A DNA stretch of 64,000 nucleotides from Desulfosudaceae bacterium. Its GTDB lineage: Bacteria; Desulfobacterota; Desulfobacteria; Desulfobacterales; Desulfosudaceae. This document shows positions 1 to 64,000 of this stretch, piece by piece. The notes under the pieces were generated by a model, which had not been told where the DNA came from, made no database searches, and saw only the letters and a list, made by a program, of their open reading frames with translations. Positions within the stretch are counted from its first letter, which is position 1. The number at the start of each line of letters is the position of its first letter. The position numbers were made by a program, and so were the translations under genes. The stretch spans positions 480,001-544,000 of the forward strand of contig CAXXDV010000001.1 in assembly GCA_963674745.2 (NCBI GenBank), given 5' to 3'.

Positions 1-1
1 A

Positions 2-1147
2 GAGGTTGAGGATGCCTCTTTTTTTAAAGGGGTAAAGGCGCTGAAACTGGACGACCTGCCCGAAACCCGCCAGGAAGTGACCGTCTTTGGTTATCCCGAA
101 GGGGGTGATACCCTGAGCATCACTCGGGGTGTTATTTCGCGCATCGAGCATCAGCAGTACGTTCATTCTTCGGCCAAAATTCTGGCCATTCAGATCGACG
201 CCGCCGTCAATCCGGGCAACAGCGGCGGACCGGCCCTGATTGACGAAAAAATTGTCGGTGTGGTTATGCAGAACCGCCCGCGGGCCGACAATATCGGCTA
301 CATCGTCCCCACGCCGATCATAAAGCATTTCTTAAAAGATATTGCCGACGGCCGTTTTGACGGTATCCCCGAAGAGGGACTGATCGTTCAGCCCATGGAA
401 AACGATACCTTAAGATCCGCCTACGGAATGAAAAAGGACATGACCGGGGCCCTGGTTACGTATGTTTTACCCGGCTCCCCGGCTGAAGGCATTATCCGGC
501 CGGGCGATGTCCTTCTGGCTGTAGACGGGCATCCCATAGCCGACAACTTGACCGTTGAGTTTCGAAAAAATGACCGGACCAGTGCCGCTTATTTCGTGCA
601 ACGGCACCAGATCGGTGAAACCGTCAAAATCGACATCATCAGAAACGCAAAACCGGATACCTGTCACATCCCGCTTGAAAAAGCACTGCCTTCACTCAAT
701 CTTGTACCTGATCAACAGTATGATGTCCGCCCGACATATTATGTTTATGGCGGACTTCTGTTCATGCCGCTTACCATGGACTATCTGATGGCCTGGGGAA
801 AACGCTGGCGGGGCAATGCGCCGGCCGAACTGCTGGCCGCCACAAAAGAACTGCCGACCCGCAAAGACCAGGAGGTGGTTCTGCTCAGCCGTGTCCTGCC
901 CCATGACATCAACACGGGATATCATGAATATAAAGAGTCGATCATCACCCACGTAAACGGACAGGAAATTCTGAACCTGAAACATCTGATCCAGGTACTG
1001 GACGACAGCGGGCGGCAGGCCTCGGTCAGGTTCACCACCTCAACCAGAAACATCATTATTTTAAATCCGGCCGAAGCCGCCCGGGCCATGCCGGAAATCC
1101 TGAAAATTTACAATATTCCGGCAGACCGATCCGAAGACCTGAAGTAA
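2..1147 (+). CDS. DegP/HtrA-family trypsin-like serine protease with PDZ domains (5'-truncated by window edge)
   Basis: Catalytic AVNPGNSGGP motif; PDZ-like GSPAEGIIRPGDVLLAVDG; frame is open back to base 2 (EVEDASFF...), so the real start lies upstream. Confidence 0.9.
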   Translation, partial: EVEDASFFKGVKALKLDDLPETRQEVTVFGYPEGGDTLSITRGVISRIEHQQYVHSSAKILAIQIDAAVNPGNSGGPALIDEKIVGVVMQNRPRADNIGYIVPTPIIKHFLKDIADGRFDGIPEEGLIVQPMENDTLRSAYGMKKDMTGALVTYVLPGSPAEGIIRPGDVLLAVDGHPIADNLTVEFRKNDRTSAAYFVQRHQIGETVKIDIIRNAKPDTCHIPLEKALPSLNLVPDQQYDVRPTYYVYGGLLFMPLTMDYLMAWGKRWRGNAPAELLAATKELPTRKDQEVVLLSRVLPHDINTGYHEYKESIITHVNGQEILNLKHLIQVLDDSGRQASVRFTTSTRNIIILNPAEAARAMPEILKIYNIPADRSEDLK

Positions 1148-1161
1148 CAGCAATATCCGGG

Positions 1162-1965
1162 TTAACGGCCTTTAAACTTTGGTTTTCTTTTTTCAAACAT
1201 GGCGGCCAGGGCTTCCTGGTGGTCTTCGGTGTTATGACAAATCCCCTGAAAAACCGCTGACTGGTCGAGCAGTTCCTGCAAGGCGGTTTTCTGGCCCATG
1301 TACAGCAGTTTTTTGGCCATGCGCAACGCGCCAGGCGGCTTGGCGGCTATCCTGGCCGCCAGCTCATTGGCTTTGGTCAGAAGCTGTTCGTGGGGAACGA
1401 CGTAATTGACCATGCCGATTTTAAAGGCGGTTTCGCCATCGATCACATCACCGGTAAAGGTCAGCTCACAGGCTTTGGCCATGCCCACCACCCGGGGCAG
1501 AAACCAGGCACCGCCGTCACCCGGGATCAAACCGACATTTAAAAACGTCTCACCGAAACGGGCTTTTTCCGAAGCCACCCGCATGTCACACATCAGGGCC
1601 AAATCACAGCCCGCGCCGATGGCCGGCCCGTTGACGGCTGCGATGGTGGGGGCTTCCACGCCCCGGACGGCCAGGGGAATACGCTGCACATACTGCTTGT
1701 ATTTCTGTTCGATTTCGGCCGGCGTCCCGGCGAACATGCCGGTTTTCTGTGCCATCTCCTTGACGTTGCCGCCGGCTGAAAAAGCGGGATCGGCACCGGT
1801 GACAATCAGGGCCATGATCGACATGTCCGCGTTCACCGTGGCGAAAGCGGCCTCAAGCTCGTCGATCATCCCGGCGTCGGTAATGACATTCCTCGTTTCC
1901 GGGCAATTAAGCGTGATCGTGGCCACACCTTCGCTAATATTGAACAGAATGTTGTTGTATTCCAT
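1162..1965 (-). CDS. Enoyl-CoA hydratase/isomerase (crotonase) family protein
   Basis: AFSAGGN, IAAVNGPAIGAGCDLALMCDMR, GLIPGDGG crotonase motifs. Confidence 0.93.
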   Translation of the reverse strand: MEYNNILFNISEGVATITLNCPETRNVITDAGMIDELEAAFATVNADMSIMALIVTGADPAFSAGGNVKEMAQKTGMFAGTPAEIEQKYKQYVQRIPLAVRGVEAPTIAAVNGPAIGAGCDLALMCDMRVASEKARFGETFLNVGLIPGDGGAWFLPRVVGMAKACELTFTGDVIDGETAFKIGMVNYVVPHEQLLTKANELAARIAAKPPGALRMAKKLLYMGQKTALQELLDQSAVFQGICHNTEDHQEALAAMFEKRKPKFKGR

Positions 1966-2050
1966 TGTTTTCCCCTTTTTAGACTTTTCACCCGGACACA
2001 GTCCGGCACCAACATTATAAGTAACAGTTGCCGTTTTGTTGCAGACAGTT

Positions 2051-2911
2051 TTAGGATCTCAGCCTCACCCGGTACTTGGTCAGCAACCGGTCCGGGGAGT
2101 AGGACTGTTTGTTCTTTCTGAAATTCGCTTTACCCAGATCCTGTTCGAAATTGTAAAACACAAACCGGTCCGCCATGGCGTTGGCAAAATGATTGAACAT
2201 ATAGGGAAAAATCCCCTTGAACCGCCGGCCGCCCTTGGCAAAATGCACGGTGCACATGCCGGGCACATTTTCTCCGGCCAGCAAAAACCCGGCCGGCGCC
2301 TCATCGGCATAATATATATACCCGAACAGGTCCAGTTCCCGGCTCAGGGCCAGGGCCTCCCGGACGGAATAATAATCCGTGGTTTTCCGTGGGTTGCCGT
2401 TTTCCAGTTGCCACTGTTCAAGAACCGTTTCCGCATCCTGCTTCAGGTCCGAATGGTACGGCCGGCTGGAGACCCGGTGTGCGGCCATAAACTGTTTCAT
2501 CAGGTTTCTTTTGGGGGCCAGTTTTCGCCCTGAATAAGTCTGCAGTTTATCGGCGGCAAAAATATAATCCGCATCATCCGGATTATGATCGGCCCTAAAC
2601 CGGCCCGGGTCAAGTTGATCGAAATCCTCCCGACCGACGGGATAAAGGCATCCGAAAGCATCGATCAGGCGGACCAGATCGGCCTCATCCATCCGGGTCA
2701 GATCAAACAGCGGCATGAAAAAGGCCGTACCGTCATAAGTTTTTCCCCTTACCCCCAGAGGCGTCCGGTTATCAAGAAGAACCGCGTATTCATGAACCCG
2801 GCGGAACAAAAAAAGATTGGCAAAACAGTACTCAGAAAGCCCGTTACCGACCGGCTTTAATTTCTCTTTTAAAATACCGGCATGCTCAAGATTTAGGGGC
2901 TCCCGCTTCAT
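2051..2911 (-). CDS. DUF2156 / phosphatidylglycerol lysyltransferase C-terminal-like (GNAT-type) protein
   Basis: SEYCFANLF, DYIF, VHFAKG, FYNFEQDLG...RKNKQSY.P motifs; start overlaps upstream stop (TAATG). Confidence 0.8.
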   Translation of the reverse strand: MKREPLNLEHAGILKEKLKPVGNGLSEYCFANLFLFRRVHEYAVLLDNRTPLGVRGKTYDGTAFFMPLFDLTRMDEADLVRLIDAFGCLYPVGREDFDQLDPGRFRADHNPDDADYIFAADKLQTYSGRKLAPKRNLMKQFMAAHRVSSRPYHSDLKQDAETVLEQWQLENGNPRKTTDYYSVREALALSRELDLFGYIYYADEAPAGFLLAGENVPGMCTVHFAKGGRRFKGIFPYMFNHFANAMADRFVFYNFEQDLGKANFRKNKQSYSPDRLLTKYRVRLRS

Positions 2912-3705
2912 TATGCCGGCTCAATGGCCCTTTTTCCAGGCGCCGGCCCGTCCACCGGCGGACCGGCGAAGCACTGGGCCTTGAGCATCCAGTCCCGGGC
3001 AACGTCACCGGTGACCGCCAGGGCGGTGTCATCTACATGCCGGCGCTGAACCACCACCAGACAAAAGCCCTCAGCCGGACCCGTGATGCGTTGATCGGCA
3101 TCTTCAGGTCCCCATGTCCAGACCTCTTTCGAGGGTGCCGTCAATTCCACCCGGACGGATTTTTCCGGCACCGGCAGGCCCCGGTTCATATAGGTCCAGC
3201 CGAATGTTTTAACCCCCAGATGAGCGATGTGACGCAACCGATCGGTGGGCGTACGTATTATTTTCAGGGCATCAAACACATCCTGCCCATGGGCCCAGGT
3301 TTCCATGAGACGGGCCGTGGCAAAGGACAGGGCGCTCATGGGCGGGCCGTACCACGGCAAGCGGTCCTTGGGGCCGCACTTGACCAGGGCGTCAAGCATG
3401 ATTTTACGCTGTTCCCGCCACCACTGCATGAGTTCCTGCGGCGTCATGTCCGTTCCGACTGTTTTAAGGGTTCGGTCAAACCCTTCCAGGTCCTGAACAA
3501 TTTCCTCCAGGTGGCGATTGAAGGCCTCGGCTTCCGTAGCTGCCAGGGCGGCCCGGTCGTCAAAATAAGCCAGGTGGCGAATCTCATCCTTTATCCGCCA
3601 GGTCAGAAACGGAACCGGCGTCAGCCAGCCGGCTTCATCCAGCGGTGTCAGAACGCTTTCCAGTTCTTCATGTTCGGCTTTTAAGTCATCACAGATCGCT
3701 TTCAT
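2911..3705 (-). CDS. TIGR03084-family metal-binding protein (MDMPI-like N-domain)
   Basis: DLKAEHEEL, EIRHLAYFD, LPWYGPPMSALSFATARLMETWAHGQDV, AQCFAGPP; ATG at 3705 has an AAAGGA RBS. Confidence 0.85.
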   Translation of the reverse strand: MKAICDDLKAEHEELESVLTPLDEAGWLTPVPFLTWRIKDEIRHLAYFDDRAALAATEAEAFNRHLEEIVQDLEGFDRTLKTVGTDMTPQELMQWWREQRKIMLDALVKCGPKDRLPWYGPPMSALSFATARLMETWAHGQDVFDALKIIRTPTDRLRHIAHLGVKTFGWTYMNRGLPVPEKSVRVELTAPSKEVWTWGPEDADQRITGPAEGFCLVVVQRRHVDDTALAVTGDVARDWMLKAQCFAGPPVDGPAPGKRAIEPA

Positions 3706-3777
3706 GGGCTGTCCTTTATTCTTGGTCAATAGTTACCCTTCTTTTTACATGACCGTTTACCGAGTTTCAAGGTTTGA

Positions 3778-4539
3778 TCAGCGGTAACGCATGTAATAGG
3801 TATGCACATACCAGATCATCCCCGCCAGACCGGCAAAAAGATAATATTTGGCGCCGGGAATGTCCATGACCACCATGCGGGTGTTAAAGGGATCGCCGTT
3901 TATCAGGCTGGCAATGGGATCATATTCGGAGTCATTGATCGTCACCCGTGCAGTGGTCTCATATGATTCATGAATGATCTCTTTGGGCCGAAACAGCCAG
4001 ATGGGCTGAATCAAAGAATAAAATTGCAGCGGGCCGCCCACGTTAAAGGTTTTATAATCAAAAACCGGGGGGGGCGGGGTCTGCCGGGATCTGGACATGG
4101 TTTCGATGCGCAGCACCTCTACCTCGCGCCGGCTGACAGCGGCCGTGACATTCCCGCCAGTTTCGTTAAAGGTAAATTCCGCTTTTTTCTTGGGGTAGCC
4201 GAGAAACTCCCGCCCGTATATCATGGCCGTATCATCATCCACCACCATCCAGGGACAGTGCAGACCTTTTCCCAGGGGCGTTTTGACATGAATCAGCAGG
4301 GCCGCTTCATGGTAAGGAACCGAAAATGACGTCTTGGTATAATCGACAATAAAAAGCGTCCCTTTGGGGTCATCGCCGGGGGACATGCACCAGGGAAGAA
4401 TTTTTTTGGTTTCTTTTCTGTCAAGGGGAACGTCAGCCAGCACAAAACGGGCATTTTCCCATAATTTTGTGCCGCGTGCGGTCGGCTGAAAAATTCTGGA
4501 AAGTGACTTTCTAAACGAAGGAAGCTTGTTGTTTGCCAT
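3778..4539 (-). CDS. Acetoacetate decarboxylase-like superfamily protein
   Basis: PYHEAA and AMIYGREFLGYPKK (Schiff-base Lys motif); ATG at 4539 preceded by GGGAGGGA, avoiding overlap with the upstream gene. Confidence 0.8.
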   Translation of the reverse strand: MANNKLPSFRKSLSRIFQPTARGTKLWENARFVLADVPLDRKETKKILPWCMSPGDDPKGTLFIVDYTKTSFSVPYHEAALLIHVKTPLGKGLHCPWMVVDDDTAMIYGREFLGYPKKKAEFTFNETGGNVTAAVSRREVEVLRIETMSRSRQTPPPPVFDYKTFNVGGPLQFYSLIQPIWLFRPKEIIHESYETTARVTINDSEYDPIASLINGDPFNTRMVVMDIPGAKYYLFAGLAGMIWYVHTYYMRYR

Positions 4540-4570
4540 GATTCCCTCCCTATCACACTTGAAGAGATGA

Positions 4571-5824
4571 TTACTCGTAGGTTTTAATCCGCCGGGCGAT
4601 AAATTTTTCCACATCGGTGACGCTGTCAAAAGAACCGACCTTTTCCAAAAGCGTTGTTTTCAAAGCATCATCCTGCCAGAGCCTGGTACGGATTTTTTCA
4701 CTGGTGAGAATGGTTTCGGCCAGATCATCATCTTTAATAAATATTTTGACCGCTTTTTCCGATGTCATTATTTTATTGAACAATGCTTCGATGGTAGTGT
4801 TTGAAACCGCCAGAAAAGGTGCAATCTGCTGCCGGTGTTTGTCGATCAGCTTGAGCAACCATTTTTCCTGCATGATCTTCTCAATGGACACGATTTCATC
4901 CAACGGCCTGTCTTTCATTAAATCCGCCATTCGGGGATCGGAAGCAAACACGAAAAACACACCCAGTACGGCCTGCTGAATGCTCTCAAAAGTCGTCTTT
5001 TTTTCGTAAACATGTTCGACCATTTGCCGCACGACAAGACTTTCAAAGATGGTGTCCAGTATCCGGGTATCAACCAGGTAGTCACTCAGCCGGTTTTTCA
5101 GTATCTGGCCGACCTGGTTGATATCACTTCTCGCGGATTCAATTATCTCCCGGTCCGGAGACAGATAACCGGCATCAATATATTTTTGTTCCCGGACCAT
5201 CTTTCTTAACCCGGTGATATTAATATAGGGATATTTCTTGGATTCAAGCCAGTCGGCAATTTTGACGGGAACGTTCCCTCCGGGGCAGCCTCGATAGGTA
5301 AACGTCACCCGGGTTTTATCGCGGCCGAAATATTCCAGAACATACTCCCCGGATAGTTCGGGCACACGCAAGTATTTGTCATCAGGCGGGACAAGCTGCT
5401 GATCGGAAAGGCGAAAAACGATTTCAACCGTACCTTTCTCAACATGATAGACCGTATCATTTTCCAGCACCATATCCCGGTCTTTAAACGGCAACGGGGC
5501 ATCGACCACGCTGTAGAAAATCTTGGTATTAAAATCGACGTCTTTTAAAAGCCTGGTCTCCTCGCACCTGGCCACCCAGCGGGGGTAGGCTTCGACATCC
5601 CGCAGAACGGTTCCGATCACCTCCATTTTTGCATCCACAAACCCGGAACCTCTGAACGCGTGAGCGGGCGAATCGGGAATGTCTTTCCGGAAAACATCGA
5701 TACCGTCTTTGGTATAAAGATACTCCCATTCAGCCTCGGCACAAAAAACCGTGGCCGGCCAAAAAAACAAAAGCTGGAGTGCAAGCAACAGCGTGGCAAC
5801 AGACCTTTTCTTAAAACCAGCCAT
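4571..5824 (-). CDS. Exported START (lipid-binding) domain protein with C-terminal helical extension
   Basis: N-terminal signal peptide; WEYLYTKDGIDVF, YPRWVARC, PLPFKDRDMV, PGGNVP START motifs. Confidence 0.75.
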   Translation of the reverse strand: MAGFKKRSVATLLLALQLLFFWPATVFCAEAEWEYLYTKDGIDVFRKDIPDSPAHAFRGSGFVDAKMEVIGTVLRDVEAYPRWVARCEETRLLKDVDFNTKIFYSVVDAPLPFKDRDMVLENDTVYHVEKGTVEIVFRLSDQQLVPPDDKYLRVPELSGEYVLEYFGRDKTRVTFTYRGCPGGNVPVKIADWLESKKYPYINITGLRKMVREQKYIDAGYLSPDREIIESARSDINQVGQILKNRLSDYLVDTRILDTIFESLVVRQMVEHVYEKKTTFESIQQAVLGVFFVFASDPRMADLMKDRPLDEIVSIEKIMQEKWLLKLIDKHRQQIAPFLAVSNTTIEALFNKIMTSEKAVKIFIKDDDLAETILTSEKIRTRLWQDDALKTTLLEKVGSFDSVTDVEKFIARRIKTYE

Positions 5825-6012
5825 ATTTTTCTACCGCCCTTCAGCAAACGTGTTCATAGATTTACTGGGCACTACCTTTCAGCACCCCCCGCTTAATTTT
5901 CGCTGAATAATAATCATATCAATTACCAGAGAAAAATAAAAAATGGAAATATTTCCGATGATCAACAGTCATTATCAAAAAAACGGATTTTAAAAAATCA
6001 ATCCCAACACCG

Positions 6013-6651
6013 TTACCGGATAAAATTAGTCATCACCTTCTCGGCCTTGTCCGGGGCGGGTATTTCTTTTTTCCCGGCTGCCATGACCTGCATCAGCCAG
6101 GCCATGTTTTTCCCCAGCACTTCCATGATCTGACTGCCCTCGGCATCCTGGCTCACTTCCCCGGGATTCATGCCGTGGGCCACATTCCAGTAATTCGAAC
6201 CGGGCATGATCATTTCCGAATAAAGGATATAATGGTTCAGGGAGTTCACCGTGGGCAGACCGCCGGACCGCCTGACCGCGGCAACAGATGCCCCTACCTT
6301 ATGTCGCAAAATGCCGCCGTTGACGGAAACGACAAAAAAAGCCCGATCCAGAAAAGATTTCATTGTCCCGGACACACCGGAAAAATAAACCGGTGACCCG
6401 AGCAGAATCCCGTCCGCGGCTTTCATTTTGCCGATCCATTCATTGACCGGGTCATCATTAAATACACACTGTTCATTCTGCTTCTGGACACAACCAAAAC
6501 AGGACCGGCAGCCATGAATTGTTTCCTTGCCGACATGAATCAGTTCGGTTTCAATACCCGCCTTTTCCAGTTCCGACAAGACAATGTTTAATGCGCCGAC
6601 GGTATTCCCTTTTTTTCTGGCACTGCCGTTAAACGCCACAACCTTCATCAT
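6013..6651 (-). CDS. Flavodoxin-like / iron-sulfur flavoprotein (NADPH-dependent FMN reductase family)
   Basis: NGSARKKGNT, CRSCFGC...C cluster motif, LGSPVYF, RRSGG. Confidence 0.9.
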   Translation of the reverse strand: MMKVVAFNGSARKKGNTVGALNIVLSELEKAGIETELIHVGKETIHGCRSCFGCVQKQNEQCVFNDDPVNEWIGKMKAADGILLGSPVYFSGVSGTMKSFLDRAFFVVSVNGGILRHKVGASVAAVRRSGGLPTVNSLNHYILYSEMIMPGSNYWNVAHGMNPGEVSQDAEGSQIMEVLGKNMAWLMQVMAAGKKEIPAPDKAEKVMTNFIR

Positions 6652-7192
6652 CGTCCCCCTTTATCCTATGCTGTTTCCATATTTCCGCCAGGGCCGTCCG
6701 CCACTTTTCGTTTTCAAAAGCCAGGCCCCGCCATTGTTCCCCTTCTTTCACCTCTGACTCAAGAACTTTCCAGGCCGTCGGATAATCAAACGCTTTCCAC
6801 ATGGCGCCGGCCCGAAAAAGATACTCGCAATCTCCAATTTTCAGAAGGCTTTGACAGCCCCCGGTAAAATCAAACTGTTTCCAGTAAGCCCCGGCATAAA
6901 ATATATATTTCGGGTCCCCGGTTTCAAGCAGGGCCTTTTGTCCCGTTTCAAAATCAAATTGTTTCCATTCCAAACCGGCATGATAGATAAATTTTCCACT
7001 GTTAAGACCGGCCAGGGCAGCCAGACCCCGGGCATAATCAAAACCGGTCCACAGGCGTCCGGCCCGGAAAACATACTCGGCCTCGCCCAGCGCAACCAGA
7101 TCGGCCAGACCCCGGGCACAGTCAAAATCCCCGACGGTTTTTCCCGTCTCATAGATACGCCGGGCTTGACTGGTTTTTTCTGTCTGGCTCAT
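6629..7192 (-). CDS. Hypothetical protein built of 28-aa tandem repeats
   Basis: Four full repeats FDxxxGxxxLxxxxxxx(Y/F)x(F/Y)xAGxxWxx plus partial ones; ATGA overlap with upstream gene. Confidence 0.8.
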   Translation of the reverse strand: MSQTEKTSQARRIYETGKTVGDFDCARGLADLVALGEAEYVFRAGRLWTGFDYARGLAALAGLNSGKFIYHAGLEWKQFDFETGQKALLETGDPKYIFYAGAYWKQFDFTGGCQSLLKIGDCEYLFRAGAMWKAFDYPTAWKVLESEVKEGEQWRGLAFENEKWRTALAEIWKQHRIKGDDDEGCGV

Positions 7193-8553
7193 GATGCTTC
7201 CGTTATATCCATCACGCTTCCGAAGGGCGGATTAAAAAACTGTTTCCGGTTGCCGGATATGACCCAAAGCGTCGGAGAATAGGGACTCAGGGCGTCCAGA
7301 TCATAAATCTCGCCATCCGTGATCACGACCAGGGCCTCGGTATGATGTTTCATATAATCATTAAACAGGGGCGCGAAAAACGTCGCCCCCCGGCTGCCGG
7401 TTTTGATGTGCCGCCAGTCGCCTTTTTGATACAGATAATGCGCTGATTCGCTGTCCATCAGGCGCGCCGCTTCATGTTTCCGGGGAACGAAAAGGTCCTG
7501 GTCCATGCATAACAGGTTGACCTGGAAATCAGAGGTGAGTTCCTCCACGGCACCGAAGGCGGCCTCTAACTCACCGGGATTGGCCGTCATTGACCCGGAA
7601 ACATCGACCACAATGGTGATCAGCGGCCTGTTTTTCAGATACCGCCCCGGTGCGTAAATGCCTGCGCCAAAAAACCGCCGGTTGGGCCGGGCAAATGAAT
7701 AATCCCAGCGGCTGGTCCGGTGCATTTGGTCGGCGATGGACCTGACGGCCTTTTTCCATTTAAGGTCCCGGGCAGGCACCGGTTCTTTGATCAACCGGCA
7801 AAGGTCTGAATAAAGCCGTTCGCCACGGCAATCATCGTTGTTCCGGATAAACCCCAATATCCTTTCTGCGCCCGCCCTGGCCTGTTGAGCGGCATCATCG
7901 GCGTCGAAAAGATGAATACCCGTGGGCAGGGGTGCGCCCTTTTCGTCAACGAACTGAAGGCCTTCCGCCGGCAACGCATCATTACCCTCCCACTGATCAA
8001 TACCCGGCAGCTGTTCGGCTGCCGGCCGGCTTTGGCCATGTCTTTTGTCCTTATCCTGATGACGGGCCTGCAGCCACAAATAAACCGCCTCCCAGGTCAC
8101 ATCATAAAGCTCGGCCCGGCCCGTTTTTTTGCCGAAGGCGGCAGGGATCTCCGGCAAGCCCGGGGGAAGGGCCAGGGAAACGCGTGCGCCCTCCCCTTTT
8201 CTGGAGAAGAACGTTCTTTCATGCCCCTTGAGGTATGAATTGATGACCATATCCTGGGCCAGGTTACGGAAACGAACATCCTGGCCGGCTCGGCCCCGAT
8301 GTGCGTGATTCAGGACAATGTGAAGCATCTCATGAATCAGCAGCCCGATCAGGTGATCGACCGGGATTTTTAATACAAACTGCTGATTGTAAAACAGAAC
8401 AAACCGGTGCGCCGATAGCGTCAACGCCAGGGTAGGAACGCTTTTACTGTCAACCAGGGAAACGGCCTGATAAAAATAGGAGGCAAAACGGCTTTGCCGC
8501 CACAGCGTTGATAACACCGCTTCCCATTTGTCGACAGCAGGAACTGCGGTCAT
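7189..8553 (-). CDS. DUF2201-type putative metallopeptidase (HExxH) fused to vWA-like domain
   Basis: HEMLH zincin motif, NLAQDMVIN, RPNRR, MIDAS DVSGS...T...ITDG. Confidence 0.85.
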   Translation of the reverse strand: MTAVPAVDKWEAVLSTLWRQSRFASYFYQAVSLVDSKSVPTLALTLSAHRFVLFYNQQFVLKIPVDHLIGLLIHEMLHIVLNHAHRGRAGQDVRFRNLAQDMVINSYLKGHERTFFSRKGEGARVSLALPPGLPEIPAAFGKKTGRAELYDVTWEAVYLWLQARHQDKDKRHGQSRPAAEQLPGIDQWEGNDALPAEGLQFVDEKGAPLPTGIHLFDADDAAQQARAGAERILGFIRNNDDCRGERLYSDLCRLIKEPVPARDLKWKKAVRSIADQMHRTSRWDYSFARPNRRFFGAGIYAPGRYLKNRPLITIVVDVSGSMTANPGELEAAFGAVEELTSDFQVNLLCMDQDLFVPRKHEAARLMDSESAHYLYQKGDWRHIKTGSRGATFFAPLFNDYMKHHTEALVVITDGEIYDLDALSPYSPTLWVISGNRKQFFNPPFGSVMDITEAS

Positions 8554-9713
8554 TCGCTCTCCAGCATCTCGATTACCTGTTGATCGATTTTCGCGGCCAG
8601 GCCCTTGTCTTCAAGAAGGCCCAGGGCCGACGGCATCTGCGTAAACACGGCACACGCTTTGATCAGCTGATAGACGAAAGACAGGCGCATGTCCGCCCTT
8701 AAGTGGCTGACAAAAGAAAGAATATTTGCCAACGTGCGCAGATCGCCCGGCTGCAGATCAGATCCGGCGTTGATTTTCATATCCCTTAATGTATTTAAGG
8801 CACCGGTCATGGCCCATAAAACGTCTTCAGGACTGATCTGATTGTTTTTCACGGCTTCCAGCTTTACGGGATCGCCATCAAGGACATCCTGTGTCGTCAG
8901 TTGCCGGGGACAGGTCAGCTGAAGGACAAAGTCATCGCTGGCCACCCGGCCGACAAGGGCGCTGATCATTTTTTCAAGCGAGGAGAGCGGATTGGTCGAC
9001 AGGTAGGCGGTCAAGGCGTCATGGGTGTGTAAGCCGTAGGACAGGCACAGGGCCTGGGACACCTGGTGCCAGCCCCGGGGATTGGGATGGACATGGTTCT
9101 CGTCCCAGAGCCTTTCCGGATACCGGCTGATGTATCTCATGATCGAGGGGTGTATCTTTTCCGCAGCCGCCCAGCGCAACCAGCTTTGCGCGTCCGGTTT
9201 CAGATGAAAGATGGCCAGCCGCCCGTCCAGGGCGGCATCATCAAACCGGGTGATGGTGGTGTTGTCGGTTTCGCCCAGGTTGCCGGCCAGGACGATAAAC
9301 GTCCTGTCGGCCAGCCGGTGCTCACCGCATATTTTTTCCGTAATAATCTGAAACAGGGTCTGGATAACGGTCGGATGGGCCCGGTTGGCTTCGTCCAGAA
9401 ACCAGAGGATGCCGTCGAACCCTTCCGGCACATGGTCCGGCGGAATAAACCCCGGCCGGTAATAGATCATCCGTTGGGCTTTGTGGTCGGGAACCGGGTA
9501 TCCGCCAAGGTCAATGTTTTCCTTGAAGGCCAGGCGCGTGTCAATAAAAAGAAAATTCTTCTTTTTTGCCGTCTGCCGGACAACATCCGACTTGCCGATA
9601 CCGGGGTGCCCCACGATCTTGACGGCAAAGTTGATGGTGGCCTCAGCGTCAAGGTAATTTTCGAGTATCTCCTTGAGTTCCGGAACACCAACGCCGACTG
9701 GATCTTTTCTCAT
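8550..9713 (-). CDS. MoxR-like/AAA_5 ATPase
   Basis: Walker A GHPGIGKS, Walker B WFLDEANRA, LAGN sensor, AALDGR Arg finger, PNPRGW. Confidence 0.88.
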   Translation of the reverse strand: MRKDPVGVGVPELKEILENYLDAEATINFAVKIVGHPGIGKSDVVRQTAKKKNFLFIDTRLAFKENIDLGGYPVPDHKAQRMIYYRPGFIPPDHVPEGFDGILWFLDEANRAHPTVIQTLFQIITEKICGEHRLADRTFIVLAGNLGETDNTTITRFDDAALDGRLAIFHLKPDAQSWLRWAAAEKIHPSIMRYISRYPERLWDENHVHPNPRGWHQVSQALCLSYGLHTHDALTAYLSTNPLSSLEKMISALVGRVASDDFVLQLTCPRQLTTQDVLDGDPVKLEAVKNNQISPEDVLWAMTGALNTLRDMKINAGSDLQPGDLRTLANILSFVSHLRADMRLSFVYQLIKACAVFTQMPSALGLLEDKGLAAKIDQQVIEMLESE

Positions 9714-9730
9714 TTATCCCTCACCCAACA

Positions 9731-9763
9731 AATAAGGCGGAAGTATTGAACCCCCGCCTTATT
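9731..9763. terminator. Hairpin between acyl-CoA dehydrogenase and AAA operon
   Basis: AATAAGGCGG...CCGCCTTATT 10-bp inverted repeat. Confidence 0.45.
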
Positions 9764-9791
9764 CGAATATTTTTTTTACAAAGCCATCAAA

Positions 9792-11498
9792 TCAGGGATT
9801 CATTTGGTAAGCGTCAATCAGGGAATAAACATGCTTCTCAAGCACCCGGGCGAACTGGTCATTGTCCGTCACCGGGCTTTTGATGATCTTCAGGGCCTGG
9901 TCTTTCTGGGCCTGGGTTGACGTGGGCTTACCGTGAATATCGACCGCGTATTTTGAAAAATCGCGGACAAACACGTCAAAGATCTGGTTCAGAAGCTCGT
10001 CATCGATCTTTTCGATGGCGGCGCTTTCAATAATCAGCTGGCCATAAGCCACCAGGGTAAACATTTCACCGACCGCCAAAAGATAATCAAAATCGTTCAT
10101 CATCTGGTCTTTGAGTTCCATGCCCGAGAGCATCAGCCAATCGGCAAAGGCCTTTATCTGCTCTTTGAATACGTTGATGTTGGGCAGATCGACGCTGTTA
10201 TAGGCGATGTTGTAATCATGAAACTGAATTTTACCGTATCCGCGCGTGGGCCCCTGCTGAAACAGGTAATCATCGTTTTCAGGCCCGTTTCGTCTGGGTA
10301 TTTCCGGGTATTCCTTGGGGTTGAAGAAGAAGTTGGGCAGCAGCTTGGCGATCAGGGCCATGTTCACGTGACGGGTCCCTTCCAGCTTGGGAAAACCCTT
10401 CAGTTCCACCACGGCCTGGGAGAAGTAGTTGTCCTTTTCAAATCCCTTGGCGGCGATAATATCCCACAGCATCTCGTGGACCTCTTCGCCCTGGATGGCC
10501 ACCTTCATTTTCATGATGGGGTTGTACAGCATGTATCGTTTGTCTTCGGCCGACGCGGCCCGCATATAATCGGTCGCCCTGAGGCCGAAGAGCTTCATGC
10601 CGGCCAGGCGGCAGAAGGAGTCCATGAAGAGCCGCTTGACATGGGGGAATTCGGTGACGAACTTGCCGTAAACGTTTCTGTGGGCGGCATGGTTGATGGC
10701 TTCGTAAAAAGAATGGGTGACAATACCGGTGGCCCCGGAACCGATGTTGAACTTGCAGATATTGATGGTGTTGAGCATGTCGTCCCAGGCCTTGGGGCCG
10801 CGGGCGGAAATATCGGCATCGGTGATGGGGTAGTCATGAAGAATAAATTCAGAAACATAGTTCTGGGCCTTGATGACGTTCTGTACGCATTCAAACTTTT
10901 CATGGTGGGAATCAACCACGAAGAACACATAATCATCCGTACCGGCGATTTTGCCGAAAACCGTAATGGTGGAGGCTTCGTTGCCGTTACCGATATAATA
11001 TTTGGTCCCCCTGGCAAGGTAAGTCCCGTCATCCTGAGGATACAGTTTCATTTCTGAAGAGTAAATGTCCGCACCATGCTCTTTTTCCGACAGCCCGAAG
11101 GCGCACAGGGGATTTTCTCTCAACTGCTGAACGGCGCGCTGTTTGAGTTCCTCGTTGTCCCCGAGAAAGACCGGATCCAGGCCCAGGGTGGACACATGAT
11201 ACATGTACCAGTAGGCCGAGCCGTAAAAACCGGTGATTTCGGAAAACTCGTACATGCGGTAGGTGCTGTAATACTGGTCCTCATCACCATAGCCCTTGGG
11301 GAGGAACAGGGTCTCAAAAATTCTTTCTTTTTTGCAGAACTCGGCAAAGTCATAGGTAAATTCAAAGGAGAAGGTATCCTCCTTCATTTTTTTCATGCCC
11401 TTGTTTTCAAAAAACGCGATGGTCTTGAGCATAATCTCTTTTGACCGTTCGTCGGGATAGTTTCTGTCCTGGTATTTCTTGGGATTCAACAACAACAT
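9792..11498 (-). CDS. Acyl-CoA dehydrogenase
   Basis: AFGLSEKEHGAD, GTKYYIGNGN, LNTINICKF, PKLEGT motifs. Confidence 0.9.
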   Translation of the reverse strand: MLLLNPKKYQDRNYPDERSKEIMLKTIAFFENKGMKKMKEDTFSFEFTYDFAEFCKKERIFETLFLPKGYGDEDQYYSTYRMYEFSEITGFYGSAYWYMYHVSTLGLDPVFLGDNEELKQRAVQQLRENPLCAFGLSEKEHGADIYSSEMKLYPQDDGTYLARGTKYYIGNGNEASTITVFGKIAGTDDYVFFVVDSHHEKFECVQNVIKAQNYVSEFILHDYPITDADISARGPKAWDDMLNTINICKFNIGSGATGIVTHSFYEAINHAAHRNVYGKFVTEFPHVKRLFMDSFCRLAGMKLFGLRATDYMRAASAEDKRYMLYNPIMKMKVAIQGEEVHEMLWDIIAAKGFEKDNYFSQAVVELKGFPKLEGTRHVNMALIAKLLPNFFFNPKEYPEIPRRNGPENDDYLFQQGPTRGYGKIQFHDYNIAYNSVDLPNINVFKEQIKAFADWLMLSGMELKDQMMNDFDYLLAVGEMFTLVAYGQLIIESAAIEKIDDELLNQIFDVFVRDFSKYAVDIHGKPTSTQAQKDQALKIIKSPVTDNDQFARVLEKHVYSLIDAYQMNP

Positions 11499-11599
11499 GG
11501 CAGACTCCTTTTACGTCTGAGAAAGTTAAAATGGGCTAAGACGGATTTTACAACGTATTGTCCATAAACATAAAATTTTGAAAAACTCAAAAAAATATT

Positions 11600-12316
11600 T
11601 TACATCATAAGATTCAAAGGTTCAATATATTCCGGATCTTCCTTGTCCAGAATTTCAACAATATGTTTGTGCAGCCGGCGCTTGTGCTCGCCGAATATGC
11701 CTCTTTTTTTATTGAATGTCCGGGCAAAGGCCAGGGCGTTGGCCATGAGATCATCTTTATCCGCACAGGCCTTTTCAATAATATGATGTTCCTCAAGTTC
11801 CGGTGCGGCAACCCTTTTACCGGTCAGTTTCATTTCATTGAACTTGTAGTAGGGAATGGCTTTTTTAACAAAGGCCACCATGCCGGGCAAAAAGGGAATG
11901 CTGACGTCCACCTCCGGGAAACAGAAAAAACCCCGATCCGACTTCATGAACCGGAAATCACAGGCACATGAAAAAATGGCCCCGTTGCCAAAGGCATGAC
12001 CATTAATGGCCGCAATCACGGGGACGGGCGCCAGCAGGCATTTTTTAAACACATCGTTCATGCCGTACATAAATGCCCGCATATCGTCCAGGGCGTTGTT
12101 TGAGAACCGGTCCATCATCCATTCCAGATCGACCCCGGCTGAAAAAATTTTTTCACCGGCGGAGGTAATGATAACGGCGGTAACCGACTCGTCCGCCAGG
12201 GCGTCATCAATGGCTTTATTCATGGCCTGGGCAAAGGCCAGGTTCTGACGGTTCTCACCATTGTCCATTGTGATCACGGCAACGGTACCATCCAGGGTTA
12301 AATCAACAATACTCAT
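11600..12316 (-). CDS. Enoyl-CoA hydratase/isomerase (delta3-delta2 isomerase-like)
   Basis: FSAGVDL, IAAINGHAFGNG, FCFPEVD. Confidence 0.9.
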   Translation of the reverse strand: MSIVDLTLDGTVAVITMDNGENRQNLAFAQAMNKAIDDALADESVTAVIITSAGEKIFSAGVDLEWMMDRFSNNALDDMRAFMYGMNDVFKKCLLAPVPVIAAINGHAFGNGAIFSCACDFRFMKSDRGFFCFPEVDVSIPFLPGMVAFVKKAIPYYKFNEMKLTGKRVAAPELEEHHIIEKACADKDDLMANALAFARTFNKKRGIFGEHKRRLHKHIVEILDKEDPEYIEPLNLMM

Positions 12317-12412
12317 GTTTCACTCCTCTATATTTTTTATCTAAAACACAATTTTTTACTTTTACATGATGCCGGGGGGGAGAGCAATCTCAAAAACATT
12401 CAGGCCTTCACC

Positions 12413-12778
12413 TTATTCACTCTTCAGCCACAGAACAGCTTCCGGCTCTTCTCGAAACACGCGCATTTCAAGCCCTTCATGTTTCCTGAACAGGACGACG
12501 TACATGCGTGCAAGCCCGAAAGTAAGGTCGTCAGGGGCAACGACGGCGCTCTTAGAAGGCACCGGCCATAGATCAATACCCTTTTGTGCAAGCATCTTTA
12601 GTTCAGATGAGTCGGCGTTACCACCGAATGAATATATCCATAATTGCCGGCGGGTTACACCTCTCGCTACGATTTCATCCAGAGCGGCGAACACATCAGA
12701 TAAAGTTGCCTCCCTTAAGAAACGCACTACAGATATCCCGTCGACGACTTCTAAAACGTATGATTTCTGTTTCATCAT
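12413..12778 (-). CDS. Hypothetical protein (STAS/SpoIIAA-like alpha/beta fold)
   Basis: SAVVAPDDLTFGLARMY...VFREEPEAVLWL pattern typical of SpoIIAA-like small proteins. Confidence 0.6.
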   Translation of the reverse strand: MMKQKSYVLEVVDGISVVRFLREATLSDVFAALDEIVARGVTRRQLWIYSFGGNADSSELKMLAQKGIDLWPVPSKSAVVAPDDLTFGLARMYVVLFRKHEGLEMRVFREEPEAVLWLKSE

Positions 12779-13031
12779 TTCCGGATCCCGTCCAATTATA
12801 ACTTTACGGCGGCTGTATATCTCTCATGAAACGCAGAAACGCTCTTTCCGGAATTTATAATAACTCCATACCGAAGAGGGAACAATAAAAAGCTGAGAAA
12901 GCCCTTTCATCCCTCCCCCGGAATAGCGCTCGAAGCTTTATCCCGGGGTTATTTTTATTTTGGGTCAGCCCTTCAGTGTGGCCTGAGCTGACCGTTGAAG
13001 GTCTCCGCCACATTGGTTTTCATTTTATAAT

Positions 13032-13063
13032 AATGGCCGTGAAGTTTTTACCCCACGGCCATT
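13032..13063. terminator. Hairpin downstream of enoyl-CoA isomerase gene
   Basis: AATGGCCGTG...CACGGCCATT inverted repeat; weak U-tract. Confidence 0.4.
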
Positions 13064-13199
13064 GTTATATCGATCAATCGTTGTGACAGCGAGTTTTACG
13101 GCATGGACCACCGGGACAGAAAAGCCCATATTTCCCGGATCACATCCACACCATCGACATTATCTTAATACAGACCTTCAGCAAAATGGACTGCATTCA

Positions 13200-13874
13200 T
13201 CACCAATTGGTATACATATCCTTGAGCGATTTTTTCAAATTACCCTTAATCAGAGCGTAATTACTTCGCTCTTTGGATGCCATGTCCCGGGCAAAGGCCA
13301 TGGTCTTTTCAAAGAGTTCGGATTCAGGGTAAATGTAGTTAACAATGCCCTGCTGCAGGCACGCTTCCCCGGTAAGGGCTTTTCCGGAAAGGACCATTTC
13401 ATTCACAGCATGTGGGCTGGACAGGTTGTTGATCAGGGCAATCAGGGGCTCATCCAGGGGCATACCATAAGTGGCTTCCGGAAAGCAGAAACGGCTTTTG
13501 TCAGCGCGCATAATCCGGAAATCCAGCGAACTTGCCATGATTGCGCCCATGGCATAGGCGTGACCCGCAATGCAGGCGATTGTGGGAAGGTTGAGGGTGG
13601 CCGCCCGTAAAAGGGTCTTCTTTACCCGGTGCAAAAAATCATCCCGCTCCTCAACGCTTGCAGAGGAGAACCACTGAAGGTTAATGCCGTTGGAAAAAAA
13701 TTTGGGGTGATTGCTGGTAATGACCATTGAAGCGTTTCCCGGCGAGTTTTCAATTTCATCAAAGACCTGATTGTATTCAATCAGCGCTTCGCTGCAAAAG
13801 GTATTTTTATTTTCACTGTCAATTAACGTAACCACAAAGACGTTGCCGTCTTTTTTTAAGTCCAGATATTTCAT
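13200..13874 (-). CDS. Enoyl-CoA delta isomerase-like crotonase
   Basis: KFFSNGINL, IACIAGHAYAMG, FCFPEA; GAGGAGG RBS. Confidence 0.88.
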   Translation of the reverse strand: MKYLDLKKDGNVFVVTLIDSENKNTFCSEALIEYNQVFDEIENSPGNASMVITSNHPKFFSNGINLQWFSSASVEERDDFLHRVKKTLLRAATLNLPTIACIAGHAYAMGAIMASSLDFRIMRADKSRFCFPEATYGMPLDEPLIALINNLSSPHAVNEMVLSGKALTGEACLQQGIVNYIYPESELFEKTMAFARDMASKERSNYALIKGNLKKSLKDMYTNW

Positions 13875-13950
13875 ACCGCTCCTCTCTGTAAAAATTCATC
13901 ACCCTTTATTGTGGTGATTTAGCTCATCCCGAAATCATTTCAACAGGCAA

Positions 13951-14068
13951 AGCATTAACCGTGCCATAATAATTATCTCTTAATATTCAATTAGTTATTT
14001 TTTTTGCCGGCATCAATATTACCAAATACGGAATAATTTATTGCCAAATATGGGATATATGCCTAAAT
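13951..14068 (-). promoter_or_regulatory. sigma54 promoter cassette P1 (-24/-12, IHF-like site, activator UAS)
   Basis: Minus-strand TGGCACGGTTAATGCT (13951-13966); ATTCAATTAGTTA at 13985; CCAAATA at 14022 and 14044. Confidence 0.85.
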
Positions 14069-14091
14069 GTACCATGTAAAAAAGGTCATAT

Positions 14092-16164
14092 ATGAATACC
14101 CGTGTGAACACCGACTTACAGACAGGCAAGCAATCTCTTCTAGACGAAGCAGATCTTCAGGAAGAACTGAATGATATTTTTAAAAGCATTTCAGGTCAGA
14201 TTCCCGTTGATAAAATTCACTGGGTTCAGACCCATTATGATCTGCAGATGATGCGTATCATCGCGCAGGCGTCAGACACGGGCGGCGAAATAACCAATTT
14301 CATGTATGACGTTCCCGGGGATATCGTGGCGTTTTTGGACAGCGACGCCCTGCCTGAAATCCATATCATGAATCAACCGGAAATCGATCCCATTGGAAAA
14401 GAAGTTTCCCGGCGGGCCAAACTGTTTGACTGGTCCGCTATGTATATAAATTTTCGCAACCGTACGGATACGTTATCCTCGGTAGCGATTTATGCGGATG
14501 GAAAGAACCGGTATTCCCGAGAACATACCCGTCTGCTGAGGCCTTTTTCGGGGCGCCTTCAACGAATTACGGATATCCTCATTGCTGATAATGAAAGAAA
14601 AATACCCCATCCGACGCAGAAAGAACCCGTTGAAGACAAAAATGATTTTTTCCGACAGGTCACCCTGCGGCTATGCGGCAACCTTGACCTGGAAACAGGT
14701 GTTACCCAGTGTCTTCAATACCTCAGCCGTTTTATTCCGGCTGATGGACTGATTGTCAGGCAGTTGGAACCGGAAATGCAATCCGAACGCGTGCTTGCGG
14801 AAAGTTTCGGCGTATTTCATCAAAAGTCAGGGACCCTGATTCCATTGTTCACCAGAGAGCGCAATCCTTCCGACAGGCGGAGCCCCCCCAGGATACGCAT
14901 CATCAACCGGCCGGAACAATCTGTTTCGGTGCAATTCTACACCCAAATTTTCGGGCATGACTTATCATGTATCTCCATGCCCCTTATCGACAAAAAAAAC
15001 CCGATTGGTGTGGCCGTGCTGGGCCTGGAAGGCAAGGACCGCTACCGGGAAGAGCACATGCAGCTTTTTGCACTGCTCCATGACCCTTTTGTCCTGGCCC
15101 TTTCAAACAACATCAAACACCGGGAAATGATACGACTGAAGAACCTGATTGAAGAAGAGAAACAGGGCCTGGCAGAAGAACTGCACTACAATGCGGCTGA
15201 TACCATCATCGGCAGCAGCCTGGGGCTGGCGGGCGTCATGGAAAATGCCCGGCTTGTTGCCGAACAGGACAGCCCGGTTTTGCTGACCGGTGAAACCGGT
15301 ACCGGCAAGGAAATCATCGCCAATTTCATCCACCGCAACTCTTTACGAAAAGACGGCCCCTTCATCAAGGTCAATTGCGGCGCCATACCGGATACGCTGG
15401 TGGACAGCGAACTGTTCGGTCATGAAAGGGGGGCCTTCACCGGCGCGGGCACCCGGAAAAAGGGCCGTTTTGAAAGGGCCCACAAAGGGACAATTTTTCT
15501 GGACGAAATCGCTGAACTGCCTCTGGCCGCCCAGGTCCGCCTGCTCCGGGTGCTGCAGCATAAAGTTATCGAGCGGGTTGGCGGTATGGAATCCATTTCC
15601 GTGGATATCCGTATTATTGCCGCCACTCATGGCAATCTGGAAGATCTGGTCGCGCATGGTCGGTTTCGGGAAGACCTGTGGTTTCGCCTGAATGTCTTTC
15701 CCATCCGGATTCCGCCGTTGCGATCAAGGCGGTCGGATATTCCGGCCCTGGTAGATTATTTTATTGAAAAAAAGTCCCTTGATTTGAAGTTTCACACCAG
15801 GCCGCTCCTGTCTGTTGATGCAATGGAACGGTTGACCGCTTATAACTGGCCGGGCAATGTCCGCGAACTGGAGAATGTCGTTGAAAGGGAATTGATACTC
15901 AGCAGGGGCGAGGCCCTGACATTTCAAAACATCAACCCCCAACCATCAGGCAATGATTCTCCGGGCAGTGCGGTTTCAAAAAATGATGTTTTGGGGCTGG
16001 ATGATTTTTTTGCCCGACACGTCAAAAAAGTCCTGGCCATGTGTAACGGCAAAATTAACGGCCCGGGCGGAGCAGCAGAATTGCTGAACATGAAACCCAA
16101 CACGCTCCGGAACAGGATGAAGAAACTGGGGATTCCTTACGGCGTAACAAAAGCTAAAAATTAA
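14092..16164 (+). CDS. sigma54-dependent activator (bEBP), type A, pair 1; GAF-like x2 + AAA + HTH (FhlA-like)
   Basis: GETGTGKE, GAFTGA, FLDEI, WPGNVRELEN, C-terminal GAAELL..KPNTLRNRMKKLGI. Confidence 0.95.
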   Translation: MNTRVNTDLQTGKQSLLDEADLQEELNDIFKSISGQIPVDKIHWVQTHYDLQMMRIIAQASDTGGEITNFMYDVPGDIVAFLDSDALPEIHIMNQPEIDPIGKEVSRRAKLFDWSAMYINFRNRTDTLSSVAIYADGKNRYSREHTRLLRPFSGRLQRITDILIADNERKIPHPTQKEPVEDKNDFFRQVTLRLCGNLDLETGVTQCLQYLSRFIPADGLIVRQLEPEMQSERVLAESFGVFHQKSGTLIPLFTRERNPSDRRSPPRIRIINRPEQSVSVQFYTQIFGHDLSCISMPLIDKKNPIGVAVLGLEGKDRYREEHMQLFALLHDPFVLALSNNIKHREMIRLKNLIEEEKQGLAEELHYNAADTIIGSSLGLAGVMENARLVAEQDSPVLLTGETGTGKEIIANFIHRNSLRKDGPFIKVNCGAIPDTLVDSELFGHERGAFTGAGTRKKGRFERAHKGTIFLDEIAELPLAAQVRLLRVLQHKVIERVGGMESISVDIRIIAATHGNLEDLVAHGRFREDLWFRLNVFPIRIPPLRSRRSDIPALVDYFIEKKSLDLKFHTRPLLSVDAMERLTAYNWPGNVRELENVVERELILSRGEALTFQNINPQPSGNDSPGSAVSKNDVLGLDDFFARHVKKVLAMCNGKINGPGGAAELLNMKPNTLRNRMKKLGIPYGVTKAKN

Positions 16165-16175
16165 CGGAACACATT

Positions 16176-18251
16176 ATGAAAAGCGCGCCGGATACTGTTT
16201 TAGACCAGATAAAAGAACGTGTCGCTTCAGACGGGGATATCTACGAGGCGGTTTACACGTATTACGAATATATTCAAAAACACCTTCCCGCGGAACGAAT
16301 GAGCCTGAGCCTGCTTGACTTTGATCAGAAAAACATACAAATCATTGCCCAGGCCAGTAAAACCGGAAGTGAAAAAACAGATTTCATCGTTTCAACCCCA
16401 AAAGAGCTACCGGCTTTTTTTAATTTGAACGATCTGCCTGAAATTTACATGATCAACGAACCGGAAACCGACCCGCTCGGACGGAATATGATTAAGCGAA
16501 CAGGTTTCAAGGACTGGTCTCTGATAGGCGTGCTGATCAGGGAACAGGCAGTTGCTTACGGTGTGATATTTTTTACGGTTAAAGGGAAAAACGGGTATTC
16601 TGAAAAACATGCCGCCTTGCTCACGGATTTATATGATTCGCATAAATGGCTTCTGGACGCTGTTATCAGGGAACATAAGAACAAACCCGGCGGCCTTGAT
16701 CAAAAAGAGACCGTAGAAGACAAATATGAATTCTTCCGCCAGGTCACCCGGCGGTTATGCGGGCACCTTGACATGGAGGTCGGTGTTCTGCATTGTTTTC
16801 AATACCTCAGCCGGTTCTTTCAGGCTTCCATGCTGTCCGTCCACAAACATCATGAAGAGAGTGATACAGATATCATCGGGGTCGGACCGACCACTTTTTT
16901 AAACTATTTCGATCCGGATATGATGGCCAGGGGTACAGAAAGCCTGAGCCCTGCGGAAAAAACATCGTCTCCCGAAACCGTGATCACCAATCGCCCCGAG
17001 CGCGACCCTACCCTGAATCGCACGGTAAAAAAATTCGGGGCCAACTGGTCGGCGATCACCATGTATCTTTCACATAAGCGGGTCCCGCTCGGCCTTGCCA
17101 ACCTCGTCACGGAAGGAAGAGATGCTTTTTCTGAGGAGCAAAGGGAGCTGTTTGCCATGCTCCATGACCCGTTTTCCCTGGCCCTTTCAAATCATATCAC
17201 ACACCGGGAAGTCATCCGGCTGAAAAACATCATCGAAGACGAGAAGAAAAACCTTCAGGAGGAATTGCATTTCTCCGGGGAAACCACCATTATCGGCGAA
17301 ACGTCGGGATTAAAGGGGGTCATGGACAGTGCCCGGGTTGTCGCCGGCCGGGAAAGCCCGGTTTTGCTGTCCGGTGAAACCGGCGTGGGCAAGGAAATCA
17401 TCGCCAATTTTATCCACCGGCAATCATCACGAAGAGACGCCCCCCTGATCAAGGTCAATTGCGGTGCCATCCCGGATACACTGGTCGACAGCGAACTGTT
17501 CGGCCATGAAAAAGGGGCCTTCACCGGCGCGGACACCCGAAAAAAAGGCCGTTTTGAACGGGCTGACGGCGGGACGGTTTTTCTGGATGAAATCGCGGAA
17601 CTGCCCCTTCCGGCCCAGGTCCGCATGCTGCGGGTCCTGCAAAATAAAACCATCGAACGGGTAGGAGGCACAGAGACCGTACCCGTGAATATCCGCATCA
17701 TCGCCGCCACCCACCGCAACCTGGAAGAAATGGTCGCTTCCGGCCTGTTCCGGGAAGACCTGTGGTTCCGGCTGAATGTCGTTCCCATCCATATCCCGCC
17801 CTTGAGAGCAAGACGGTCGGACATCCCGGCCCTTGTGGATTATTTTATTGAGAAAAAATCCCGGGAAATGACACTTCATGTCAATCCATCCCTGCCTGCC
17901 GATGCCATGGAGCGGTTGACTTCGTATGAATGGCCCGGCAATGTTCGTGAACTGGAGAACGTCATTGAAAGGGAGCTGATCCTGCAAAAAGGCGAGGCGC
18001 TCACGTTTGAGCACATCATTCCCGGGCCGACAAGCGGTAATACACAAGATAATAATACCATTCCGGAAGACGACGTTCTGGAAATGGACAAGGCCTTTGC
18101 CCGTCATATCAGAAACGTTCTGGGGCTTACGCAAGGTAAAATCAACGGCCCCGGAGGGGCAGCGGAATTACTGAAAGTTAAACCCAGCACCCTCCGCCAC
18201 CGCATGGACAAACTGGGAATCACCTATGGCTGGAAAAAAACAAAAAAATAA
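16176..18251 (+). CDS. sigma54-dependent activator (bEBP), type B, pair 1
   Basis: GETGVGKE, GAFTGA, WPGNVRELEN, HTH; 11-bp gap after partner. Confidence 0.95.
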   Translation: MKSAPDTVLDQIKERVASDGDIYEAVYTYYEYIQKHLPAERMSLSLLDFDQKNIQIIAQASKTGSEKTDFIVSTPKELPAFFNLNDLPEIYMINEPETDPLGRNMIKRTGFKDWSLIGVLIREQAVAYGVIFFTVKGKNGYSEKHAALLTDLYDSHKWLLDAVIREHKNKPGGLDQKETVEDKYEFFRQVTRRLCGHLDMEVGVLHCFQYLSRFFQASMLSVHKHHEESDTDIIGVGPTTFLNYFDPDMMARGTESLSPAEKTSSPETVITNRPERDPTLNRTVKKFGANWSAITMYLSHKRVPLGLANLVTEGRDAFSEEQRELFAMLHDPFSLALSNHITHREVIRLKNIIEDEKKNLQEELHFSGETTIIGETSGLKGVMDSARVVAGRESPVLLSGETGVGKEIIANFIHRQSSRRDAPLIKVNCGAIPDTLVDSELFGHEKGAFTGADTRKKGRFERADGGTVFLDEIAELPLPAQVRMLRVLQNKTIERVGGTETVPVNIRIIAATHRNLEEMVASGLFREDLWFRLNVVPIHIPPLRARRSDIPALVDYFIEKKSREMTLHVNPSLPADAMERLTSYEWPGNVRELENVIERELILQKGEALTFEHIIPGPTSGNTQDNNTIPEDDVLEMDKAFARHIRNVLGLTQGKINGPGGAAELLKVKPSTLRHRMDKLGITYGWKKTKK

Positions 18252-18332
18252 TCCCCAAATTCGCAGGTCCGCACGCAGTATCAGTTCCTTTAAGACCTGC
18301 TTGAGCCGTTCGGATAAGGAATAGCCCCGCAT

Positions 18333-19217
18333 ATGAAACGAAAAAAGATAATCATTGATACAGATCCTGCCATAGGCGTTTTTTTAAGAGATGTTGATGA
18401 TGCCCTGGCAATTTTGCTGGCAATTGCTTCCCCTGAAATTGAACTGGAAGGCATTACGATTAATTTTGGGAACGTGCCGTCTGAAAAGGGATATACCGTA
18501 GGCAAGCAGATACTGGCGGTCGCCGGGGTTGATATTCCAATTATACCGGGAGCCGCCTCCAGAAAATTGCTGGGCCGGCCAACACCGGCGGTAGAGCATT
18601 TGATTCAGACCGTAAATAGACATCCGGGGGAGATAACCCTGGTTGCTGTCGCGCCGTTGACGAATGTGGCGTCAGCCATGATGCTGGACAATACCTTTGC
18701 CGGGAACCTGAACGAACTTATTGTAATGGGCGGTGCCGTTAATTTTAAATTCTTCTCAACCTTTGGGGAATTGAATTTCCATTTAGACGGCCAGGCTGCC
18801 TCAATTGTTATGGCGGCGCCGTGTCACAAAACATTACTGACGATGGACCTCTGCTCCCAGGCTGTATTTACCCGGTCCCACTTAGCACAATTAAAAGGAA
18901 ATAAAACAGCAGTGTCGCAATTTCTGGCGCGCAACATTCCTTCATGGTTGACGCTCAACAGAATTGTATTTCGGAAAGGCGGCTTTTTCCCCTGGGATCC
19001 AATTGCAGTCGCCTGCGCAATTAATCCAGACCTGACGGACAAAAAACACTTTACCTTTGATGTCCAGGCACAAGGCATTCGAAGCGGCAGGATATATAAC
19101 CTTAAAGAACAGGCGGCGCAGGACGATACCGCAAACAGATATCCGGTTAATATTCCTCAGAGATTAGACAGCAAGCATTTTATGAAAATGCTTTTAGACC
19201 ATTTATTGTCTTTGTAA
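18333..19217 (+). CDS. Inosine/uridine-preferring nucleoside hydrolase family protein
   Basis: IIDTDP...DVDDALA, APLTNVA, MGGA, ELNF. Confidence 0.88.
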   Translation: MKRKKIIIDTDPAIGVFLRDVDDALAILLAIASPEIELEGITINFGNVPSEKGYTVGKQILAVAGVDIPIIPGAASRKLLGRPTPAVEHLIQTVNRHPGEITLVAVAPLTNVASAMMLDNTFAGNLNELIVMGGAVNFKFFSTFGELNFHLDGQAASIVMAAPCHKTLLTMDLCSQAVFTRSHLAQLKGNKTAVSQFLARNIPSWLTLNRIVFRKGGFFPWDPIAVACAINPDLTDKKHFTFDVQAQGIRSGRIYNLKEQAAQDDTANRYPVNIPQRLDSKHFMKMLLDHLLSL

Positions 19218-19274
19218 AAAAACAAGGTTTTAAAGAGTTCCGCATCATTTCATGCAAAGACAAACAAGAAACCG

Positions 19275-20015
19275 CTACGAATCTCCGCCCGCCCAGGACC
19301 GGCGGATCAGGCTGCGAAACAGTTCCAGGTGGCGGTTGAACTGTTCCATCCGGGCCAGGGTCTCTTCCGGGGAGCCGGAAATATAGGCTTTGATCAAGGC
19401 CCGCTTGATCTGGTTGTGGCGGCGGAGCAGGGGCTTGTCGACCACCTGTAAAAACAGGGTAAACATCATTTTCCGCAGGGGTCGGAACGAGTTGACCAAC
19501 ATCCGCAGGACGGTGTTGTCCAGGGCATCGACGATGATGTCCTGGGACCGGACCTCCAGTTCCACCAGAGCGCCGAGGTCGGCCAGGTCCAGAAGGGCTT
19601 CTTCTTCATCCAGCAGAGAAAACAGCTCCTTAATCTGTATCGCCGACAGGCGGGGCGCGGCAGCGGCCAGCATGGCCGGGAAAACCATTGTCCAGGCCTC
19701 CAGTATCTCATCAGCCAGGTACTGGTCGGTAAACAGGGGCGCCGCTGCGGGGTCCCCCCGGGATACCAGCAGACGCAAAAAATCAATGCCGGCGTTGTGG
19801 ACATAGTCGCGGACATACATCCCGTCTCCCTGGCGGACATCCAGCACTCCCATGGACTGCATGATCTTTACGGCCACCCGCAGGGCGCTACGGTCCACCT
19901 GCAGTTCCTGAGCCAACTCTTTTTCCGGGGGCAACTTTTCACCCGGCTGGCGTTTACGGGTAAATATCTGCTGCATGAGGGTGTTGGCAGCTACCTGGTG
20001 GTTTTGCTGGGCCAT
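19275..20015 (-). CDS. GntR/FadR-family transcriptional regulator
   Basis: PGEKLPPEKELAQELQVDRSALRVA...VRQGDGMYV winged HTH. Confidence 0.9.
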   Translation of the reverse strand: MAQQNHQVAANTLMQQIFTRKRQPGEKLPPEKELAQELQVDRSALRVAVKIMQSMGVLDVRQGDGMYVRDYVHNAGIDFLRLLVSRGDPAAAPLFTDQYLADEILEAWTMVFPAMLAAAAPRLSAIQIKELFSLLDEEEALLDLADLGALVELEVRSQDIIVDALDNTVLRMLVNSFRPLRKMMFTLFLQVVDKPLLRRHNQIKRALIKAYISGSPEETLARMEQFNRHLELFRSLIRRSWAGGDS

Positions 20016-20093
20016 GGCTTTCTCCTTGTGGTGGCGTCGTAAAAAGTCCGGTTTATGTTTTCTGCAATCAAATTTTACATACTCAAATAATTG

Positions 20094-20122
20094 TTGACAT
20101 GAATTTTTAAAATTGTTATGAT
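20094..20122 (+). promoter_or_regulatory. sigma70 promoter for MBL hydrolase
   Basis: TTGACA-N17-TATGAT with extended -10 TG; an opposing TTGACA lies on the minus strand at 20148-20153. Confidence 0.7.
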
Positions 20123-20176
20123 GAATTTAAACTATAAATAATATGTCTGTCAACTCTTATTTACAAGGAGCATATC

Positions 20177-21394
20177 ATGGCATTCAAAGGTCTGATTCCC
20201 GGCTGGTTTCCCACCAAAGAAATGGCCCGTTCACGGGTAATGGAGATCGCCCCGGATATCTGGGAGGTGGAAGGGTATCTTTCTTCCCAGTTCTTTTTGA
20301 AACCGCCCTCGTGCAACTGCTTTGTGCTTCGGGACAAGGATCTGGTGCTGCTGGTGGATACCGGCACCTACGCCTTTTACCGCAGGCCCATATTGGATAT
20401 TCTTGAGCGATACAAAAAGGACGGGGCAAAACGGCTGGTCCTGATGCTGACCCAGGGTCATTTTGATCACGTGGCCAACAATGATCTCATTCTCGAGGCC
20501 GGATACGACGAGGTCCGCTTTCTGCTGCCCGAGGCCGAAGTATCCACCATCGACCTGTGGGGCCACTGGACCGGTGAATATCTTGAGCTGACCGAATATT
20601 ACGACCCCTATTGCCAGATGCCCATGGCCTTTCCCACGGCCGTGCCCAACCTGGCCGGGCACATCTCCCCGGCCCTGGCCCAGAAATTAATCGAAAAAAA
20701 CCTGCGCCACATGTTCCGGGGGATTAACACCCTGGCCGACCGGGCCGAAATTTTGACCAATGACAGCCGGATTTCACGTACTTTCGGAGACGTCACTTTT
20801 CAGGGGTGGGAAATCGGCCGTTTTTTCGCGATCCATGACGCCACCCACAGCCCCGGCCACCTGTCGTTTTACGATCCCGAACACAAGGTTTTCCTGACCG
20901 GTGACGCCACCCTGGAGATCAACCCGGCTTTTTTCAACTCCAGCCTCAACACCTGCATCGACATGATGGACAAGTTCGCCCGCTTTGCCGAGCAGGGCTT
21001 TGTGGAGCTGGCCACCGACGCCCACCGCTCGGTCATCTGGGCCGAACGCCTGGCCGATGACCTGAAGTATTCGGCCGCCGATCCCATCCAGGAGGTGGAC
21101 GCTCTGGAGGGTAAAGACAAGTGCATTACCTTTTACCGTTTTTTCGAAGCTTACTACAAGGTGATGAAAGAGACGGTCATTTCCGACCTGTCCCGCCTGG
21201 GATCGGCCACCGTGCCCCAGTTGGTGGAAGAGTTCAAGGGCTGCACCCACCCCTATGCCCGCTTCAAGGTGGCCGCCAAATTTCCCCGGCTGCCTTCCCG
21301 GCTGGACGTAATGGTGGCCAATATACTCAAAGAGGCCGAAATCCCGTCCAGACGAAGGGGCACGGACATCATTTTTTCACCGAAAGAAAAATGA
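20177..21394 (+). CDS. Metallo-beta-lactamase-fold hydrolase
   Basis: LVDTG, TQGHFDH (variant of THxHxDH), HSPGH, TGDA. Confidence 0.82.
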   Translation: MAFKGLIPGWFPTKEMARSRVMEIAPDIWEVEGYLSSQFFLKPPSCNCFVLRDKDLVLLVDTGTYAFYRRPILDILERYKKDGAKRLVLMLTQGHFDHVANNDLILEAGYDEVRFLLPEAEVSTIDLWGHWTGEYLELTEYYDPYCQMPMAFPTAVPNLAGHISPALAQKLIEKNLRHMFRGINTLADRAEILTNDSRISRTFGDVTFQGWEIGRFFAIHDATHSPGHLSFYDPEHKVFLTGDATLEINPAFFNSSLNTCIDMMDKFARFAEQGFVELATDAHRSVIWAERLADDLKYSAADPIQEVDALEGKDKCITFYRFFEAYYKVMKETVISDLSRLGSATVPQLVEEFKGCTHPYARFKVAAKFPRLPSRLDVMVANILKEAEIPSRRRGTDIIFSPKEK

Positions 21395-21422
21395 CCCGAA
21401 AGGTCGGAGAGAGATGTCCGGG

Positions 21423-22826
21423 TTAACGGGTTGCACGGGTTTCCCGGTAATCGCTCAGCGCTTTTCGTATGTTGTCGATCAGGTCTTTGGGAAACTGCTT
21501 TCCGGCCAGTTTCCGCTCGACCGCTCTTCCCGCTGTTTCAATGGCCTGTTGATCTTCGGGTGACAAGGTCACGGCCTTTATACCACATTTGGTTTCAAAG
21601 GCTTCCAGGCTTTTTGCTTCGTATCTTCTGATCATCTCCTTCCACTCAGGTTCAACAGCGTTTAGTTCGGAGACAAACATTTCCAGGATATTTTTAGCGC
21701 AGGTATCAGAGACACCTATATCTTTTCGAAGCCGGGCCCGTATGCTGGAGCTGACCAGCACCGACCCCGGAACATAAAAAACCGAGGGCTTAAGGTAGAA
21801 ATTCGTGTACTGGTAGGTCTGCATGCCCAGCATATAGGCCGGGGGCGACAGATTAACGATTTCCTGGCCCGGGCGGAAAAAGCTAATAACATCATCCATA
21901 GATACAGACGTTACGTTGCTTATGCCCAGCGCCTGATAAAAAGGAGGCTCTATGTCGTTGTAAAGCATTAAAATCTTCTCTTTTTTCAAGTCCGCCAGGC
22001 CGGATACCCTGTTTACTGAAAACCAATATAAATTACCGGTATCAACAAGGGCACACAGAATGTAGCCGTTTTCCTCAAAAGCCCGGTCCAGCGTTTTTCT
22101 GAACGTTTTTAAGATGAAATCAACTTCTTCGTAATTCTTGAACAGGCCGGGCAGCGACAATACAGAAGAAACGGAAGATGCTTCCAGCATACCAATGACG
22201 GTGCAGCCGCAACTGTCGAGCTGGCCGTCTTTCATTTTTTCCAGAACATCCAGGTCGTCTCCCATGACCCCGCCGCCGTAAATTTTGATTAAAACTTTTC
22301 CCCCGGTCAGCTTCTTAATTCTGGGAAAAATGATGTTTTCGGGCACATTCATCCAGGGTGTGCCCGGGGGCGCAAGGGTGCCGACTGTCAACACCATCGG
22401 CTCTTTGTTCTGGAGTGGCGACGTGGCAGCACGCCAAATGATGATTTTAGCCGCTTCCCACGCCATGTGGGGGGAAAAGAGGGGGTTAAAGCGCTCTGAA
22501 ACATCGTTTAAAACGTATCGGGATGTTTGATAGCGATTTAGTAAAGGCATGGCCGTCTTTTCAATCATGCTTTCAAGGACCGCTGTTGTTATGGTGCCGT
22601 TTGACAGCATGGCTTTCATTGCCTGCTGGCGCTGCTTTAATTCAACAGGAAATTCCCGACCGGTCCACAATGCAATCAGGCTGTCCTGCAGTATGCTTTG
22701 AAATTTTTCGGCGGTTTTTTCTTCTGCCGCGGCAGCAAGGGGTTGTCCGGCGATAGCCGCAATTGTAAGCGCGGCAATGATTGTCAACAGGCTTGTCTTG
22801 AATGAATACAAACGAATAAAAAACAT
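21423..22826 (-). CDS. dctP: TRAP transporter substrate-binding protein DctP (TPAT-like) with N-terminal extension
   Basis: Signal peptide; GTLAPPGTPW, KIYGGGVMGD, LPGLFKNYEEVD. Confidence 0.8.
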   Translation of the reverse strand: MFFIRLYSFKTSLLTIIAALTIAAIAGQPLAAAAEEKTAEKFQSILQDSLIALWTGREFPVELKQRQQAMKAMLSNGTITTAVLESMIEKTAMPLLNRYQTSRYVLNDVSERFNPLFSPHMAWEAAKIIIWRAATSPLQNKEPMVLTVGTLAPPGTPWMNVPENIIFPRIKKLTGGKVLIKIYGGGVMGDDLDVLEKMKDGQLDSCGCTVIGMLEASSVSSVLSLPGLFKNYEEVDFILKTFRKTLDRAFEENGYILCALVDTGNLYWFSVNRVSGLADLKKEKILMLYNDIEPPFYQALGISNVTSVSMDDVISFFRPGQEIVNLSPPAYMLGMQTYQYTNFYLKPSVFYVPGSVLVSSSIRARLRKDIGVSDTCAKNILEMFVSELNAVEPEWKEMIRRYEAKSLEAFETKCGIKAVTLSPEDQQAIETAGRAVERKLAGKQFPKDLIDNIRKALSDYRETRATR

Positions 22827-22941
22827 CTTTTTCCGTTATCTATTGTGTTAAAAATCGAAACCGATCATCCTCCGGAAACGCCACCCACATGGACCGCCAT
22901 AGCGGCAGCCCGGCAAAGCATTTGAGAAATACTTGTATTAT

Positions 22942-23238
22942 CTATATCATTCCGTAAATCGACAAATGAATTTCAACAAGCATTTTCATTGTAATAAAGA
23001 ACCAGATTACCGTTAGTCCGGCAGACAAAAGGAATATGGATAACCAGCGGAAAAAAGGAACCCGTTTCTTAAATAACTGTTTATTAACCCATACAAATGA
23101 AAGGAGAACCATCCCCAATATTATAAGGAACTCATATTCATGCCCTGAAATTTTGAACAAAGTGATATCTATTAAGTCGATGCTCAGCCAAACACCGATA
23201 TATAATACGAATACAGAAATGTTATTTCTGGCTGCCAT
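22942..23238 (-). CDS. Small hypothetical membrane protein (~3 TM), AT-rich
   Basis: Three hydrophobic segments; start uncertain (ATG 23238 chosen). Confidence 0.4.
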   Translation of the reverse strand: MAARNNISVFVLYIGVWLSIDLIDITLFKISGHEYEFLIILGMVLLSFVWVNKQLFKKRVPFFRWLSIFLLSAGLTVIWFFITMKMLVEIHLSIYGMI

Positions 23239-23384
23239 CCGTGAGGTTTCGCCATGTTTTTTAAAGGGGCCAAGGGCTCGAGCACTTGCCCCCTCGAATC
23301 CTTGGCCCCTTTCAAACGCCATCGACTGAACTGAAAAAACCATGTCATCCCTTTACTGCGACTGACCGGAATATGAGTATATTT

Positions 23385-24464
23385 TTAATACCCGGCATTT
23401 TTCAAACGATTGGCATGCTGACGGTACAGTTCCACCTCGTTAAAGAAAGGATTGGTCATTTCCCAGAGCAGGTTGGTCTCATCCAGGTGGTTCATGGGGT
23501 AGTTATCGCGAATCACTTTGCCCCAGTGGGATTCAGGGGCATTTACCAGGCCATCTGTCTGGATGGGCTCACCGGAGAGGGTGCCTATGGTGGCAGCGGC
23601 CAGCAGGGCGGCATCAGAAGGATCAAGCGGGTTTGTCAACACCTGGGTGCCCGACCAGGAGTAATATCCGATTCCGTTTTCACCCACTTCAGGCCCCTGG
23701 CCGCCCCAGCGGTCCGGTCGACCGATGGAGTAGAGGCGGTTGAAATATTCCTTGCGCTCATCAAAACCACTGTCGGCAGCAGCATCAACGGGAAAACCGT
23801 AAAGCTCGTAGGCGCTGTTTACAGCCTGCTGGGAAACCCTGGCCGCCTCCCTTAAGGAAGCCAGGTCGGAATTAACATCACTTGTTCCTTGCGGTACGGT
23901 CCAGCGAATGCCGCCGGCATCCATAAAAATCAGCTCGGTCAACTGGCAATCGATGCCGCACGAAAAATCAACGGGATTCGGCGGGTTCGGGTTGTCCCGG
24001 TCATCGGTATCGTTTGACCCGCCCACTGTACTGACGGACGCGACCAGGTCCGGTCGGACAGCGGCCACATACCTGGATGTCGGCGCGCCGAAACTGTGAC
24101 CGATGAGATTGAACTTTTGATGACCTTTCAAGGCCCTGATGAAATCAAGCTCATGAATAAGTTGTTCGCCGCGGATTTCCGGGGAATTGAGCGCGGAAAC
24201 CTGCGCCACGTAAACGGTTCCGCCGCTGCGCATGATTTCATACGGAATAGTGGGCCAGTAATCGGTATCAAGAAAGCCAACAATATCCGTGTTGTCAAAC
24301 CCCATACTGCCGTGCACCAGCACCATCGGATAAGCTGTTTTGGTGTATGTATCGGGCGGCGGCGGGGTTGGCCCGAAGGCAAACGCCGTATACGAAACAA
24401 GCATGGTGGTCAGGGTAAACAACATAGCGATGACTGTTTTTTTGATCAAGGATTCTGCTTTCAT
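23385..24464 (-). CDS. lipA: Secreted triacylglycerol lipase, Pseudomonas/Burkholderia family I type
   Basis: YTKTAYPMVLVHG, RGEQL, NLIGHSFG nucleophile, RYVAAVRPDLVASV, DGLV, MNHLDE, YRQHANRLKNAG; 29-aa signal + PTPPPP. Confidence 0.9.
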   Translation of the reverse strand: MKAESLIKKTVIAMLFTLTTMLVSYTAFAFGPTPPPPDTYTKTAYPMVLVHGSMGFDNTDIVGFLDTDYWPTIPYEIMRSGGTVYVAQVSALNSPEIRGEQLIHELDFIRALKGHQKFNLIGHSFGAPTSRYVAAVRPDLVASVSTVGGSNDTDDRDNPNPPNPVDFSCGIDCQLTELIFMDAGGIRWTVPQGTSDVNSDLASLREAARVSQQAVNSAYELYGFPVDAAADSGFDERKEYFNRLYSIGRPDRWGGQGPEVGENGIGYYSWSGTQVLTNPLDPSDAALLAAATIGTLSGEPIQTDGLVNAPESHWGKVIRDNYPMNHLDETNLLWEMTNPFFNEVELYRQHANRLKNAGY

Positions 24465-24479
24465 TCGGGTGGTTCCCCT

Positions 24480-25574
24480 TTAATTTTCGTTGTTATGATT
24501 TTTTACGCGATACCGTTCAATCACGGCCACACGCATTCGCTCTGTTTCGGAAAACGCGCTGGCCTTTATTTCTTCTATCAACTCTTTTTTGTCGCCTTCG
24601 GGCCAGTCGGCGGCATTAATCTGATCCACCTCTTCAAAGAAATCGTTCAAACGGGACTTCCATACGCGGTTTCTTTCATCCAGCGCTGCCATCCGCTGGG
24701 CTGCATCATACCCGTAATCGGCCAGCCGCCTGTCATACAGTTCGTCATCGGACAGCGACTCTTCCTGCCAGGCTTTTTCTTTGTTTATAGACCCACTCAC
24801 CTGTTCGTGATTGCGGATGATCTCCTGCTGCATTTCCGGCAATTGGCTTCTCAGTTCCTCTATCCGGCGTTGTTTTTCTTCGTCCGGCAAATCCGCAAGG
24901 CTCAGTTCCAGGCGGGCGATATTGTAGGCCTGGTAATTTTCCTCACTTTCAAAAAACACATCGCTGTATTCCTGACCGAAGTGACGCTTACGGGCTTCCG
25001 CCAGGTACGCATGATATGCTTTCAGGTAATCAACCAGATCCCGGCCGTAAATATTATATACATCCGTGTTATCAGAAGCCCCGTATTCTGCCAGATCCCG
25101 GTTATAGGCCATAAACTTCTGCAGCAGCGCCCGTGCCTGTTCGGCCGCCTTGGGTGAAAGCTTGCTGTCAAGATACTGCTCCATATTGGCGGCAATCTGT
25201 TCGGGTGTTTTTTCGCCAAGCGCTGAAAAAAAATAATCAAAGAGGTCCTTAAAACCGATGTCTACAACCAGGTTGCCGTTTTTGTCCTCCTGCAACCGGC
25301 CGTCGATTTCCGTGTCATGCTGGGACGGTGATATCAGCGCTGACGCCGGCAAAGGACGTTCTGCCGGAGGCGCCTGGTCAGTCGGAAGCGGGGTGGTTTT
25401 CTTTTCTTCTATGGGCACCGGGCTTGAAAGCGCGTTCGCAGGTAAATCAAGAGAGGCTTGTTTGGCGGGTATAGGCGACGGTGAGTCGCTTTGCATCCAG
25501 TATATCAAGCCGGCAATAATAAAAAATACGGCAGACGCGGATAAAAAATATTTTATTTTTTCCTTAAAAATCAT
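24480..25574 (-). CDS. Lipase-specific foldase (Lif/LimK chaperone)
   Basis: N-terminal TM anchor, Pro-rich linker, TEIDGRLQEDKNGNLVV, KDLFDYFFSALGE Lif motif, AAQRMAALDERNRVWKSR; ATG 25574 with AGGAG RBS. Confidence 0.88.
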   Translation of the reverse strand: MIFKEKIKYFLSASAVFFIIAGLIYWMQSDSPSPIPAKQASLDLPANALSSPVPIEEKKTTPLPTDQAPPAERPLPASALISPSQHDTEIDGRLQEDKNGNLVVDIGFKDLFDYFFSALGEKTPEQIAANMEQYLDSKLSPKAAEQARALLQKFMAYNRDLAEYGASDNTDVYNIYGRDLVDYLKAYHAYLAEARKRHFGQEYSDVFFESEENYQAYNIARLELSLADLPDEEKQRRIEELRSQLPEMQQEIIRNHEQVSGSINKEKAWQEESLSDDELYDRRLADYGYDAAQRMAALDERNRVWKSRLNDFFEEVDQINAADWPEGDKKELIEEIKASAFSETERMRVAVIERYRVKNHNNEN

Positions 25575-25668
25575 GGCCACTCCTGAACCCTTTTTACGCC
25601 AGCCACGCAAACTGCTGTCCGATATTGACAATAACGCCGGGCTTCGCTAACGTTATCAGTCTTTATTT

Positions 25669-25784
25669 AGCATTAATCGTGCCAGAATAATTATATATAA
25701 ATTTCAGGCTGTTAACATTTGAGCCAAAACAATCTTGCCAAATAGCAAAAGCTTTCTTACCAAATAGCAGAGGCTCTCATATAT
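25669..25784 (-). promoter_or_regulatory. sigma54 promoter cassette P2 (foldase-lipase operon)
   Basis: TGGCACGATTAATGCT (25669-25684); TTTCAGGCTGTTA at 25702; CCAAATAGCA at 25738 and 25760. Confidence 0.88.
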
Positions 25785-25913
25785 GATAGGTTCAAGGGTG
25801 AGCATTCGCCAATGAGAATTATCGGCCGGGTCCCAGGCCAGGCAGGGAACGTATTTGTGCCGTTCTTTTAGTGACATGTTCTCTTTTTGAGCGTTTGAAT
25901 GCCGCTGAAAAAT

Positions 25914-25948
25914 TTAGGCCCCTCAAAGCATTTCTTTGAGGGGCCTAA
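25914..25948 (-). terminator. Intrinsic terminator of esterase-phosphatase operon
   Basis: Perfect 15-bp stem TTAGGCCCCTCAAAG/CTTTGAGGGGCCTAA followed by ATTTTT on minus strand. Confidence 0.75.
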
Positions 25949-25994
25949 GAGCTTTCCAGGATAGCGTTCGGCCCCAGTTCAGGCCTTTTCCGGA

Positions 25995-27014
25995 TCAGAA
26001 TATCCGACTGTAAACATCCCGCCAGTCCCAGGCAATGTCATCAGGGTCAACGGGATCAAAACCGCCACCTATTGCAAGACTGTCTTGAAGCAATTTCATG
26101 ATCTGAAATGGGATATATTCAACGCCGGAGGCAAGGGCGCCATACCCGTCTTCGCTTGCCGTGTCTCCCACCATTGCCAGGCAGTGTTCTGCGCCATAGA
26201 GATTGCGTAAAGTAGTGATTGCAGCCGCTTTGTAATCTGCGCTCTCCGCGTAGTTCAGATCTGCTTTAACAATAATCGGAACCGTTCTTGTTCCATCCGG
26301 GGAGAAATGTTTAACCATCTGGTCACGCGTCAGCGGCCTGACACTTTCAGGCTGGCCGGTAATAATGACCACATCCGCACGGTCAAGAATATCGGGGAGG
26401 ACATCTTTTACATACCAGTCCACGTAGGGCCAGTCATAGCCAAACATATTCACAAAGTCAATATAATCTAAAATCGTATTGGCTCCGCCAGTGGCGTGAA
26501 TGGTGTTGTCATGATCGGTAAATAGAACATCGGGATTCGCGCTGGTGTCATTGCTGAGAATATTCAGAACACCTTCCTGGTCTTCAGACCAGCCGTCGCG
26601 GCACTCTACTTTAGCCATGAGCCGAAGCTCAATCGGAGCCAGATCAAGAATATCAGCCGGTATATAGTTCCGCAGGCTGTCAAGTTTTGCGATACCATTA
26701 CTATTTGTTGTAAGATCCGGCCCGATCTGTATCCAGGTGTTATTACGAGGATCCTCTATTTTAAAACGTACGGTGACATCACTAATCCTTGACGCTGTAA
26801 GGTATCCTATCAACCCCCTGTAATCCTTAAGAGGCAGATAAAACGCCGTAACATTGGGTAAGATTTCACCGGGGTCGGCGCCGCTGCCGTCCCAGTTGCT
26901 GGTAAAACCATCTGAAACGACCACCCTTGTATCACTTACTCTACAGCCCGGAAAAATCATGGAAAATATTGCGATGCAAACCAAAACATAAATCAGTCTT
27001 TGGGTTATTTTCAT
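25995..27014 (-). CDS. Putative lipoprotein with C-terminal HAD-superfamily phosphatase domain (LNS2/App1-like)
   Basis: Lipobox-like IFPGC; motif I FTDHDNT, motif II IITG, motif IV VGDTASED. Confidence 0.6.
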   Translation of the reverse strand: MKITQRLIYVLVCIAIFSMIFPGCRVSDTRVVVSDGFTSNWDGSGADPGEILPNVTAFYLPLKDYRGLIGYLTASRISDVTVRFKIEDPRNNTWIQIGPDLTTNSNGIAKLDSLRNYIPADILDLAPIELRLMAKVECRDGWSEDQEGVLNILSNDTSANPDVLFTDHDNTIHATGGANTILDYIDFVNMFGYDWPYVDWYVKDVLPDILDRADVVIITGQPESVRPLTRDQMVKHFSPDGTRTVPIIVKADLNYAESADYKAAAITTLRNLYGAEHCLAMVGDTASEDGYGALASGVEYIPFQIMKLLQDSLAIGGGFDPVDPDDIAWDWRDVYSRIF

Positions 27015-27096
27015 TCTGCGTCTCCTCTTTATTCGTTATTCGTCAGATTATCTCTTTGAGTTATTATGTGTAGAACTATCTTTTATTCTAAAGGCC

Positions 27097-28812
27097 CTAA
27101 AAGATAAAACCCGACTCGGACAGGTCCTCACGAATCAGGCGAGGACTAAGTCCATCAAAGGGCTGGGCATCCCAGAATGCCCGTGTTGCACCGTCCGGAT
27201 CATTCTTCAGCCGGCTGGTTGCGTCTGAGCCTTTTGCGTTAAAAAGCATGGTCGGGCGATCACAGGTATTGTAGGGGCGCCATTCCGGCATGTTGGCATG
27301 GTTGGGATTTCCGGTTTTGGCAAACGAAGCCCAGGCGTCCATCATCTGGTTCTGAAGGCCTTGCGGAATACCATTTTCTCCGTAAAGCTCAGGCCAGCCT
27401 TCGGGATACCCCGTGACAAAGGCCAGTTCTGAACCGTGCGGCGACCCGAGGTTCAGGAAGGGATAGTCGGGAGCGGGAGGATTCCAGTCAAACCGGTAGA
27501 CAAAAACGTTGCCGGGCTGATGCGCGACTTGCGCTTCCGCCTGCCTGAGTGTGGGAATCCGCAGGAAAGCATCCGTCATCATGGCCAGAGACACAAGATT
27601 CGGCGAGATAACAAGTTCAGGATTGTAAAAGTAGTACAGGGCAATCCCCTCCGCGGCTGTTTTATTGTCAGGAATACACCTTTCAAAATAGGGAAACGCG
27701 GTCATTAGTGCCAGTGGTGTCGCAACCGGCAGCGCTAGCAGCGCGTTTTCCGCCATCCACCATCGTCCCTCGTCCTTTGTGGTTCCCACAAGCAGGGGGA
27801 TATTTGATGATCGTCCATTGGCAATGGCCTGCAGGGGCGGCTCCGGAAAGACTGTACCGTCGATAACCCCGGCATAAATGTTCTCCGGCAGAAGAGTGGT
27901 TTCCATTACCTGTTCCTGTGCGGCCATCACCTGCTGCCAGCTGAGCTGGCGCAGTTCTGCCAGGGTGTTGACTCCTGCATACTGAAAAAGCAATTCTGTT
28001 GAACGCCGGGCATAGGGTTTCCTTCGAATCGTTGAACTCCCGCCGCTCTGTCCGATCGCTTTATGAAACAGGCCTTCGGCAGCCGGCATGCCAAGAAGCG
28101 CGCACACGCTGTAACTCCCGGCGGACTCTCCAAAGATGGTTACATTATCGGGGTTTCCGCCAAAGGCGGCAATATTGTCCTGAACCCAGCGAAGGGCCAG
28201 AACCTGGTCGAGCAATGCGGCGTTGCCGCTGCCCGGAACGTCGTCAAAAAAACTGAAACCAAAGGCGCCGAGCCGGTACTCTACACTGACGACCACGACA
28301 TTCTCGCGCGCCGCCAAACGGGCACCACAGTAAAGCTTATCACCCGAGCTCTCCCATAAATAACCACCGCCATGGATCCAGAACATGACGGCCCTGTCCT
28401 GGTCATCCACCGAAGGCGTCCAGACGTTCAGGGTGAGGCAGTCCTCATCGATATTCGAGTTCATTACGTCGCTTGGTTCGATTTCCTGCTGCGGGCAGGC
28501 CGGCCCGAAATCCATTGCATCAAGTATATCTGCCCAGGATTCAGGCGGCACCGGAGGGGCAAATCTCAGCTCGCCGACAGGCGGCTTCGCATAGGGAATT
28601 CCCAGAAAAGCAACGACACCTTCATCGGCAATAAACCCTTTGACATCACCGTATATTGTCTGCGTCTGGGTTATTCCGTTTCCAATCGGCGCTGGAGGAA
28701 CAGGCTCGGGTTCAGGCGGTTCTGAGCCTTTTGCATAGGAAAACCCTGGAATCGCCAAGGAAAAAGAAATAACTGTTAACATAGCCAGAATAAAAATGGT
28801 TACATTTTTCAT
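27097..28812 (-). CDS. Secreted type-B carboxylesterase/lipase
   Basis: FLGIPYAKPPVGELRF, EDCLTLNVW, WIHGGG, FGESAG nucleophile, GTTKDEG, HGSEL; signal peptide + EPPEPEPVPPAP. Confidence 0.93.
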   Translation of the reverse strand: MKNVTIFILAMLTVISFSLAIPGFSYAKGSEPPEPEPVPPAPIGNGITQTQTIYGDVKGFIADEGVVAFLGIPYAKPPVGELRFAPPVPPESWADILDAMDFGPACPQQEIEPSDVMNSNIDEDCLTLNVWTPSVDDQDRAVMFWIHGGGYLWESSGDKLYCGARLAARENVVVVSVEYRLGAFGFSFFDDVPGSGNAALLDQVLALRWVQDNIAAFGGNPDNVTIFGESAGSYSVCALLGMPAAEGLFHKAIGQSGGSSTIRRKPYARRSTELLFQYAGVNTLAELRQLSWQQVMAAQEQVMETTLLPENIYAGVIDGTVFPEPPLQAIANGRSSNIPLLVGTTKDEGRWWMAENALLALPVATPLALMTAFPYFERCIPDNKTAAEGIALYYFYNPELVISPNLVSLAMMTDAFLRIPTLRQAEAQVAHQPGNVFVYRFDWNPPAPDYPFLNLGSPHGSELAFVTGYPEGWPELYGENGIPQGLQNQMMDAWASFAKTGNPNHANMPEWRPYNTCDRPTMLFNAKGSDATSRLKNDPDGATRAFWDAQPFDGLSPRLIREDLSESGFIF

Positions 28813-28869
28813 TTTACGCCCCCCTTTAATTAAGGACTAACTTTTATTGTATTATTCATCCATCAATAA

Positions 28870-28985
28870 AGCATTAATCGTGCCATAAAAATTACCCATA
28901 AAATTCAGAATGTTAATATTTAAACCAAAACAATACTGCCAAATAGTAAAACTCTTCTTGCCAAATAGTAAAACCTTCTCTATAT
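28870..28985 (-). promoter_or_regulatory. sigma54 promoter cassette P3
   Basis: TGGCACGATTAATGCT (28870-28885); ATTCAGAATGTTA at 28903; TGCCAAATAGTAAAAC direct repeat with 22-bp period. Confidence 0.88.
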
Positions 28986-29007
28986 GATAGATTCAAGGAT
29001 GATAATT

Positions 29008-31083
29008 ATGAAAAAACAAAATCTTCTTGATGAAAGCGCCCTTCAGGAAGAGCTGGGTGATATTTTCAGCTGTCTTTCAAGTCAGATTCCCGCGAATACG
29101 ATCAATTGGGTCCAGTCGCATTTTGATCCGATGGTCATAAGGATTATCGGACAGGCGTCAGACACCGGCGGAGAAAAGACCAATTTCATTTACGACGTCC
29201 CCGAAAAGATCGCAGCGATTTTTCAAAGTGACGCCCTGCCCGAAATCCACCTGATAAACCACCCGGAAAGAGATCCCCTGGGAAAAGAGATATCCAGGCG
29301 CGCCAAACGCTTTGACTGGTCGGCCCTGGTTATTAATTTTCGAAACCGCTCGGATACGCTATGCTCGGCAATAGTCTATGCGGATGGAAAGGACCGGTAC
29401 AAGGAAGAACATATCCGCCTGGTCACCCCCCTTAAGATGCGCCTTCAACAAGTTATGGACGTCCTCATTGCGGACAATGAAAAGAAAGGCCTGAACCCCA
29501 CTGAAAAAGAACCGGTTAAGGACAAAAATGAATTTTTTCGCCAGGTCACCCTGCGATTATGCGGCCATCTTGACCCTCAAACCGGTGTTTCCAAATGCCT
29601 CCAATACATCAGCCGCTTTATGCCGGCCGACGCGCTCTTTGTCAGACAGCTGGAGCCGGAATTTCAATCGGAACGCGTGCTCGCGGAAAGTTTTGGTGTA
29701 TTTCATCAACAGACAGGAACCCTGATTCCTCTGGTCCCGGAAAAACGGAACACCGCCCTCAGGCGGGGGGCCGACAGGCGAAGAATCCCCCGGATACGCA
29801 TTATCAACCAGCCGGACCAATCTGCCGCCACGCAGCCCTATGTGCAAATATTCGGCAATGACTTTTCGTGTATTTCCATGCCGCTTATCCATGGGAAAAA
29901 GCCCATTGGCCTGGCCGTACTGGGCCTGGAAGGCAGGGACCGCTACCGGGAAGCGCATCTGCAACTTTTCTCGCTGCTTCATGATCCGCTTGTCCTGGCC
30001 CTGTCAAACAACATCAAACACCGGGAAGTCATCCGGCTGAAAAACCTGATCGAGGAGGAAAAAACAGACCTGGCCGAAGAGCTGCATTACACGGCGGCAG
30101 ACACCATTATCGGCGGCAGCCTGGGCCTGGAGGCCGTCATGGAAAAGGCCCGCCTTGTCGCTGATCAGGACAGTCCGGTGTTGCTGTCCGGCGAAACCGG
30201 CACGGGTAAAGAAATCATCGCCAATTTTATCCATCAGAAGTCCGCGCGGAAAGACGGCCCCTTCATCAAGGTCAATTGCGGTGCGATACCGGATACACTG
30301 GTGGACAGCGAACTGTTCGGTCATGAAAAGGGCGCATTCACCGGCGCAGACGCCCCCAAAAAGGGCCGCTTTGAAAGGGCTGACAGGGGAACGATTTTTC
30401 TGGATGAAATTGCCGAATTGCCCCTGGCCGCCCAGGTCCGCCTGCTGCAGGTACTGCAGCATAAAATAATCGAGCGCGTCGGGGGTACGGACGCCAAATC
30501 CGTCGATATCCGTATTGTCACCGCCACCCACCGCAACCTGGAAGAACTGGTCGCAAAGGGCCGATTCCGTGAAGATTTGTGGTTCCGGCTGAATGTTTTC
30601 CCCATACAGATCCCCCCCCTGCGATCAAGGACAATGGATATCCCGGCCCTGGTGGATTATTTCATTGACAAAAAGTCGCTTGACTTGAAGCTTCACACCA
30701 AACCGTCCCTGAGTCCGGACGCAATGAAGCGGTTGATGTCCTATGAATGGCCGGGAAACGTCCGTGAACTGGAAAACGTCGTTGAAAGAGAATTGATCCT
30801 GAACAAGGGAGAAGCCCTCACGTTTCATCATATCAACCCCCGGCAAACAAGTGACGGGGAAACCGACGATGTCATGACAGAAGAGAATATCCTGTCCCTT
30901 GATGAAGTTTTTACCCGTTACGTTAAAAAAGTTCTGGGCCTGTGCGACGGTAAAATCAGCGGCCCGCACGGCGCCGCGAAAATGCTTCAGGTAAACCCGA
31001 GCACGCTCCGCAACAGGTTGAAAAAAATGGGAATCCCCTACGGTTGGAACCCAAAAAAACCGCTTAATCGGGATACGCAATGA
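29008..31083 (+). CDS. sigma54-dependent activator (bEBP), type A, pair 2
   Basis: Same architecture as 14092; GAFTGA; ATG 29008 has AAGGA RBS (alternative start 28984). Confidence 0.95.
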   Translation: MKKQNLLDESALQEELGDIFSCLSSQIPANTINWVQSHFDPMVIRIIGQASDTGGEKTNFIYDVPEKIAAIFQSDALPEIHLINHPERDPLGKEISRRAKRFDWSALVINFRNRSDTLCSAIVYADGKDRYKEEHIRLVTPLKMRLQQVMDVLIADNEKKGLNPTEKEPVKDKNEFFRQVTLRLCGHLDPQTGVSKCLQYISRFMPADALFVRQLEPEFQSERVLAESFGVFHQQTGTLIPLVPEKRNTALRRGADRRRIPRIRIINQPDQSAATQPYVQIFGNDFSCISMPLIHGKKPIGLAVLGLEGRDRYREAHLQLFSLLHDPLVLALSNNIKHREVIRLKNLIEEEKTDLAEELHYTAADTIIGGSLGLEAVMEKARLVADQDSPVLLSGETGTGKEIIANFIHQKSARKDGPFIKVNCGAIPDTLVDSELFGHEKGAFTGADAPKKGRFERADRGTIFLDEIAELPLAAQVRLLQVLQHKIIERVGGTDAKSVDIRIVTATHRNLEELVAKGRFREDLWFRLNVFPIQIPPLRSRTMDIPALVDYFIDKKSLDLKLHTKPSLSPDAMKRLMSYEWPGNVRELENVVERELILNKGEALTFHHINPRQTSDGETDDVMTEENILSLDEVFTRYVKKVLGLCDGKISGPHGAAKMLQVNPSTLRNRLKKMGIPYGWNPKKPLNRDTQ

Positions 31084-33158
31084 AGAACAAGCCGGATATT
31101 GTTTCAAACCAGGTCAAACAGCATGTCGCTTCCGGCGGGGATATCTATGAGGCGGTGCACGCCCATTTCGATTCTTTTCAAAAATATCTTCCCGCGGAAC
31201 GAATGAGCCTGTGTATGCTCGATTTTGAACAGAAAAACCTACGAATCATTGCCCAGGCCAGTAAAACGGGCGGTGAAAAAACAGATTTTAACATTCCGGT
31301 GCCCGAAGAGCTCCTGGCTGCTTTTAATTTGGACGACCTGCCTGAAATTTACATGGTCAATGAACCGGAATCAGACCCGCTCGGGCAGAATATTATCAAG
31401 CGATCGGGCTTCAAAAACTGGTCCCTGATAGGCATGCGGATTAAGAATCAGGAAGTCGCATACGGCGCCATATTTTTTACGACCAACGGCAAAAACAGGT
31501 ATACGGATAAACATGCCGCTCTGCTCTCAGATTCATATGATGCACATGAATGGTTTCTGAAGACTGTTGTCAAGGACCATGGGGACAAAACCGGCGGCCT
31601 TGATCAAAAAGAAACGGCGGAAGATAAATATGAATTCTTCCGTCAGGTCACCCGGCGGTTATGCGGACACCTTGATATGGAAACCGGTGTTCTCCATTGT
31701 TTCCAATATCTCAGCCGCTTTTTTCAAGCGTCCATGCTGTCCGTCCACAAGCATCACAAGTCGGATGATACCGATATTATCGGGGTCGGACCTACCCATT
31801 TTTTTAATTATTTCGATCCCGGTATGATCGCCAGGGATACAGAAAGCCACAGTCCGAGGGAAATAACGATCGCCCCCAAAACAGTCATTATCAACAACCC
31901 CGAAAACGATCCTACCCTGAAACGGGCTTTAGACATGTTCGGAAGCAACTGGTCGTCGATTACCATGTATCTTTCTCACAAGCGGGTCCCGCTCGGTCTT
32001 GCATCTATTGTCACGGAAGGGAGAGACGCTTTTTCAGAGGCGCACAGAAAACTATTCGCCATGCTCCATGACCCGTTTGCCCTGGCGCTTTCCAACCATA
32101 TCAAACACCGGGAAGTCATCCGGCTGAAAAACACCATTGAAGATGAAAAAAAGAACATTCAGGATGAGTTACATTTCTCCAGGGAAGTCACCATTGTCGG
32201 CGGCACTTCAGGCTTAAAGGGGGTCCTGGAAAGTGCCCGGGTTGTCGCCCGTCGGAACAGCCCGGTACTATTGTCAGGAGAGACGGGTGTGGGCAAAGAA
32301 ATCATCGCCAATTTCATCCACCATCAATCTTCACGAAAAAGCGGCCCCTTGATCAAAGTCAATTGCGGCGCCATACCGGACACCCTGGTGGACAGCGAAC
32401 TGTTCGGTCATGAGAAAGGGGCTTTCACCGGCGCTGAGGCCCGAAAAAAAGGCCGTTTTGAAAGGGCCGACGGCGGTACGATCTTTCTGGATGAAGTCGC
32501 GGAACTGCCCCCCCCGGTCCAGGTCCGCATGCTGCGGGTCCTGCAGAATCAAATCATCGAGCGGGTCGGCGGGACAGGGTCTATACCCGTTAATATCCGG
32601 ATCATTGCCGCCACCCACCGCAACCTGGAAGAATTGGTCGCCGCCGGCAGATTCCGGGAAGACCTGTGGTTCCGTCTGAATGTGTTTCCCATCCATATCC
32701 CCCCCCTGCGATCCCGGCGATCGGACATTCCGGCACTGGTAGATTTCTTCATTGATAAAAAATCCCGCGAAATGAATTTCCATGTTGTACCGTCGCTTTC
32801 TCCGGATGCAATGAAGCGCCTTGTCGCGTATGAATGGCCGGGGAATATCCGCGAACTGGAAAATGTTATTGAAAGGGAACTGATCCTGAAAAAGGGCGAA
32901 CTGCTCACCTTTGAGAGTCTGATCCCCTCGCGCCCGGCAAACAACCCCCTGGATAATGTAATGACAAAAGACGATGTCCTGCCCCTTGATGAGATCTATA
33001 CCCGTCATATCAGAAAAGTCCTGGAGATAACCGGCGGAAAGATCAGCGGCCCGGGCGGTGCGGCGGAAAAGCTGAAAATAAAACCGGGGACCCTCCGCAA
33101 ACGGATGGACAAACTGGGAATTGATTACGGGTGGAAGAAACAGGATAAAACGACGTGA
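31080..33158 (+). CDS. sigma54-dependent activator (bEBP), type B, pair 2
   Basis: ATGA overlap with partner; GETGVGKE, GAFTGA, HTH. Confidence 0.95.
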   Translation: MKNKPDIVSNQVKQHVASGGDIYEAVHAHFDSFQKYLPAERMSLCMLDFEQKNLRIIAQASKTGGEKTDFNIPVPEELLAAFNLDDLPEIYMVNEPESDPLGQNIIKRSGFKNWSLIGMRIKNQEVAYGAIFFTTNGKNRYTDKHAALLSDSYDAHEWFLKTVVKDHGDKTGGLDQKETAEDKYEFFRQVTRRLCGHLDMETGVLHCFQYLSRFFQASMLSVHKHHKSDDTDIIGVGPTHFFNYFDPGMIARDTESHSPREITIAPKTVIINNPENDPTLKRALDMFGSNWSSITMYLSHKRVPLGLASIVTEGRDAFSEAHRKLFAMLHDPFALALSNHIKHREVIRLKNTIEDEKKNIQDELHFSREVTIVGGTSGLKGVLESARVVARRNSPVLLSGETGVGKEIIANFIHHQSSRKSGPLIKVNCGAIPDTLVDSELFGHEKGAFTGAEARKKGRFERADGGTIFLDEVAELPPPVQVRMLRVLQNQIIERVGGTGSIPVNIRIIAATHRNLEELVAAGRFREDLWFRLNVFPIHIPPLRSRRSDIPALVDFFIDKKSREMNFHVVPSLSPDAMKRLVAYEWPGNIRELENVIERELILKKGELLTFESLIPSRPANNPLDNVMTKDDVLPLDEIYTRHIRKVLEITGGKISGPGGAAEKLKIKPGTLRKRMDKLGIDYGWKKQDKTT

Positions 33159-33181
33159 AATGATGCCATTGAAAAATTCAT

Positions 33182-33235
33182 TCAATATCCGGCGCCCGGC
33201 CGGATATTGACACACCCGCCCGATGTTGTTATAAA
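33182..33235 (+). promoter_or_regulatory. Hairpin overlapping a sigma70 promoter for the metallophosphoesterase
   Basis: 12-bp stem TCAATATCCGGC/GCCGGATATTGA; TTGACA (33207)-N17-TATAAA (33230). Confidence 0.55.
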
Positions 33236-33343
33236 TACCGGTCAAAAAGGTAAGCCTTTGTCCCTTCCTTAACAAAACGGGTATAAATCAGCATCGGGAA
33301 TCACGCGCACGGTTTTTGTCCCGGCCTACAGTTGAGAACAACC

Positions 33344-34075
33344 ATGCGAACCGCGATAGTTTCAGATATTCATGGAAACCTGGAGGCTTTCTCAAGCGTC
33401 CTTGACGATATTCAATCACAGCGAGCCGACCGCATTGTTGCTCTGGGGGACAATATCGGCTATGGTGCGGATTCTGAAAAAGTCGTACAATTGCTGATTG
33501 CCGGCCAGATCCCCTCCGTGCTGGGCAATCATGAGATGGCGGTTCTTGATGACAGGGTTCTCAAATGGCACACCGGAGATGTCAGAAAAGCCATTGAAAT
33601 TGCGGCAGCAGGCCTTTCGACGTCCTCTTGGCGTTATTTAAGGGAATGCCGGACAAGTATATCGGATTCCGGGTGTTTTTTCGTCCACGGGTTTCCGCCC
33701 GATTCCTTCAGGCTATACCTGCACCAGGTGGGAGAAGATCAACTGCAACAGGCTTTTACAGAAATGAAAGACGATTTATGTTTTGTGGGCCACACCCATC
33801 AGCTCCGGCTGCTGTATTACGAAAAAAACCGGATAATGCTTCAACCCATGGATCAGGCGGTGCTGCCAATCCCCAAAAACAGAAAATATTTCGTCAACGC
33901 CGGCAGTGTCGGACAACCCCGGGACGGTGATGCCCGGGCCAAGTATGTCATCTGGGATTCACGGGCCTGCCGGATAGAAGTCAGGGCTGTTGAATATGAG
34001 GCCGCTGCCGCTGCCCGAAAAATAATTGCGGCCGGTATTCCGGCCCGGTTTGCCGCCATGGTCGAGGGGGAATGA
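33344..34075 (+). CDS. Calcineurin-like metallophosphoesterase (YfcE/MJ0912-like)
   Basis: SDIHGN, LGDNIGYG, GNHE, VHG, GHTH, NAGSVGQPRDG. Confidence 0.92.
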   Translation: MRTAIVSDIHGNLEAFSSVLDDIQSQRADRIVALGDNIGYGADSEKVVQLLIAGQIPSVLGNHEMAVLDDRVLKWHTGDVRKAIEIAAAGLSTSSWRYLRECRTSISDSGCFFVHGFPPDSFRLYLHQVGEDQLQQAFTEMKDDLCFVGHTHQLRLLYYEKNRIMLQPMDQAVLPIPKNRKYFVNAGSVGQPRDGDARAKYVIWDSRACRIEVRAVEYEAAAAARKIIAAGIPARFAAMVEGE

Positions 34076-34080
34076 TGAAT

Positions 34081-35481
34081 TCAGACGGAACAAACCGCTT
34101 TGGCATAGAAGCCGTCCAGGATATCCCCGGAAGCCACAAAGCCCATTCCAACATCCACAAACCAGGCCGCCCTTTTTGATCTTGTATCACCGCTCCAGAC
34201 CCATTTCTGGACCGAAGACAGGGGTGATTGAAAACAGAAATCTTCTCCCGGCGGCGGGGGATTCAACAGGGACAGGAGTTCATTGACCGTCGGCAGGCGC
34301 CAGTTTTCATATCCCCCGAATTTCTGACGGTTTAACGAGAGAACGTACTGATCTGCCTGATCCCATGACAAAAGGGACTCCGACCCGGATTGCTGCCAGG
34401 CCAGGCTGGTCCCGGCGTCAACGAGAACTCCGTCTTTGGAAACGCCGAACCGGTTTTCCAGGTATTGCCGCGGTCGCTGGAATTCATCGATGTTAAAAAC
34501 AGAGGTGGCGCGCCGAACCGGCACCCTCTCAGGTTCGGATCTTAAAACGGCTGGTGCTGACCGTTCTTTATTTATTGGCCGGGGGAAAAAATCGTCCCCG
34601 GGGCTGCAGGCCGCCTCTATCCGGCGTTTGAAATCCCGGTAGCAGGCGCGGATATCATGAAACATCGAGCTTGCGTCCTGAAACCGCCTGTCCGGATCAG
34701 GATGAATGGACATTAAGATGAGTTCATCCCACACGCCGTCCAGGTCAGGGTTGAGGTCGCCCGGCCGTTTAAACGGTTTTTGAGGCAGGATTCCGGTCAG
34801 CATGCGATACAGCATCACCCCTACAGAATACAGGTCCGCCCGATGATCCGCCTTTCGGGGTGATGCAATCTGCTCCGGCGCGGCATAGTGGGGCGTGCCG
34901 ATCATGACTTTTCCGGAACCGGCCGGCTTTTCTCCCCGCCTTCTGGATAAACCAAAATCGGTTATCTTAACGGTGTCGGTTTCGGTGAGCATCAGGTTGA
35001 ACGGTTTGATATCCCGGTGAACAATACCGGCCTGGTGAAGCCGGGACAACCCGCCCAGTGTTTCAAGAACATAACCCACAGCCTTTTCCATGGGCAAAAC
35101 CCGCGACGGCCTGTCCGCCCAGTATGATTCGCCCATGACAAGGCCCAGGTTGCGGCAAAAATATTCCATTAAGTAATAAACCAGCGCCCCATCCTGTTCC
35201 AGGTTCCGGACCTTTACCACGTGGGGATCCTGCAAATCAGCCAGTATGTTAAATTCATTTGTAAACTGCCCGTAAATCCATTTCATTCCCATTTTTTCAA
35301 TCAGGTCCGGACCCGGTTTTAATAATTTCAAGGCAGCAAATCCGTTTTCCCCGGGGACCATCACCTTGTATACCATCCCCATACTCCCCTGCCCCAGCCG
35401 TGACCGGATCTGATATTTCCCGATGGATTTTATGGCGGTGTTTTTCATGCTCGAGGGAAAGCGTTTGCCAGAAAGTGACAT
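34081..35481 (-). CDS. Hanks-type Ser/Thr protein kinase with C-terminal DUF1566 (Lcl-C) domain
   Basis: LGQGSMGMVY, AALK, HRDIKPFN, DFG, GTPHYAAPE; C-terminal LAWQQ...WRLPTVNEL. Confidence 0.9.
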   Translation of the reverse strand: MSLSGKRFPSSMKNTAIKSIGKYQIRSRLGQGSMGMVYKVMVPGENGFAALKLLKPGPDLIEKMGMKWIYGQFTNEFNILADLQDPHVVKVRNLEQDGALVYYLMEYFCRNLGLVMGESYWADRPSRVLPMEKAVGYVLETLGGLSRLHQAGIVHRDIKPFNLMLTETDTVKITDFGLSRRRGEKPAGSGKVMIGTPHYAAPEQIASPRKADHRADLYSVGVMLYRMLTGILPQKPFKRPGDLNPDLDGVWDELILMSIHPDPDRRFQDASSMFHDIRACYRDFKRRIEAACSPGDDFFPRPINKERSAPAVLRSEPERVPVRRATSVFNIDEFQRPRQYLENRFGVSKDGVLVDAGTSLAWQQSGSESLLSWDQADQYVLSLNRQKFGGYENWRLPTVNELLSLLNPPPPGEDFCFQSPLSSVQKWVWSGDTRSKRAAWFVDVGMGFVASGDILDGFYAKAVCSV

Positions 35482-37142
35482 TAAGAAGAAAATTTTCGCT
35501 TTATCATTTTTGCCACGGGCGCAGGCATACGGTTCATAGCGTCCAGCACACGGGGCAAGGCCTTCAGTTTCAACCCCCGGAACTCGCTGGGCACAATGGC
35601 GTCAATCAAATGCGGTCCGGGTTCACTGAACGCCTTTTTTAACGCTTTTACCAATGCCCTGGAGGTTTTAACCGTTTGGGCCGGCATCCCCATGCCTCTG
35701 GCAATGGCGGCAAAGTCAATCTCAGGCTGCGACAGGTCGAGCTGTGATTTTGCTTTGCTGCCGGCCTTTTCCGCGCCGACCCTTTCCAGCTCGACATTCA
35801 GAATGGCATAGGACCGGTTGTTGAAAACAACAACAGTGATATCGAGTTCTTCCCTGGCGATGGTCCACAGGGATTGAATCGTATACATGGCCGTCCCGTC
35901 GCCGACCAGGGCGATGACCGGTCGATTTTTTGCGGCGATGGCGGCCCCGAGCGCCACCGGCAATCCCTGGCCGATGGCCCCGCCGGTGAGCGCGAGCAGA
36001 TCGTGCCGGGGCGCACCGGCGGTGAAGGCCGGCAGTTTAAGACCCGAAGTTTGTGCTTCATCGGAGATGATCGCGTTCTCCGGCATCAATGCGCCTATGG
36101 CCCGGCACACTTTCGCCCCGGTCAGTTTGCCCCGGGGACGTTTTGGCCTTTTTACCGCCTGTCGTTGCGGCTCGGTTGTTTCGGCATCAACTGCCGATAC
36201 CAGGCGCTGGAGGCTGCCCAGGGCATCCTGTTCGGGTTTGACCAGGTGGTGAACGGTACAACTATCCGGCACAAGGTAACTTTTCTTGCCCGGGTAGGCG
36301 AAAAACGAAACCGGATCCCTGGCATCGATAATGACAATATCATCGAGACCGTTGAGCTGAACCGAAGCCATCTCCGCCAGGTAGGCGATTCTCTCGATAT
36401 GGGGCAGCCCTGCCCCCCGCTCCAACCGTGCCGGAAAAACTTCCGCAAAAAGCTTTGCACCGGTTTTCTCCGCGATTTTTGATGCCGCAACCAGGCCATC
36501 TTCCAGCAGGACCCTCCGGCCCAGCAGCAGGGCCGTTTTCTTGCCCCGCTGCAGCAGGACTTGTGCGATTGAATTTACGATCGCATCGGGGGCTGATTCT
36601 GGTTCTGTGACCGGCAAGGCCGCCACGGCCTCTCCGCCTTGGCTCCAGGACATGTCAGCAGGGAGGATCAGGGTTGAGATCTGCGCCGGCGGCCCTTTTG
36701 CCGCCGCAACGGCCTGGGCGGCATCAGGCGCGACCTGTTCTGTTGATGTACACGTCCGAATCCACGCCGAAAAATTCCGGGCAACGGTTTCAATATCCGA
36801 CTCCAGCGGGGCATCGTACTGCTTGTGGTAAGTGGCATGGTCACCGATAATATTGACCACCGGCACCCGCGCTTTACGGGCGTTATGCAGATTGGCCAGC
36901 CCGTTTCCCAGCCCGCACCCCAAATGCAGCAAGGTCGCGGCCGGTTTACCGGCGATTCTGGCATATCCGTCGGCAGCCCCGGTTGCGACCCCTTCAAACA
37001 GCGTCAATACGGCTCTCATGTCGGTACTGTCCAAAGCGGCAACAAAGTGCATCTCGGAAGTTCCCGGGTTTGTAAAACAAGTATTTATGCCACTGTTAAT
37101 CAAGGTCTGAATCAAGGCCCTGGCACCGTTACCCATTGGCAT
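35481..37142 (-). CDS. Thiamine-diphosphate enzyme, acetolactate synthase large subunit-like
   Basis: NPGTSEMHFVAALD, LFEGVATGAADGY, GDGTAMYT...NN TPP motif. Confidence 0.9.
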   Translation of the reverse strand: MPMGNGARALIQTLINSGINTCFTNPGTSEMHFVAALDSTDMRAVLTLFEGVATGAADGYARIAGKPAATLLHLGCGLGNGLANLHNARKARVPVVNIIGDHATYHKQYDAPLESDIETVARNFSAWIRTCTSTEQVAPDAAQAVAAAKGPPAQISTLILPADMSWSQGGEAVAALPVTEPESAPDAIVNSIAQVLLQRGKKTALLLGRRVLLEDGLVAASKIAEKTGAKLFAEVFPARLERGAGLPHIERIAYLAEMASVQLNGLDDIVIIDARDPVSFFAYPGKKSYLVPDSCTVHHLVKPEQDALGSLQRLVSAVDAETTEPQRQAVKRPKRPRGKLTGAKVCRAIGALMPENAIISDEAQTSGLKLPAFTAGAPRHDLLALTGGAIGQGLPVALGAAIAAKNRPVIALVGDGTAMYTIQSLWTIAREELDITVVVFNNRSYAILNVELERVGAEKAGSKAKSQLDLSQPEIDFAAIARGMGMPAQTVKTSRALVKALKKAFSEPGPHLIDAIVPSEFRGLKLKALPRVLDAMNRMPAPVAKMIKRKFSS

Positions 37143-37239
37143 GCCCCCCTTATCATTAAAGCTTCTTTACATTCTGTATACACCTTTTCCATTTCTAACA
37201 GCAAGCCTGCAAAAAAGATAAGCCGGATTCGCATGACGC

Positions 37240-37389
37240 CGATGCCCTGATCAGGCTCGCCCCTCTCCAGCGCCACGACTTTCAGCCGGTCTCAGTCCAA
37301 ACCCTGGCGCAAGGCGCCGAGATGCTCATGGGGCAGGTTGTGGATCCGGCAGCGCCGCTGCCGATAATGAGAAAGCTTGTTTTCCTTTT
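37240..37389 (-). pseudogene. Decayed N-terminal fragment of an FAD-dependent (GMC-like) oxidoreductase
   Basis: FLIIGSGAAGST...ARVWTETG then, after a 1-nt shift, LKVVALERG: a Rossmann beta-alpha-beta signature with no downstream body. Confidence 0.5.
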
Positions 37390-37589
37390 AACCCGGTATT
37401 GAAACTTTTGTCCTTCGGGTGGTGTCAGCGCTAAAAGCGCTGTCATAAAAAATGATCCTAATCTCTTTACATCCGGAGGGGGGTGGGGGGTGGTGAAGAT
37501 CTGCTGCGCAACGGCCTGCAACACAGCCATCAGGTTTTTTTATGTGGGATTTTAAAACCGTTTCTATTCAGGCTATGACTGAAGTCACT

Positions 37590-37949
37590 TTATCGGATCA
37601 CATCAATCATTTGATTGATTTGCGCTGCCTGCGCTGATCCCGGCTGCAAACGGATACCGACCCGATGGAAATGATCATTCTGCTGATTACTGTGGTCAGG
37701 CCTGGAAGGCTTTTCTGAGATGGATATGATTTCCATGGGGATATTGTCAATCTTCATCCCTTTAGGGCCCATCAAACGGATACGCCTGTGACTGTTTTTA
37801 TCGGCAGGCTTTTTATAGCTTTTGAGTGCCATACCGCTCAAGCTGATATCCAGCACCGCTCCGATGAATTTCGGATCGGAATCACAGACGGCAATCATCC
37901 CGTATGAGGGAGTATATCTGGTTTCTCTTCGTTGATCATTATGCAGCAT
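37590..37949 (-). CDS. Stand-alone PilZ domain protein
   Basis: RRETR (RxxxR) and DISLSG (DxSxxG). Confidence 0.8.
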   Translation of the reverse strand: MLHNDQRRETRYTPSYGMIAVCDSDPKFIGAVLDISLSGMALKSYKKPADKNSHRRIRLMGPKGMKIDNIPMEIISISEKPSRPDHSNQQNDHFHRVGIRLQPGSAQAAQINQMIDVIR

Positions 37950-38090
37950 CGTAACGCTCTCCTTTAACGCATTTTAAAAAAAGAAGAATAATTTCAGCGG
38001 CCTTTTTTGTCAACAAAAAATGAACTTCCCGGTGGTGGGACAAATCTGTAATATAAGATGGCGTTTTTCATTTTTATCTGGAGGGCTGAA

Positions 38091-38234
38091 CAGGCTGTCC
38101 AACAACTCGTCATCCCGGGCAGTGGAGCGAAGCGGAACGTGACCCGGGATCCAGTATAAAATTGGTTTTATTCATTTTTCTGGATTCCGGCGCGGAGGCC
38201 GGAATGACGAATGTTGGTGTTATTGGACAGCCTG
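38091..38234. mobile_element. 144-bp MITE-like element enclosing a palindromic REP
   Basis: Terminal inverted repeats CAGGCTGTCCAA(C/T)AAC (15/16); internal GTCATCCCGGG...CCCGGGATCCAG...CTGGATTCCGGC...GCCGGAATGAC. Confidence 0.7.
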
Positions 38235-38333
38235 CTTAGCCTTCCAATTGCCTTAAGAGGGCTGAAGTCCTCCGCTATATCTACATAGTCAATAATAAAC
38301 GGCCGTGGCGCTCGTTATCCATTGGCAGGGAGA

Positions 38334-38374
38334 AATAACACAGGCGCCCCTCAAGATGAGGCGCCTGTGTTATT
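38334..38374 (-). terminator. Terminator hairpin after C45 hydrolase
   Basis: 15-bp stem AATAACACAGGCGCC/GGCGCCTGTGTTATT. Confidence 0.7.
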
Positions 38375-38395
38375 GACAATTACTGCTCCGTACCT

Positions 38396-39895
38396 TTATT
38401 CCAACACTAATGTGGTTGCGCCCTGGCCGAATTTCGGCCCGGCAAAGGTGGTCATTTTCAGGTTGGTCAGGTCAAAAAGAGTGGTGCTTTGGTGGACCGA
38501 ACTGTTCGGGCCCTGGCCATCGGCAGTATACATCCAGTTAATAAAGTCGAGCGCCTTGTTGTAATCATATGTGCCGTAATCCTTCTTGAGCAGAGGGATC
38601 ATTTTGTCATAGCGTCTTTTGGAATCGCTATCCACATAGGTGCCGGTAAGCGAGTTCATATTAAGCGCCAGAAAATGGTTTGTCTGTATCAGAGCATCTC
38701 CATAGGTTTCCTGCTGGTCAACACCATATAAAATGGGTACAAGGGAATTCTGCCGATGGTTCAAGTACCGGCAAGCGTAATTGTGCGCCGACACCTCCAG
38801 GGACACGCCGCCCCGGTTGGCCCCTTGCCCGTCGGCAATGGCATATATCCAGGAAGCACCCCGCTTGGATTTTTCGATCATCGAAACGGCCTCGGGCAAC
38901 TCATTGGCCTTTTCCATGACCCAGCGGGCGGTCAGCAGGCATCCCATACCGACATCACCGGGCACACAATCAAAGGCCGGCACCATGTCCATGCCGATGC
39001 CAAGGCCTTTTTCATTCATGGCGGCGATGCACCCTACCAGTCCGGCCACACCGACATTGATCACCCGGTTTTTGTCCTTGCCGCAGGTCTCGATAATAAC
39101 CGGGTGGTCGGAAAACCCCTTGCCGCCGAACATGAAGTCCCGGCCAAGATAGAGGTTTCCGGTCTTGGTGGCGTTGCCGTCCAGGATATGCGCGTTGCAA
39201 GACAGGCTAAGGCTGTCAAGCAGCTCCCCGGTTTTAACAAGCGTGACCATAATCGGATAGCCGGCGCTTAAGAAGGCATCAAAACCCACATTGAGAAGCA
39301 GGACATCTTCGTAAGGAAGATCTATCCCTCTTGCCCGGGCGCCGTCAGAAATACCGCGCATTTCGTCCCTGTATTCTTTTGGAATATACTGTGAATTGAA
39401 CAATGCGATTTGCTTGAAAGTGAAAAGCAGTATATCCGCGAGCGACGTATCGGGAAAATTCGAGATATCCATACCCAGAGATTCCAGGAGAACTTCCGCT
39501 ATCGGTTTTAAAAATATATTTACATCGATACCTGTATTCCCGCCTATCATGCTGGTGCCGAGATCTAAGTAGAAATCTTCGGCTGCAACCGCCTTGCACT
39601 TTTCCGGAATCAGATACCCTTGCTGGTAGCCCATTTCATATCCGCTGCCTTCCAGGTGAAGGAAGGGCTGTTTATGTCCCGTATCCGTGATGATATATTC
39701 CAGATAGCCTTTTCCGCCGGGTGCGTACGTGCGATCGACGTGGAGGCCGGGCCCAGGGCCGTCGACGACGGGCTGGGGTGGTGGTGGTGGCGGGGGTTTG
39801 GGTGCAAATGCAAATGCAGTGGTTGCCTGAAAAAACAGACACAGGGTAATCATTAATAAAACAAACAGCTTACCAGACAAACATTTTTTCCTCAT
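38396..39895 (-). CDS. Secreted C45/Ntn-hydrolase (acid ceramidase/NAAA-like autoproteolytic amidase), copy 1
   Basis: LHLEGSGYEMGYQQG, EMRGISDGA, S|CNA nucleophile, GRDF, AMNEKGL, QTNH; 29-aa signal + poly-Pro. Confidence 0.82.
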   Translation of the reverse strand: MRKKCLSGKLFVLLMITLCLFFQATTAFAFAPKPPPPPPPQPVVDGPGPGLHVDRTYAPGGKGYLEYIITDTGHKQPFLHLEGSGYEMGYQQGYLIPEKCKAVAAEDFYLDLGTSMIGGNTGIDVNIFLKPIAEVLLESLGMDISNFPDTSLADILLFTFKQIALFNSQYIPKEYRDEMRGISDGARARGIDLPYEDVLLLNVGFDAFLSAGYPIMVTLVKTGELLDSLSLSCNAHILDGNATKTGNLYLGRDFMFGGKGFSDHPVIIETCGKDKNRVINVGVAGLVGCIAAMNEKGLGIGMDMVPAFDCVPGDVGMGCLLTARWVMEKANELPEAVSMIEKSKRGASWIYAIADGQGANRGGVSLEVSAHNYACRYLNHRQNSLVPILYGVDQQETYGDALIQTNHFLALNMNSLTGTYVDSDSKRRYDKMIPLLKKDYGTYDYNKALDFINWMYTADGQGPNSSVHQSTTLFDLTNLKMTTFAGPKFGQGATTLVLE

Positions 39896-39979
39896 TCTTT
39901 CATCCCCCTACCTGAATAATGTTGCTGTTATGGTTGCTTGCAAAAGAGCAAGGCAACCTTTTATTATTTTAATCTGTAT

Positions 39980-40096
39980 AGCATTAATCATGCCGAAAAA
40001 ATTATTCCATAATATTCAACAGGTTGCTATTTTCACAGCCCCCGGGCTTCGAAATATGAAAGAATTAACTGTGAAATATGAAAAGTTGCCATATAA
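39980..40096 (-). promoter_or_regulatory. sigma54 promoter cassette P4
   Basis: CGGCATGATTAATGCT (39980-39995); ATTCAACAGGTTG at 40014; GAAATATGAAA at 40051 and 40073. Confidence 0.85.
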
Positions 40097-40119
40097 TAGA
40101 AAATCAGATTGGATACGCT

Positions 40120-42186
40120 ATGAAAATTCGACCCGACAAACTTTTACAGCAGGTGCAAAAGCGCGTCTTTGATGAAGACGACCTTGAGGGGGGGCTGCTT
40201 GATATCTATAAATGCATTTCAGATGTGGTGCCCCTGGAAAGGGTGCTGCTGCTCCATTTCGATCATGATCGGAAGATGTGCCGGGTTATCGCCCATGCCA
40301 TTGGGGTGGGTGCCGAAGAAACCAATTTCATGTTCGACGTTCCCGATGAGATCATTGAACTGTTATGCAGCCAGGCCATGCCCGAGACCCACATCATCAA
40401 CCAGCCGGACAAGGACCCCCTGGGCGCAGAGGTAATGAAGTACAGCGGCATGTCCGACTGGTCGGCATTTCTTGTAAATTTCAAAAACGATACCAACACC
40501 TATGGCGCGGCTGTGATCCTGACTGACGGCAGGGATAAGTTCAAGCAAGATCATTCTTACCGGATCACGCGTTTAAAAGCCCCCCTGCAGCTGGCACTGG
40601 ATACCGCCATCACAGCAAACGAAAAGCGGATTCAGCCGCCCTTGTGGAAAGAACCTGTGGCGGATAAAAATGAATTTTTCCGCCAGGTCACCCGGCGTTT
40701 ATGCGGCCACCTTGACCTGAAAACCGGTGTCGATCTGTGCAATCAATACCTCAGCCGCTTTTTGCCGGCTGACGCGCTTATGGTCATGCAGGTCGAAACG
40801 GGCCTGAAATCCGAACGTATTCATGCCGAGGCCTTCGGGATGCTGCAGCTGCACACCCAGCCTGTTGTCCCCTGGGCACCGGGAAGACCGGCCCCTGATG
40901 CCTTCAGGGAAGGGTTTGAGGCACACATCATCAATGAACCTGAGGACTATCCTGAGATGCGCCCCTATTTCAACCTTTTCGGTGATGACTGGTCGGCGAT
41001 TATCATGCCCCTCGTCCACGAGGACCGGCCGTTTGGTGTCGCGATAATGGCGCTGGTCGGTAAAAACCGCTATACAGAAACGCACAAGCAACTGTTTTCA
41101 TTACTCCATGACCCGTTTGCCCTGGCCCTCTCAAACAACATCAAGCACCGCGAGGTCATCCGGCTGAAAAACATCATCTCGCAGGAGAGAAAAGACCTTC
41201 AGAAAGAATTGAATTTCCCCGCAGCAGGCACTATCGTCGGTGCCAGGCATGGCTTAAGAGATGTCATGGACAGTGCCCGCCTTGTTGCCGAACAGGACAG
41301 CCCGGTATTGCTGACAGGAGAAACCGGCGTGGGCAAGGAAATTATCGCCAATTTCATCCATCAGCAGTCATCGCGAAGAGACGGCCCTTTTATCAAGGTG
41401 AATTGCGGTGCCATACCGGATACGCTGGTGGACAGTGAGCTGTTCGGTCATGAGAAAGGGGCTTTCACCGACGCCCGAAGCCGGAAAAAGGGCCGCTTTG
41501 AACGGGCCAGCAGGGGAACCATTTTTCTGGATGAAATCGGCGAACTGCCCCTGCCGGCCCAGGTGCGCCTGCTCCGGGTGCTGCAAAACAAAGTCATTGA
41601 ACGCGTTGGCGGCACCGAAGCCATACCCGTTGACATCCGCATTATCGCCGCCACCCACCGCAACCTGGAAGAACTGATGGCTTCCGGGAAGTTCAGAGAA
41701 GACCTGTGGTTCCGCCTGAATGTATTTCCCATCCGGATCCCTCCCCTGCGTTCAAGAAAAGAGGATATCCCGGCCCTGGCAGACCACTTTATCGAGAAGA
41801 AATCCTTTGAATTACGATTCCAGGACCAGCCGACCCTTTCGACAAACGCCATGCGAAGGTTGACCGCTTATGATTGGCCGGGAAACGTCCGCGAACTGGA
41901 GAACGTGATTGAAAGGGAATTGATCCTGAACAAAGGCGGGCGGCTGACGTTTCAGCATGTCAGCCCCGAACCGCCGAAAGACAACCCTTCTGAACCGGCC
42001 ATTAAGGAAGATAATATCCTGTCCCTGGATGAGGTCTTTGCCCGTCATGCAAAAGAAGCGCTGACCCTTTCCGGCGGAAGGGTTGAAGGTCCGGGTGGTG
42101 CCTCGGAATTGCTGGGCATTAAACCCGGCACCCTGCGCAGCAGAATGAAAAAACTCGGGATTCCCTACGGCAGGAATAAGACATGA
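40120..42186 (+). CDS. sigma54-dependent activator (bEBP), type A (more divergent), pair 3
   Basis: GETGVGKE, GAFTDA variant loop, WPGNVRELEN, HTH; ATG 40120 preferred since 40078 lies inside the UAS. Confidence 0.93.
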   Translation: MKIRPDKLLQQVQKRVFDEDDLEGGLLDIYKCISDVVPLERVLLLHFDHDRKMCRVIAHAIGVGAEETNFMFDVPDEIIELLCSQAMPETHIINQPDKDPLGAEVMKYSGMSDWSAFLVNFKNDTNTYGAAVILTDGRDKFKQDHSYRITRLKAPLQLALDTAITANEKRIQPPLWKEPVADKNEFFRQVTRRLCGHLDLKTGVDLCNQYLSRFLPADALMVMQVETGLKSERIHAEAFGMLQLHTQPVVPWAPGRPAPDAFREGFEAHIINEPEDYPEMRPYFNLFGDDWSAIIMPLVHEDRPFGVAIMALVGKNRYTETHKQLFSLLHDPFALALSNNIKHREVIRLKNIISQERKDLQKELNFPAAGTIVGARHGLRDVMDSARLVAEQDSPVLLTGETGVGKEIIANFIHQQSSRRDGPFIKVNCGAIPDTLVDSELFGHEKGAFTDARSRKKGRFERASRGTIFLDEIGELPLPAQVRLLRVLQNKVIERVGGTEAIPVDIRIIAATHRNLEELMASGKFREDLWFRLNVFPIRIPPLRSRKEDIPALADHFIEKKSFELRFQDQPTLSTNAMRRLTAYDWPGNVRELENVIERELILNKGGRLTFQHVSPEPPKDNPSEPAIKEDNILSLDEVFARHAKEALTLSGGRVEGPGGASELLGIKPGTLRSRMKKLGIPYGRNKT

Positions 42187-42257
42187 TACACATATTTCAT
42201 GGACTGTTCTGAAATCCTGATCATCGGCCCATTGCAAGGCGCAAGGCATGCATACAC

Positions 42258-42345
42258 GTAGGGGCACCCCCCTGTGGGTGCCCTTCTATCGGGCGGCCAC
42301 GGGGGGGTGCCCTTCTATCGGGCGGCCACGGGGGGCCGCCCCTAC
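42258..42345. repeat. GTAG-type REP doublet (REPIN) with internal 29-bp tandem duplication
   Basis: GTAGGGGCACCCCCCTGTGGGTGCCC ... GGGCGGCCACGGGGGGCCGCCCCTAC; GGGTGCCCTTCTATCGGGCGGCCACG at 42276 and 42305. Confidence 0.75.
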
Positions 42346-42363
42346 TAATAATTGGTGAACGAT

Positions 42364-44439
42364 ATGATGAAAACTGAGCCGGACGTTTTAAACCGGATAA
42401 TGCAGCGTGCAGCCGCAGGCGGGGACGTCTACGAAGCGCTGTTCGCTTTTTATGGTTATCTTCGCCGGATACTGCCCGTCGATCGAATGAGCCTGGTTCA
42501 ATTTGATTTTGACAGGCTTATACTGCGATCTGTTGCCCAGTCCTCTGACACGGGATGTGAAAAAACGAATTTTCAGTTTCATCTGCCCGCTGAAATTGTT
42601 GACCTCATTCAAAATGAAAGTCTGCCACGAGCACACACGATCAATGAACCGGAAATGGATCTGATCGGTAAGAATATAGCCGTAAGGTTTCGTCTTTCGG
42701 ACTGGTCCATGATGAGCATAAGGATTAAGGATCAGGCCGTCGTTTACGGGGCAATTTTTTTTGTAACAAAAGGCCGGAACAAATATACTGAAAATCATAC
42801 CCGCCTGTTAACCGGTCTATATGATAAGCATAAATGGTTTCTTGAGGCTGTAATCAAGGATCATGACGAAACATCGGCCGGGCCCGGACAAAAAGAACCC
42901 ATACCCGGTAAATATGAATACTTCCGTCAGGTCACCCGCCGATTGTGCGGCCATCTTGATCTTGAGGCCGGGGTTTTGCATTGCCTTCAATACCTCAGCC
43001 GGTTTATGCCGGTTGCTACACTTGCCGTTCACAAGCATTATACGGGCCCGGGGGACGACTTTATCGGGGTCAGCCCGAACGGATTTTTCGACTATTTCAA
43101 CCCTGAATTTATGACCCGGTCGACCGAGCACCTGAGCCCATCAGGAAAGACGGATAATCCCAAAGTCACCATCATCAATCAGCCCGAACGCAATCCCGCC
43201 ATGAAACATAATGTAAAACTGTTCGGCCCCAACTGGTCGGCGATTACCATGTTTCTCCAGCACAACAGGGATCCGCTCGGCATGGCTTCGATCATCACCG
43301 AAGGGGAAAACGCCTATACCGAAGAACACCGGCGCCTGTTTGCAATGCTCCATGATCCTTTTGCCCTGGCGCTTTCAAATTACAACAAACATCACGAAAT
43401 CATCCAGCTGAAAAACATCATCGAAGAAGAGAAGAAAGACCTTCAGGAAGAGCTCAAGCGCTCCGGAGCGTATACCATTATCGGCGAAAATTCGGGCCTG
43501 AAATCGGTAATGGAAAACGCCCGCCTTGTCGCCGGGCAGGACAGCCCGGTTTTGCTGACAGGAGAGACCGGTTCCGGCAAGGAAATCATCGCCAATTACA
43601 TCCATCAGCAATCATCGCGAAAGGACGGCCCCTTAATCAAGGTCAATTGCGGCGCCATTCCGGACACGCTGCTGGACAGTGAACTGTTCGGCCATGAAAA
43701 AGGCGCCTTTACGGGTGCAGAGAACCGTAAAATCGGCCGCTTTGAAAGGGCCGACAGAGGGACGATCTTTCTGGATGAAATCGCCGAGCTGTCGCTGCCG
43801 GCCCAGGTCCGCATGCTCCGGGTACTCCAGTATAAGGTTATCGAGCGTGTCGGCGGAACGGAAGCCATACCCGTTGACGTCCGCATCATCGCCGCCACCC
43901 ACCGCAACCTGGAAGCACAGACGGCATCCGGGCAATTCAGGGAAGACCTCTGGTTCCGCCTGAACGTGTTTCCGATCCGGATCCCCCCGTTGCGTTCAAG
44001 AAAGGCGGACATGCCGGACCTGGTCAACTATTTTATCGAAAAAAAATCCCGTGAATTGAAACGCCAGGATCCCCCCCCCCTGTCTCCTGATGCCATGGAA
44101 CGGTTGAGCGCGTATGAATGGCCGGGAAACGTGCGTGAACTGGAGAATGTGGTTGAAAGAGAATTGATTCTAAGCCGGGGAGAAGTACTCACGTTTCAGA
44201 GCATTACCCCCGGGCCGTCAAAAGGCAGTTCTCCGGACACGGCGATTTCCGCTGAGGACTTTTTGAAAATGGATGAGGTCTACGTCCGTCACATTGAAAA
44301 AGTGCTGGCTTATACAAACGGCAAGGTCAGCGGCCCCGGGGGCGCTGCCGAACTGCTGAAAATAAACCCCGCTACCCTGCGAAACCGGATGAAAAAACTG
44401 GGGATCCCCTACGGCTGGGAAAAGGAAAAAACAACCTAA
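42364..44439 (+). CDS. sigma54-dependent activator (bEBP), type B, pair 3
   Basis: GETGSGKE, GAFTGA, HTH; N-terminus GGDVYEAL matches the other B types. Confidence 0.94.
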   Translation: MMKTEPDVLNRIMQRAAAGGDVYEALFAFYGYLRRILPVDRMSLVQFDFDRLILRSVAQSSDTGCEKTNFQFHLPAEIVDLIQNESLPRAHTINEPEMDLIGKNIAVRFRLSDWSMMSIRIKDQAVVYGAIFFVTKGRNKYTENHTRLLTGLYDKHKWFLEAVIKDHDETSAGPGQKEPIPGKYEYFRQVTRRLCGHLDLEAGVLHCLQYLSRFMPVATLAVHKHYTGPGDDFIGVSPNGFFDYFNPEFMTRSTEHLSPSGKTDNPKVTIINQPERNPAMKHNVKLFGPNWSAITMFLQHNRDPLGMASIITEGENAYTEEHRRLFAMLHDPFALALSNYNKHHEIIQLKNIIEEEKKDLQEELKRSGAYTIIGENSGLKSVMENARLVAGQDSPVLLTGETGSGKEIIANYIHQQSSRKDGPLIKVNCGAIPDTLLDSELFGHEKGAFTGAENRKIGRFERADRGTIFLDEIAELSLPAQVRMLRVLQYKVIERVGGTEAIPVDVRIIAATHRNLEAQTASGQFREDLWFRLNVFPIRIPPLRSRKADMPDLVNYFIEKKSRELKRQDPPPLSPDAMERLSAYEWPGNVRELENVVERELILSRGEVLTFQSITPGPSKGSSPDTAISAEDFLKMDEVYVRHIEKVLAYTNGKVSGPGGAAELLKINPATLRNRMKKLGIPYGWEKEKTT

Positions 44440-45329
44440 TACGCAACATAGGAATCGATCTTCGCTTTGATTTCATCGACATAGTTTTCGTTGTCAATCC
44501 TGATTGCTACCGCGCCCTCCGGGCAGTATGTCTCACACCTGCCGCACCCCCTGCAGACATCAGTATGCACGGCCTTGCCGTCAACAATTTTTATGGCATC
44601 AAAGGGGCAGGTTGCCATACAGGTGCCGCATCCGGTGCACTTATTGTTCACCTCGATGACCAGCCCCTTGATCGGTTCAATGATGCCGTCAAGGTATTTA
44701 CCCGGTACATGCTTATACGATGTCAGAATGCAGCAGCAGGGACAGCAGAAACATATCGCTAACAGTTTTTTCCGGTCAGGGGTCATATAAATGAAATTGT
44801 CGATACTCACCTTGCCGGTCATGGGCACCAGCCCTTCTGCAATACCCTTCTTTACATGTTCACGGGCCTCTTCACGGCTGATCCGCTTGCTTACACCATG
44901 AGGCAGGCTCAGGGCGGTCTCGCCCATAAAGAGGCAGCCGATATTATGGTCATGGGCTTTACATTCGCCGAGAAGGCGGCAACCGCATTCATTCATCCTG
45001 ACAAAAACCGACGCCTTTTCGATAATGTTATAAAGCACCTGTTGGGATAAAACCGTGTTGGGGCCGGATTCAAGGGATTTATTGACCGGCAGGTAGTTGA
45101 TGCAGTTTTTATCCGGATTCAACCAGGGGATTATCCGCCTGAGCCCGGGCACCTTGCCGAGATAGAATATAAATAAAACCGCCTTGAACGGTTTTAATCG
45201 CCTGCCGCTTGAGATGATCCATGAAAGTACTGCCTGCAACGGGTTATCACGGACATGCCGGTTATAATAATCAATGGGTTCAGACTGAAGGGCAAGCCCG
45301 CTGTTCTTTCTTTTCAAGGCGAACTTCAT
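44436..45329 (-). CDS. 4Fe-4S dicluster-binding protein
   Basis: CGCR, ICFCCPCCC, CTGCGTCMATCP, CRGCGRCETYCP. Confidence 0.88.
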   Translation of the reverse strand: MKFALKRKNSGLALQSEPIDYYNRHVRDNPLQAVLSWIISSGRRLKPFKAVLFIFYLGKVPGLRRIIPWLNPDKNCINYLPVNKSLESGPNTVLSQQVLYNIIEKASVFVRMNECGCRLLGECKAHDHNIGCLFMGETALSLPHGVSKRISREEAREHVKKGIAEGLVPMTGKVSIDNFIYMTPDRKKLLAICFCCPCCCILTSYKHVPGKYLDGIIEPIKGLVIEVNNKCTGCGTCMATCPFDAIKIVDGKAVHTDVCRGCGRCETYCPEGAVAIRIDNENYVDEIKAKIDSYVAY

Positions 45330-45555
45330 GGATGGCCCTCCCTTATTTTGAAGACATCTTTTTGGCTGACATTTCCGGTCCCCCCACCTTTATGATGCCC
45401 CGGCTAAACTAAATATCTTACAGTGTTTTCATAATAATATCATAGAAAAAATGATTTTCATTCGACTTTTGTTACCGGCCTGACCGGATAAACCATAATT
45501 GTCCCGGATCGTCATTCCGGGCCACTTTTTTCTGGAGGGCTTCGATAAAACCAGT

Positions 45556-45593
45556 CTGCCGGTTTCCAGTCATAAACGGATGGAAACCGGCAG
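45556..45593 (-). terminator. Terminator hairpin after GH31 gene
   Basis: 13-bp stem CTGCCGGTTTCCA/TGGAAACCGGCAG. Confidence 0.6.
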
Positions 45594-45628
45594 GCGGCAT
45601 GCTCAATCAACCAGGGGCTTTCCCCACT

Positions 45629-47848
45629 CTAAAAAGGCGTTTCCCCGCACCTGAAGAAATAGGGCAGAACATCCAAGGGCGCATCAACGGTTACCGTCTG
45701 CCCGCCCTGGTACACATCGTTTGTCATCATATACTGCCAGCATCCTTCCGGTAACTTTACTGATTTGGTGCGTTTTCCTCTGTCCAATACCGGTGCCACC
45801 AGAACTTTTTCCCCCAGCATAAATTGCCCCATTTCATTGCCAAATCGATCATCGTCCGGAAAGGCCAGCCACATCGGCCGCCACAGCGGCATGCCGGTTG
45901 CGGCCGCGGTTTGCCAGAGTGTATTCATATAAGGCAGGGCTTTCTTTCTTAAGGCAAGCACAGACTTGAAAATATGTACGGTCTCATCATCATAGGACCA
46001 GGGTGTTTTAAGTGCTGTGAAAGGGGAGTTATGAAGTCTGAAGACGGATATAAATGTTGCCAGCTGGGTCCAGCGGATAAAAAGCTCTTTATTGGCAACA
46101 CCGTAGAGGTCCCAATATCCGCCGATATCTGTTGACGCATTATAGGCGCCGCCCAGGCCCCGGTTGAGGATGTCCGGTAGTACCGACTTAATGCCGGTGT
46201 CGGCATCCCAGGATTGGGTATTGTCCCCGAGAAACTGAGCGCTTTCGTAGGCCGGCGAGCCGGGTCGCCCGGTATAATTGGCGCGGGTAAAAAAGAAAAT
46301 GTCCCGCCCCGGATGGGCCTGCTCGTAGGCATCAACAATCCGGGCGGTTTCTTTATCGCCCAGGACCGGCAGCCTGTTATGCATGCTGCGTCCGGTTTCA
46401 CCATTATAGAAATGCATGTCAGGCCGGACCTGTTCGCCAAAGTCAAACATAAAACCGTCGCTGCCCAGATCCAGCATACGGGTCACCCGCTGTTCCCACC
46501 AGTCGAGGGCAAAGGGATTGGTATAATCCGTCACGCTTGTCGGTGCCATGAGTACCGGGTAGGCGTAGGGCGAACCGTCATCCCGGGTCGGCATATAACC
46601 ATTGTCGTATGCCTGGTAATAAATTTCCGGGTCTTCTGTGTTCAAAGAATCATCGGTTAACATCATCCGCATATAAGTTAACGGTTTTATATCCAGACGA
46701 TCGAGCTCTGCCAGCAACCGGTCCAGTTCTCCTTTGGTAAGATTGGCAGAAGACGCCCAGGCCTCGATAAGGTATCCACTCGTATCGATCTCCAGTTCCG
46801 TTAACTTCTGTAAATGCGCCATGGCATCCTTGAAATAAGCCCCGGGTTGGGCGTCACCAATTAACGTTATCGGCGACCGCTGAGCAAATATTAACCCTTT
46901 GGCCCAATCGGGAATCGCGCGGTGACGACCATTAATGGCCGTTATACTTGCTATATTATGCTTGTAATCCCCGGCACTCACGACAAAAGCGGCGCTGTTG
47001 GAAGATACATTCACCTTCCAGGCATCATCTCGGTCATTGCCCATATAGAACCTTGCCAGTTCACTGTTTTCAAGCAGAAAAGCGTAATCTTCCGAAGAAT
47101 AGAACAGCGCCTGCGGCCCATAGGCACGGGAAAGAGAGTATTTGTCCACTATAGCGTTCTGTGCCATGGCGTCCATGGTCCATGAGTAGAGCGCATTGCC
47201 TTTTTGATCCAGTGTCCCGCGACGTCCCCCGAAGCCATAAAAGGATTCATCACGGGCGCTTTTAAAAGCGAAGCTGATATTTTGTGCCCGTGCGTCATTT
47301 ACCGTGGCAGTAACCCGCATGGCTTTCACGCCTGATGGATCCGGTTCAACCAGGACGTCGACCGTTGTGTTGTTTCTGGTGGTTTCTAATTTGAACAACT
47401 TCCCGTTACCCGAATCGCGCACCTCGATTACGTCCGTGGCAAAATAGAGTTTCGTGTCGCGATAGACCTGCATCGGTTCGACAAAGAGCAAGTCGATAAA
47501 ATCAAAGGTTTCAGGGCCGCCGATTTCAAAGTGCAAAGGGTGATAGCTGTCGCAGATGACCGGTGGGAAAGACCAGAACTCTCCCATCAAGTCGGGTTCG
47601 CAGTAATGGCAATCCGGATTTAAAATGGGGGTATTGCTGTCAATCGAAGCCAACACGGTCCGCCCGCCACCGTCTTTAATGAGAAGGCGAAACGGCCCGG
47701 TTTCTACCACAGCGGATACGTTATTACCGGACACCACATATTGCGGATCTAAAGAAGGCTCCGGCGGCGGCGGCGCAAAGGCAAACAGTTGTGGCGTGAA
47801 AATCGACAAACAAAAAAGTGCTGAAAAAATTATGTTGAACCGTTTCAT
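45629..47848 (-). CDS. Secreted glycoside hydrolase family 31
   Basis: ESFYGFG, DYTNP, FMFDFGE nucleophile, FLGDN acid/base, TDIGGY, RWTQL, FRLH, PLWRPM, VLVAPV; signal + FAPPPPEP; ATG 47848 with AAAGGAG RBS. Confidence 0.9.
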   Translation of the reverse strand: MKRFNIIFSALFCLSIFTPQLFAFAPPPPEPSLDPQYVVSGNNVSAVVETGPFRLLIKDGGGRTVLASIDSNTPILNPDCHYCEPDLMGEFWSFPPVICDSYHPLHFEIGGPETFDFIDLLFVEPMQVYRDTKLYFATDVIEVRDSGNGKLFKLETTRNNTTVDVLVEPDPSGVKAMRVTATVNDARAQNISFAFKSARDESFYGFGGRRGTLDQKGNALYSWTMDAMAQNAIVDKYSLSRAYGPQALFYSSEDYAFLLENSELARFYMGNDRDDAWKVNVSSNSAAFVVSAGDYKHNIASITAINGRHRAIPDWAKGLIFAQRSPITLIGDAQPGAYFKDAMAHLQKLTELEIDTSGYLIEAWASSANLTKGELDRLLAELDRLDIKPLTYMRMMLTDDSLNTEDPEIYYQAYDNGYMPTRDDGSPYAYPVLMAPTSVTDYTNPFALDWWEQRVTRMLDLGSDGFMFDFGEQVRPDMHFYNGETGRSMHNRLPVLGDKETARIVDAYEQAHPGRDIFFFTRANYTGRPGSPAYESAQFLGDNTQSWDADTGIKSVLPDILNRGLGGAYNASTDIGGYWDLYGVANKELFIRWTQLATFISVFRLHNSPFTALKTPWSYDDETVHIFKSVLALRKKALPYMNTLWQTAAATGMPLWRPMWLAFPDDDRFGNEMGQFMLGEKVLVAPVLDRGKRTKSVKLPEGCWQYMMTNDVYQGGQTVTVDAPLDVLPYFFRCGETPF

Positions 47849-47987
47849 TCCATACGCTCCTTTGTAATTGCGTTTAACACCATCAGGCAACCCTATCTCC
47901 TCCTTACCTGATCTGCTTAATCTCGATATACCGGTATAAAAACGATTGTTCCTTGACTATTTTGACAATAATTAGCATTATCCTCAC

Positions 47988-48884
47988 ATGGCACTACAAG
48001 CATTCGGAAAAAACCTTTTTTTTCTCGACAACTATCCGATCAATGTATTCAAGGTGGGACCGCCCTATCTTTTTCTGAAACGCCCTGATTTGGATTTCAC
48101 CAAGCAGCAGCATTATCATGATTTTTCAGAACTGGTCATTGTCACCGAAGGGACCGGCCTGCATTGGGTGGAGGGGTTTGAATTTCATGTATCGGCCGGG
48201 GATGTGTTTTTAATCCAGGGGGAGCAGCAGCATTTTTTTAAAGAACTCAACGGCTTAACGTTGTATAATGTGATGTATCAACCGGACAGACTTCAGCTAC
48301 CCTTAAAAGAGCTGAAGAAAATCCCGGGATTTAACGCGGTTTTTGTGCTGGAACCGGCCTATCGCCAAAAGCACAATTTTAAAAGCCGCCTTCACCTGGA
48401 TCGCTCCGCACTGGCTAAAGCGCAGCAGATTCTGCATCAGATGGGGCGGGAGATAAAGTCTCTGGATTCCGGTTTTGAGATCTCTCTTTTCGGTAACCTG
48501 GTCCAGCTGCTTGTGTTTCTGTCCCGCCAATACGCTAAAGCGCCGCAGACAGAACAGGGGCAGGCGATTCTTCGTATTGCCGAAGTTATCGGTGCGCTTG
48601 AAAAGGAATATGCAACTCCCTGGAAGCTTTCAGATCTGGCTGATCTTGCCCGCATGTCCGAGGGGAATCTGCATCGCGTCTTCAAGGAGGCTACCGGGCA
48701 GTCACCCATAGATTATTTAGTCCGGTTGCGGATGCACCGGGCCATGGAGCTGTTGTCCGGGACGACCTTATCGGTAACAGAAATCGCCTTTGACGTGGGT
48801 TTCAACGACAGCAACTATTTTACACGGCAATTCAGAAAAATTGTGGGAATGTCTCCTTCCAGCTACAGAGGATCTACATCATAA
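47988..48884 (+). CDS. AraC-family regulator (RhaR/RhaS-like, cupin + double HTH)
   Basis: HYHDFSELVIV cupin; TEIAFDVGFNDSNYFTRQFRK. Confidence 0.92.
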   Translation: MALQAFGKNLFFLDNYPINVFKVGPPYLFLKRPDLDFTKQQHYHDFSELVIVTEGTGLHWVEGFEFHVSAGDVFLIQGEQQHFFKELNGLTLYNVMYQPDRLQLPLKELKKIPGFNAVFVLEPAYRQKHNFKSRLHLDRSALAKAQQILHQMGREIKSLDSGFEISLFGNLVQLLVFLSRQYAKAPQTEQGQAILRIAEVIGALEKEYATPWKLSDLADLARMSEGNLHRVFKEATGQSPIDYLVRLRMHRAMELLSGTTLSVTEIAFDVGFNDSNYFTRQFRKIVGMSPSSYRGSTS

Positions 48885-48912
48885 CCGTTCCCGGGGGCGG
48901 CGGCCGTGTCGA

Positions 48913-50501
48913 TCAGGCCTTTTCCGGTGAGAAAACACGGGGTCTTATTAAAATAACGATGCAAAGAAGAGCACAGAGCAAAGCAAACACGTCACCGTAG
49001 CGACAATAAAATGTCTTCCGCTTTTCCAACGGAAGCCGGTACAGGCTGATGCCTTCGGTAAAGGTCGGCAGCTGGTCGATGATCCGGCCCGAAACATCTA
49101 TGAAACCCGATATACCCGTATTGGCGGCCCGCGCCAGGGGACGGCGGTTTTCAACACATCTGAAGACCGCCATGGCAAAGTGCTGGTAGTGGGCGCTGGT
49201 GGGGCCGAACCACGAGTCATTGGAAATGTTGATCAGATAGTCCGCGCCTTCGTTAACAAAACCCCGTGCAAGCTGTGGAAAAATGACTTCAACACATACC
49301 AGGGAACCGCAGGCGCCGGCCGGGGTGTCAAAAAGCGTATACCTTGTGCCGGCCGTGTACTGCCGGGGGGCTGCATACCGGAGCCTGAGCACATCGACAA
49401 ACCCCAGGGGGAAGAATTCGCCGAAAGGCAGTAAATGCAGCTTGTCGTGGTATGCCTTGATACCGTCTCCATCGATATAGAAGGCGGTATTATAAAAACG
49501 ATAGTTCCCTTTTTTACCGCTGTAGCGGGGGCCTCCGGTTATCAGCTCCGCATTATGGGTGCGCAGCAGGTTCAGCAGATTTGCCGGGATTCTGTCCTGC
49601 AGGTAAAAAGGCACCGTTGTTTCCGGCCAGATAACCAGCCGCGCACCCCGGGCAAGCGCCGTCTCTGTCATCCGAAGGTGTCGGGACATGATTTCGCCCG
49701 TGTTTTCTTTTCTCCATTTGCTGTCCTGCGGGGTGTTGCCCTGGATAACCGCAACCGTGGCTGTTGATCCGGCAACGGCTTCCGGCTGATGGAGCGGGTA
49801 TTGCCACAGGCGAATGCTTCCATAAAGGATAACTGCCAGCACAGCGGCCAGCGCGGGCAGCATGCGCTTGAAGCACAGGCGTTTATCCGGCAGGCAGGTA
49901 CAGGCGCTATACAGCGTGCCGCTGGTAAAAACAATCAGGAAAGACAGGCCGTAGACGCCGGCAATGTCTGCCGCCTGGATCAGCGGCAGCACCCTGTACT
50001 GAGAATGCCCGAGCAGGCACCAGGGCATGCCGCTCAGCAGGTTGGCGCGGCAGTACTCCATAACGACCCAGAGGCCGGCCAGCCCGGCAGCCTGCACAAA
50101 AGGGGATGGGCATCGCTGAAGCACCCTGCCGGCCGCGGCACCGTAAAAGGCAAAGAAAATCCCGATCAAGGCGCCATTGATGACCAGCAAAAACAGCAGG
50201 CTGACGGCAAAGCCGGCATTGCCGTAAACCTTAAGGCATAGAACACCCAGTATGAAACGCCGATCGAGATCAGGGCCCCGTAAAGCCATCCCAGCAAAAA
50301 GGCCCTTCTGGTGCCTGCCCTGGAAATGGCATACCAGAACGGTATTGCCTGGACCCAGGCAAGAACCCAGAGCCCGGTCCGTGGAAACGCCAGCACCTGC
50401 AACAAGGCAGCCAGGCAGACCAGCAGAATGTGTTTTAACCGGGAACCGCGTTCCTGTATGGGGTCTGGTACGGACTTCTTTCTCTTTTTGGATTTCGCCA
50501 T
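48913..50501 (-). pseudogene. lnt: Apolipoprotein N-acyltransferase with a single frameshift near 50230-50235 (pseudogene or sequencing error)
   Basis: N-terminus (LAFP..GLWVLAW...AFLLGWLYG...YWVFYAL) is in ORF 50166-50501; the remainder (VYGNAG..., PWCLLGHSQ, QGN, WPET, KLHLLPFGE, VCVE, SNDSWFG) is in ORF 48913-50523. Confidence 0.85.
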
Positions 50502-50626
50502 AAAACTGAACTGGAAATATCAATTAAAAACATTTGATACAAGTACCATCATTGCGTTATGATTACGACTATAAAAAAAAATAACGCAATATATTTTTTT
50601 ACCCTGCCTTAAAAGGAAATGAATTT

Positions 50627-50854
50627 ATGGCTGATAAACCGGGAAAAGTCGAACACTATGATAAGCAGTTTGGCATAATCGCTATTGAAAAAGGATACAT
50701 TTCTGCTGAGAACCTGATCGGTGGCCTGAAAACTCAGGTTGAAGAAGACATCCAGAACAATACACACCGCTTGATAGGTGAAATCCTGGTGGACAAAGGG
50801 CACATGACGCTTTCTCAGGTTAATGACGTCATTGCCGAAATGTTTCCAGGCTGA
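50627..50854 (+). CDS. Small MshEN-like (T2SSE N-terminal-like) protein
   Basis: Two motifs resembling RLGxxLxxxGxI: QFGIIAIEKGYIS and LIGEILVDKGHMT. Confidence 0.6.
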   Translation: MADKPGKVEHYDKQFGIIAIEKGYISAENLIGGLKTQVEEDIQNNTHRLIGEILVDKGHMTLSQVNDVIAEMFPG

Positions 50855-51028
50855 GCCTTGACTTTATTGTTCCGTCGCTTTTGTATCTTCCTGATTGACA
50901 ATATCGAGCGACGCCACAACGAAAAGCAGAACGGAATCCAGCGCTATCCGCTCTCCGGAACCGATCGCGCCATAAACAAGCCCAAAAGGCACGTCCCGGG
51001 TTAGCTGTCGCAGGCGGGGGATGTTCTT

Positions 51029-52444
51029 TTAATCTGTTTGTGCCCTGTATTCCGCAAGCGCCTTTTGTATTCGATCTAAAAGGTCTTTAGGGAAAAGTTT
51101 TCCGCCCAGTTTTTGCTGAACCGCCTTTCCCGCCTTTTCAAGGGCCTGCCGGTCCTCGGATGAGAAGGTCAGGACTTTCATTCCGCATTTGGTTTCAAAG
51201 GCTTTCAGACTTTTTTCTTCGTAGCTTCTGATCCGTCGGTTCCATTCGGTTTCAAACGAGTTGAGTTCGGAGACAAACAGTTCCATTACATTGTCGGCGT
51301 AAATTCTGGACACGCCCAGCTGGCTGCGAATCCGGTCTACTAATGTGGACCTGATCAGAACAGCACCCGGAGAATAGAGAATCGGCGGTTTGATGTAAAA
51401 ATTCGAGTACTGGTAGGCCTGCATACCCAGCATCCAGGCCGCAGGAGACATATTAACGTTTATCTGGCCCGTGCTGAGGGCCGCAACCGTATCAGGAACA
51501 GCCACCGTTATCGGGTTAATACCCAGTTCCTGATAAAACGCCGTCTCCATGGCACCGAACCACATCGCAACATTCTGTTTTCTGATGTCAGCCAGACCGA
51601 CCGCCTTGTTTACTGAAAACCAGTAACAGTTACCGGTATCGATAAGCGCCCCCAGAATGTAGCCGTTTTTTTCAAAAGCCCGGTCAAATGTTTTTCTGAA
51701 TTTTTTACAGATGTAATCAACTTCATCATAATCATTAAACAAACCGGGCAGCATCAGAACCGAGATATCGGATGATCCTTCCATCAGCCCCACGGCGGTG
51801 CAGCCGCAACTGTCAAGCCGGTCTTCACCCATCTTTCTTAAAACATCTGTATCCTCTCCCATGACACCGCCGCCGTATATCTTTACCAGGAATTTTCCGC
51901 CGGACAGGTTCTCGATCCTCGGCAGGATCATGGTTTCGGGTACGTTCAGCCAGGGCGTGCCCGGAGGGGCGAGGGAGGCTATTGTAAACACGATGGGATC
52001 ATTCGCTTTCATGGCAGTCGGCACTGCCCGCCAAACAATTTTTTTGGCCGCCGGCCACTCCATATGGGGAGAAAAAAGCGCGTTAAAACGTTCGGGCACG
52101 ACATTTAAAATATAACGGGAGGTCATTTGCCGGTCAATTATTGACAGAAAAACTTCTTCCATCATGGTTTCAAACGCAGTCTCGCCCATTGATCCGTTGG
52201 CCAGCATGTTTATCATGGTCTGCTGGCGCTGCTCGAGTGCCGGGCCAAATTCCTGACCGGTCCACAATGCCAGAAGGCTGTCCTGCAGTATGCTCTGAAA
52301 TCTGTCGCGGTCGGCGTCAGCGGCTGTAACGGTCAAGGTGTGCGCTAAAACTAGAAATATAATGATCAGGCAGGGCAATATCCGCAACCGTTTATTCAAA
52401 GCACCCGCATTTAAAAAGGCCATAGCCCTGTTCCCTTCCGGCAT
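51029..52444 (-). CDS. dctP: TRAP transporter substrate-binding protein DctP (TPAT-like), paralog of 21423-22826
   Basis: FQSILQDSL.ALWTG, SLAPPGTPW, KIYGGGVMGED; start codon uncertain. Confidence 0.8.
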   Translation of the reverse strand: MPEGNRAMAFLNAGALNKRLRILPCLIIIFLVLAHTLTVTAADADRDRFQSILQDSLLALWTGQEFGPALEQRQQTMINMLANGSMGETAFETMMEEVFLSIIDRQMTSRYILNVVPERFNALFSPHMEWPAAKKIVWRAVPTAMKANDPIVFTIASLAPPGTPWLNVPETMILPRIENLSGGKFLVKIYGGGVMGEDTDVLRKMGEDRLDSCGCTAVGLMEGSSDISVLMLPGLFNDYDEVDYICKKFRKTFDRAFEKNGYILGALIDTGNCYWFSVNKAVGLADIRKQNVAMWFGAMETAFYQELGINPITVAVPDTVAALSTGQINVNMSPAAWMLGMQAYQYSNFYIKPPILYSPGAVLIRSTLVDRIRSQLGVSRIYADNVMELFVSELNSFETEWNRRIRSYEEKSLKAFETKCGMKVLTFSSEDRQALEKAGKAVQQKLGGKLFPKDLLDRIQKALAEYRAQTD

Positions 52445-52602
52445 ATTAATTGTTCGTTATGATAAGGTTTGATTGTGCCTTTCCCGCCAAATCGGATCGA
52501 AAAAAACCAGGAAATTGCTTTTATGCTTTTATAACTTAAAATTCTAGCATGGACTGATTTGTGTGGCAACATTACGGTTATCTACGGTTATCTGCCGGAT
52601 CG

Positions 52603-53493
52603 TTATTTCCGCTTTTCATTAACAGGCCTTGCTCCCCCGTCAGGCCGTATTTCATAGATCAGCCCGTTTAAGGTGTTGGATACAAACACCTTATCCTTTG
52701 AGTCAATGGTGATATTATCTGTACCGAAGCAAGCCGTCGCTACCCGTTCCTTGTCTCCGGCTACAGGATCAATTTTCCAGATATTTCCGGGGAATGTGGC
52801 GGCATACAGTTCTCCTTTTGAATTAAATTTTACCCCTGCCACCAAAGGCAAATCCGCAATTACCGTTTTAATATCCGTTTCAAGCGCTGCTGTGGCCGGG
52901 TTGTCCGCATCGACATTGGTGGAAACAATTTTTCCGGCCCGGTTCAAGGCCGTATACAAACGGCCGTCCGGGCCGAAATCCGATCCATTAAATTGCCCCT
53001 TGGGCCCGGAGATCAGGCGGGGCGGCTTTTTCAAATTTCGATCAACTTCATATAAAGCATCTCCTAAAACGGCCATTCCAACAAAAACCCTGCCGTCCTT
53101 TGAGATCGCGATTGAGTTTACCCCGGTTGAAATATGCTGTTTGGTAACCCCGCCATTGGCATCACGGCGGCAAATATTGCCCTGCAGAATATCCGTATAA
53201 TAAATGTCGCCATTGGGGGCGAATTCCACATCATCGGGACCATCAACACCTTCTTGTTCTCCCAGGGTTTTTAAAACCGCACCGGTTCCGGTATCCAAAA
53301 CATGTATAGCACCGCCAAAAACGGAAGCAACATGAAGCCGGTCATTCCTGTCAAAACAAATGCCGTTTGCCCCCCCTTTTATGCCCGGTGCCAGAAACAA
53401 GACATAAACAAATGTTGCTATTATCAGGAGGGCCGCAACTCCCGCCAAAAGAGCAAAAGACAAAATTAAAAATTTAATCAACTTTTTAAACAT
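52603..53493 (-). CDS. Membrane-anchored SMP-30/gluconolactonase-like beta-propeller protein
   Basis: N-terminal TM; repeated blades ANGICFD, PDDVEFAPNG, FNGSDFGPDG, DNITIDSK. Confidence 0.75.
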   Translation of the reverse strand: MFKKLIKFLILSFALLAGVAALLIIATFVYVLFLAPGIKGGANGICFDRNDRLHVASVFGGAIHVLDTGTGAVLKTLGEQEGVDGPDDVEFAPNGDIYYTDILQGNICRRDANGGVTKQHISTGVNSIAISKDGRVFVGMAVLGDALYEVDRNLKKPPRLISGPKGQFNGSDFGPDGRLYTALNRAGKIVSTNVDADNPATAALETDIKTVIADLPLVAGVKFNSKGELYAATFPGNIWKIDPVAGDKERVATACFGTDNITIDSKDKVFVSNTLNGLIYEIRPDGGARPVNEKRK

Positions 53494-53521
53494 GTTGTCC
53501 TCACTCCCATTTGACTTGATT

Positions 53522-54340
53522 TCAGGTCGTTTTTGTCACAACCCACTTGTGTATTTCATTCGCCGTCTGCCGCCACCCTGTTTCCAGCATAACATTATGG
53601 GCCTGGCCCGGAAGGACCATGAAATCCGCCCCAAGCGCTTGGGCAAGTACCTGCTGTTCGTCCACGGAATAGGTAAAATCCCGGTCGCCGATCATCACCA
53701 GGCACGGCGTTGTAACCTTTTCGGGATACAGGCGTACCCGGAAAAGCATGTCCATTCCCATTTTTTTAGAATCGGGTACGCACTGTTCCCGGTAATACCC
53801 GTCAAGATCAACCGGTGGCGGATCGCTGAAAAACAGCTCTCCGGCAGTTTCCGCGTCGGGTATTTGAAGATTACGAGAAATCATCGTTCGTAAAAATTTC
53901 AAAGGATGGCGGCGGAACATCCGGAATATCAATCGGGCAGCGCCGGTATGCGGGTAACTGGCGATCAGAACAGCACCCGGGAGTTCGTTAGACTCAACGT
54001 ACTTAAGCGTCAGGTAACCACCCAGGCTGTGGGCAATAATGACCGGCCGGGGTAAAATATTTTCAACCGCCTGTTTAAAACAAAGACAGTAGTCCGCAGC
54101 GCCGTATCTGTTGATGTGGCCTTTATTAAGTGAACTCTCTCCGCGTCCGGGCAGATTAGTGGCGTGTGTTTCGTATCCCAGATCCGCAAAATAGCGCATG
54201 AATTGCTGCCAGTATCCAGCGGTACAATGCATGCCATGCTGAAAAAAAAGCGGGGTCTCATACTTTTGCCGGGAAGGTTTTAATATAATATGCTCCAACG
54301 CCTCGTTCCCGGCAAAAATTATTTCGCTGGTCGTTTTCAC
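53522..54340 (-). CDS. Alpha/beta-fold hydrolase
   Basis: FQHGM, AHSLGG nucleophile, GDRD, AHNVM; GTG at 54340 with AGGACAGG RBS avoids overlap. Confidence 0.85.
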   Translation of the reverse strand: MKTTSEIIFAGNEALEHIILKPSRQKYETPLFFQHGMHCTAGYWQQFMRYFADLGYETHATNLPGRGESSLNKGHINRYGAADYCLCFKQAVENILPRPVIIAHSLGGYLTLKYVESNELPGAVLIASYPHTGAARLIFRMFRRHPLKFLRTMISRNLQIPDAETAGELFFSDPPPVDLDGYYREQCVPDSKKMGMDMLFRVRLYPEKVTTPCLVMIGDRDFTYSVDEQQVLAQALGADFMVLPGQAHNVMLETGWRQTANEIHKWVVTKTT

Positions 54341-54366
54341 GTCATACCTGTCCTTAATTAAACTTT

Positions 54367-54798
54367 TTATAACTCCGCCTGATTTTTCAAGGCCTGGTTC
54401 ATCTTTTCGAACCCCTTGCGGGTAACCGCTTCCAGTTTGGCCCACACAACCGGTACCAGCAGACCGGTAAATTCGTCATCATGGATGTAACGGGTCCTGT
54501 TTTCATCCAGGGGTTCGAGAACATGGATATGCTCTCCATTCACCAGTCCCGGCACGAGAAAATACCCCAGCCAGCGCAGTTCCTTTTCAGGAATCATCTT
54601 TGTGATAACCGGGTGGAAAGTTTTACCGGTCGTACTGGTCGGCTGCGCCCGCACGGTAATTTTTTCACCCTGCCGGATCGGTCCTTTTCCCATAACCACA
54701 AACGGGTTCCATTCGGCATAACGTTCCAGGTCCGTGATCAGTTCCCAGACTTTCTTTACAGGTGCTTCGATGTCGATCTGCGTATGAACTTTTCTCAT
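54367..54798 (-). CDS. SRPBCC/polyketide cyclase-like protein
   Basis: IDIEAPVKKVWELITDLERYAEWNPF...GFEKMNQALK. Confidence 0.88.
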   Translation of the reverse strand: MRKVHTQIDIEAPVKKVWELITDLERYAEWNPFVVMGKGPIRQGEKITVRAQPTSTTGKTFHPVITKMIPEKELRWLGYFLVPGLVNGEHIHVLEPLDENRTRYIHDDEFTGLLVPVVWAKLEAVTRKGFEKMNQALKNQAEL

Positions 54799-56081
54799 GG
54801 TGTCTCAGGCTCCTGCTCCTTGCCGATAACCGTACTGATTATGGTCACCAGCTTTTCCTCATCAAGTGCTTCAATCTGCTTTATGGCGTTTTCAACTCCG
54901 ATCATCCTGATATTGTCTTTTTCCGCCCAGGTTTTCGTGACCGTCAGGTCCTTGATACCGGTGATAAAAAGCGCGCCTTTTGAGTTGTAGGTGGTGTCCC
55001 TGAGCATCTCATCAAAAGCCATTTTGGCCAGGGGCCAGTTTTCGGTGATAAAATTCTTTCCGGAACCGGCATTGATGGCCCTGGCCATAAGGTCCGGGTC
55101 AAGGCCTTTTTTCTTTCCCAGGTACATGGCTTCATTCACATTCATGCCCACGATGATGCCGACTATGTTGTTGACCAGTTTCATGGAGGCGCCCATGCCC
55201 AGTTCTCCCATGTAAAACATTTTATCCTTATCCCCCATGGCGTCAAGAACAGGCCGTGCTTTTTCAAAAACACTTTTTTCACCGCCAGCGTAAATGGCCA
55301 GCCCGCCGGTCTCGGCCAGTACCGGCGAACCGCTGACAGGCGCGTCAAGAAGTCCGATTTTATCCCGGCCCATCTCATCCAGTCTGGCTCGCAGCGCCCT
55401 GACCTCATCAGGGGAAACCGTGCTCATAACGATCAGGGTCGCCCGGCTTTCCGGCGGCAGGACTTCCATGAGCTGAAAAGCGACATCTTCCACCTGGGCC
55501 ATGTTGTTGACCATGATGACGATGGTCTGGACATCGGCCATGTCGGCCAGGGATCTGCATTTGATGGCGCCTGCAGCGATGACCTTTTCAAGTGCTTTTT
55601 CATTCAGGTCATAGGCCTTGACGCCGAATCCCTTTTTTAAAAGCGTACGCGCCATGGGACCGCCGATCATCCCGAGACCTGCAAAGCCGACTGTTTCCAG
55701 TTGTCCCGGGCTTTTTTCCCCCTTGGATTTGAGGGCATCGGCCAGGGCCTTGAACCATAGCAGCAAAGCCAGTTCCCCCTGGATGTCGATCTTTCCGTTT
55801 GTTATGCCGTTTAAAAAAGCATTCTTGTCTTTGGAAATAAGAATGGAAAACCCCTCATCGGCGTTCGTAAAGCAGATGGTCAGGTCCGACTGACCCTGCT
55901 TGTTCCTGTATGTGGTCAAGCGGCCGCCGGCAAAGACAAACTGTTTGACAACTTTCCGGTCGGTGGTTTTGAAACATATAGACGCCTGGTGTCTCCTGGC
56001 AAGCTTTATGAATTCGGGGTTTGTTCTTAACGCGCGTTTCATCAGTTTTTCAAGCAGCCATAAGACGATTTTGAGTTTCAT
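54795..56081 (-). CDS. SCP2-like lipid-binding domain fused to beta-hydroxyacid (3-hydroxyisobutyrate-type) dehydrogenase
   Basis: N-terminal AFLNGITNGKIDIQGEL SCP2-like segment; GFAGLGMIG, DAPVSG, MKLVNN. Confidence 0.8.
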   Translation of the reverse strand: MKLKIVLWLLEKLMKRALRTNPEFIKLARRHQASICFKTTDRKVVKQFVFAGGRLTTYRNKQGQSDLTICFTNADEGFSILISKDKNAFLNGITNGKIDIQGELALLLWFKALADALKSKGEKSPGQLETVGFAGLGMIGGPMARTLLKKGFGVKAYDLNEKALEKVIAAGAIKCRSLADMADVQTIVIMVNNMAQVEDVAFQLMEVLPPESRATLIVMSTVSPDEVRALRARLDEMGRDKIGLLDAPVSGSPVLAETGGLAIYAGGEKSVFEKARPVLDAMGDKDKMFYMGELGMGASMKLVNNIVGIIVGMNVNEAMYLGKKKGLDPDLMARAINAGSGKNFITENWPLAKMAFDEMLRDTTYNSKGALFITGIKDLTVTKTWAEKDNIRMIGVENAIKQIEALDEEKLVTIISTVIGKEQEPETP

Positions 56082-56151
56082 GATGTTGCTCCGTATCAAA
56101 TGATTTTAGTTTTTATCCGCTATCAGGTGCGATTCGCTTTATACAAGACCG

Positions 56152-56763
56152 CTATTTGTCTTTGTTTATGATTACTCTTCTAAATTGGTCCATAGATCTG
56201 GAAAATTGATCGATCTGTTTTTCCGGAATCTCATCGGGCCGGCCAAGATGGTTAAGCAGAAAGAGATTGTTGACCCAGCCGGTCATCAGCCAGGCCACAA
56301 TTTCCACATCGATATCACTGCCGAAAATTTCCCGGTCGAAAACCTTGGAAATGATCTGCACCCAGGCCGTATGAAGGGATTTCAGCAGTTCCCATACTCT
56401 TTCCTTTATGTCAGGATCTTCTACGCATTGGGCCTTGAGCATGACGGTCATCCGGTCCGGGTTGGTCCTTACTTCATGCTGGAAGCGCTTTCCATAATCG
56501 CGGATCTGACGGAAACTGATGGATGGAATACCGTCTATAAGCCGGACCCGGCCGAGGAGGGATTCGTAAATACTGTCCAGCACGGCCAGCTGGAGCCCTT
56601 TTTTATTCGTAAAATGCTTGTATATAACCGGTTCGGTAACCCCGACCTCCCTGGCAATAACGGCAATCGTGCACCGTTCGAAGCTGGTGCGCGCAATGAC
56701 GGCAATGGTCGCTTCAATTATGGATTGTCGTCTTTGCTCTCCTGTCATGCGTTTCCGGGTCAA
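56152..56763 (-). CDS. TetR/AcrR-family regulator
   Basis: RRQSIIEAT...IAREVGVTEPVIYKHFTNK HTH. Confidence 0.92.
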   Translation of the reverse strand: MTRKRMTGEQRRQSIIEATIAVIARTSFERCTIAVIAREVGVTEPVIYKHFTNKKGLQLAVLDSIYESLLGRVRLIDGIPSISFRQIRDYGKRFQHEVRTNPDRMTVMLKAQCVEDPDIKERVWELLKSLHTAWVQIISKVFDREIFGSDIDVEIVAWLMTGWVNNLFLLNHLGRPDEIPEKQIDQFSRSMDQFRRVIINKDK

Positions 56764-56787
56764 ATCGGCACCAATAAAGATGTTATA

Positions 56788-56827
56788 TAAGTTAGTTAAT
56801 AATAACTAACTTAATGGTTCGAGTCAA
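56788..56827 (-). promoter_or_regulatory. sigma70 promoter with overlapping palindromic TetR operator
   Basis: TAAGTTAGTTA-ATAA-TAACTAACTTA (56788-56813); minus-strand TTGACT-N17-TATTAT. Confidence 0.8.
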
Positions 56828-56956
56828 GCCCTTTTTTTAATCTCCGGTTCGGGCTGGCCAACAGATTTCAAAGTTTACTTGAACGGCTGGCCCGACCTGC
56901 ATCTGCAAGGTACAGGACGTGTACCAATGAGGACTGCGATAATCTTGAACCTGGCT

Positions 56957-58300
56957 TTATTCGTTCCACCATGACGGCTCGTAAACTTCAGTAGTAACAG
57001 GAATCGTCCACCTGGAAAAGAATTCCCAGATCCTTCGGGCGTAATCAGACTGGCTGGCAACGCCGTCTTTGCCACCCATCAGCGGACCCTCGAAACCATG
57101 GCCCTGCGAGTTGAGTATCTGGCGGACTTCCACACCGCCGGCACAATCCTGGTAGGCGCGTATCCATTTATAGTCCAGATGATCCTGCGACCGAGTCGAG
57201 TCGCTGTTATCGGCGAGTACGGTGTATTCACCCGTGCATTCATTCACTTCGGCCCAGCGGTGCCATCCCCTGTAGCCCCCATTGGACTGAGACCCAATAA
57301 TCGTGGTAGCGCACACATCATTCCAGCAATTCACCTGGTCATTGTATCCATGAATGCCCAGAAAAGGCACAGGGTGGTAACCGCTGTCGCCTTTGTGGTT
57401 CAGTGCATTATTTTTCAGCCATTGGTCAAAGGCAAAGGAATTGGCCGAGATCGCCGCGATGTGAGCGGGTGCCCGGTAGCCCAGGTAGTGGCTCATGGCG
57501 CCGCCGTTGGAAAACCCCATGGCATAGATCTTTCTGGCATCAATCCGGACGTTGTCCTTGATGTAGTCTATCATTTCCGTAATAAAGGCGACATCGTTTA
57601 TGCCATTGTCTTTAGCGTACCCACAACAGGTCCCGCCATTGAACGAGTCATTGAAACCCTGGGGCCAGGCAACAATGAAGCCCTTCGTCGCTTGCGCCAG
57701 GGCCCGCATCCCCGAAGACCCTTTCTGGGTTTCTTTGTTCGCATACAAAGAATGGATGTCGACTATCAGAGCAGGCCTTTCAACGATCTCCGGGGGGATA
57801 TAGACATCAAATATCCTTTTGCCTTCAGGTCTCTGGATGGAACAGCCGGCGTTCATCCCCTCATACAGGTTGCCGTCAGGAGCGAATACAGGAGCGCCCG
57901 TAGCCATGGGCTCCACTGTAAAAGCCGCTTTCTGCTCGAGGCTGTAACTGTCATTATAAAAAAGCCGCGCCTCGTAGCTGCCGACGTCCAGGCCCTGGAA
58001 GTACATGATTCCGTTGGACTCACCGTCCGTATAAAACCATTCCCCGTAGTCGTGGTTGTCGGCTCCCGCCGGGTAAATCGATATCCAGTTTTTTTGCCCC
58101 CCCGGAAGATTGGCGAAGTAGACAACGATCCTTTCACCCTCTAAATAGACGTTCCTGCCCGTTTCCAGGCGTGGTGATCCGGAGGGCGGTGGCGGCGGCG
58201 GTTCAGGCCCTAATGCAAGCACAGCCGCTGAAGGCAGGAGCAGGAACAGGGTGATCGTTGACAGGATAAACGATTTTTTTAACAAGCTTTTTTTCTTCAT
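56957..58300 (-). CDS. Secreted PHB-depolymerase/LpqP-like esterase with N-terminal Ig-like (SKICH-like) domain
   Basis: 29-aa signal + GPEPPPPPP; FIVAWPQG, FNGGTCCG, NDVAFI, GFSNGG, HGYND, GHG. Confidence 0.82.
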   Translation of the reverse strand: MKKKSLLKKSFILSTITLFLLLPSAAVLALGPEPPPPPPSGSPRLETGRNVYLEGERIVVYFANLPGGQKNWISIYPAGADNHDYGEWFYTDGESNGIMYFQGLDVGSYEARLFYNDSYSLEQKAAFTVEPMATGAPVFAPDGNLYEGMNAGCSIQRPEGKRIFDVYIPPEIVERPALIVDIHSLYANKETQKGSSGMRALAQATKGFIVAWPQGFNDSFNGGTCCGYAKDNGINDVAFITEMIDYIKDNVRIDARKIYAMGFSNGGAMSHYLGYRAPAHIAAISANSFAFDQWLKNNALNHKGDSGYHPVPFLGIHGYNDQVNCWNDVCATTIIGSQSNGGYRGWHRWAEVNECTGEYTVLADNSDSTRSQDHLDYKWIRAYQDCAGGVEVRQILNSQGHGFEGPLMGGKDGVASQSDYARRIWEFFSRWTIPVTTEVYEPSWWNE

Positions 58301-58375
58301 GATTGTTTTCTCCCTGTATAAAATCATTTCCATTGATGGAACCATGGAGATGGTTTTATGCGGCTAAAGATTGCG

Positions 58376-59692
58376 TTAATTGAAATTAGTCACAAACCCG
58401 AACGGCTGGGTGTAGGAATCGCCCTTTTTGCCGTCCAGTACGGCGCGGACGAACGGTTGATGGGTGTAATCTTCATAATCGAAGGTCGTTCCGGTTCCGA
58501 CGGTTGTCGTGCCGGGGCCGACCCAGTAAATCTGCTGATACCCCGTGGCGGATATCGTGATCGTCTTGGCGGCCTCGTCCACGATGATGCTGTTGATGCG
58601 CGGCACTTTCGCCTCGCCTGACCCGCCTGGTTCCATACAGAAATAAAACGCACCGTCCTGCATGCATTGCCTGAGTTCGGTCTCGGTGAGCGCCGGCATC
58701 AGCATAAACTGGAAGGCATGGTAAAGGTCATCTGAAGTGTGTTTATCATCGTTTGCAAAGCCCCAGACCATTTTGTCTTCGTATGGAAATATGTACTCGT
58801 TGATGTTGTCCCATAAATAACGGTCATCCTGGTAATAATCATCCCGGTTGATCACTTCCAGGCCGATGCAGGTGTCGTAATCGCTGTACCAGTGGATGTA
58901 CCACTCCCATTCCGACGGCACATGGTATCTTCCCGGATGGGCGATAAAGGACAGGCCGCCGCTTGACTGGACGTGGGGGATGCCGTTTTGGAGATTACTG
59001 CTGGAAGTTGAAAAGTTGAACAAAGCATTCATGTGGTGTGAGTTCGAATATTCATCGCCTTTCACTGCCAGCATATTCAAAGAAGACGGATTTCTGCCAT
59101 AGTCCGTCCAGGGCCAGGTGATCGCGTTGTGATCCGTCAGGGCAAGGATTTTGTACCCGGCCGAGTGATATTGATCGATGGTTTGGGCCGGACTGTGATC
59201 ACCGTCGCTCTCGGTGGTATGGGTGTGAAAGTTGGCCTTGTACTGATTGTAAGTCGACCAGTTTACCCCGTCATAGGGATTCAGGGTGCAGTCCACCTCC
59301 GGATCACCTCCGGCAACGACCGTAAACGACACCTCTGTCTCAAGGTTGTAACTGTCGTCATAGAAAAGCCTGGCCTCGTAACTGCCGGGGGGGTGGAAAT
59401 TGAAGTACATCGTACCGCTCGTCGCACCGAGCGTATAATACCACTCCCCGTAGTCAGTGTTATCGGCTCCGGCTTCGTAAATACCGATCCAGTTTCTGTC
59501 GCCACTTGAAACATTGCTGTAGTTGACAACGATTGTCTCGTATTCCGCATAGACCGACTGGCTCATTTCCAGTTGTGGTTCCGGAGGTGGCGGCGGGGGC
59601 GGGAGAGCGAATACAGCGGCTGATTGTAAAACGAGAAAAAGGGTAAGCAACGACAAAACAAACGATTTTGTCAGCAGTCTTTTTTTCTTCAT
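58376..59692 (-). CDS. Secreted PHP-family phosphoesterase with N-terminal Ig-like (SKICH-like) domain
   Basis: 29-aa signal + LPPPPPPPEP; NFHTHTTESDG, LTDHN, AHPGR, GFANDDKH. Confidence 0.82.
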   Translation of the reverse strand: MKKKRLLTKSFVLSLLTLFLVLQSAAVFALPPPPPPPEPQLEMSQSVYAEYETIVVNYSNVSSGDRNWIGIYEAGADNTDYGEWYYTLGATSGTMYFNFHPPGSYEARLFYDDSYNLETEVSFTVVAGGDPEVDCTLNPYDGVNWSTYNQYKANFHTHTTESDGDHSPAQTIDQYHSAGYKILALTDHNAITWPWTDYGRNPSSLNMLAVKGDEYSNSHHMNALFNFSTSSSNLQNGIPHVQSSGGLSFIAHPGRYHVPSEWEWYIHWYSDYDTCIGLEVINRDDYYQDDRYLWDNINEYIFPYEDKMVWGFANDDKHTSDDLYHAFQFMLMPALTETELRQCMQDGAFYFCMEPGGSGEAKVPRINSIIVDEAAKTITISATGYQQIYWVGPGTTTVGTGTTFDYEDYTHQPFVRAVLDGKKGDSYTQPFGFVTNFN

Positions 59693-59758
59693 TATATTCA
59701 CCTTTGCTGAATTGTGGAATTGGTTTTGGTCGATACAGATTTCCTCTAATCTTTAATA

Positions 59759-59876
59759 AGCATTATTTGTGCCAAAAAATTAATATACACTTTTCAGTTG
59801 GTTACAATTTTGCCAGGAAAATAATTATTAAATAGGGAAATAATTATTACGAAATAGAGAAATGCGTCTCTATTTC
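59759..59876 (-). promoter_or_regulatory. sigma54 promoter cassette P5
   Basis: TGGCACAAATAATGCT (59759-59774); TTTCAGTTGGTTA at 59792; AAATAG at 59830 and 59852; perfect palindrome GAAATAGAGA-N6-TCTCTATTTC. Confidence 0.87.
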
Positions 59877-59956
59877 ACAACTAAGAAAGGGAGCAATGAA
59901 GAGCGGGAATATATGATTACAATTGAATTTTCCAGCCAGCGCAGAAATCATGAAAC

Positions 59957-59992
59957 AAAACGGCCGCGGGGCATAAACCTCGCGGCCGTTTT
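59957..59992 (-). terminator. Intrinsic terminator
   Basis: AAAACGGCCGCG...CGCGGCCGTTTT with T-tract on both strands. Confidence 0.75.
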
Positions 59993-60061
59993 CAGTTGAT
60001 TTGCCGGATACGGCATTTATATTTTACCGGATCTTTGCGCCGCAAATGCCGGCAAGCGGTT

Positions 60062-61561
60062 TCAGGGCATCAGGTATGTTGTTGCCCCCAGTCCAAATGT
60101 CGGCCCGGCCAGGGTCGTCATTTTCAGGTTGGTCAGGTCAAACAGCGTGGTGCTTTGCTCGACACCGTCGGCGGGGCCCTGGTTGTTGGCTTCATACATC
60201 CAGTTGATGAAGTCAAAAGCCTTGTTGTAGTCATACGTTCCGTAATCCTGCCTGAGCAGGTCGATCATGCCGTTATAGCGAACATCCGAATCGCCATCGA
60301 CATAGGTGCCGGTAAGCGAATTCATATCAAAGGTGAGAAAATGATTGGTCTGTATCAGGGCGTCGCTGTAATTTTCCTGCTGGTCAATACCAAATAAAAT
60401 GGGCACGAGAACATTCTGCTGATGGTTCAAGTACCTGCAGGCGTAATTGTGCGCCGACACCTCCATGGACACGCCCCCCCGGTTCGCCCCTTTGCCGTCG
60501 GCAATGGCGTACATCCAGGAAGCCCCCCGCTTGGAATTTTTGATCATCGAAACCGCCTCGGGCAGTTCATCAGCCTTTTCCAGGACCCGGCGGGCGGTCA
60601 GCAGGCAGCCCATACCGACATCACCGGGCGTGCAATCAAAGGTCGGCACCATGTCCATGCCGATGCCGAGGCCTTTTTCATTCATTCCGGCGAAGGACCC
60701 TACCAATCCGGCCACAGCGACACTGACCATCCGGTTTCTGTTCTTGCCGAAGGTCTCAATAATAACCGGATGGTCGGAAAAACCGGCCCCGCCGAACATG
60801 AAATCCCGGCCAAAATAGAGATTGTCCGTAATGGTGGCGTTACCATCCAGGATATGCGCGTTGCAGGACAGGTTAAGGGTATCAACCAGTTCCCCGGTCT
60901 TGACCAGAGTGACCATAATCGGATAACCGGCGCTTAAAAAGGCGTCAAAACCCACATTGAGAAGCAGGACATCTTCGTAAGGAAGATCTACCCCTCGTGC
61001 CCGGGCGCCGTCGGAAATGCCGCGCATTTCGTCTCTATATTCCTGTGGAATATACTTTTCATTGTACAACGAAATTTGCTTGAAAGTGAAAAGCAGTATG
61101 TCCGCGATAGACGTATCGGGATAATCCGAGATTTCCAGGCCCAGAAATTCCAGGAGCACTGCCGCTATCGGCTCCAATAATATGTCCGTCGGAATGCCTC
61201 CATGCCCGCCTATCATGCTTTCGCCGATACTGATATAAAAATCCTCACAGGCAACTGCCTTGCATTTTTCCGGAATCAGGTATCCCTGCTGGAAGCCCAT
61301 TTCATATCCGCTGCCTTCCAGGTGAAGAAAGGGCTGCTTATGCCCCGCATCCGTGACAATATATTCCAGGTATCCTTTCCCGCCGGGCGCGTATGTACGA
61401 TCGACCCGGAGGCCGGGTTGGGGTTCAGGCGTGGCCTGGGGTGGCGGTGGCGGTGGCGGTGGCTTGGGTGCAAACGCAAAAGCAGTGATTGTCTGAAAAA
61501 ACAGAAACAGGATTAGCATTGATAGAACCATCGCTTTTGTAAACAGGCTTTTCTTACTCAT
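60062..61561 (-). CDS. Secreted C45/Ntn-hydrolase, copy 2 (close paralog of 38396-39895)
   Basis: Long identical stretches with copy 1; NLS|CNAHILDG; ATG 61561 with AAGGAG RBS. Confidence 0.82.
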   Translation of the reverse strand: MSKKSLFTKAMVLSMLILFLFFQTITAFAFAPKPPPPPPPPQATPEPQPGLRVDRTYAPGGKGYLEYIVTDAGHKQPFLHLEGSGYEMGFQQGYLIPEKCKAVACEDFYISIGESMIGGHGGIPTDILLEPIAAVLLEFLGLEISDYPDTSIADILLFTFKQISLYNEKYIPQEYRDEMRGISDGARARGVDLPYEDVLLLNVGFDAFLSAGYPIMVTLVKTGELVDTLNLSCNAHILDGNATITDNLYFGRDFMFGGAGFSDHPVIIETFGKNRNRMVSVAVAGLVGSFAGMNEKGLGIGMDMVPTFDCTPGDVGMGCLLTARRVLEKADELPEAVSMIKNSKRGASWMYAIADGKGANRGGVSMEVSAHNYACRYLNHQQNVLVPILFGIDQQENYSDALIQTNHFLTFDMNSLTGTYVDGDSDVRYNGMIDLLRQDYGTYDYNKAFDFINWMYEANNQGPADGVEQSTTLFDLTNLKMTTLAGPTFGLGATTYLMP

Positions 61562-61613
61562 TCTTTTCTCCTTCGGTCTATTGGTTGTTTGGATGTTGAA
61601 CACTCAAGGGATG

Positions 61614-63245
61614 TCACGGCAAAGACCACTGGGAAAGAAAATCCCATATTGTCCGGGTGACATCGATTCCCTGGTCATTTTGACCGTAAGTTGCATGGTT
61701 GATGCCGATCTTCAGCATTTCTGTCGTAACGCCGCCGTCACAGTTACAATAGGTTTTACGCCATGAAGGCAATAAGATCGGATTGGGTGAAAAATAATAC
61801 TCGGTCTCATAGCCGCCCTGGCACCCGTTGATTTCCGCCCACCTGTGGAAACCGGGTTCAATCGTGCCGGTAATGGGCATGAATATCGGCAGCACTTCAT
61901 CACGATTGCCGAGAACCATCATTATCGGTACCGGACGGGCCGGGGTGTCCCAGATGACCCAGCGGGAAAACGAGTGGGCCGTAGGAACGAGCGCGGCAAA
62001 GACGTCGGCCTGCTTCAGGCCGAGCTGATGAACCATGCCGCCGCCGTTGGAATGGCCCTGGGCATAGATGCGGTCGGTATCCACGTCCGCCCTTGCCGCG
62101 ACCCAAAGCACCAGGCTCCGCAAAAACCCGGAATCATCCAGGCCCACACCCAGAACATCTGATGCGGGCGGGCAGCAGATAACGCCATTCCAGGCGTTAG
62201 ACCATCCCTGCGGCGCGACCCAGACAAACCCTTTTTCTTCTGCCAGCGCCTTGAAACCGTGCCACTGCGTGCCTTCTTTCGTCCCGCCCATGCCATGCAG
62301 ATCCAGCAGCAGCGGGGCCGGACCGGTCAGGTTGTAAGGGACATAAACATCGACATACCTTTCCGTATTCCAGCCGTCTTTATAATGGTAGACGAGATTT
62401 TGATGGAAGCCGGGCTCAAGAGGTTCAGGGCCGGGAAGAATTTCCACCGTGAACATGTCGTTGGGCTGGCTGATGGCGCTGCTGCAGGCGCAGACTTCGT
62501 CGTCGTAGCGGACTTTCACGTTTTTACCATGATAGCCTAAGAGTCCTATGCTGTCGCCGTCCTGCAGGCAACCTCCCGGGTTGCTCAGGTTGATCAGCTT
62601 GAATCTTTCCCATTTCCCGGCCTCGATCCGGTCGGCATCAAGGTCGCCGTCAGGCCGGGCACTGAAATAATGCCTGGCAGTGGTGCGGATATTAACGGTT
62701 GTCCCGTCCCGCAAACCGTCACTGCCGCTGATGATGAACATCTCTTCCACCCAGTCGTCGGCAATGTTTCTGTTGGCTTTAATGTTTTGTCCTCCACTGG
62801 TGGTTTGCACCCCGACATATTTGCCATTGCGTTGAGAAAGAAAAGAAACATACTTTTGGGTAACCGCTTCCGCCGGCTCCAGGGGTTCGACTGTAAAAGC
62901 CACCGTATACTCAAGATTGTAGCTGTCATTATAGAAAAGCCTCGCCTCGTAACTGCCGGCGTCCAAACCCTGGAAGTACATGGTTCCGCTCGAAGCACCA
63001 AATGTATAATACCATTCCCCGTAGTCGTAGTTATCGGCGCCCGCTTCGTAAATCGATATCCAGTTTTTTTCGCCATCCGGAAGATTGCTGTAATTGACAA
63101 CGATCGTTTCGCCCGGCACATAGACCGTATCGCTCATTTCAAGCCGTGGTTCAGGCTCTGCAAATACACCCGCTGACTGGAGAAGCAGAAAAAGGGTAAT
63201 CAATGACATGGTTGCTGTTTTTGTTAACAAGCTTTTTTTCTTCAT
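61614..63245 (-). CDS. Secreted PHB-depolymerase/LpqP-like esterase with SKICH-like and fascin-like domains
   Basis: 29-aa signal; Ig-like domain; beta-trefoil repeats (NGKYV..., ANR, ADRIEAGKWERFKL); DLHG, WNGVICC, GHSNGG. Confidence 0.8.
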   Translation of the reverse strand: MKKKSLLTKTATMSLITLFLLLQSAGVFAEPEPRLEMSDTVYVPGETIVVNYSNLPDGEKNWISIYEAGADNYDYGEWYYTFGASSGTMYFQGLDAGSYEARLFYNDSYNLEYTVAFTVEPLEPAEAVTQKYVSFLSQRNGKYVGVQTTSGGQNIKANRNIADDWVEEMFIISGSDGLRDGTTVNIRTTARHYFSARPDGDLDADRIEAGKWERFKLINLSNPGGCLQDGDSIGLLGYHGKNVKVRYDDEVCACSSAISQPNDMFTVEILPGPEPLEPGFHQNLVYHYKDGWNTERYVDVYVPYNLTGPAPLLLDLHGMGGTKEGTQWHGFKALAEEKGFVWVAPQGWSNAWNGVICCPPASDVLGVGLDDSGFLRSLVLWVAARADVDTDRIYAQGHSNGGGMVHQLGLKQADVFAALVPTAHSFSRWVIWDTPARPVPIMMVLGNRDEVLPIFMPITGTIEPGFHRWAEINGCQGGYETEYYFSPNPILLPSWRKTYCNCDGGVTTEMLKIGINHATYGQNDQGIDVTRTIWDFLSQWSLP

Positions 63246-63337
63246 GCTTCCCCCCTATTTAAGTAATATTTTACGCAGGGTAATTGATTCTGACGAAGTT
63301 CTATAAAAATATGGAGACCGCTTATTCACCATAATAG

Positions 63338-63459
63338 AGCATTAATCGTGCCAAATAAAAAAATATATTAAATTCAATGACTTAAAAGTATTAATGGTAT
63401 TAAGATGTGAGATGGGGAATTTTTTTGCTGTTAAATAGGGAAATCTTCTCTATTTAACA
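63338..63459 (-). promoter_or_regulatory. sigma54 promoter cassette P6
   Basis: TGGCACGATTAATGCT (63338-63353); ATTCAATGACTTA at 63372; palindrome TGTTAAATAG-N11-CTATTTAACA (63429-63459). Confidence 0.87.
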
Positions 63460-63488
63460 ATTAGAAAGGTATTATCGATGATAATGTA

Positions 63489-63520
63489 AAATGCCCTTCT
63501 GGAGACTCAAAAGGGCATTT
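63489..63520 (-). terminator. Hairpin after PilZ gene
   Basis: AAATGCCCTT...AAGGGCATTT. Confidence 0.55.
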
Positions 63521-63614
63521 AAGGCTTATTTCTTGACCGTTATTGATCGTATAAGTTTTTAGATCAATATGTTATACATATCTGATCCGGATATTATAAA
63601 TCCGGGGACACGGC

Positions 63615-63923
63615 CTACACATACTGCACCCCGCATCCATACAGACGCGATCCGCTTGCCTCTTTTTTTGCGCACCACTTCACTTCCGCCTGGCGCGAAT
63701 CATCGGAACTGGAACCAATCGGGGCAATCGCCGGGATCTTGTTTGCTTTGACGCGGATATATTCCCCGGGATCCAAAGGGCCGGAAACTTCAAAAAAGAG
63801 CCCCCCCACACTGAAATTCTTCATCAGCACGGAAGAGGGCATAAGGGCTGTTTCCCTTAATATGACAACTACCGCTTCGCACCCGAACCTGAAGTGTTTA
63901 CGGCGGTCTTCATATCCAGTCAT
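63615..63923 (-). CDS. Stand-alone PilZ domain protein
   Basis: RKHFR (RxxxR), NFSVGG (D/NxSxxG), AEVKWC, YGCGVQY. Confidence 0.85.
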   Translation of the reverse strand: MTGYEDRRKHFRFGCEAVVVILRETALMPSSVLMKNFSVGGLFFEVSGPLDPGEYIRVKANKIPAIAPIGSSSDDSRQAEVKWCAKKEASGSRLYGCGVQYV

Positions 63924-63977
63924 TTCGATATCCCCCTGTTGACAGCTGTTCCCTGAAAATACTTCGTATCCAGATTT

Positions 63978-63993
63978 AGCATTAATCGTGCCA
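63978..63993 (-). promoter_or_regulatory. sigma54 promoter P7 (upstream cassette cut by window edge)
   Basis: Exact TGGCACGATTAATGCT on minus strand, 55 bp upstream of the PilZ start. Confidence 0.85.
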
Positions 63994-64000
63994 AATAAAT

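Follow-up and report, generated by a model that had tools for sequence, protein, structure and literature searches.

A lineage-restricted family of probable sigma-54 modules with GAF activators and mainly lipolytic, leader-bearing exported targets in Desulfosudaceae

The 64,000-nucleotide stretch of a Desulfosudaceae genome analysed here (the window) carries what is probably a lineage-restricted family of sigma-54 modules, combining GAF activators with a divergent promoter cassette and with targets that are mainly exported lipolytic enzymes bearing a common leader; we put the probability of this reading at roughly 0.7. Sequences, conservation, domain families and co-distribution are directly established, and we regard the family as a variant, real and so far undescribed, of sigma-54/enhancer-binding-protein control over lipolytic enzymes. 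The initial annotation had also taken the system for undescribed: our literature search returned no description of the combined cassette, paired activators and leader-bearing hydrolases, but sigma-54 control of a lipase operon is known in Pseudomonas, as the excerpt of PMC12134079 has it.

The window contains six exact TGGCAC-N4-AATGCT sites, each on the minus strand; a seventh site is a variant, which agrees with the earlier count of seven sigma-54 promoters on that strand. The exact site occurs only nine times in the entire 5.55-Mb genome, and six of these nine lie within the window, i.e., 1.15% of the genome. The seven cassettes can be aligned over ~130 bp:

13937..14102, minus strand: cassette P1, with activator sites, IHF-like site and -24/-12 element TGGCACGGTTAATGCT at 13951-13966; divergent from activator A1
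25655..25818, minus strand: cassette P2, -24/-12 at 25669-25684
28856..29019, minus strand: cassette P3, -24/-12 at 28870-28885; divergent from activator A2
39966..40130, minus strand: cassette P4, variant -24/-12 CGGCATGATTAATGCT at 39980-39995; divergent from activator A3
59745..59909, minus strand: cassette P5, -24/-12 at 59759-59774; no adjoining activator
63324..63488, minus strand: cassette P6, -24/-12 at 63338-63353
63964..64000, minus strand: cassette P7, -24/-12 at 63978-63993
25914..25948, minus strand: intrinsic-terminator-like hairpin (15-bp stem and T run), closing the P3 operon ahead of P2

Each cassette has its three activator sites near -106 (inverted), -87 and -65; these are followed by an IHF-like bend site near -31 and by a canonically spaced -24/-12 element TGGCACGATTAATGCT. 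The activator sites of P7 lie past the window end, reaching genome position C1:544127. The upstream flank of P2 is similar to the P3/A2 divergent region, yet no activator gene lies beyond it. Sites 2 and 3 stand at -87±1 and -65±1 throughout P1-P8, and the inverted site, although left out of training, at -105 to -107 in six of these eight, the genome-wide background of activator sites being 0.28 hits per kb per strand. An IHF-like best match with at most one mismatch was obtained in 7 of 10 cassettes (at -30/-31 in six of those seven); an equal match occurs anywhere in just 14% of AT-rich random 52-mers. A looser canonical pattern, with one mismatch, gave seven window matches, where shuffled sequences averaged 2.46 and one shuffle in 100 came to seven; it does not pick up P4, and its match at 45783-98, inside a GH31 gene, is not a cassette. 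An nhmmer profile trained on the seven window cassettes, whose own E-values (1e-25 to 1e-34) hold by construction, recovered six untrained cassettes elsewhere (E 1e-17 to 5e-4), bringing the genome to 13 cassettes at E ≤ 5e-4, seven of them training copies. Next in rank, at E 0.027 and 0.041, come generic sigma-54 promoters, of which one lies before a glnA-like gene. These data support the view that the window promoters are copies of one paralogous sigma-54 cassette. The rpoN gene is single-copy, and the cassettes would depend on sigma-54 in vivo.

A single regulon had been proposed for these promoters. The single paralogous cassette stands, but the activator sites fall into subclasses, namely TATTTGGCA in P1-P3, TATTTC(A/G) in P4, CTATTT(C/A)(G/A) in P5-P8 and ATATGACA in P13, which makes parallel modules more likely than one co-induced regulon. 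Modules with differing activator sites may answer different signals.

Most cassettes stand back-to-back with an activator gene of a lineage-restricted tandem GAF/AAA+/HTH family. As originally noted, P1, P3 and P4 are each divergent from a tandem pair of sigma-54 activators (A then B), according to both Pfam and the A/B clades:

14092..16164, plus strand: activator A1, tandem GAF, AAA+ and HTH; gene 1 of pair 1
16176..18251, plus strand: activator B1, gene 2 of pair 1; starts 12 bp past the A1 stop
28984..31083, plus strand: activator A2, N-terminal 370 aa modelled as tandem GAF
31080..33158, plus strand: activator B2, 4-bp overlap with the A2 stop
40078..42186, plus strand: activator A3, L1 loop GAFTDA instead of GAFTGA
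42352..44439, plus strand: activator B3, HTH_8 (Pfam)

The genome encodes 13 paralogues with the tandem-GAF sensor, among them five A+B pairs. Across nine pairs from three genomes, clade A (ultrafast bootstrap 88) holds gene 1 of every pair and every gene 2 falls outside it, supporting A and B as real types in a conserved order. The pair is duplicated as a unit, and genome G002 mirrors the relationships of A1 with A2 and of B1 with B2. From the stop of gene 1 to the start of gene 2, the spacing extends from an overlap of 4 bp to a distance of 22 bp among our pairs 1, 2 and 4 and those of G007 and G002-Y; in pair 3 the two genes are 166 bp apart. All 27 family members have an intact Walker A, Walker B and arginine finger. 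We infer that A and B cooperate as a heteromer. It is also quite possible, though somewhat short of an even chance, that they are independent homo-oligomeric regulators on shared enhancer sites, each with its own signal, giving two inputs per promoter. Both types retain every ATPase motif and the HTH, their sequences diverge most strongly in the first half of GAF domain 2, and each is also found as a single gene beside cassettes: A-type singles at an FAD-oxidase operon (G000, G002, G003) and B-type singles at lipase plus foldase (G000, G002, G007). Since such lone activators exist, the family does not require heteromer formation, and the singles presumably work alone. Independence fits less well with the strict A-then-B order, with several pairs that overlap or nearly abut, and with duplication of pairs as units with mirrored trees; the L1-loop variants GAFTDA and GSFTGA, carried by 3 of 27 members, all paired, and by 0 of 7 singles, point the same way, albeit in small numbers.

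As for the signal, a lipid-derived inducer appears plausible for the activators. The N-terminal 370 aa of A2 gave a tandem-GAF model (AF2 pLDDT 87.7), for which the best Foldseek matches are the tandem GAFs of CyaB2 and phosphodiesterases (PDE), and the most conserved part of the sensor, R(L/I)CGxLD-x7-C, contains two cysteines and shows no variation across all 27 activators. This invariance, the cyclic-nucleotide-binding nature of the nearest folds, the PilZ proteins within the target set and the precedent of a Desulfovibrio sigma-54 activator with iron-sulfur redox sensing (in the excerpt of PMC8359166) would suit sensors that read a redox, metal or nucleotide signal, the modules then reporting cell state. 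We consider this improbable, as each chain has few cysteines (two) for a cluster, a fold match of this kind is generic among GAF domains, and every module adjoins a specific catabolic target, an arrangement that would be usual for substrate-sensing activators.

The genes behind the cassettes, and one leader-bearing gene outside them, are as follows:

13200..13874, minus strand: P1 target, crotonase-fold enoyl-CoA hydratase/isomerase of 224 aa (Pfam ECH_1, E 1.4e-33), no export signal
24480..25631, minus strand: P2 gene 1, Lif-type lipase chaperone (foldase; Pfam Lipase_chap, E 6.3e-41)
23385..24464, minus strand: family I lipase with signal-peptide and polyproline leader, behind P2
21423..22826, minus strand: long DctP-like periplasmic binding protein (Pfam DctP; NCBIfam TRAP_S1, 137 bits)
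27097..28812, minus strand: type-B carboxylesterase with proline-rich leader (Pfam COesterase, E 1.8e-118), behind P3
25995..27014, minus strand: exported protein of 339 aa with a DxDxT-like motif, P3 operon
38396..39895, minus strand: C45-family Ntn (Cys) amidase/acyltransferase C45a, with leader (NCBIfam C45_proenzyme, 119.6 bits, cut-off 85), behind P4
37590..37949, minus strand: PilZ-domain protein (Pfam PilZ) downstream of C45a, an arrangement that recurs in G002
58376..59701, minus strand: exported PHP-like metallo-phosphoesterase with leader (Pfam PHP, 20.1 bits, under the cut-off of 26.4), behind P5
56957..58345, minus strand: exported PHB-depolymerase/feruloyl-esterase family esterase with leader, P5 operon
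61614..63245, minus strand: exported PHB-depolymerase family esterase carrying the conserved signal peptide plus a short stretch of Pro/Glu, behind P6
60062..61603, minus strand: second C45-family amidase, with leader, P6 operon
63615..63923, minus strand: PilZ-domain protein (Pfam PilZ, E 3e-9), behind P7
45629..47890, minus strand: GH31 glycosidase with the same leader, preceded by a divergent AraC-type regulator (47988-48884) in place of a cassette

The initial list of genes downstream of P1-P7 thus holds by Pfam, with two exceptions. The 339-aa protein, named as a HAD phosphatase, gave zero matches in Pfam and NCBIfam and is not confirmed as such (atlas score 0.76 to LNS2/App1-type phosphatidate phosphatases, a weak lead only), and the PHP protein, which carries a shared N-terminal domain of ~90 aa, scores below cut-off in Pfam as well as against NCBIfam CehA/McbA (53 bits). 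The P2 foldase reaches 211 bits against the NCBIfam lipase secretion chaperone, under the cut-off of 285. The nearest solved relative of the lipase is P. aeruginosa LipA (1ex9, E 1.8e-62); LipA-type lipases of Pseudomonas are extracellular. The gene order here is foldase then lipase, unlike in Pseudomonas, where the order differs from foldase-first. The DctP-like gene, whose product has an N-terminal extension of ~150 aa, lies downstream of the lipase on the same strand and may belong to the P2 operon. C45a was modelled at pLDDT 90.2 (AF2) and matches the folds of IAT, acid ceramidase, NAAA and PLBD2; C45 is the most widely conserved target of the tandem-GAF activator family, and the association recurs in relatives. 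The P7 PilZ protein shows the RxxxR and NxSxxG motifs.

The expected genome-wide link between motif and hydrolases was not refuted: 8 of the 15 promoters examined precede exported hydrolases with a clear family match (LipA-type lipase with Lif, type-B carboxylesterase, PHB-depolymerase-family esterases, C45 Ntn amidases and an EEP phosphoesterase), and four precede weaker candidates, those at P10 and P11 resting on a language-model lead; the remaining three precede a crotonase, a PilZ protein and the FAD-oxidase operon. From their families, these enzymes would act on triacylglycerols, phospholipids, amide lipids and polyesters. The polyester part of that proposal has become weak, the three esterases scoring 114, 107 and 124 bits against a PHA-depolymerase model with a cut-off of 150. 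Of the nearby genes once named as their metabolic partners, SCP2 stays below its threshold (13.9 vs 21.3 bits), and TRAP is reduced to the long DctP-like binding proteins, as all six DctM matches of the genome lie away from the window and its neighbourhood. The host remains a probable sulfate reducer, since dsrA is present with a score above the curated cut-off.

A 'tagged' secretome had been suggested, and the common export tag is real. The leader, KKK..L(T/S)LFL..Q(S/A)(A/T)(A/V)FA and then polyproline, comprises a signal peptide, (V/A)FA, one or two further residues, and a polyproline run. Thirteen proteins have a conserved signal peptide with polyproline after it. Our genome-wide scan returned 13 raw matches, two of which were removed by eye as unlikely ORFs, leaving 11 credible proteins: eight in cassette operons, two behind sigma-54-type sites adjoining a paralogous activator, and the one behind AraC. 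Between P4 and P9, promoter and UTR are 82% identical and the leader codons 82%, versus 47% for the mature parts, the two enzymes being of different families. Promoter, 5'UTR and leader have spread jointly, as a single block, ahead of unrelated enzymes. Strong leader-profile matches (E < 1e-5) are found in G000, G002, G007, G010 and G011 only, among 13 own-family genomes (G000 included), and all five have full-length activator family members. Outside the family, 1 of 28 genomes gave such a match, of 28 residues, in a reading frame of 96 aa that contains a TGA. Cassettes adjoin tandem-GAF activators in G002, G003, G007 and G011, as well as in one Smithella MAG and one deltaproteobacterial MAG, both with C45 as target. 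Among 41 genomes searched, the full two-GAF sensor is confined to 6 of the 13 own-family genomes; in a collection of 185,579 species, two motif patterns matched seven loci, and two more matched the second GAF alone. Named homologues occur in Desulfosudis oleivorans and Smithella. The modules are known from Desulfosudaceae and from a small number of further deltaproteobacterial lineages.

The breadth of the enzyme set, together with the binding proteins and beta-oxidation genes, makes the modules look catabolic. An improbable alternative is that the enzymes target the producer's own envelope or its storage polymers, or aid the uptake of hydrophobic substrates (e.g., by membrane remodelling during growth on alkanes or fatty acids), instead of feeding on external necromass lipids. 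The family does contain hydrocarbon and fatty-acid degraders (Desulfosudis oleivorans, Smithella homologues), Lnt-like acyltransferase paralogues adjoin several modules, and PilZ proteins belong to the set. Furthermore, our search for type II secretion found no GspL and only a weak GspK-like match, unspecific in controls; the exported enzymes may remain in the periplasm. Such a role sits poorly with a set that includes three PHB-depolymerase-family esterases besides binding proteins and beta-oxidation genes, and with a lipase of the LipA type, extracellular in Pseudomonas according to the excerpt of PMC12134079. That the hydrolases are instead weapons against other microbes' membranes seems very unlikely: there are lipases and an EEP phosphoesterase in the set, and a sub-threshold VolA/Pla-1-like match (46.6 bits vs a cut-off of 383.9), but the neighbourhood showed no immunity genes or dedicated delivery system, and the linkage to beta-oxidation genes and binding proteins speaks for feeding.

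In our overall reading, a module comprises one or two tandem-GAF/AAA+/HTH activators, usually co-translated A then B, and a divergent ~130-bp cassette with three activator sites, an IHF-like bend and the -24/-12 element. Once the sensors receive their signal, the upstream-bound activators would be looped onto sigma-54 RNA polymerase and the promoter would open. The operons switched on would yield mainly Sec-exported lipolytic enzymes (LipA-type lipase with Lif, type-B carboxylesterase, PHB-depolymerase-family esterases, C45 Ntn amidases, PHP and EEP phosphoesterases), most of which start with the one conserved leader. Long DctP-like binding proteins and PilZ proteins would be made along with them, as would a few fatty-acid enzymes of the cytoplasm. 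Their final location would probably be beyond the inner membrane, and their likely role the hydrolysis of complex lipids outside the cytoplasm, the fatty acids released entering beta-oxidation coupled to sulfate reduction. This suggests that a sulfate reducer could attack whole lipids, beyond small acids.

The activators share with FhlA, NifA and NorR the order of GAF sensor(s), AAA+ sigma-54 domain and HTH, and these three provide their best NCBIfam models (B1 aligns to the FhlA model over residues 182-683). They score far below the equivalog cut-offs (NifA 341 vs 529 bits, FhlA 321 vs 830 bits), have different targets, and their two-GAF sensor is restricted in distribution. The leader recalls the YSIRK-type leaders, specialised signal peptides of Gram-positive surface proteins, in being conserved well past Sec needs and marking a functional exported set, but differs in sequence and lineage and is coupled to one promoter family. 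To our knowledge HrpR and HrpS of Pseudomonas syringae have no sensor domain, whereas the A/B activators carry tandem GAFs. Like A and B, these are adjacent paralogous AAA+ activators conserved as a pair and co-evolved; for this co-dependent pair the heteromer has been shown, as the excerpt of PMC3105312 describes, whereas here it is inferred, and the pair is multiplied (five in one genome) with single members besides. VnfA/AnfA (PMC9542535) and RedR1/RedR2 (PMC10084136) are, in the excerpts of these papers, further interacting paralogous activators. OrpR of Desulfovibrio vulgaris forms a divergent activator/sigma-54 unit with IHF in a sulfate reducer, its cognate activator, IHF and sigma-54 polymerase likewise acting on neighbouring operons; it has another sensor (an Fe-S cluster) and other targets, and the excerpt of PMC8359166 gives it neither a paired activator nor a shared export leader. 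Closest are the Pseudomonas lipase/foldase operons under sigma-54, controlled by LipQ/LipR in P. alcaligenes and CbrA/CbrB in P. aeruginosa, which have in common with our modules the LipA-type lipase with Lif, the sigma-54 promoter, an upstream activating sequence and an NtrC-superfamily activator. Compared with these systems as the excerpt of PMC12134079 presents them, the activator here has a tandem-GAF sensor in place of a receiver domain, no adjoining histidine kinase and usually the form of an A+B pair, and the promoter type recurs ahead of about a dozen more hydrolase operons in an anaerobic sulfate reducer.

The seven predicted sigma-54 promoters that the initial annotation had placed on one strand are borne out by a pattern search of the window (C1:480001-544000), in which TGGCAC-N4-AATGCT occurs in six exact copies and one variant (CGGCATGATTAATGCT), all on the minus strand. 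Judged by Pfam and by their translations, the genes behind them belong to the families first listed, and P1, P3 and P4 do lie back-to-back with tandem pairs of activator genes. The -24/-12 sites and the genes they precede are:

13951-66, minus strand: P1, before a crotonase gene
25669-84, minus strand: P2, before genes for a Lif foldase and a lipase
28870-85, minus strand: P3, before genes for a carboxylesterase (COesterase) and a 339-aa protein
39980-95, minus strand: P4, before a C45 amidase gene (C45a)
59759-74, minus strand: P5, before genes for a PHP-like protein and an esterase
63338-53, minus strand: P6, before genes for an esterase and a C45 protein
63978-93, minus strand: P7, before a gene for a PilZ protein

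At all seven sites the GG and GC doublets are spaced as in a canonical sigma-54 -24/-12 promoter, and four of the seven match the canonical TGGCACG-N4-TTGCW at 15 of 16 positions; in P4, CGGCAT replaces TGGCAC. The exact pattern is found nine times in the 5.55-Mb genome, six of them inside the window, and the genome carries a single Sigma54_DBD match, rpoN (208.8 bits versus a cut-off of 22.8). P1-P7 can be aligned across approximately 130 bp. A weight matrix trained on two of the repeats, with positions counted from the T of TGGCAC, placed activator site 2 at -87±1 and site 3 at -65±1 in P1-P7 and in P8, a further promoter outside the window, against a background of 0.28 hits per kb per strand across the genome; an inverted copy of the activator site, which was outside the training set, lies at -105 to -107 in six of these eight cassettes. 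Between site 3 and the -24 element is located TAAC-N4-TGAA, the opposite strand of which gives the best match to the IHF consensus WATCAANNNNTTR. This IHF-like match, with at most one mismatch, sits at -30/-31 in 6 of 10 cassettes and, with one mismatch, at -34 in a seventh, a quality reached anywhere in only 14% of AT-rich random 52-mers. Activator genes are divergent from P1, P3, P4 and P8 as well as from P11, P12 and P13, also outside the window, and a strong terminator-like hairpin (25914-25948) separates the P3 operon from P2.

An nhmmer profile built from the seven window copies, which it recovers by construction, detected six untrained copies of the cassette in the genome with E-values from 1e-17 to 5e-4 (C1:576064, C3:1601737, C3:2530713, C3:2549376, C3:2057513 and C3:2386820). 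The next-best matches, C3:2202499 and C1:1666000 (E 0.027 and 0.041), were ordinary sigma-54 promoters, one of them before a glnA-like gene, and were not counted. Together with two extra -24/-12-type promoters (C3:2518453 and C3:2513714), which precede leader-bearing genes and adjoin a paralogous activator, 15 promoters were assessed. Eight of them precede genes for exported hydrolases with family-level matches: Lif foldase plus lipase (twice), COesterase, C45, PHP-like protein plus esterase, esterase plus C45, a PHB-depolymerase-family esterase and an EEP phosphoesterase. Four others precede weaker hydrolase candidates, two of which are mutual paralogues (48% identical, behind P10 and P11) with a language-model look-up score of 0.97 as a lead to alpha/beta hydrolases, while one is chlorophyllase-like and one VolA/Pla-1-like, both by matches below cut-off. 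The remaining three precede a crotonase gene, a PilZ gene, and a small ORF followed by a FAD-oxidase, a CCG-domain protein and further genes. The cassette matches are thus enriched for exported hydrolases, as the initial annotation had anticipated. A foldase identity for the partner genes of the P10 and P11 proteins was rejected, as the BLASTP match to the Lif foldase (E 0.003) covers only the N-terminal membrane anchor.

The P2 lipase belongs to the LipA-type family I (closest solved structure 1ex9, E 1.8e-62) and is accompanied in its operon by a Lif foldase (Lipase_chap, E 6.3e-41); a second lipase and foldase pair lies at C3:2386820. A search for a type II secretion system did not find T2SSL, and the T2SSK match (28 bits) is seen equally in control genomes that lack such a system. 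The two C45 proteins score 119.6 and 113.7 bits with the family model, versus a cut-off of 85. The structure model of C45a (pLDDT 90.2) shows an Ntn fold matching that of isopenicillin-N acyltransferase (IAT 2x1d, target-normalised TM 0.72-0.76), with further fold matches to acid ceramidase, NAAA, the PLBD2-like 66.3-kDa protein and bile-salt hydrolases, a modelled fold that would be in keeping with an acyl-amide substrate. C45a belongs to a small, uncharacterised subfamily of 87 database clusters (E <= 1e-5), and sequence searches of solved structures returned nothing for C45a, the P11 protein or the EEP protein. As to the polyester breakdown first proposed, the three esterases belong to the PHB-depolymerase/feruloyl-esterase family, with feruloyl esterases and a PHB-depolymerase-family esterase as closest solved relatives (E 2e-10 to 1e-9), but all three fall under the cut-off of 150 of the curated model for extracellular short-chain PHA depolymerases (NF050058; 114.0, 106.8 and 123.8 bits). 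The protein named a PHP phosphoesterase matches PHP at a sub-threshold score. The designation of the 339-aa protein behind P3 as a HAD phosphatase is not confirmed, as Pfam gave no match even at E <= 5 and NCBIfam none either; an atlas score of 0.76 gives a weak lead to LNS2/App1. Following the leader, the PHP-like protein and two esterases (56957-59701 and 61614-63245) have a roughly 90-aa N-terminal domain in common (WI.IY.AGADN.DYGEWYY...YEARLFY), with a faint SKICH-like match (E 0.083).

Taken together, the best-supported reading is one of parallel sigma-54 modules that would switch on exported lipolytic enzymes, in response to a putative lipid-derived signal. Alternatively, the hydrolases could possibly serve envelope remodelling, or play an antagonistic role. 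The host is a probable sulfate reducer, as had been supposed, with a dsrA match of 621 bits versus a cut-off of 393. The TRAP genes of the initial annotation are upheld as regards the binding proteins: four paralogous DctP-like proteins of 464-475 aa (window 21423-22826 and 51029-52444; L011:1229-4126) have, besides a signal peptide, a helical extension of some 150 aa at the N-terminus, and might in our view bind released fatty acids, but no DctQ/M membrane partner was seen near their genes. Other neighbouring genes in the window are:

7189-9713, minus strand: a MoxR-like AAA protein adjoining a DUF2201 metallopeptidase/VWA protein
9792-11498: an acyl-CoA dehydrogenase-like gene beside the MoxR-like and DUF2201 genes
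34081-37142, minus strand: adjoining genes for a TPP-dependent enzyme and for a Ser/Thr protein kinase that has an Lcl domain at its C-terminus; activator pair 2 lies on one side of them and the C45a unit on the other

Many of the exported proteins begin with a common leader, a signal peptide followed by polyproline. Scanning the genome for ORFs in which, near the N-terminus, a hydrophobic segment precedes five or more prolines within eight residues gave 13 ORFs, of which 2 were dropped by eye as unlikely genes. The 11 kept comprise 8 in cassette operons, 2 behind sigma-54-type sites near the activator S2516 and 1 behind an AraC-type regulator. Their alignment yields the consensus MKKK..L..K..V(L/M)S..TLFL...(S/T)(A/T)(A/T)(V/A)FA, then one or two residues and PPPPPP; a lipobox cysteine and a twin arginine are absent from all 11 aligned leaders. 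With a profile built from the leader, 13 copies are recovered in the genome. Strong matches (E < 1e-5) in the rest of the family are restricted to four relatives (G002, G007, G010 and G011), all of which carry full-length activators, and outside the family a strong match was found in 1 of 28 genomes (G031), extending over 28 residues in a 96-aa frame with an internal TGA. Conservation of the leader at the DNA level extends together with the promoter. P4, before the C45 gene on C1, and P9, before the EEP phosphoesterase gene on C3, are 82% identical over promoter and UTR and 82% over leader codons 1-36, whereas the mature parts, from distinct enzyme families, are 47% identical, an uncontrolled value that we take to be near background for that scoring. 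A remnant of the divergent flank between P3 and A2, the first activator gene of pair 2, is moreover present at P2. From these nucleotide comparisons, promoter, UTR and leader would seem to have been copied as a unit before different enzymes.

The AraC-linked leader protein is a GH31 glycosidase (45629-47890, minus strand; regulator 47988-48884, plus strand), with 8r56 and the sulfoquinovosidase YihQ as its closest solved relatives. The sulfonate-binding RxxW motif is a feature of the YihQ clade of GH31. KRVMW of YihQ aligns to YLIE-AW in the window protein (compared with 5aed), so that RxxW is absent and a sulfoquinovosidase was rejected; a glycolipid head-group hydrolase is possible. Two small PilZ proteins (63615-63923 and 37590-37949, both minus strand) with RxxxR and (D/N)xSxxG motifs also belong to the promoter family, one with a cassette of its own (P7) and the other following C45a, likewise in the relative G002; this may point to a connection with c-di-GMP signalling. 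Four Lnt-like (apolipoprotein N-acyltransferase) genes are present (window 48913-50523, minus strand; C3:2390201, C3:1284973 and C3:915094), and such paralogues lie directly beside activator/lipase or activator/C45 modules in G000, the genome studied here, and in G002, G007 and G011. The first 89 LNT_N profile positions of the window copy match a different frame containing a TGA (50154-50411), and this gene may therefore be frameshifted, or the assembly in error.

The genome encodes 13 activator paralogues with the same sensor of about 370 aa, of which three stand singly and the others form four tandem pairs on C1 and a fifth on C3. The fifth pair (C3:2543231-2549279) is split by an inserted 481-aa ORF, which we read as a putative transposase. 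Sigma54_activat is found in all six window activators (Pfam E 1e-67 to 1e-69); HTH_8 passes Pfam in only one of the six, the C-terminal segment being conserved in all. All 27 family members retain Walker A, Walker B and the arginine finger, and 24 retain GAFTGA, the exceptions (GAFTDA once, GSFTGA twice) all being paired genes. GAFTDA, in place of the sigma-54-contacting GAFTGA, is that of A3, the first gene of pair 3 (40078-42186, plus strand), whose promoter P4 is also the variant with CGGCAT. The sensor of A2 is modelled as two GAF domains linked by a long helix (pLDDT 87.7), with the tandem GAFs of CyaB2 and PDE2/5/6 as best structural matches. Its most conserved stretch, R(L/I)CGxLD-x7-C, is invariant in 27 of 27 members and opens the second GAF with two cysteines (residues 191-205 of the protein encoded at 28984-31083, for instance); this invariant motif could be a metal, redox or ligand site. 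A less probable alternative to the lipid-derived signal favoured above is an input from redox state, a metal or a nucleotide.

Across nine pairs (five from this genome, three from G002 and one from G007), all first genes fall into one clade, A (SH-aLRT 87; ultrafast bootstrap 88 in another tree), and all second genes outside it (B). The A and B trees are mirrored, A1 for example grouping with the first and B1 with the second gene of the G002-Y pair, suggesting that the pairs were duplicated as units. In pairs 1, 2 and 4 of this genome, and also in the G007 pair and the G002-Y pair, the two reading frames share 4 bp or are separated by 12-22 bp; in pair 3 the gap is 166 bp. The fixed gene order, the tight spacing in several pairs, the co-duplication and the L1-loop variants favour cooperation between A and B, whereas A genes and B genes that stand singly speak for autonomy and argue against a general obligation to form a hetero-hexamer; we hold two separate regulators, rather than one hetero-oligomer, to be somewhat the less probable arrangement. 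As the subclasses of activator sites agree with the activator phylogeny, we infer that pair 1 would serve P1, pair 2 would serve P2 and P3, pair 3 would serve P4 and probably P9, and pair 4, which lies 32 kb beyond the window, would serve P8 and probably the orphan promoters P5-P7.

A more ambitious reading would join these elements: the leader would be a new sorting or anchoring signal of a lipolytic exoproteome, having evolved together with tandem-GAF activators whose A and B proteins form heteromers and sense two lipid-derived ligands, the promoter-UTR-leader unit would be a portable "express and export" cassette recruiting new hydrolases, and in anoxic sediments the primary degradation of lipids from membranes and stores would fall to Desulfosudaceae-type sulfate reducers. 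We consider this whole unlikely, and retain the parallel lipolytic modules as the better-supported reading.

Full-length matches to the sensor are confined to the family (G000, G002, G003, G007, G010 and G011) among 41 genomes searched (this one and others of its genus, family and order), the others matching the second GAF only. Two motif patterns searched across 185,579 species, with one genome per species, gave nine loci, seven with the full sensor, including a Smithella MAG, a "Deltaproteobacteria" MAG and a Desulfobacterales MAG. Matches to the cassette profile adjoin an activator in G002, G003, G007 and G011 and in three newly found loci. In both the Smithella and the deltaproteobacterial MAG, C45 genes lie opposite a single activator of the A type, and C45 is therefore the most widely conserved target. 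Single A-type activators are also found in G000, G002 and G003 (loci L016, C3:2048000-2064000, L002 and L007) at a conserved operon that is not a hydrolase operon, with genes for a 123-aa protein, a FAD-linked oxidase, a CCG-domain protein, a second oxidase and ETF-like proteins.

The initial annotation had not recognised this combination as a described system, and the literature searched contained no description of tandem-GAF activators in conserved, multiplied A-B pairs, of a fixed enhancer/IHF/promoter cassette for a dozen hydrolase operons, of a signal peptide and polyproline leader tied to such a cassette, or of these features together in a sulfate reducer. Some of the literature searches returned only unrelated lipase papers, and a term search of the main text of a broad survey of sigma-54 regulons gave 0 occurrences of either "lipases" or "esterases" (PMC12316311). 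The co-spreading of promoter, 5'UTR and signal peptide before unrelated enzymes would make a clean case of its kind. Sulfate reducers are usually regarded as terminal oxidisers of small fermentation products. Dedicated regulation and export of lipases, esterases, amidases and phosphoesterases would give a testable gene set for primary lipid degradation, of which at least one named family member, Desulfosudis oleivorans, carries homologues (of the activator and of C45). The lipid hydrolysers of anoxic sediments are described as poorly known in PMC8027456.

In Pseudomonas, lipase/foldase operons are under sigma-54 control by NtrC-type response regulators, according to PMC12134079. LipQ/LipR and CbrA/CbrB each combine a response-regulator activator with a kinase, whereas the activators described here have no receiver domain in Pfam and no kinase gene beside the pairs. 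GAF-AAA+-HTH activators are a known class, and the present ones score below cut-off on all curated models. HrpR/HrpS, VnfA/AnfA and RedR1/RedR2 are published examples of sigma-54 activators that are paired or interact. The likeness to HrpR/HrpS lies in adjacent paralogues kept as a pair, here in nine pairs that are all A then B with mirrored trees. HrpR/HrpS are, to our knowledge, without an N-terminal sensor domain; unlike them, the activators here carry a tandem GAF of about 370 aa and would constitute a second natural paired sigma-54 activator system, with sensor domains and in several copies per genome.

Follow-up and report, generated by a model that had tools for sequence, protein, structure and literature searches.

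In a window of 64,000 nucleotides of contiguous DNA from a Desulfosudaceae bacterium, six genes for sigma-54 activators form three copies of one conserved module, each made up of an A-type gene and, downstream of it, a B-type gene. We found that this module had a single origin and was then copied as a unit, and that five copies are present in the bacterium's own genome. Comparison of the sequences shows that A and B differ mainly in their GAF sensors, the AAA+ ring being much the same in both.

Layout and domains of the gene pairs

All six open reading frames lie on the forward strand and encode complete sigma-54 activators in three A-then-B pairs, as had been proposed in a first, sequence-only reading of the window. 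Three adjacent pairs of paralogues of about 690 aa far exceed what chance would give. In pair 1, 1A (14092..16164, 690 aa; tandem GAF, AAA+, HTH) is followed by 1B (16176..18251, 691 aa), and the 11-bp gap between them was read directly at 16165-16175. The start of 2B (31080..33158, 692 aa) overlaps the stop of 2A (28984..31083, 699 aa) in an ATGA at 31080-31083, likewise read directly, in line with the proposed translational coupling. 3A was called at 40078..42186. Translation probably begins at the ATG of position 40120 and not at that of 40078, since the alignment with the remaining A proteins sets in at the former and since enhancer repeats at 40047-40082 overlap the latter. 3B (42352..44439) has 695 aa counted from a TTG start; ATG codons a few residues downstream of it align with the remaining B starts. 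The 165 bp between 3A and 3B contain two copies of the 29-nt unit of a GC-rich dispersed repeat, inserted at 42260..42345 with no strand assigned, and a scan of this gap for a promoter or terminator found none.

Sigma54_activat (PF00158; E 1e-67 to 1e-69) and AAA_lid_14 were matched in all six proteins by Pfam. As is required of bEBPs, each has an AAA+ sigma-54 interaction domain with Walker A (GETGxGKE), Walker B (FLDE) and the GAFTGA loop, which reads GAFTGA in five proteins and GAFTDA in 3A; 2A carries LLQVLQ, as first claimed. The motifs by which the two gene types had been told apart were also seen in the six-protein alignment. The A proteins show LDEADLQ, LDESALQ and FDEDDLE near the N-terminus and an SER segment (SERVLAESFG twice, SERIHAEAFG once), and the B proteins GDIYEA (twice) or GDVYEA, RMSL (3/3) and NYFDP (twice) or DYFNP. 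An HTH had been claimed for all six. This holds for a conserved Fis-type C-terminal stretch, GPGGAAELL..TLRxRMKKLGI, which is common to all of them and has helices modelled at residues 661-679, but Pfam reports HTH_8 at E<=0.001 only for 3B (E 6e-5).

The predicted double GAF was borne out at the level of the fold. In Pfam the second domain alone is matched, weakly, by GAF_2, and when the N-terminal part was run as a profile against PDB sequences a single weak match came up (E 0.25). The AlphaFold2 model of 1A has a mean pLDDT of 78.6, and a model of residues 1-371 (pLDDT 75.5) shows two GAF folds in succession, connected by long helices. The top Foldseek matches of this region are 1ykd, 3lfv, 6x88, 3ibj and phytochrome GAF-PHY (E 2e-10 to 1e-7, probability 1.0), with a TM of only about 0.3 because of domain orientation, and it corresponds to a tandem-GAF module of the CyaB2 / PDE2, 5, 6 type. 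The order GAF-GAF, AAA+, HTH and the length of about 690 aa are also those of the formate hydrogenlyase activator FhlA, which acts as a single protein, and the NCBIfam FhlA model is colinear with residues 182-683 of 1B. Membership of the FhlA family (NF011958) was nevertheless ruled out, with 321.3 and 322.7 bits against a cut-off of 830. NifA (TIGR01817; 341-348 bits against 528.85) and NorR (NF003451; 323-325 bits against 476) were matched in the AAA+ part only and were rejected as well.

Origin of the module and integrity of both partners

The A/B split had been suggested to predate the multiplication of the pair, and our trees agree, clustering the proteins by type and not by pair. In the full-length tree the A clade is supported at 84/90 and all 11 B rows fall into a single clade (71/99.9); restricting the tree to the N-terminal domains gives the B clade a support of 99. 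Constraining pair 1 together costs 640 lnL, and such a clade was rejected with a p-AU of 1.35e-67. The A and B topologies agree for nine of the ten pairs in the tree. One clade of solo proteins is nested within the A clade, and the A protein of pair 1 in the related genome G002 groups with it.

Three pairs had been reported, which is correct for the window; the genome as a whole has five, one of them split by a recent IS, together with three solo relatives. An A-type gene lies upstream on the same strand of every B-type gene with readable upstream DNA, giving 11 pairs (five in the own genome, three in G002, one in G007 and one each at the loci L020 and L039); a further B gene, 100 nt from a contig end, is outside this count. 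All 11 are ordered A then B, an order kept in G002, G007, one MAG and one metagenome contig, so that the expected conserved adjacency was found, as in HrpRS-type adjacent paralogues with a conserved order across genomes. The ATGA overlap occurs in four of the 11 pairs, and in two others the genes are 11 and 21 bp apart. B is alone in none of these 11 cases, but A-like genes stand solo at 11 loci. The module is restricted to a narrow Desulfosudaceae-like group of sulfate-reducer-type bacteria, where solo relatives also occur.

Identity between A and B is 74% in the AAA+ domain, compared with 76% for A-A and B-B, and falls to 30% in GAF-1 and 44% in GAF-2. The sensor holds 10 of the 12 type-specific positions, and within a type the sensor sequences are well preserved; the sole A/B-specific position of the AAA+ domain is residue 377, near its start. 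A and B resemble each other closely in the HTH stretch. C-terminal A-B identity (53% for partners and 52% for non-partners) gave no signal of partner likeness in DNA binding.

Walker A/B, arginine fingers, sensor II and HTH are intact in A and in B, and at 156 conserved AAA+ columns paired proteins deviate 4.0 times and solo proteins 3.8 times on average. The idea that one partner is a degenerate subunit was rejected on these grounds. Since both partners are intact and as constrained as the solo proteins, nothing forces mutual dependence. The odd residues are lineage-specific, the orthologue of 2A having LLRVLQ and the sister of 3A GAFTGA; other sporadic variants are LLQVLQ in 4A, as in 2A, and GSFTGA in 5B and one A protein of G002. 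It has been shown that NorR G266D is sigma-54-competent and constitutive, being freed from GAF repression, and that activation is killed by G219K and G266K, at the second glycine of GAFTGA, and not by a G-to-D change (PMC2941729). Given the competence of NorR G266D, GAFTDA in 3A implies no loss of function, and we rejected the view of 3A as a dead subunit.

Promoters and enhancer repeats

The promoters are of a stereotyped build, with two near-identical direct repeats at a spacing of 22-23 bp, followed by an IHF-like site and then TGGCAYGRTTAATGC. In the window, one divergent sigma-54 promoter faces pair 1 and one faces pair 3, and pair 2 has two, all on the reverse strand. The promoter-like site TGGCACGGTTAATGC (13952..13966), divergent from 1A, belongs to enoyl-CoA hydratase / acyl-CoA dehydrogenase genes and has the enhancer-like repeats CCGTATTTGGTAA / CCATATTTGGCAA upstream (14019..14053, 22 bp apart). 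Divergent from 2A, the site TGGCACGATTAATGC (28871..28885) belongs to a carboxylesterase gene, and TACTATTTGGCA is repeated twice at 28937..28974, again 22 bp apart. The second site of the pair-2 target cluster (25670..25684; lipase chaperone, hydrolase, DctP-like) has the repeats TGCTATTTGGCAAG / TGCTATTTGGTAAG (25734..25769, 22 bp apart), which resemble those at 28937-28974. For pair 3, the site CGGCATGATTAATGC (39981..39995) is divergent from 3A and belongs to an AAT/C45-like gene, with the repeats TTCATATTTCGAAG / TTCATATTTCACAG at 40047..40082, also 22 bp apart.

The string GGCAYGRTTAATGC has six exact matches in the window; at <=2 mismatches 10 matches were observed, a number reached in 0 of 100 shuffles. 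In addition to promoters at the targets, the genome encodes sigma-54, as an rpoN DNA-binding domain was found at G000:C3:2479664-2480140 (208.8 bits). A sigma-54-like string beside 5B was dropped because it lacks the -12 GC. The solo genes show the identical two-repeat layout, and therefore the two repeats do not represent A and B; an assignment of one repeat to A and the other to B was rejected.

Joint or separate action of A and B

It had been stated that known co-dependent pairs lack N-terminal sensory domains. This is true of HrpR/HrpS and FleQ/FleT, but RedR1/RedR2 and VnfA1/VnfA3 interact and do bear sensors. HrpR and HrpS of Pseudomonas syringae are described as adjacent paralogues in one operon which act at one promoter and have co-evolved as a pair (PMC3105312; PMC9542535). 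They are reported to have no N-terminal sensor domains (PMC9542535), whereas the A/B proteins have a tandem-GAF N-terminus. Moreover, co-dependence has been demonstrated for HrpR/HrpS and is a proposal for A and B, and the A/B module has been multiplied five-fold and has solo A-like relatives. Both A and B are complete, unlike FleT, which is not known to have a DNA-binding domain. With FleQ, in Rhodobacter sphaeroides, it makes a hetero-oligomeric sigma-54 activator from two paralogues, both described as devoid of N-terminal regulatory domains (PMC9542535).

Closer in domain content are RedR1 and RedR2 of Aromatoleum anaerobium, sensor-bearing bEBPs (GAF plus PAS) with shared sigma-54 promoters; according to the report on them, mixed oligomers are preferred and work only when each of the two components is in an active state, an AND-like behaviour (PMC10084136). 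They are, however, duplicates of recent date, nearly the same throughout and identical in the central domains, in contrast to the old A/B split with its divergent sensors, and each RedR is reported to activate alone in some forms (PMC10084136). VnfA1 and VnfA3 of Azotobacter vinelandii, with VnfZ, are paralogous GAF-containing bEBPs that interact and co-activate the same promoters (PMC9542535). In that account the VnfA proteins need the accessory VnfZ and have a single GAF and a metal-related role, and a conserved A-then-B gene module is not part of the description (PMC9542535).

On the sequence evidence, we put functional co-assembly of A with B at about even. A and B would be co-transcribed, with translational coupling in many pairs, would occupy one two-repeat enhancer and would co-assemble there into mixed rings, so that the output of the promoter would be set by the states of two distinct sensor sets. 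The output would take an AND-like form if a subunit without its ligand were to poison the ring, as in RedR1/RedR2. With RedR1/RedR2 as a precedent it is plausible that mixed rings integrate two signals, and the module probably lets a single promoter hear two signals. A complex prediction for the sensor regions (residues 1-371) of 1A and 1B, made with separate alignments and without controls, scored 0.29, the mark being 0.32, and weighs on neither side.

The word 'obligate' in the sequence-only reading is not supported: one solo clade lies inside the A clade, neither partner is degenerate, and the AAA+ domains carry just residue 377 as an A/B-specific position. We consider a mutual, HrpRS-like dependence unlikely. 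B, never being found alone, may depend on A, and A-type proteins are probably also able to act alone; hence A and B are likely to be preferential or asymmetric partners and not mutually obligate ones.

The main alternative, to which we give a substantial but smaller probability, is that A and B are independent homo-oligomeric activators in one operon with their own ligands, acting on the same promoter as an OR gate or on different ones, their adjacency reflecting no more than a common expression and duplication together. Neither protein is incomplete or less constrained than the other, the solo relatives share the enhancer layout, the AAA+ domains show no co-evolved A/B signature except residue 377, and the promoters at 25670 and 28871 leave room for division of labour in the pair-2 cluster. 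However, pairs 1 and 3 have just one such promoter each, and B was alone in none of the 11 readable cases. With similar motors, similar HTHs and one enhancer, a barrier to mixed rings is not visible, and the preference for hetero-oligomers in RedR1/RedR2 also speaks against independence.

Asymmetric roles, with an effector-responsive activator and a modulator (a constitutive helper or anti-activator, cf. RedR2 with RedR1 and VnfA3 with VnfA1), appear improbable to us, even though B is never solo and A-like proteins are, and paired proteins carry the sporadic changes described above. In such a case control of pair 3 could rest on 3B, as GAFTDA in 3A resembles the GAF-freed NorR G266D. Yet these variants are absent from the orthologues, single activators of D. 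vulgaris naturally carry GAFTDA and GSFTGA (PMC4641369), the sensors of both partners are well preserved per type, and paired and solo proteins do not differ in their deviation counts. That the two genes are recent, redundant duplicates with like functions can be almost entirely discounted: domain order and length are alike, but the tree, with its grouping by type across genera, refutes it, and the GAF domains have diverged too far.

Returning to co-assembly, its most specific form is a dedicated two-input switch, in which A and B would pair through their divergent tandem GAFs and build mixed rings that fire only with both sensors liganded, for example by the two products of ester hydrolysis. 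At least five such switches would then work in parallel on a hydrolase / beta-oxidation regulon, which we regard as a doubtful proposition. Interacting sigma-54 activators have been called rare, with HrpRS, FleQ/FleT, RedR1/R2 and VnfA1/A3 as the examples given (PMC9542535). If A and B are independent, they are ordinary tandem paralogous regulators. If they do act jointly, they would be a naturally modular case, an old and syntenic pair of complete activators whose tandem-GAF sensors differ and which has reached five copies in one genome by duplication of the whole unit; solo relatives carried by the same genomes would serve as built-in controls. Such modular pairs and solo controls would make three questions directly testable, namely whether mixed AAA+ rings serve to integrate signals, how paralogous rings with motors 74-76% identical are insulated from each other, and which ligands the GAF sensors recognize in an uncharacterised hydrolase regulon.

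Conservation and phylogeny of the A/B gene pairs

The three pairs of sigma-54 activators (bEBPs) lie on the plus strand of the window (C1:480001-544000), each with an A-type gene followed by a B-type gene: 1A (14092-16164) and 1B (16176-18251), 2A (28984-31083) and 2B (31080-33158), and 3A (40078-42186) and 3B (42352-44439). All six ORFs match the sigma-54 interaction domain PF00158 (E 1e-67 to 1e-69) as well as the AAA+ lid. Alignment of the six proteins bore out what the sequence-only reading had described, namely the strings (L/F)DExxL(Q/E) and SER(V/I)xAExFG in the first genes, GD(I/V)YEA, RMSL and (N/D)YF(D/N)P in the second genes, Walker A and Walker B throughout, GAFTGA in five proteins, GAFTDA in 3A and LLQVLQ in 2A. 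Direct reading of the sequence likewise showed that the genes of pair 2 overlap at ATGA and that those of pair 1 are 11 bp apart. The 165-bp gap of pair 3 is occupied by two tandem copies of a GC-rich 29-nt unit (42260-42345), and its ancestral A-B spacing was therefore shorter. This unit has nine matches in the genome at <=3 mismatches and resembles a small dispersed REP-type element.

A genome-wide search revealed 13 full-length family members and one shorter single-GAF relative. Pair 4 (C1:576043-578142 and 578164-580239) is located 32 kb past the window end, and pair 5 is encoded on the minus strand of contig C3 (2549279-2547210 and 2545294-2543231). Pair 5 is interrupted by an IS (C3:2545389-2547170, locus L016) that is about 1.78 kb long and carries a DDE transposase; since a second copy at C3:898420-900202 is 99.6% identical, the split is recent, and both 5A and 5B are intact despite it. 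Directly downstream of 5B are genes for a 906-aa glycyl-radical enzyme and the corresponding activase (C3:2538143-2541888; L016:2143-5888). The remaining three full-length members, S1, S2 and S3, are solo genes. S1 (C3:2059626-2061383, minus strand; L017:9626-11383) is followed by a convergent, different sigma-54 activator with a PAS sensor. The shorter relative (C3:305538-307130) has the second GAF domain only and may represent the ancestral form before the gain of GAF-1; relatives of about 520-535 aa are widespread in other families of the order.

Of 13 genomes of the family Desulfosudaceae, six, this one included, encode full-length relatives. In 28 genomes from other families of the order we found no full-length relatives, just single-GAF relatives of about 520 aa, and 400 further genomes sampled across the phylum, with only four candidates scored per genome, gave no match at E<=1e-60. 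Among 5.8 billion clustered proteins there were 50 matches at E<=1e-20, about 45 of which span most of the sensor; source names and record titles of the relatives are Desulfosudis oleivorans, Desulfosudaceae, Desulfobacterales, Thermodesulfobacteriota and Smithella sp.

Altogether, 11 pairs were identified, with A preceding B on one strand in every case: five in this genome, three in genome G002 and one each in genome G007, a MAG (L020) and a metagenome locus (L039). Between the A stop and the B start, four pairs have an ATGA overlap, two have 11 and 21 bp, and three have 58, 118 and 165 bp; in one pair the ORFs overlap in an uncertain frame and one is IS-interrupted. In the G002 orthologue of pair 2 (L031:9500-9600) the A frame does not stop at the conserved ATGA but continues for 71 nt within the B gene; an assembly error may be the cause, or a difference in frame close to the 3' end. 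Each of the 11 B-type genes with readable upstream DNA is preceded by an A-type gene; one further B-type gene, 100 nt from a contig end, was not part of this count. Eleven solo A-like genes with context were found, three in this genome, two in G002 and one each in G007, G003 and the loci L022, L023, L040 and L043; three short contigs and one truncated gene were left out of the pair and solo counts. Thus, among loci with readable context, the family occurs as paired A, paired B and solo genes, and B is never solo.

A maximum-likelihood tree was built from the 14 proteins of this genome together with 19 from other genomes for which DNA context existed (33 in all). The proteins sort by type, with an A clade of 18 rows (support 84/90), a B clade holding all 11 B rows (71/99.9; 99 in a tree of the N-terminal domains alone) and a third clade, of S3 type, composed exclusively of solo genes (100/99). 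Grouping by type and not by pair was a test named beforehand in the sequence-only reading, and a constraint joining 1A with 1B was rejected (lnL difference 640, p-AU 1.35e-67). Moreover, for nine of the ten pairs included, the A topology matches the B topology. This agreement suggests that A and B were duplicated together as a unit and, with the sorting by type, upholds the earlier proposal that the A/B split is older than the multiplication of the pairs. The mismatch is pair 1 of G002, whose B is sister to 4B and whose A falls inside the S1-type solo clade, itself nested inside the A clade (99/100). This placement indicates partner exchange or loss of B at least once.

Divergent sensors and conserved motors

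For the N-terminus, Pfam returned nothing but a weak match to GAF_2, located in the second half. In the AlphaFold2 models, both of full-length 1A (pLDDT 78.6) and of its residues 1-371 (pLDDT 75.5), there are two alpha/beta domains, and a long helix follows each of them. With the N-terminal model, Foldseek retrieved the tandem-GAF proteins CyaB2 (1ykd), GAF-A/B of PDE5, PDE6 and PDE2, and phytochrome GAF-PHY (E 2e-10 to 1e-7, probability 1.0), at a TM of just ~0.3 because the domain orientations differ. Fold and matches together confirm the double-GAF sensor that had been suggested. None of the NCBIfam equivalog models was reached by these activators; FhlA has the nearest architecture, but they score 321-323 bits against its cut-off of 830. 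Conservation within the sensor is highest in the string R-L-C-G-H-L-D ... C-x-Q-Y-x-S-R-F, which lies at the start of GAF-2 (1A residues 193-214, about 14668-14733) and at the corresponding columns in all relatives. Across 45 sequences C195 is invariant and C207 almost so, and the string may act as a metal or redox site.

For the five pairs of this genome (ten proteins), mean identity in GAF-1 is 30% between A and B, 40% among A and 47% among B; the corresponding values are 44%, 60% and 59% for GAF-2 and 74%, 76% and 76% for AAA+. Ten of the 12 type-specific positions are in the sensor, the others being residues 377 and 644. Every row that reaches the columns concerned retains intact Walker A/B, arginine fingers, sensor II and HTH (one contig-truncated row lacks the sensor II and HTH columns), and the mean number of deviations at 156 conserved AAA+ columns is 4.0 in paired and 3.8 in solo proteins. 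We therefore rejected the reading of either partner as a degenerate subunit.

Motif departures are scattered and not shared by orthologues. LLQVLQ occurs in 2A and 4A, whereas the G002 orthologue of 2A has LLRVLQ; GAFTDA occurs in 3A, whereas its sister 5A has GAFTGA; GSFTGA is found in 5B and one G002 A protein, and 4B has ILLDE and ATQCN. GAFTDA is not a loss-of-function variant: passages of PMC2941729 describe that NorR G266D, the same change, keeps sigma-54 contact and open-complex formation and escapes repression by its own GAF domain. Both GAFTDA and GSFTGA are also natural variants among D. vulgaris activators, according to an excerpt of PMC4641369.

Promoters, repeats and target genes

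Every A gene is divergent from a sigma-54 promoter-like site of one stereotyped sequence, and rpoN is present in the genome. The window contains six perfect copies of GGCAYGRTTAATGC, each on the minus strand, and 10 matches at <=2 mismatches, a total reached in none of 100 shuffles. Genome-wide, TGGCAYGRTTAATGC has 12 matches at <=1 mismatch, seven of them within 200 bp of the start of a family member. Read by eye, 11 of these 12 sites carry two (once three) direct repeats of about TTYCNTATTTNNCA, spaced 22-23 bp and situated 40-55 bp upstream of the -24 element. The interval between repeats and promoter is AT-rich and contains a YAA-N4-TTGAAT string, which we call IHF-like after the IHF consensus.

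Promoter and repeats are at 13952 and 14019-14053 for pair 1, at 28871 and 28937-28974 for pair 2, which has a second promoter (25670, repeats 25734-25769), and at 39981 and 40047-40082 for pair 3. In other genomes the identical two-repeat layout precedes pairs and solo genes alike, and is thus a family trait; the idea of one A-site and one B-site was rejected on this ground. The targets are enoyl-CoA hydratases and an acyl-CoA dehydrogenase for pair 1, a carboxylesterase, a lipase chaperone, an alpha/beta hydrolase and a DctP-like protein for pair 2, and an AAT/C45-like protein for pair 3. The DctP-like proteins of the target clusters (21423-22826, 51029-52444; L015:3228-6125) have 464-475 aa, and their DctP match begins only near residue 160, leaving an N-terminal extension ahead of it. 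Further stereotyped promoters are found at 63339-63353 and 63979-63993 (minus strand) and at 59760-59774. Their repeats, CCCTATTTAACAG and TTCCTATTTCGCA, resemble those of pair 4 more than those of pairs 1-3, and from this likeness pair 4 may control genes 32 kb away.

Possible co-assembly of A and B

Overall, A and B constitute a conserved two-gene module, duplicated as a unit, of complete activators that differ in their sensors, and pairs 1 and 3 each have a single shared promoter. We propose that A and B would be co-transcribed, bind the same enhancer and co-assemble into mixed rings, so that two signals would be integrated. Mixed assembly is the simplest expectation, given motors that are all but interchangeable and a B that is never found on its own. 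The main rival is that A and B form two independent homo-oligomers kept in one operon, and a second that one partner has a modulating role. The partnership had been called obligate, which the sequence data do not bear out; against it stand the solo A-like genes, the intact partners and residue 377 as the one ring-specific A/B position.

Excerpts of PMC9542535 term hetero-oligomeric bEBPs rare and list HrpR/HrpS, FleQ/FleT, RedR1/RedR2 and the VnfA paralogues. The statement that known co-dependent pairs are without sensor domains holds there for the first two, but RedR1/RedR2 and the VnfA paralogues have sensors. For RedR1/RedR2, PMC10084136 reports that hetero-oligomers are favoured and that activity of the complex requires both components to be active, an experimental precedent for the mixed assembly proposed here. 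In the open-access literature searched we found no account of this activator family or of such a two-gene module. What is new in the family is the combination of an old A/B divergence with conserved synteny, tandem-GAF sensors on both partners and repeated duplication of the whole module.

Follow-up and report, generated by a model that had tools for sequence, protein, structure and literature searches.

A promoter-to-polyproline 5' cassette on hydrolase genes with unrelated catalytic domains in a Desulfosudaceae bacterium

Why do six hydrolases encoded in one 64,000-nucleotide stretch of the genome of a sulfate-reducing Desulfosudaceae bacterium (hereafter the window; contig CAXXDV010000001.1, positions 480,001 to 544,000) begin with similar 29-residue leaders, each followed by prolines? 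An earlier note had proposed a portable leader module that might work as a sorting, secretion, or docking tag, shield the enzymes from aminopeptidases, or impose an EF-P-dependent translational pause. Portability is supported, and the unit is bigger than a leader: a DNA cassette on genes with unrelated catalytic domains. All six open reading frames agree with that note, as do the N-termini it quoted. The leaders start at 24464, 39895, 58300, 59692, 61561, and 63245 on the minus strand, each with a GGAGG-like ribosome-binding site 6 to 12 nt upstream. In four of these open reading frames the longest frame begins farther upstream, and a ribosome-binding site is found only at the leader ATG. The genes concerned and their neighbors are as follows.

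14092..18251, plus strand: third tandem pair of sigma-54 enhancer-binding proteins, outside 23385..63245
23385..24464, minus strand: lipase, family I.1/I.2-like (Pfam Abhydrolase_1); 29-aa leader, FGPTPPPP, then the mature fold
24480..25631, minus strand: Lif, lipase-specific chaperone (PF03280, E = 6e-41); first gene of the lif-lipase operon
27097..28812, minus strand: carboxylesterase (PF00135, E = 2e-118); a different leader, Pro-rich tract KGSEPPEPEPVPPAP
28984..33158, plus strand: tandem pair of sigma-54 enhancer-binding proteins (PF00158, GAF-type N-terminal region), divergent from the carboxylesterase
38396..39895, minus strand: C45 hydrolase "a" (NF040521, E = 2e-34); leader, then FAPKPPPPPPPQP
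40078..44439, plus strand: second tandem pair of sigma-54 enhancer-binding proteins, divergent from C45 "a"
45629..47848, minus strand: GH31 glycosidase (PF01055 and PF21365); 23-aa leader of another kind, then FAPPPPEP
56957..58300, minus strand: PHB-depolymerase-type esterase "A" (NF050058, E = 8e-33); leader, LGPEPPPPPP, shared N-module
58376..59692, minus strand: PHP-family metallohydrolase (NF038032, E = 3e-14; PF02811); leader, LPPPPPPPEP, shared N-module
60062..61561, minus strand: C45 hydrolase "b" (NF040521); leader, then FAPKPPPPPPPPQ
61614..63245, minus strand: PHB-depolymerase-type esterase "B" (NF050058, E = 1e-30); leader, then EPEP only; first gene of its operon

The leader family and its signal-peptide class

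A profile HMM built from the six window leaders was searched against the 5.5-Mb genome as 21,332 stop-to-stop frames of at least 80 aa each. It matched 11 genes at E ≤ 1.2e-3, with the next match at E = 1.7, so the family exceeds chance and is larger than the six genes first described. The note's proposal would have been refuted had such leaders or tracts been common among ordinary exported proteins of the genome; they are restricted to these genes. In a leave-one-out search, 10 of the 11 leaders were recovered at E ≤ 7e-4; the lipase leader by itself was missed (rank 36, E = 25), and leader and Pro tract together pass the profile search at E = 2.7e-7. Five of the six window leaders are therefore demonstrably homologous, while the lipase has the length, a few positions, and the tract in common with them. 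The homology of the lipase leader, taken alone, is without statistical support, and this counts against a single-cassette reading.

L6, K9, L18, and A29 had been called invariant, and they are so in the six window leaders; genome-wide they occur in 7, 10, 11, and 10 of the 11 members, respectively. Ten members have 29 aa up to A-x-A and one has 28, and that the length is so constant although synonymous sites are near saturation (pS 0.54) counts against an ordinary-signal reading. Leader dN/dS is 0.44 when pooled and 0.18 to 0.42 for paralog pairs, about equal to that of the adjacent folded domains (0.25 to 0.37). Such values are tighter than a purely generic signal peptide might need, which also counts against that reading. 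By Pfam and NCBIfam, the six window members comprise an alpha/beta lipase, two C45 Ntn hydrolases, two PHB-depolymerase-type esterases, and a PHP metallohydrolase. The description as four unrelated families is fair at that level, but both esterases and the PHP protein have in common an N-terminal module of about 100 aa after the tract; with leader and tract included, esterase "A" matches the other two over residues 1 to 132/150.

An alignment of the 11 members places 2 to 4 K/R within residues 2 to 9, an h-region of about 13 residues (about residues 10 to 22), Q/P-S at -7/-6, A or V at -3, and A (10 members) or G (1 member) at -1. The +1 residue is F, L, S, V, A, or E in all 11 and never Pro, as in the orthologs. 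We judged these features against a positive n-region, an uncharged h-region of about 10 to 15 residues, a polar c-region, small residues at -3/-1, and no Pro at +1. On this basis the leader appears to be an ordinary SecYEG signal, predicted to be cut by signal peptidase I after A-x-A. Its hydrophobicity is ordinary (13th to 76th percentile of a crude background set). None of the 11 leaders has a Cys near the predicted site, as the lipobox of a signal peptidase II substrate would require, or an RR pair in the n-region, as in the Tat motif S/T-R-R-x-F-L-K. GH31 homologs in other taxa, unlike the family leaders, carry SGC/TAC lipoboxes.

Alternatively, the leader could stay uncleaved as an inner-membrane anchor, with the Pro tract as a stalk as in Lif or TonB, or as a counterpart of the Ser/Thr-rich or lipoprotein linkers of homologs in other taxa. 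Gammaproteobacterial GH31 homologs are lipoproteins with linkers of about 45 aa, in archaeal C45 homologs a Ser/Thr-rich linker occupies the corresponding site, and a second Lif of the genome continues from its membrane helix into QPAPEPSE. We nevertheless regard an anchor as very improbable. Small -3/-1 residues in all 11 leaders and their orthologs, a helix breaker at -6/-7, and the constant avoidance of Pro at +1 would have no reason to be conserved in an uncleaved anchor, and membrane spans are usually longer than an h-region of about 13 residues.

Read after Sec export, the leader and the N-terminal polyproline, singly or together, might instead form a dedicated address that leads to type II secretion, to the cell surface, into vesicles, or to a scaffold binding polyproline helices, as a Gram-negative counterpart of YSIRK. 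We consider this rather unlikely. The leader's constraint does resemble that of folded domains, yet the leader evolves no slower than the mature domains, and its length is not kept in the orthologs, whose leaders have 24 aa. The family is essentially limited to one small clade, the Desulfosudaceae, with 9 matches among 1.84 billion representatives. Searches of 14 proteins for YSIRK, KxYKxGKxW, ESPR, SipW-cognate, and C-terminal sorting domains (NCBIfam E ≤ 0.1; Pfam E ≤ 0.01) returned no match. No additional signal peptidase accompanies the leader, and the copy number of signal peptidase I is equal in genomes with and without it. The genome encodes a complete type II secretion (T2SS) cluster and two copies of the secretin GspD, but GspD is found in all 13 family genomes and does not track with the leader. 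Finally, a second lipase of the genome, likewise accompanied by a Lif chaperone, starts with an ordinary leader that no tract follows.

The shared 5' unit and its regulators

The shared unit runs from a predicted sigma-54 promoter through the 5' untranslated region, ribosome-binding site, and leader to the Pro tract, and the likeness stops sharply where the tract ends. The motif TGGCAC-N5-(A/T)TGCT lies 70 to 126 nt upstream of 8 of the 11 leader genes, the other three being downstream genes of operons. We judged these sites as sigma-54 promoters by GG at -24 and GC at -12 in the TGGCAC-N5-TTGCW spacing, together with an enhancer-binding protein nearby. In the window, the predicted promoter of C45 "a" (CGGCATGATTAATGCT) begins 100 nt upstream of the ATG, and predicted sigma-54 promoters precede the PHP metallohydrolase, which has its own (59759-59774), and esterase "B" (63338-63353). 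Predicted promoters also precede the lif-lipase operon (TGGCACGATTAATGCT, 53 nt upstream of lif at 25669-25684) and the carboxylesterase, where the same promoter type lies at 28870-28885.

C45 "a" and an unrelated EEP gene on contig C3 are 81.6% identical over 255 nt (-137 to +114), with no likeness beyond; most other gene pairs lose similarity at +107 to +115. In its leader, C45 "a" resembles the EEP gene (pS 0.28) more than its paralog C45 "b" (pS 0.45), whereas the mature domains of "a" and "b" are 80% identical. Over their full lengths these two proteins share 79% identity, and their leaders 57% (16 of 28 aligned positions, residues 2 to 29). At least 10 genes are homologous at their 5' ends, and the cassette is restricted to the Desulfosudaceae clade. 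None of the 12 other family genomes yielded an EstC-type or DLH-type domain, and among 400 other genomes of the phylum EstC-type domains turned up in only 3. This rarity fits the grafting of the cassette onto rare accessory enzymes.

The regulators beside these genes belong to a family with 13 copies in the genome. Five of its nine loci adjoin leader or tract genes, with copies divergent beside the carboxylesterase, C45 "a", EstC, DLH, and Unk genes.

The proline tract

At least four consecutive prolines (4 to 8), placed 2 to 5 residues past A-x-A, are found in 10 of the 11 members, the exception being esterase "B" with EPEP only. The tracts also reported behind other leaders are confirmed on the carboxylesterase and the GH31 glycosidase, whose leader is not picked up by the leader profiles (E about 1). 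Among 3,508 open frames of at least 250 aa, the genome has 28 runs of at least four prolines, 11 of them in the 13 leader or tract genes; these genes hold 6 of the 7 runs of at least six prolines and all 3 of at least seven.

Compared with homologs, the tract is an insertion, a lineage-specific N-terminal extension. In non-family C45 homologs (51 to 62% identity), the conserved fold begins 0 to 2 residues past A-x-A in all 10 complete N-termini, while the tract is present in all 6 close C45 homologs. In the lipase, residue 39 aligns to residue 2 of the P. aeruginosa LipA chain (1EX9), so residues 30 to 38 are an N-terminal extension. Proline codons differ synonymously between orthologs, and the proline residues are kept at the amino-acid level. 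Close GH31 homologs with complete N-termini have a Pro-rich tract in 6 of 7 cases (the gammaproteobacterial homologs are lipoproteins instead), and carboxylesterase orthologs in genomes G002, G007, and G010 retain one of varying sequence.

Across genera the tract is maintained behind three kinds of leader, including non-family ones, and almost all its carriers are exo-hydrolases; it therefore serves some function in its own right, for which a role as junction alone would not account. The periplasmic binding proteins of the window (e.g., 21423-22826 and 51029-52444) are without it. Each of these observations could also favor a post-Sec address, as could the relative G010, where the same FAMGSAPPPP junction (27 of 30 nt) occurs in both lipase and GH31 and could reflect coevolution with a tag reader. 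On the other hand, ortholog tracts vary freely in sequence and length, one GH31 homolog is without a tract, and esterase "B" has lost its own. A simple spacer also meets objections: up to ten consecutive prolines (7 to 8 in the genes of this genome) exceed what a spacer or an aminopeptidase block needs, and homologs in other taxa do without any spacer, both of which count against it.

The tract may act on the ribosome instead. Prolines at codons 31 to 41 would stall elongation in an EF-P-dependent manner while the signal peptide is in or leaving the exit tunnel, throttling the regulon's ribosome loading or buying time for cotranslational targeting. Excerpts of PMC5811046 describe consecutive prolines as EF-P-dependent stall sites, report that such motifs in Escherichia coli are enriched close to translation start sites and downstream of transmembrane helices, and refer to an early pause (codons 16 to 30) that helps membrane targeting, all of which would suit this explanation. 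Ten of the 11 members contain the stall motif of at least three consecutive prolines, and stalling is predicted for them. The genome's longest proline runs fall at one position in one regulon, and a constant leader length sets the distance from start codon to tract. Against this, the weak tracts (PPEPEP and APPIEP) and the tract-less esterase suggest that strong stalling is dispensable, the tract start shifts between codons 26 and 33 with the leader, the leaders lack the high hydrophobicity of the SRP type (by the same crude background set), and the region has no conserved RNA structure that would link it to initiation. Overall, a translational role strikes us as improbable.

A probable recombined cassette and its relatives in other systems

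The reading that best accommodates these results, and to which we lend somewhat more credence than doubt, is a duplicated and recombined regulon and export cassette with a proline spacer. The shared N-terminus would be the coding end of a 5' cassette of roughly 250 bp, made up of a sigma-54 promoter, to which an upstream activator-like box is often added, a leader RNA of 70 to 110 nt, a ribosome-binding site, a 29-codon Sec signal, and a (CCN)n tract. This cassette would have been duplicated in this Desulfosudaceae lineage and recombined onto hydrolase genes whose catalytic domains are unrelated. Most of these genes lie beside, and divergent from, one family of sigma-54 enhancer-binding proteins. 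Leader likeness would then reflect common descent and normal purifying selection, not a special address. The proline tract would serve as a stiff, protease-resistant spacer at the new N-terminus, and the cassette would be portable because the tract insulates the cleavage site from whichever domain follows. The CCN repeat may also have been a downstream crossover point.

To our knowledge, type II secretion substrates carry no linear signal, and membership is defined by T2SS-dependent release. The leader and tract enzymes may be such substrates, as chaperone-dependent lipases are elsewhere, and would leave the periplasm through the T2SS encoded in the genome. A dedicated sorting role is possible but unsupported. 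We think it unlikely that leader and polyproline form a lineage-specific secretome tag on sigma-54-controlled lipid and polyester exo-enzymes, one that spread as the cassette was grafted onto hydrolases on their acquisition and that gives its carriers either a shared fate past the periplasm (type II recognition or surface docking via a polyproline helix) or a shared EF-P-gated translational checkpoint. Such a tag, if real, would have no described predecessor among diderm exo-enzymes as a portable, linear N-terminal signal for secretion or coordination.

On the ordinary reading too, the locus clearly illustrates how bacteria can reuse a regulatory and export module in a manner resembling exon shuffling. 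One genome provides a natural experiment, with 11 enzymes carrying the cassette, tracts behind other leaders, a tract-less member, and a lipase with neither, and the set suits a direct test of the effect of N-terminal polyproline on export, secretion, stability, or translation. The cassette could also offer a ready-made, host-adapted secretion tag for hydrocarbon-degrading sulfate reducers, and the lipases, PHB-depolymerase-type esterases, carboxylesterase, and phospholipase-like protein are relevant to anaerobic polymer and lipid degradation.

The variable lipoproteins of mycoplasmas, frog skin peptides, and cone-snail toxins combine a conserved 5' region and signal peptide with divergent mature parts. 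As here, promoter or 5' untranslated region and leader are inherited together, and similarity ends soon after the cleavage site. Their mature parts, however, are short or repetitive variants of one kind, whereas here they are enzymes with alpha/beta, Ntn/C45, PHP, and EEP folds. Sigma-54-dependent lipase expression is known in Pseudomonas, and conserved signal peptides with extra information are known mainly from Gram-positive cocci. For the YSIRK/GxxS signal peptides of Gram-positive surface proteins, excerpts of PMC5962339 and PMC11370438 indicate that conservation carries localization information. The likeness, as far as those excerpts go, lies in a conserved signal peptide common to unrelated mature parts; the differences here are a diderm host, confinement to one small family, and no match to a curated signal model. 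The lipase at 23385-24464 aligns end to end with Lif-dependent family I.1/I.2 lipases (1EX9; for Burkholderia glumae, excerpts of PMC4717159), with Lif adjacent and a T2SS in the genome. The solved I.1/I.2 lipases begin at the residue that follows FGPTPPPP here, and the gene order here is lif, then lipase. The Pro-rich spacers of TonB and Lif likewise use Pro, EP, and KP runs as a stiff extended segment beside a membrane-targeting helix, but the tract described here would stand at a predicted free N-terminus after cleavage rather than between an anchor and a domain.

The leader family and its members

All six window ORFs described in the earlier note are present, each proposed start having a GGAGG-like ribosome-binding site 6 to 12 nt upstream. 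The window occupies positions 480001-544000 of contig C1 in a genome of 5.55 Mb. We searched all of this genome's stop-to-stop frames that reach 80 aa, 21,332 in total, with an HMM of the six leaders and obtained 11 matches with E<=1.2e-3, followed by a gap to E=1.7. The five additional members lie elsewhere in the genome, on contigs C1 and C3.

Members of the leader family (window positions unless a contig is given; families from Pfam/NCBIfam)
23385-24464, minus strand: alpha/beta lipase
38396-39895, minus strand: C45 Ntn-type hydrolase a (C45a)
60062-61561, minus strand: C45 Ntn-type hydrolase b (C45b)
56957-58300, minus strand: PHB-depolymerase-type esterase
61614-63245, minus strand: PHB-depolymerase-type esterase
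58376-59692, minus strand: PHP-family metallohydrolase
C3:1601947-1602816: EEP-fold phosphoesterase
C1:574910-575866: third PHB-depolymerase-type esterase (EstC)
C3:2513813-2515876: VolA/Pla-1-like phospholipase with InlB B-repeat
C3:2518579-2519649: chlorophyllase/dienelactone-hydrolase-like protein (DLH)
C3:2549568-2550749: 393-aa protein without a Pfam/NCBIfam family

The 393-aa member has no PDB sequence match, and AlphaFold run without an alignment gave it a mean pLDDT of 34, too low for the model to be used.

Ten of the 11 leaders are demonstrably homologous: when the 29 leader residues alone were used in a leave-one-out search, these 10 were recovered at E<=7e-4. The lipase leader was not recovered (rank 36, E=25; 2.7e-7 once the tract was included), and its 5' end has no blastn match to the other members, so the lipase belongs to the family by architecture rather than by demonstrable leader homology. 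Four positions had been called invariant in the six window leaders. Over all 11, L18 is indeed invariant and K9 and A29 are kept in at least 10, while L6 is found in only seven; T17 and F28 are also kept in at least 10. Ten leaders have 29 residues and one has 28. Their exact length, which the earlier note had treated as fixed, is not a fixed ruler, since the C45 orthologs of two other genera have a 24-residue version with the same AFAP-polyproline junction. The portable-leader proposal depended on such leaders not being common in the genome, and they are not. In an all-versus-all comparison of 996 crude signal-like N-termini, the largest group with similar N-termini and dissimilar mature parts was the leader family, with 10 members, and the next groups had four.

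Several other N-termini drew our attention. A 508-aa protein without a Pfam family (C1:1753976-1755502) has a signal-like N-terminus ending in LAFG followed by RGSTPPVPEPD and matches the extended leader profile weakly (E=0.024); it may be a twelfth, diverged member. Four frames of 517 to 936 aa (S12153, S14170, S16788 and S19691) have a second N-terminus in common, ...LGL..IIGTGGG(G/S), which runs into Gly-rich and DGDGYGD-type sequence. No mature part of the four matches another at E<=1e-5, and this N-terminus may be a further leader or anchor specific to the lineage. We also considered the GH31 and carboxylesterase leaders as members and rejected them, as extended and leave-one-out profiles gave E of about 1 or no match; the GH31 5' end also has no blastn match to the family. 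On visual inspection, the GH31 leader looks like the short C45 leader in a Desulfosudis oleivorans-like genome, a likeness that we do not claim as a relationship.

The DNA cassette and its putative regulators

Alignment of the 11 genes over positions -200 to +150 shows a sigma-54-type promoter, TGGCAC-N5-(A/T)TGCT, located 70 to 126 nt upstream of eight leader genes, the other three being downstream in operons. Within the window, a near-identical TGGCACGATTAATGCT box is also found upstream of lif-lipase (lif encoding the lipase chaperone), the carboxylesterase, a PilZ gene and an enoyl-CoA hydratase gene. Although located on different contigs and encoding unrelated folds, C45a and the EEP gene are identical at 81.6% of 255 nt between -137 and +114, with no similarity beyond codon 38. 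In most other pairs, similarity stops at +107 to +115, the end of the proline tract. The C45a leader is nearer to the EEP leader (pS 0.28, pN 0.13) than to that of its paralog C45b (pS 0.45, pN 0.24) even though the two C45 mature domains are 80% identical, which indicates cassette transfer between non-homologous genes.

No consensus structure was found by RNAalifold over -40 to +90 of the 11 genes (-0.2 kcal/mol, 3 pairs), so pairing with the ribosome-binding site does not account for the conserved ACCCT at codons 17 and 18. Five leader genes (PHP, esterase 61614, EEP, EstC and the 393-aa member) have a TTTCCCTATTTAACA-like box at -160 to -215, some 90 nt before the sigma-54 promoter; its count is circular, the regular expression having been built from those same five upstream sequences. 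The box is a candidate activator-binding site.

Other features near the leader genes
14092-18251, 28984-33158 and 40078-44439, plus strand: three tandem gene pairs for ~700-aa sigma-54 enhancer-binding proteins whose N-terminal region is of GAF type
63615-63923 and 37590-37949, minus strand: small PilZ-domain proteins beside hydrolase operons
25995-27014, minus strand: 339-aa lipoprotein (lipobox FPGC) between the carboxylesterase and lif, without a Pfam match
Residues ~40-150 of proteins 56957-58300, 58376-59692 and 61614-63245: ~100-aa N-module after the proline tract
C3:2386957-2389219: second lipase-Lif pair, in the order lipase then lif, adjoining another regulator copy

The sigma-54 enhancer-binding regulator family has 13 copies in this genome, mostly divergent from hydrolase genes, and copies divergently adjoin the carboxylesterase, C45a, EstC, DLH and 393-aa protein genes. 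The PilZ gene at 63615-63923 has its own TGGCACGATTAATGCT promoter, and the PilZ proteins are a possible c-di-GMP link to the hydrolase regulon. Beyond leader and tract, the two window esterases and the PHP protein have the N-module in common at 57 to 69% identity. An Atlas search gave a SKICH-like beta-sandwich as a weak lead only (score 0.81), and the module may be a substrate-binding domain. The lipoprotein contains a DHDNT motif (DxDxT, HAD-like); its nearest Atlas clusters carry LNS2/APP1 lipid-phosphatase domains, a weak lead with a score of only 0.76. The spacing between carboxylesterase and lipase is similar in G007, a relative of another genus.

The best-supported account, which we hold with moderate confidence, is a regulon and export cassette that was duplicated and recombined. 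Its sigma-54 promoter, under GAF-type activators, would drive an ordinary cleavable Sec leader. Of this account, the homology, the limits of the cassette, its restriction to the clade and the selection for proline are demonstrated; cleavage, export route and a spacer function are inferred.

The proline tract and its distribution

At least four consecutive prolines are present in 10 of the 11 members, starting 2 to 5 residues after A-x-A. The carboxylesterase (27097-28812) and GH31 (45629-47848) genes carry Pro-rich tracts behind different leaders, as the earlier note had said, and together with the leader family make up 13 genes. Proline runs might have been common in the genome, which would have weakened the proposal, but 11 of the 28 runs of at least four prolines in 3,508 long frames, and six of the seven of at least six, fall in these 13 genes. 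The DNA pattern of A-x-A then PPPP occurs in five relatives at counts equal to those of a reversed control and is therefore uninformative.

The tract is inserted after the cleavage site, ahead of the position at which homologs begin. Residue 39 of the lipase query aligns to residue 2 of the P. aeruginosa LipA chain 1EX9, and C45 homologs at 51 to 62% identity (Smithella and others) have a conserved YxPDGKGYL block 0 to 2 residues after A-x-A in 10 of 10. The six closest C45 homologs all have the tract. A Pro-rich stretch is kept in six of seven close GH31 homologs with complete N-termini, and gammaproteobacterial GH31 homologs have a lipobox and a ~45-aa linker instead. In three genomes, the carboxylesterase orthologs have a leader of their own followed by a retained Pro-rich tract whose sequence varies. 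Between orthologs, proline codons vary at third positions and the C45 tract ranges in length from 7 to 10; selection thus maintains proline at the protein level even as the repeat expands or contracts. In G010, another relative outside the genus, the lipase and the neighbouring GH31 gene (contig C296) have an identical FAMGSAPPPP junction (27 of 30 nt identical), and the carboxylesterase junction reads MGSAPPEP. This pattern suggests local gene conversion, with concerted evolution of the cleavage-site/tract junction within a genome.

A rival reading is an EF-P-dependent translational pause just after the leader, for which excerpts of PMC5811046 provide a precedent in polyproline enriched near starts and after membrane helices; we nevertheless consider such a pause distinctly unlikely. 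Under the duplicated and recombined cassette, the tract would act as a spacer insulating the cleavage site from whichever enzyme comes next.

The leader is restricted to a narrow clade, in which the closest named species, going by the names on homologs, is Desulfosudis oleivorans (Desulfosudaceae). Of 41 relatives, only G002 (same genus; C45 and lipase) and G007 and G010 (one other genus; lipase) have strong matches to the leader. No further match better than E=1e-4 was found in 301 genomes of the order, and the five weak order-level matches inspected, of six, are all ordinary signal peptides. The leader-plus-tract profile, run on 1.84 billion representative proteins, gave nine matches at E<=1e-3: six are proteins of this genome or their clusters, one is a related metagenome esterase, one is a fragment and one a repetitive protein. 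A leader-profile search among longer proteins returned, among the matches listed, only proteins of this genome and the lipase cluster. Searches of the 12 other genomes of the bacterial family yielded no EstC-type or DLH-type catalytic domain, and among 400 further genomes of the phylum EstC-type domains were found in only 3. Foreign origin by composition was rejected, the GC and GC3 of the mature domains being like those of the genome.

Leader type, export and known systems

The leader shows the full set of Sec/SPase I sequence hallmarks and lacks those of lipoprotein and Tat signals. With these hallmarks, an uncleaved anchor on a proline stalk seems highly improbable. SRP-type high hydrophobicity was rejected, because the leaders fall at the 13th to 76th percentile when ranked against 986 signal-like N-termini, a crude set. 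A dedicated signal peptidase was rejected too: of the 13 genomes of the bacterial family, 10 have two SPase I matches, two have one and one has three, and this genome has no additional match. Across 45 non-independent leader pairs, synonymous sites are near saturation (pooled pS 0.54, with pN 0.33 and dN/dS ~0.44). Between paralogs, the dN/dS of the leader (0.18 to 0.42) is similar to that of the adjoining domains (0.25 to 0.37), and the C45a and C45b leaders are 57% identical versus 80% for the mature part; the constraint on the leader is thus real but unexceptional.

Genes for a complete T2SS (GspE, F, H, I, J, K, L-like, M and D) form a cluster in this genome, which also has a second GspD, and a Lif chaperone gene lies beside the window lipase. 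Because GspD is present in all 13 genomes of the bacterial family, it cannot discriminate between readings. The esterase at 61614-63245, first of its operon, has only EPEP in place of the tract, one GH31 homolog has no tract, and the second lipase has an ordinary leader without one (VSMA followed by GGSNPDKCDTRYPVVLAHG). These three cases count against an obligatory role of the tract in secretion. A dedicated sorting or docking tag, as the earlier note proposed, is a further rival reading; no curated signal-peptide or sorting family in Pfam or NCBIfam matches the leader proteins, and we regard such a tag as rather unlikely. In the duplicated-cassette account, cleavage would leave a protease-resistant X-(A/G)-P N-terminus, and the enzymes would then probably exit via the T2SS.

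Multigene families are known in which the 5' region and the leader are conserved. Our searches of the full-text literature found no description of this leader, of polyproline after the signal peptides of secreted bacterial hydrolases, or of a sigma-54 promoter, leader and polyproline unit common to enzymes of at least four folds in a diderm. The central question raised is the role of a lineage-specific N-terminal polyproline. A known parallel is the YSIRK class, in which, according to excerpts of PMC5962339 and PMC11370438, conserved leaders stand on unrelated proteins, as they do in the leader family of this genome.
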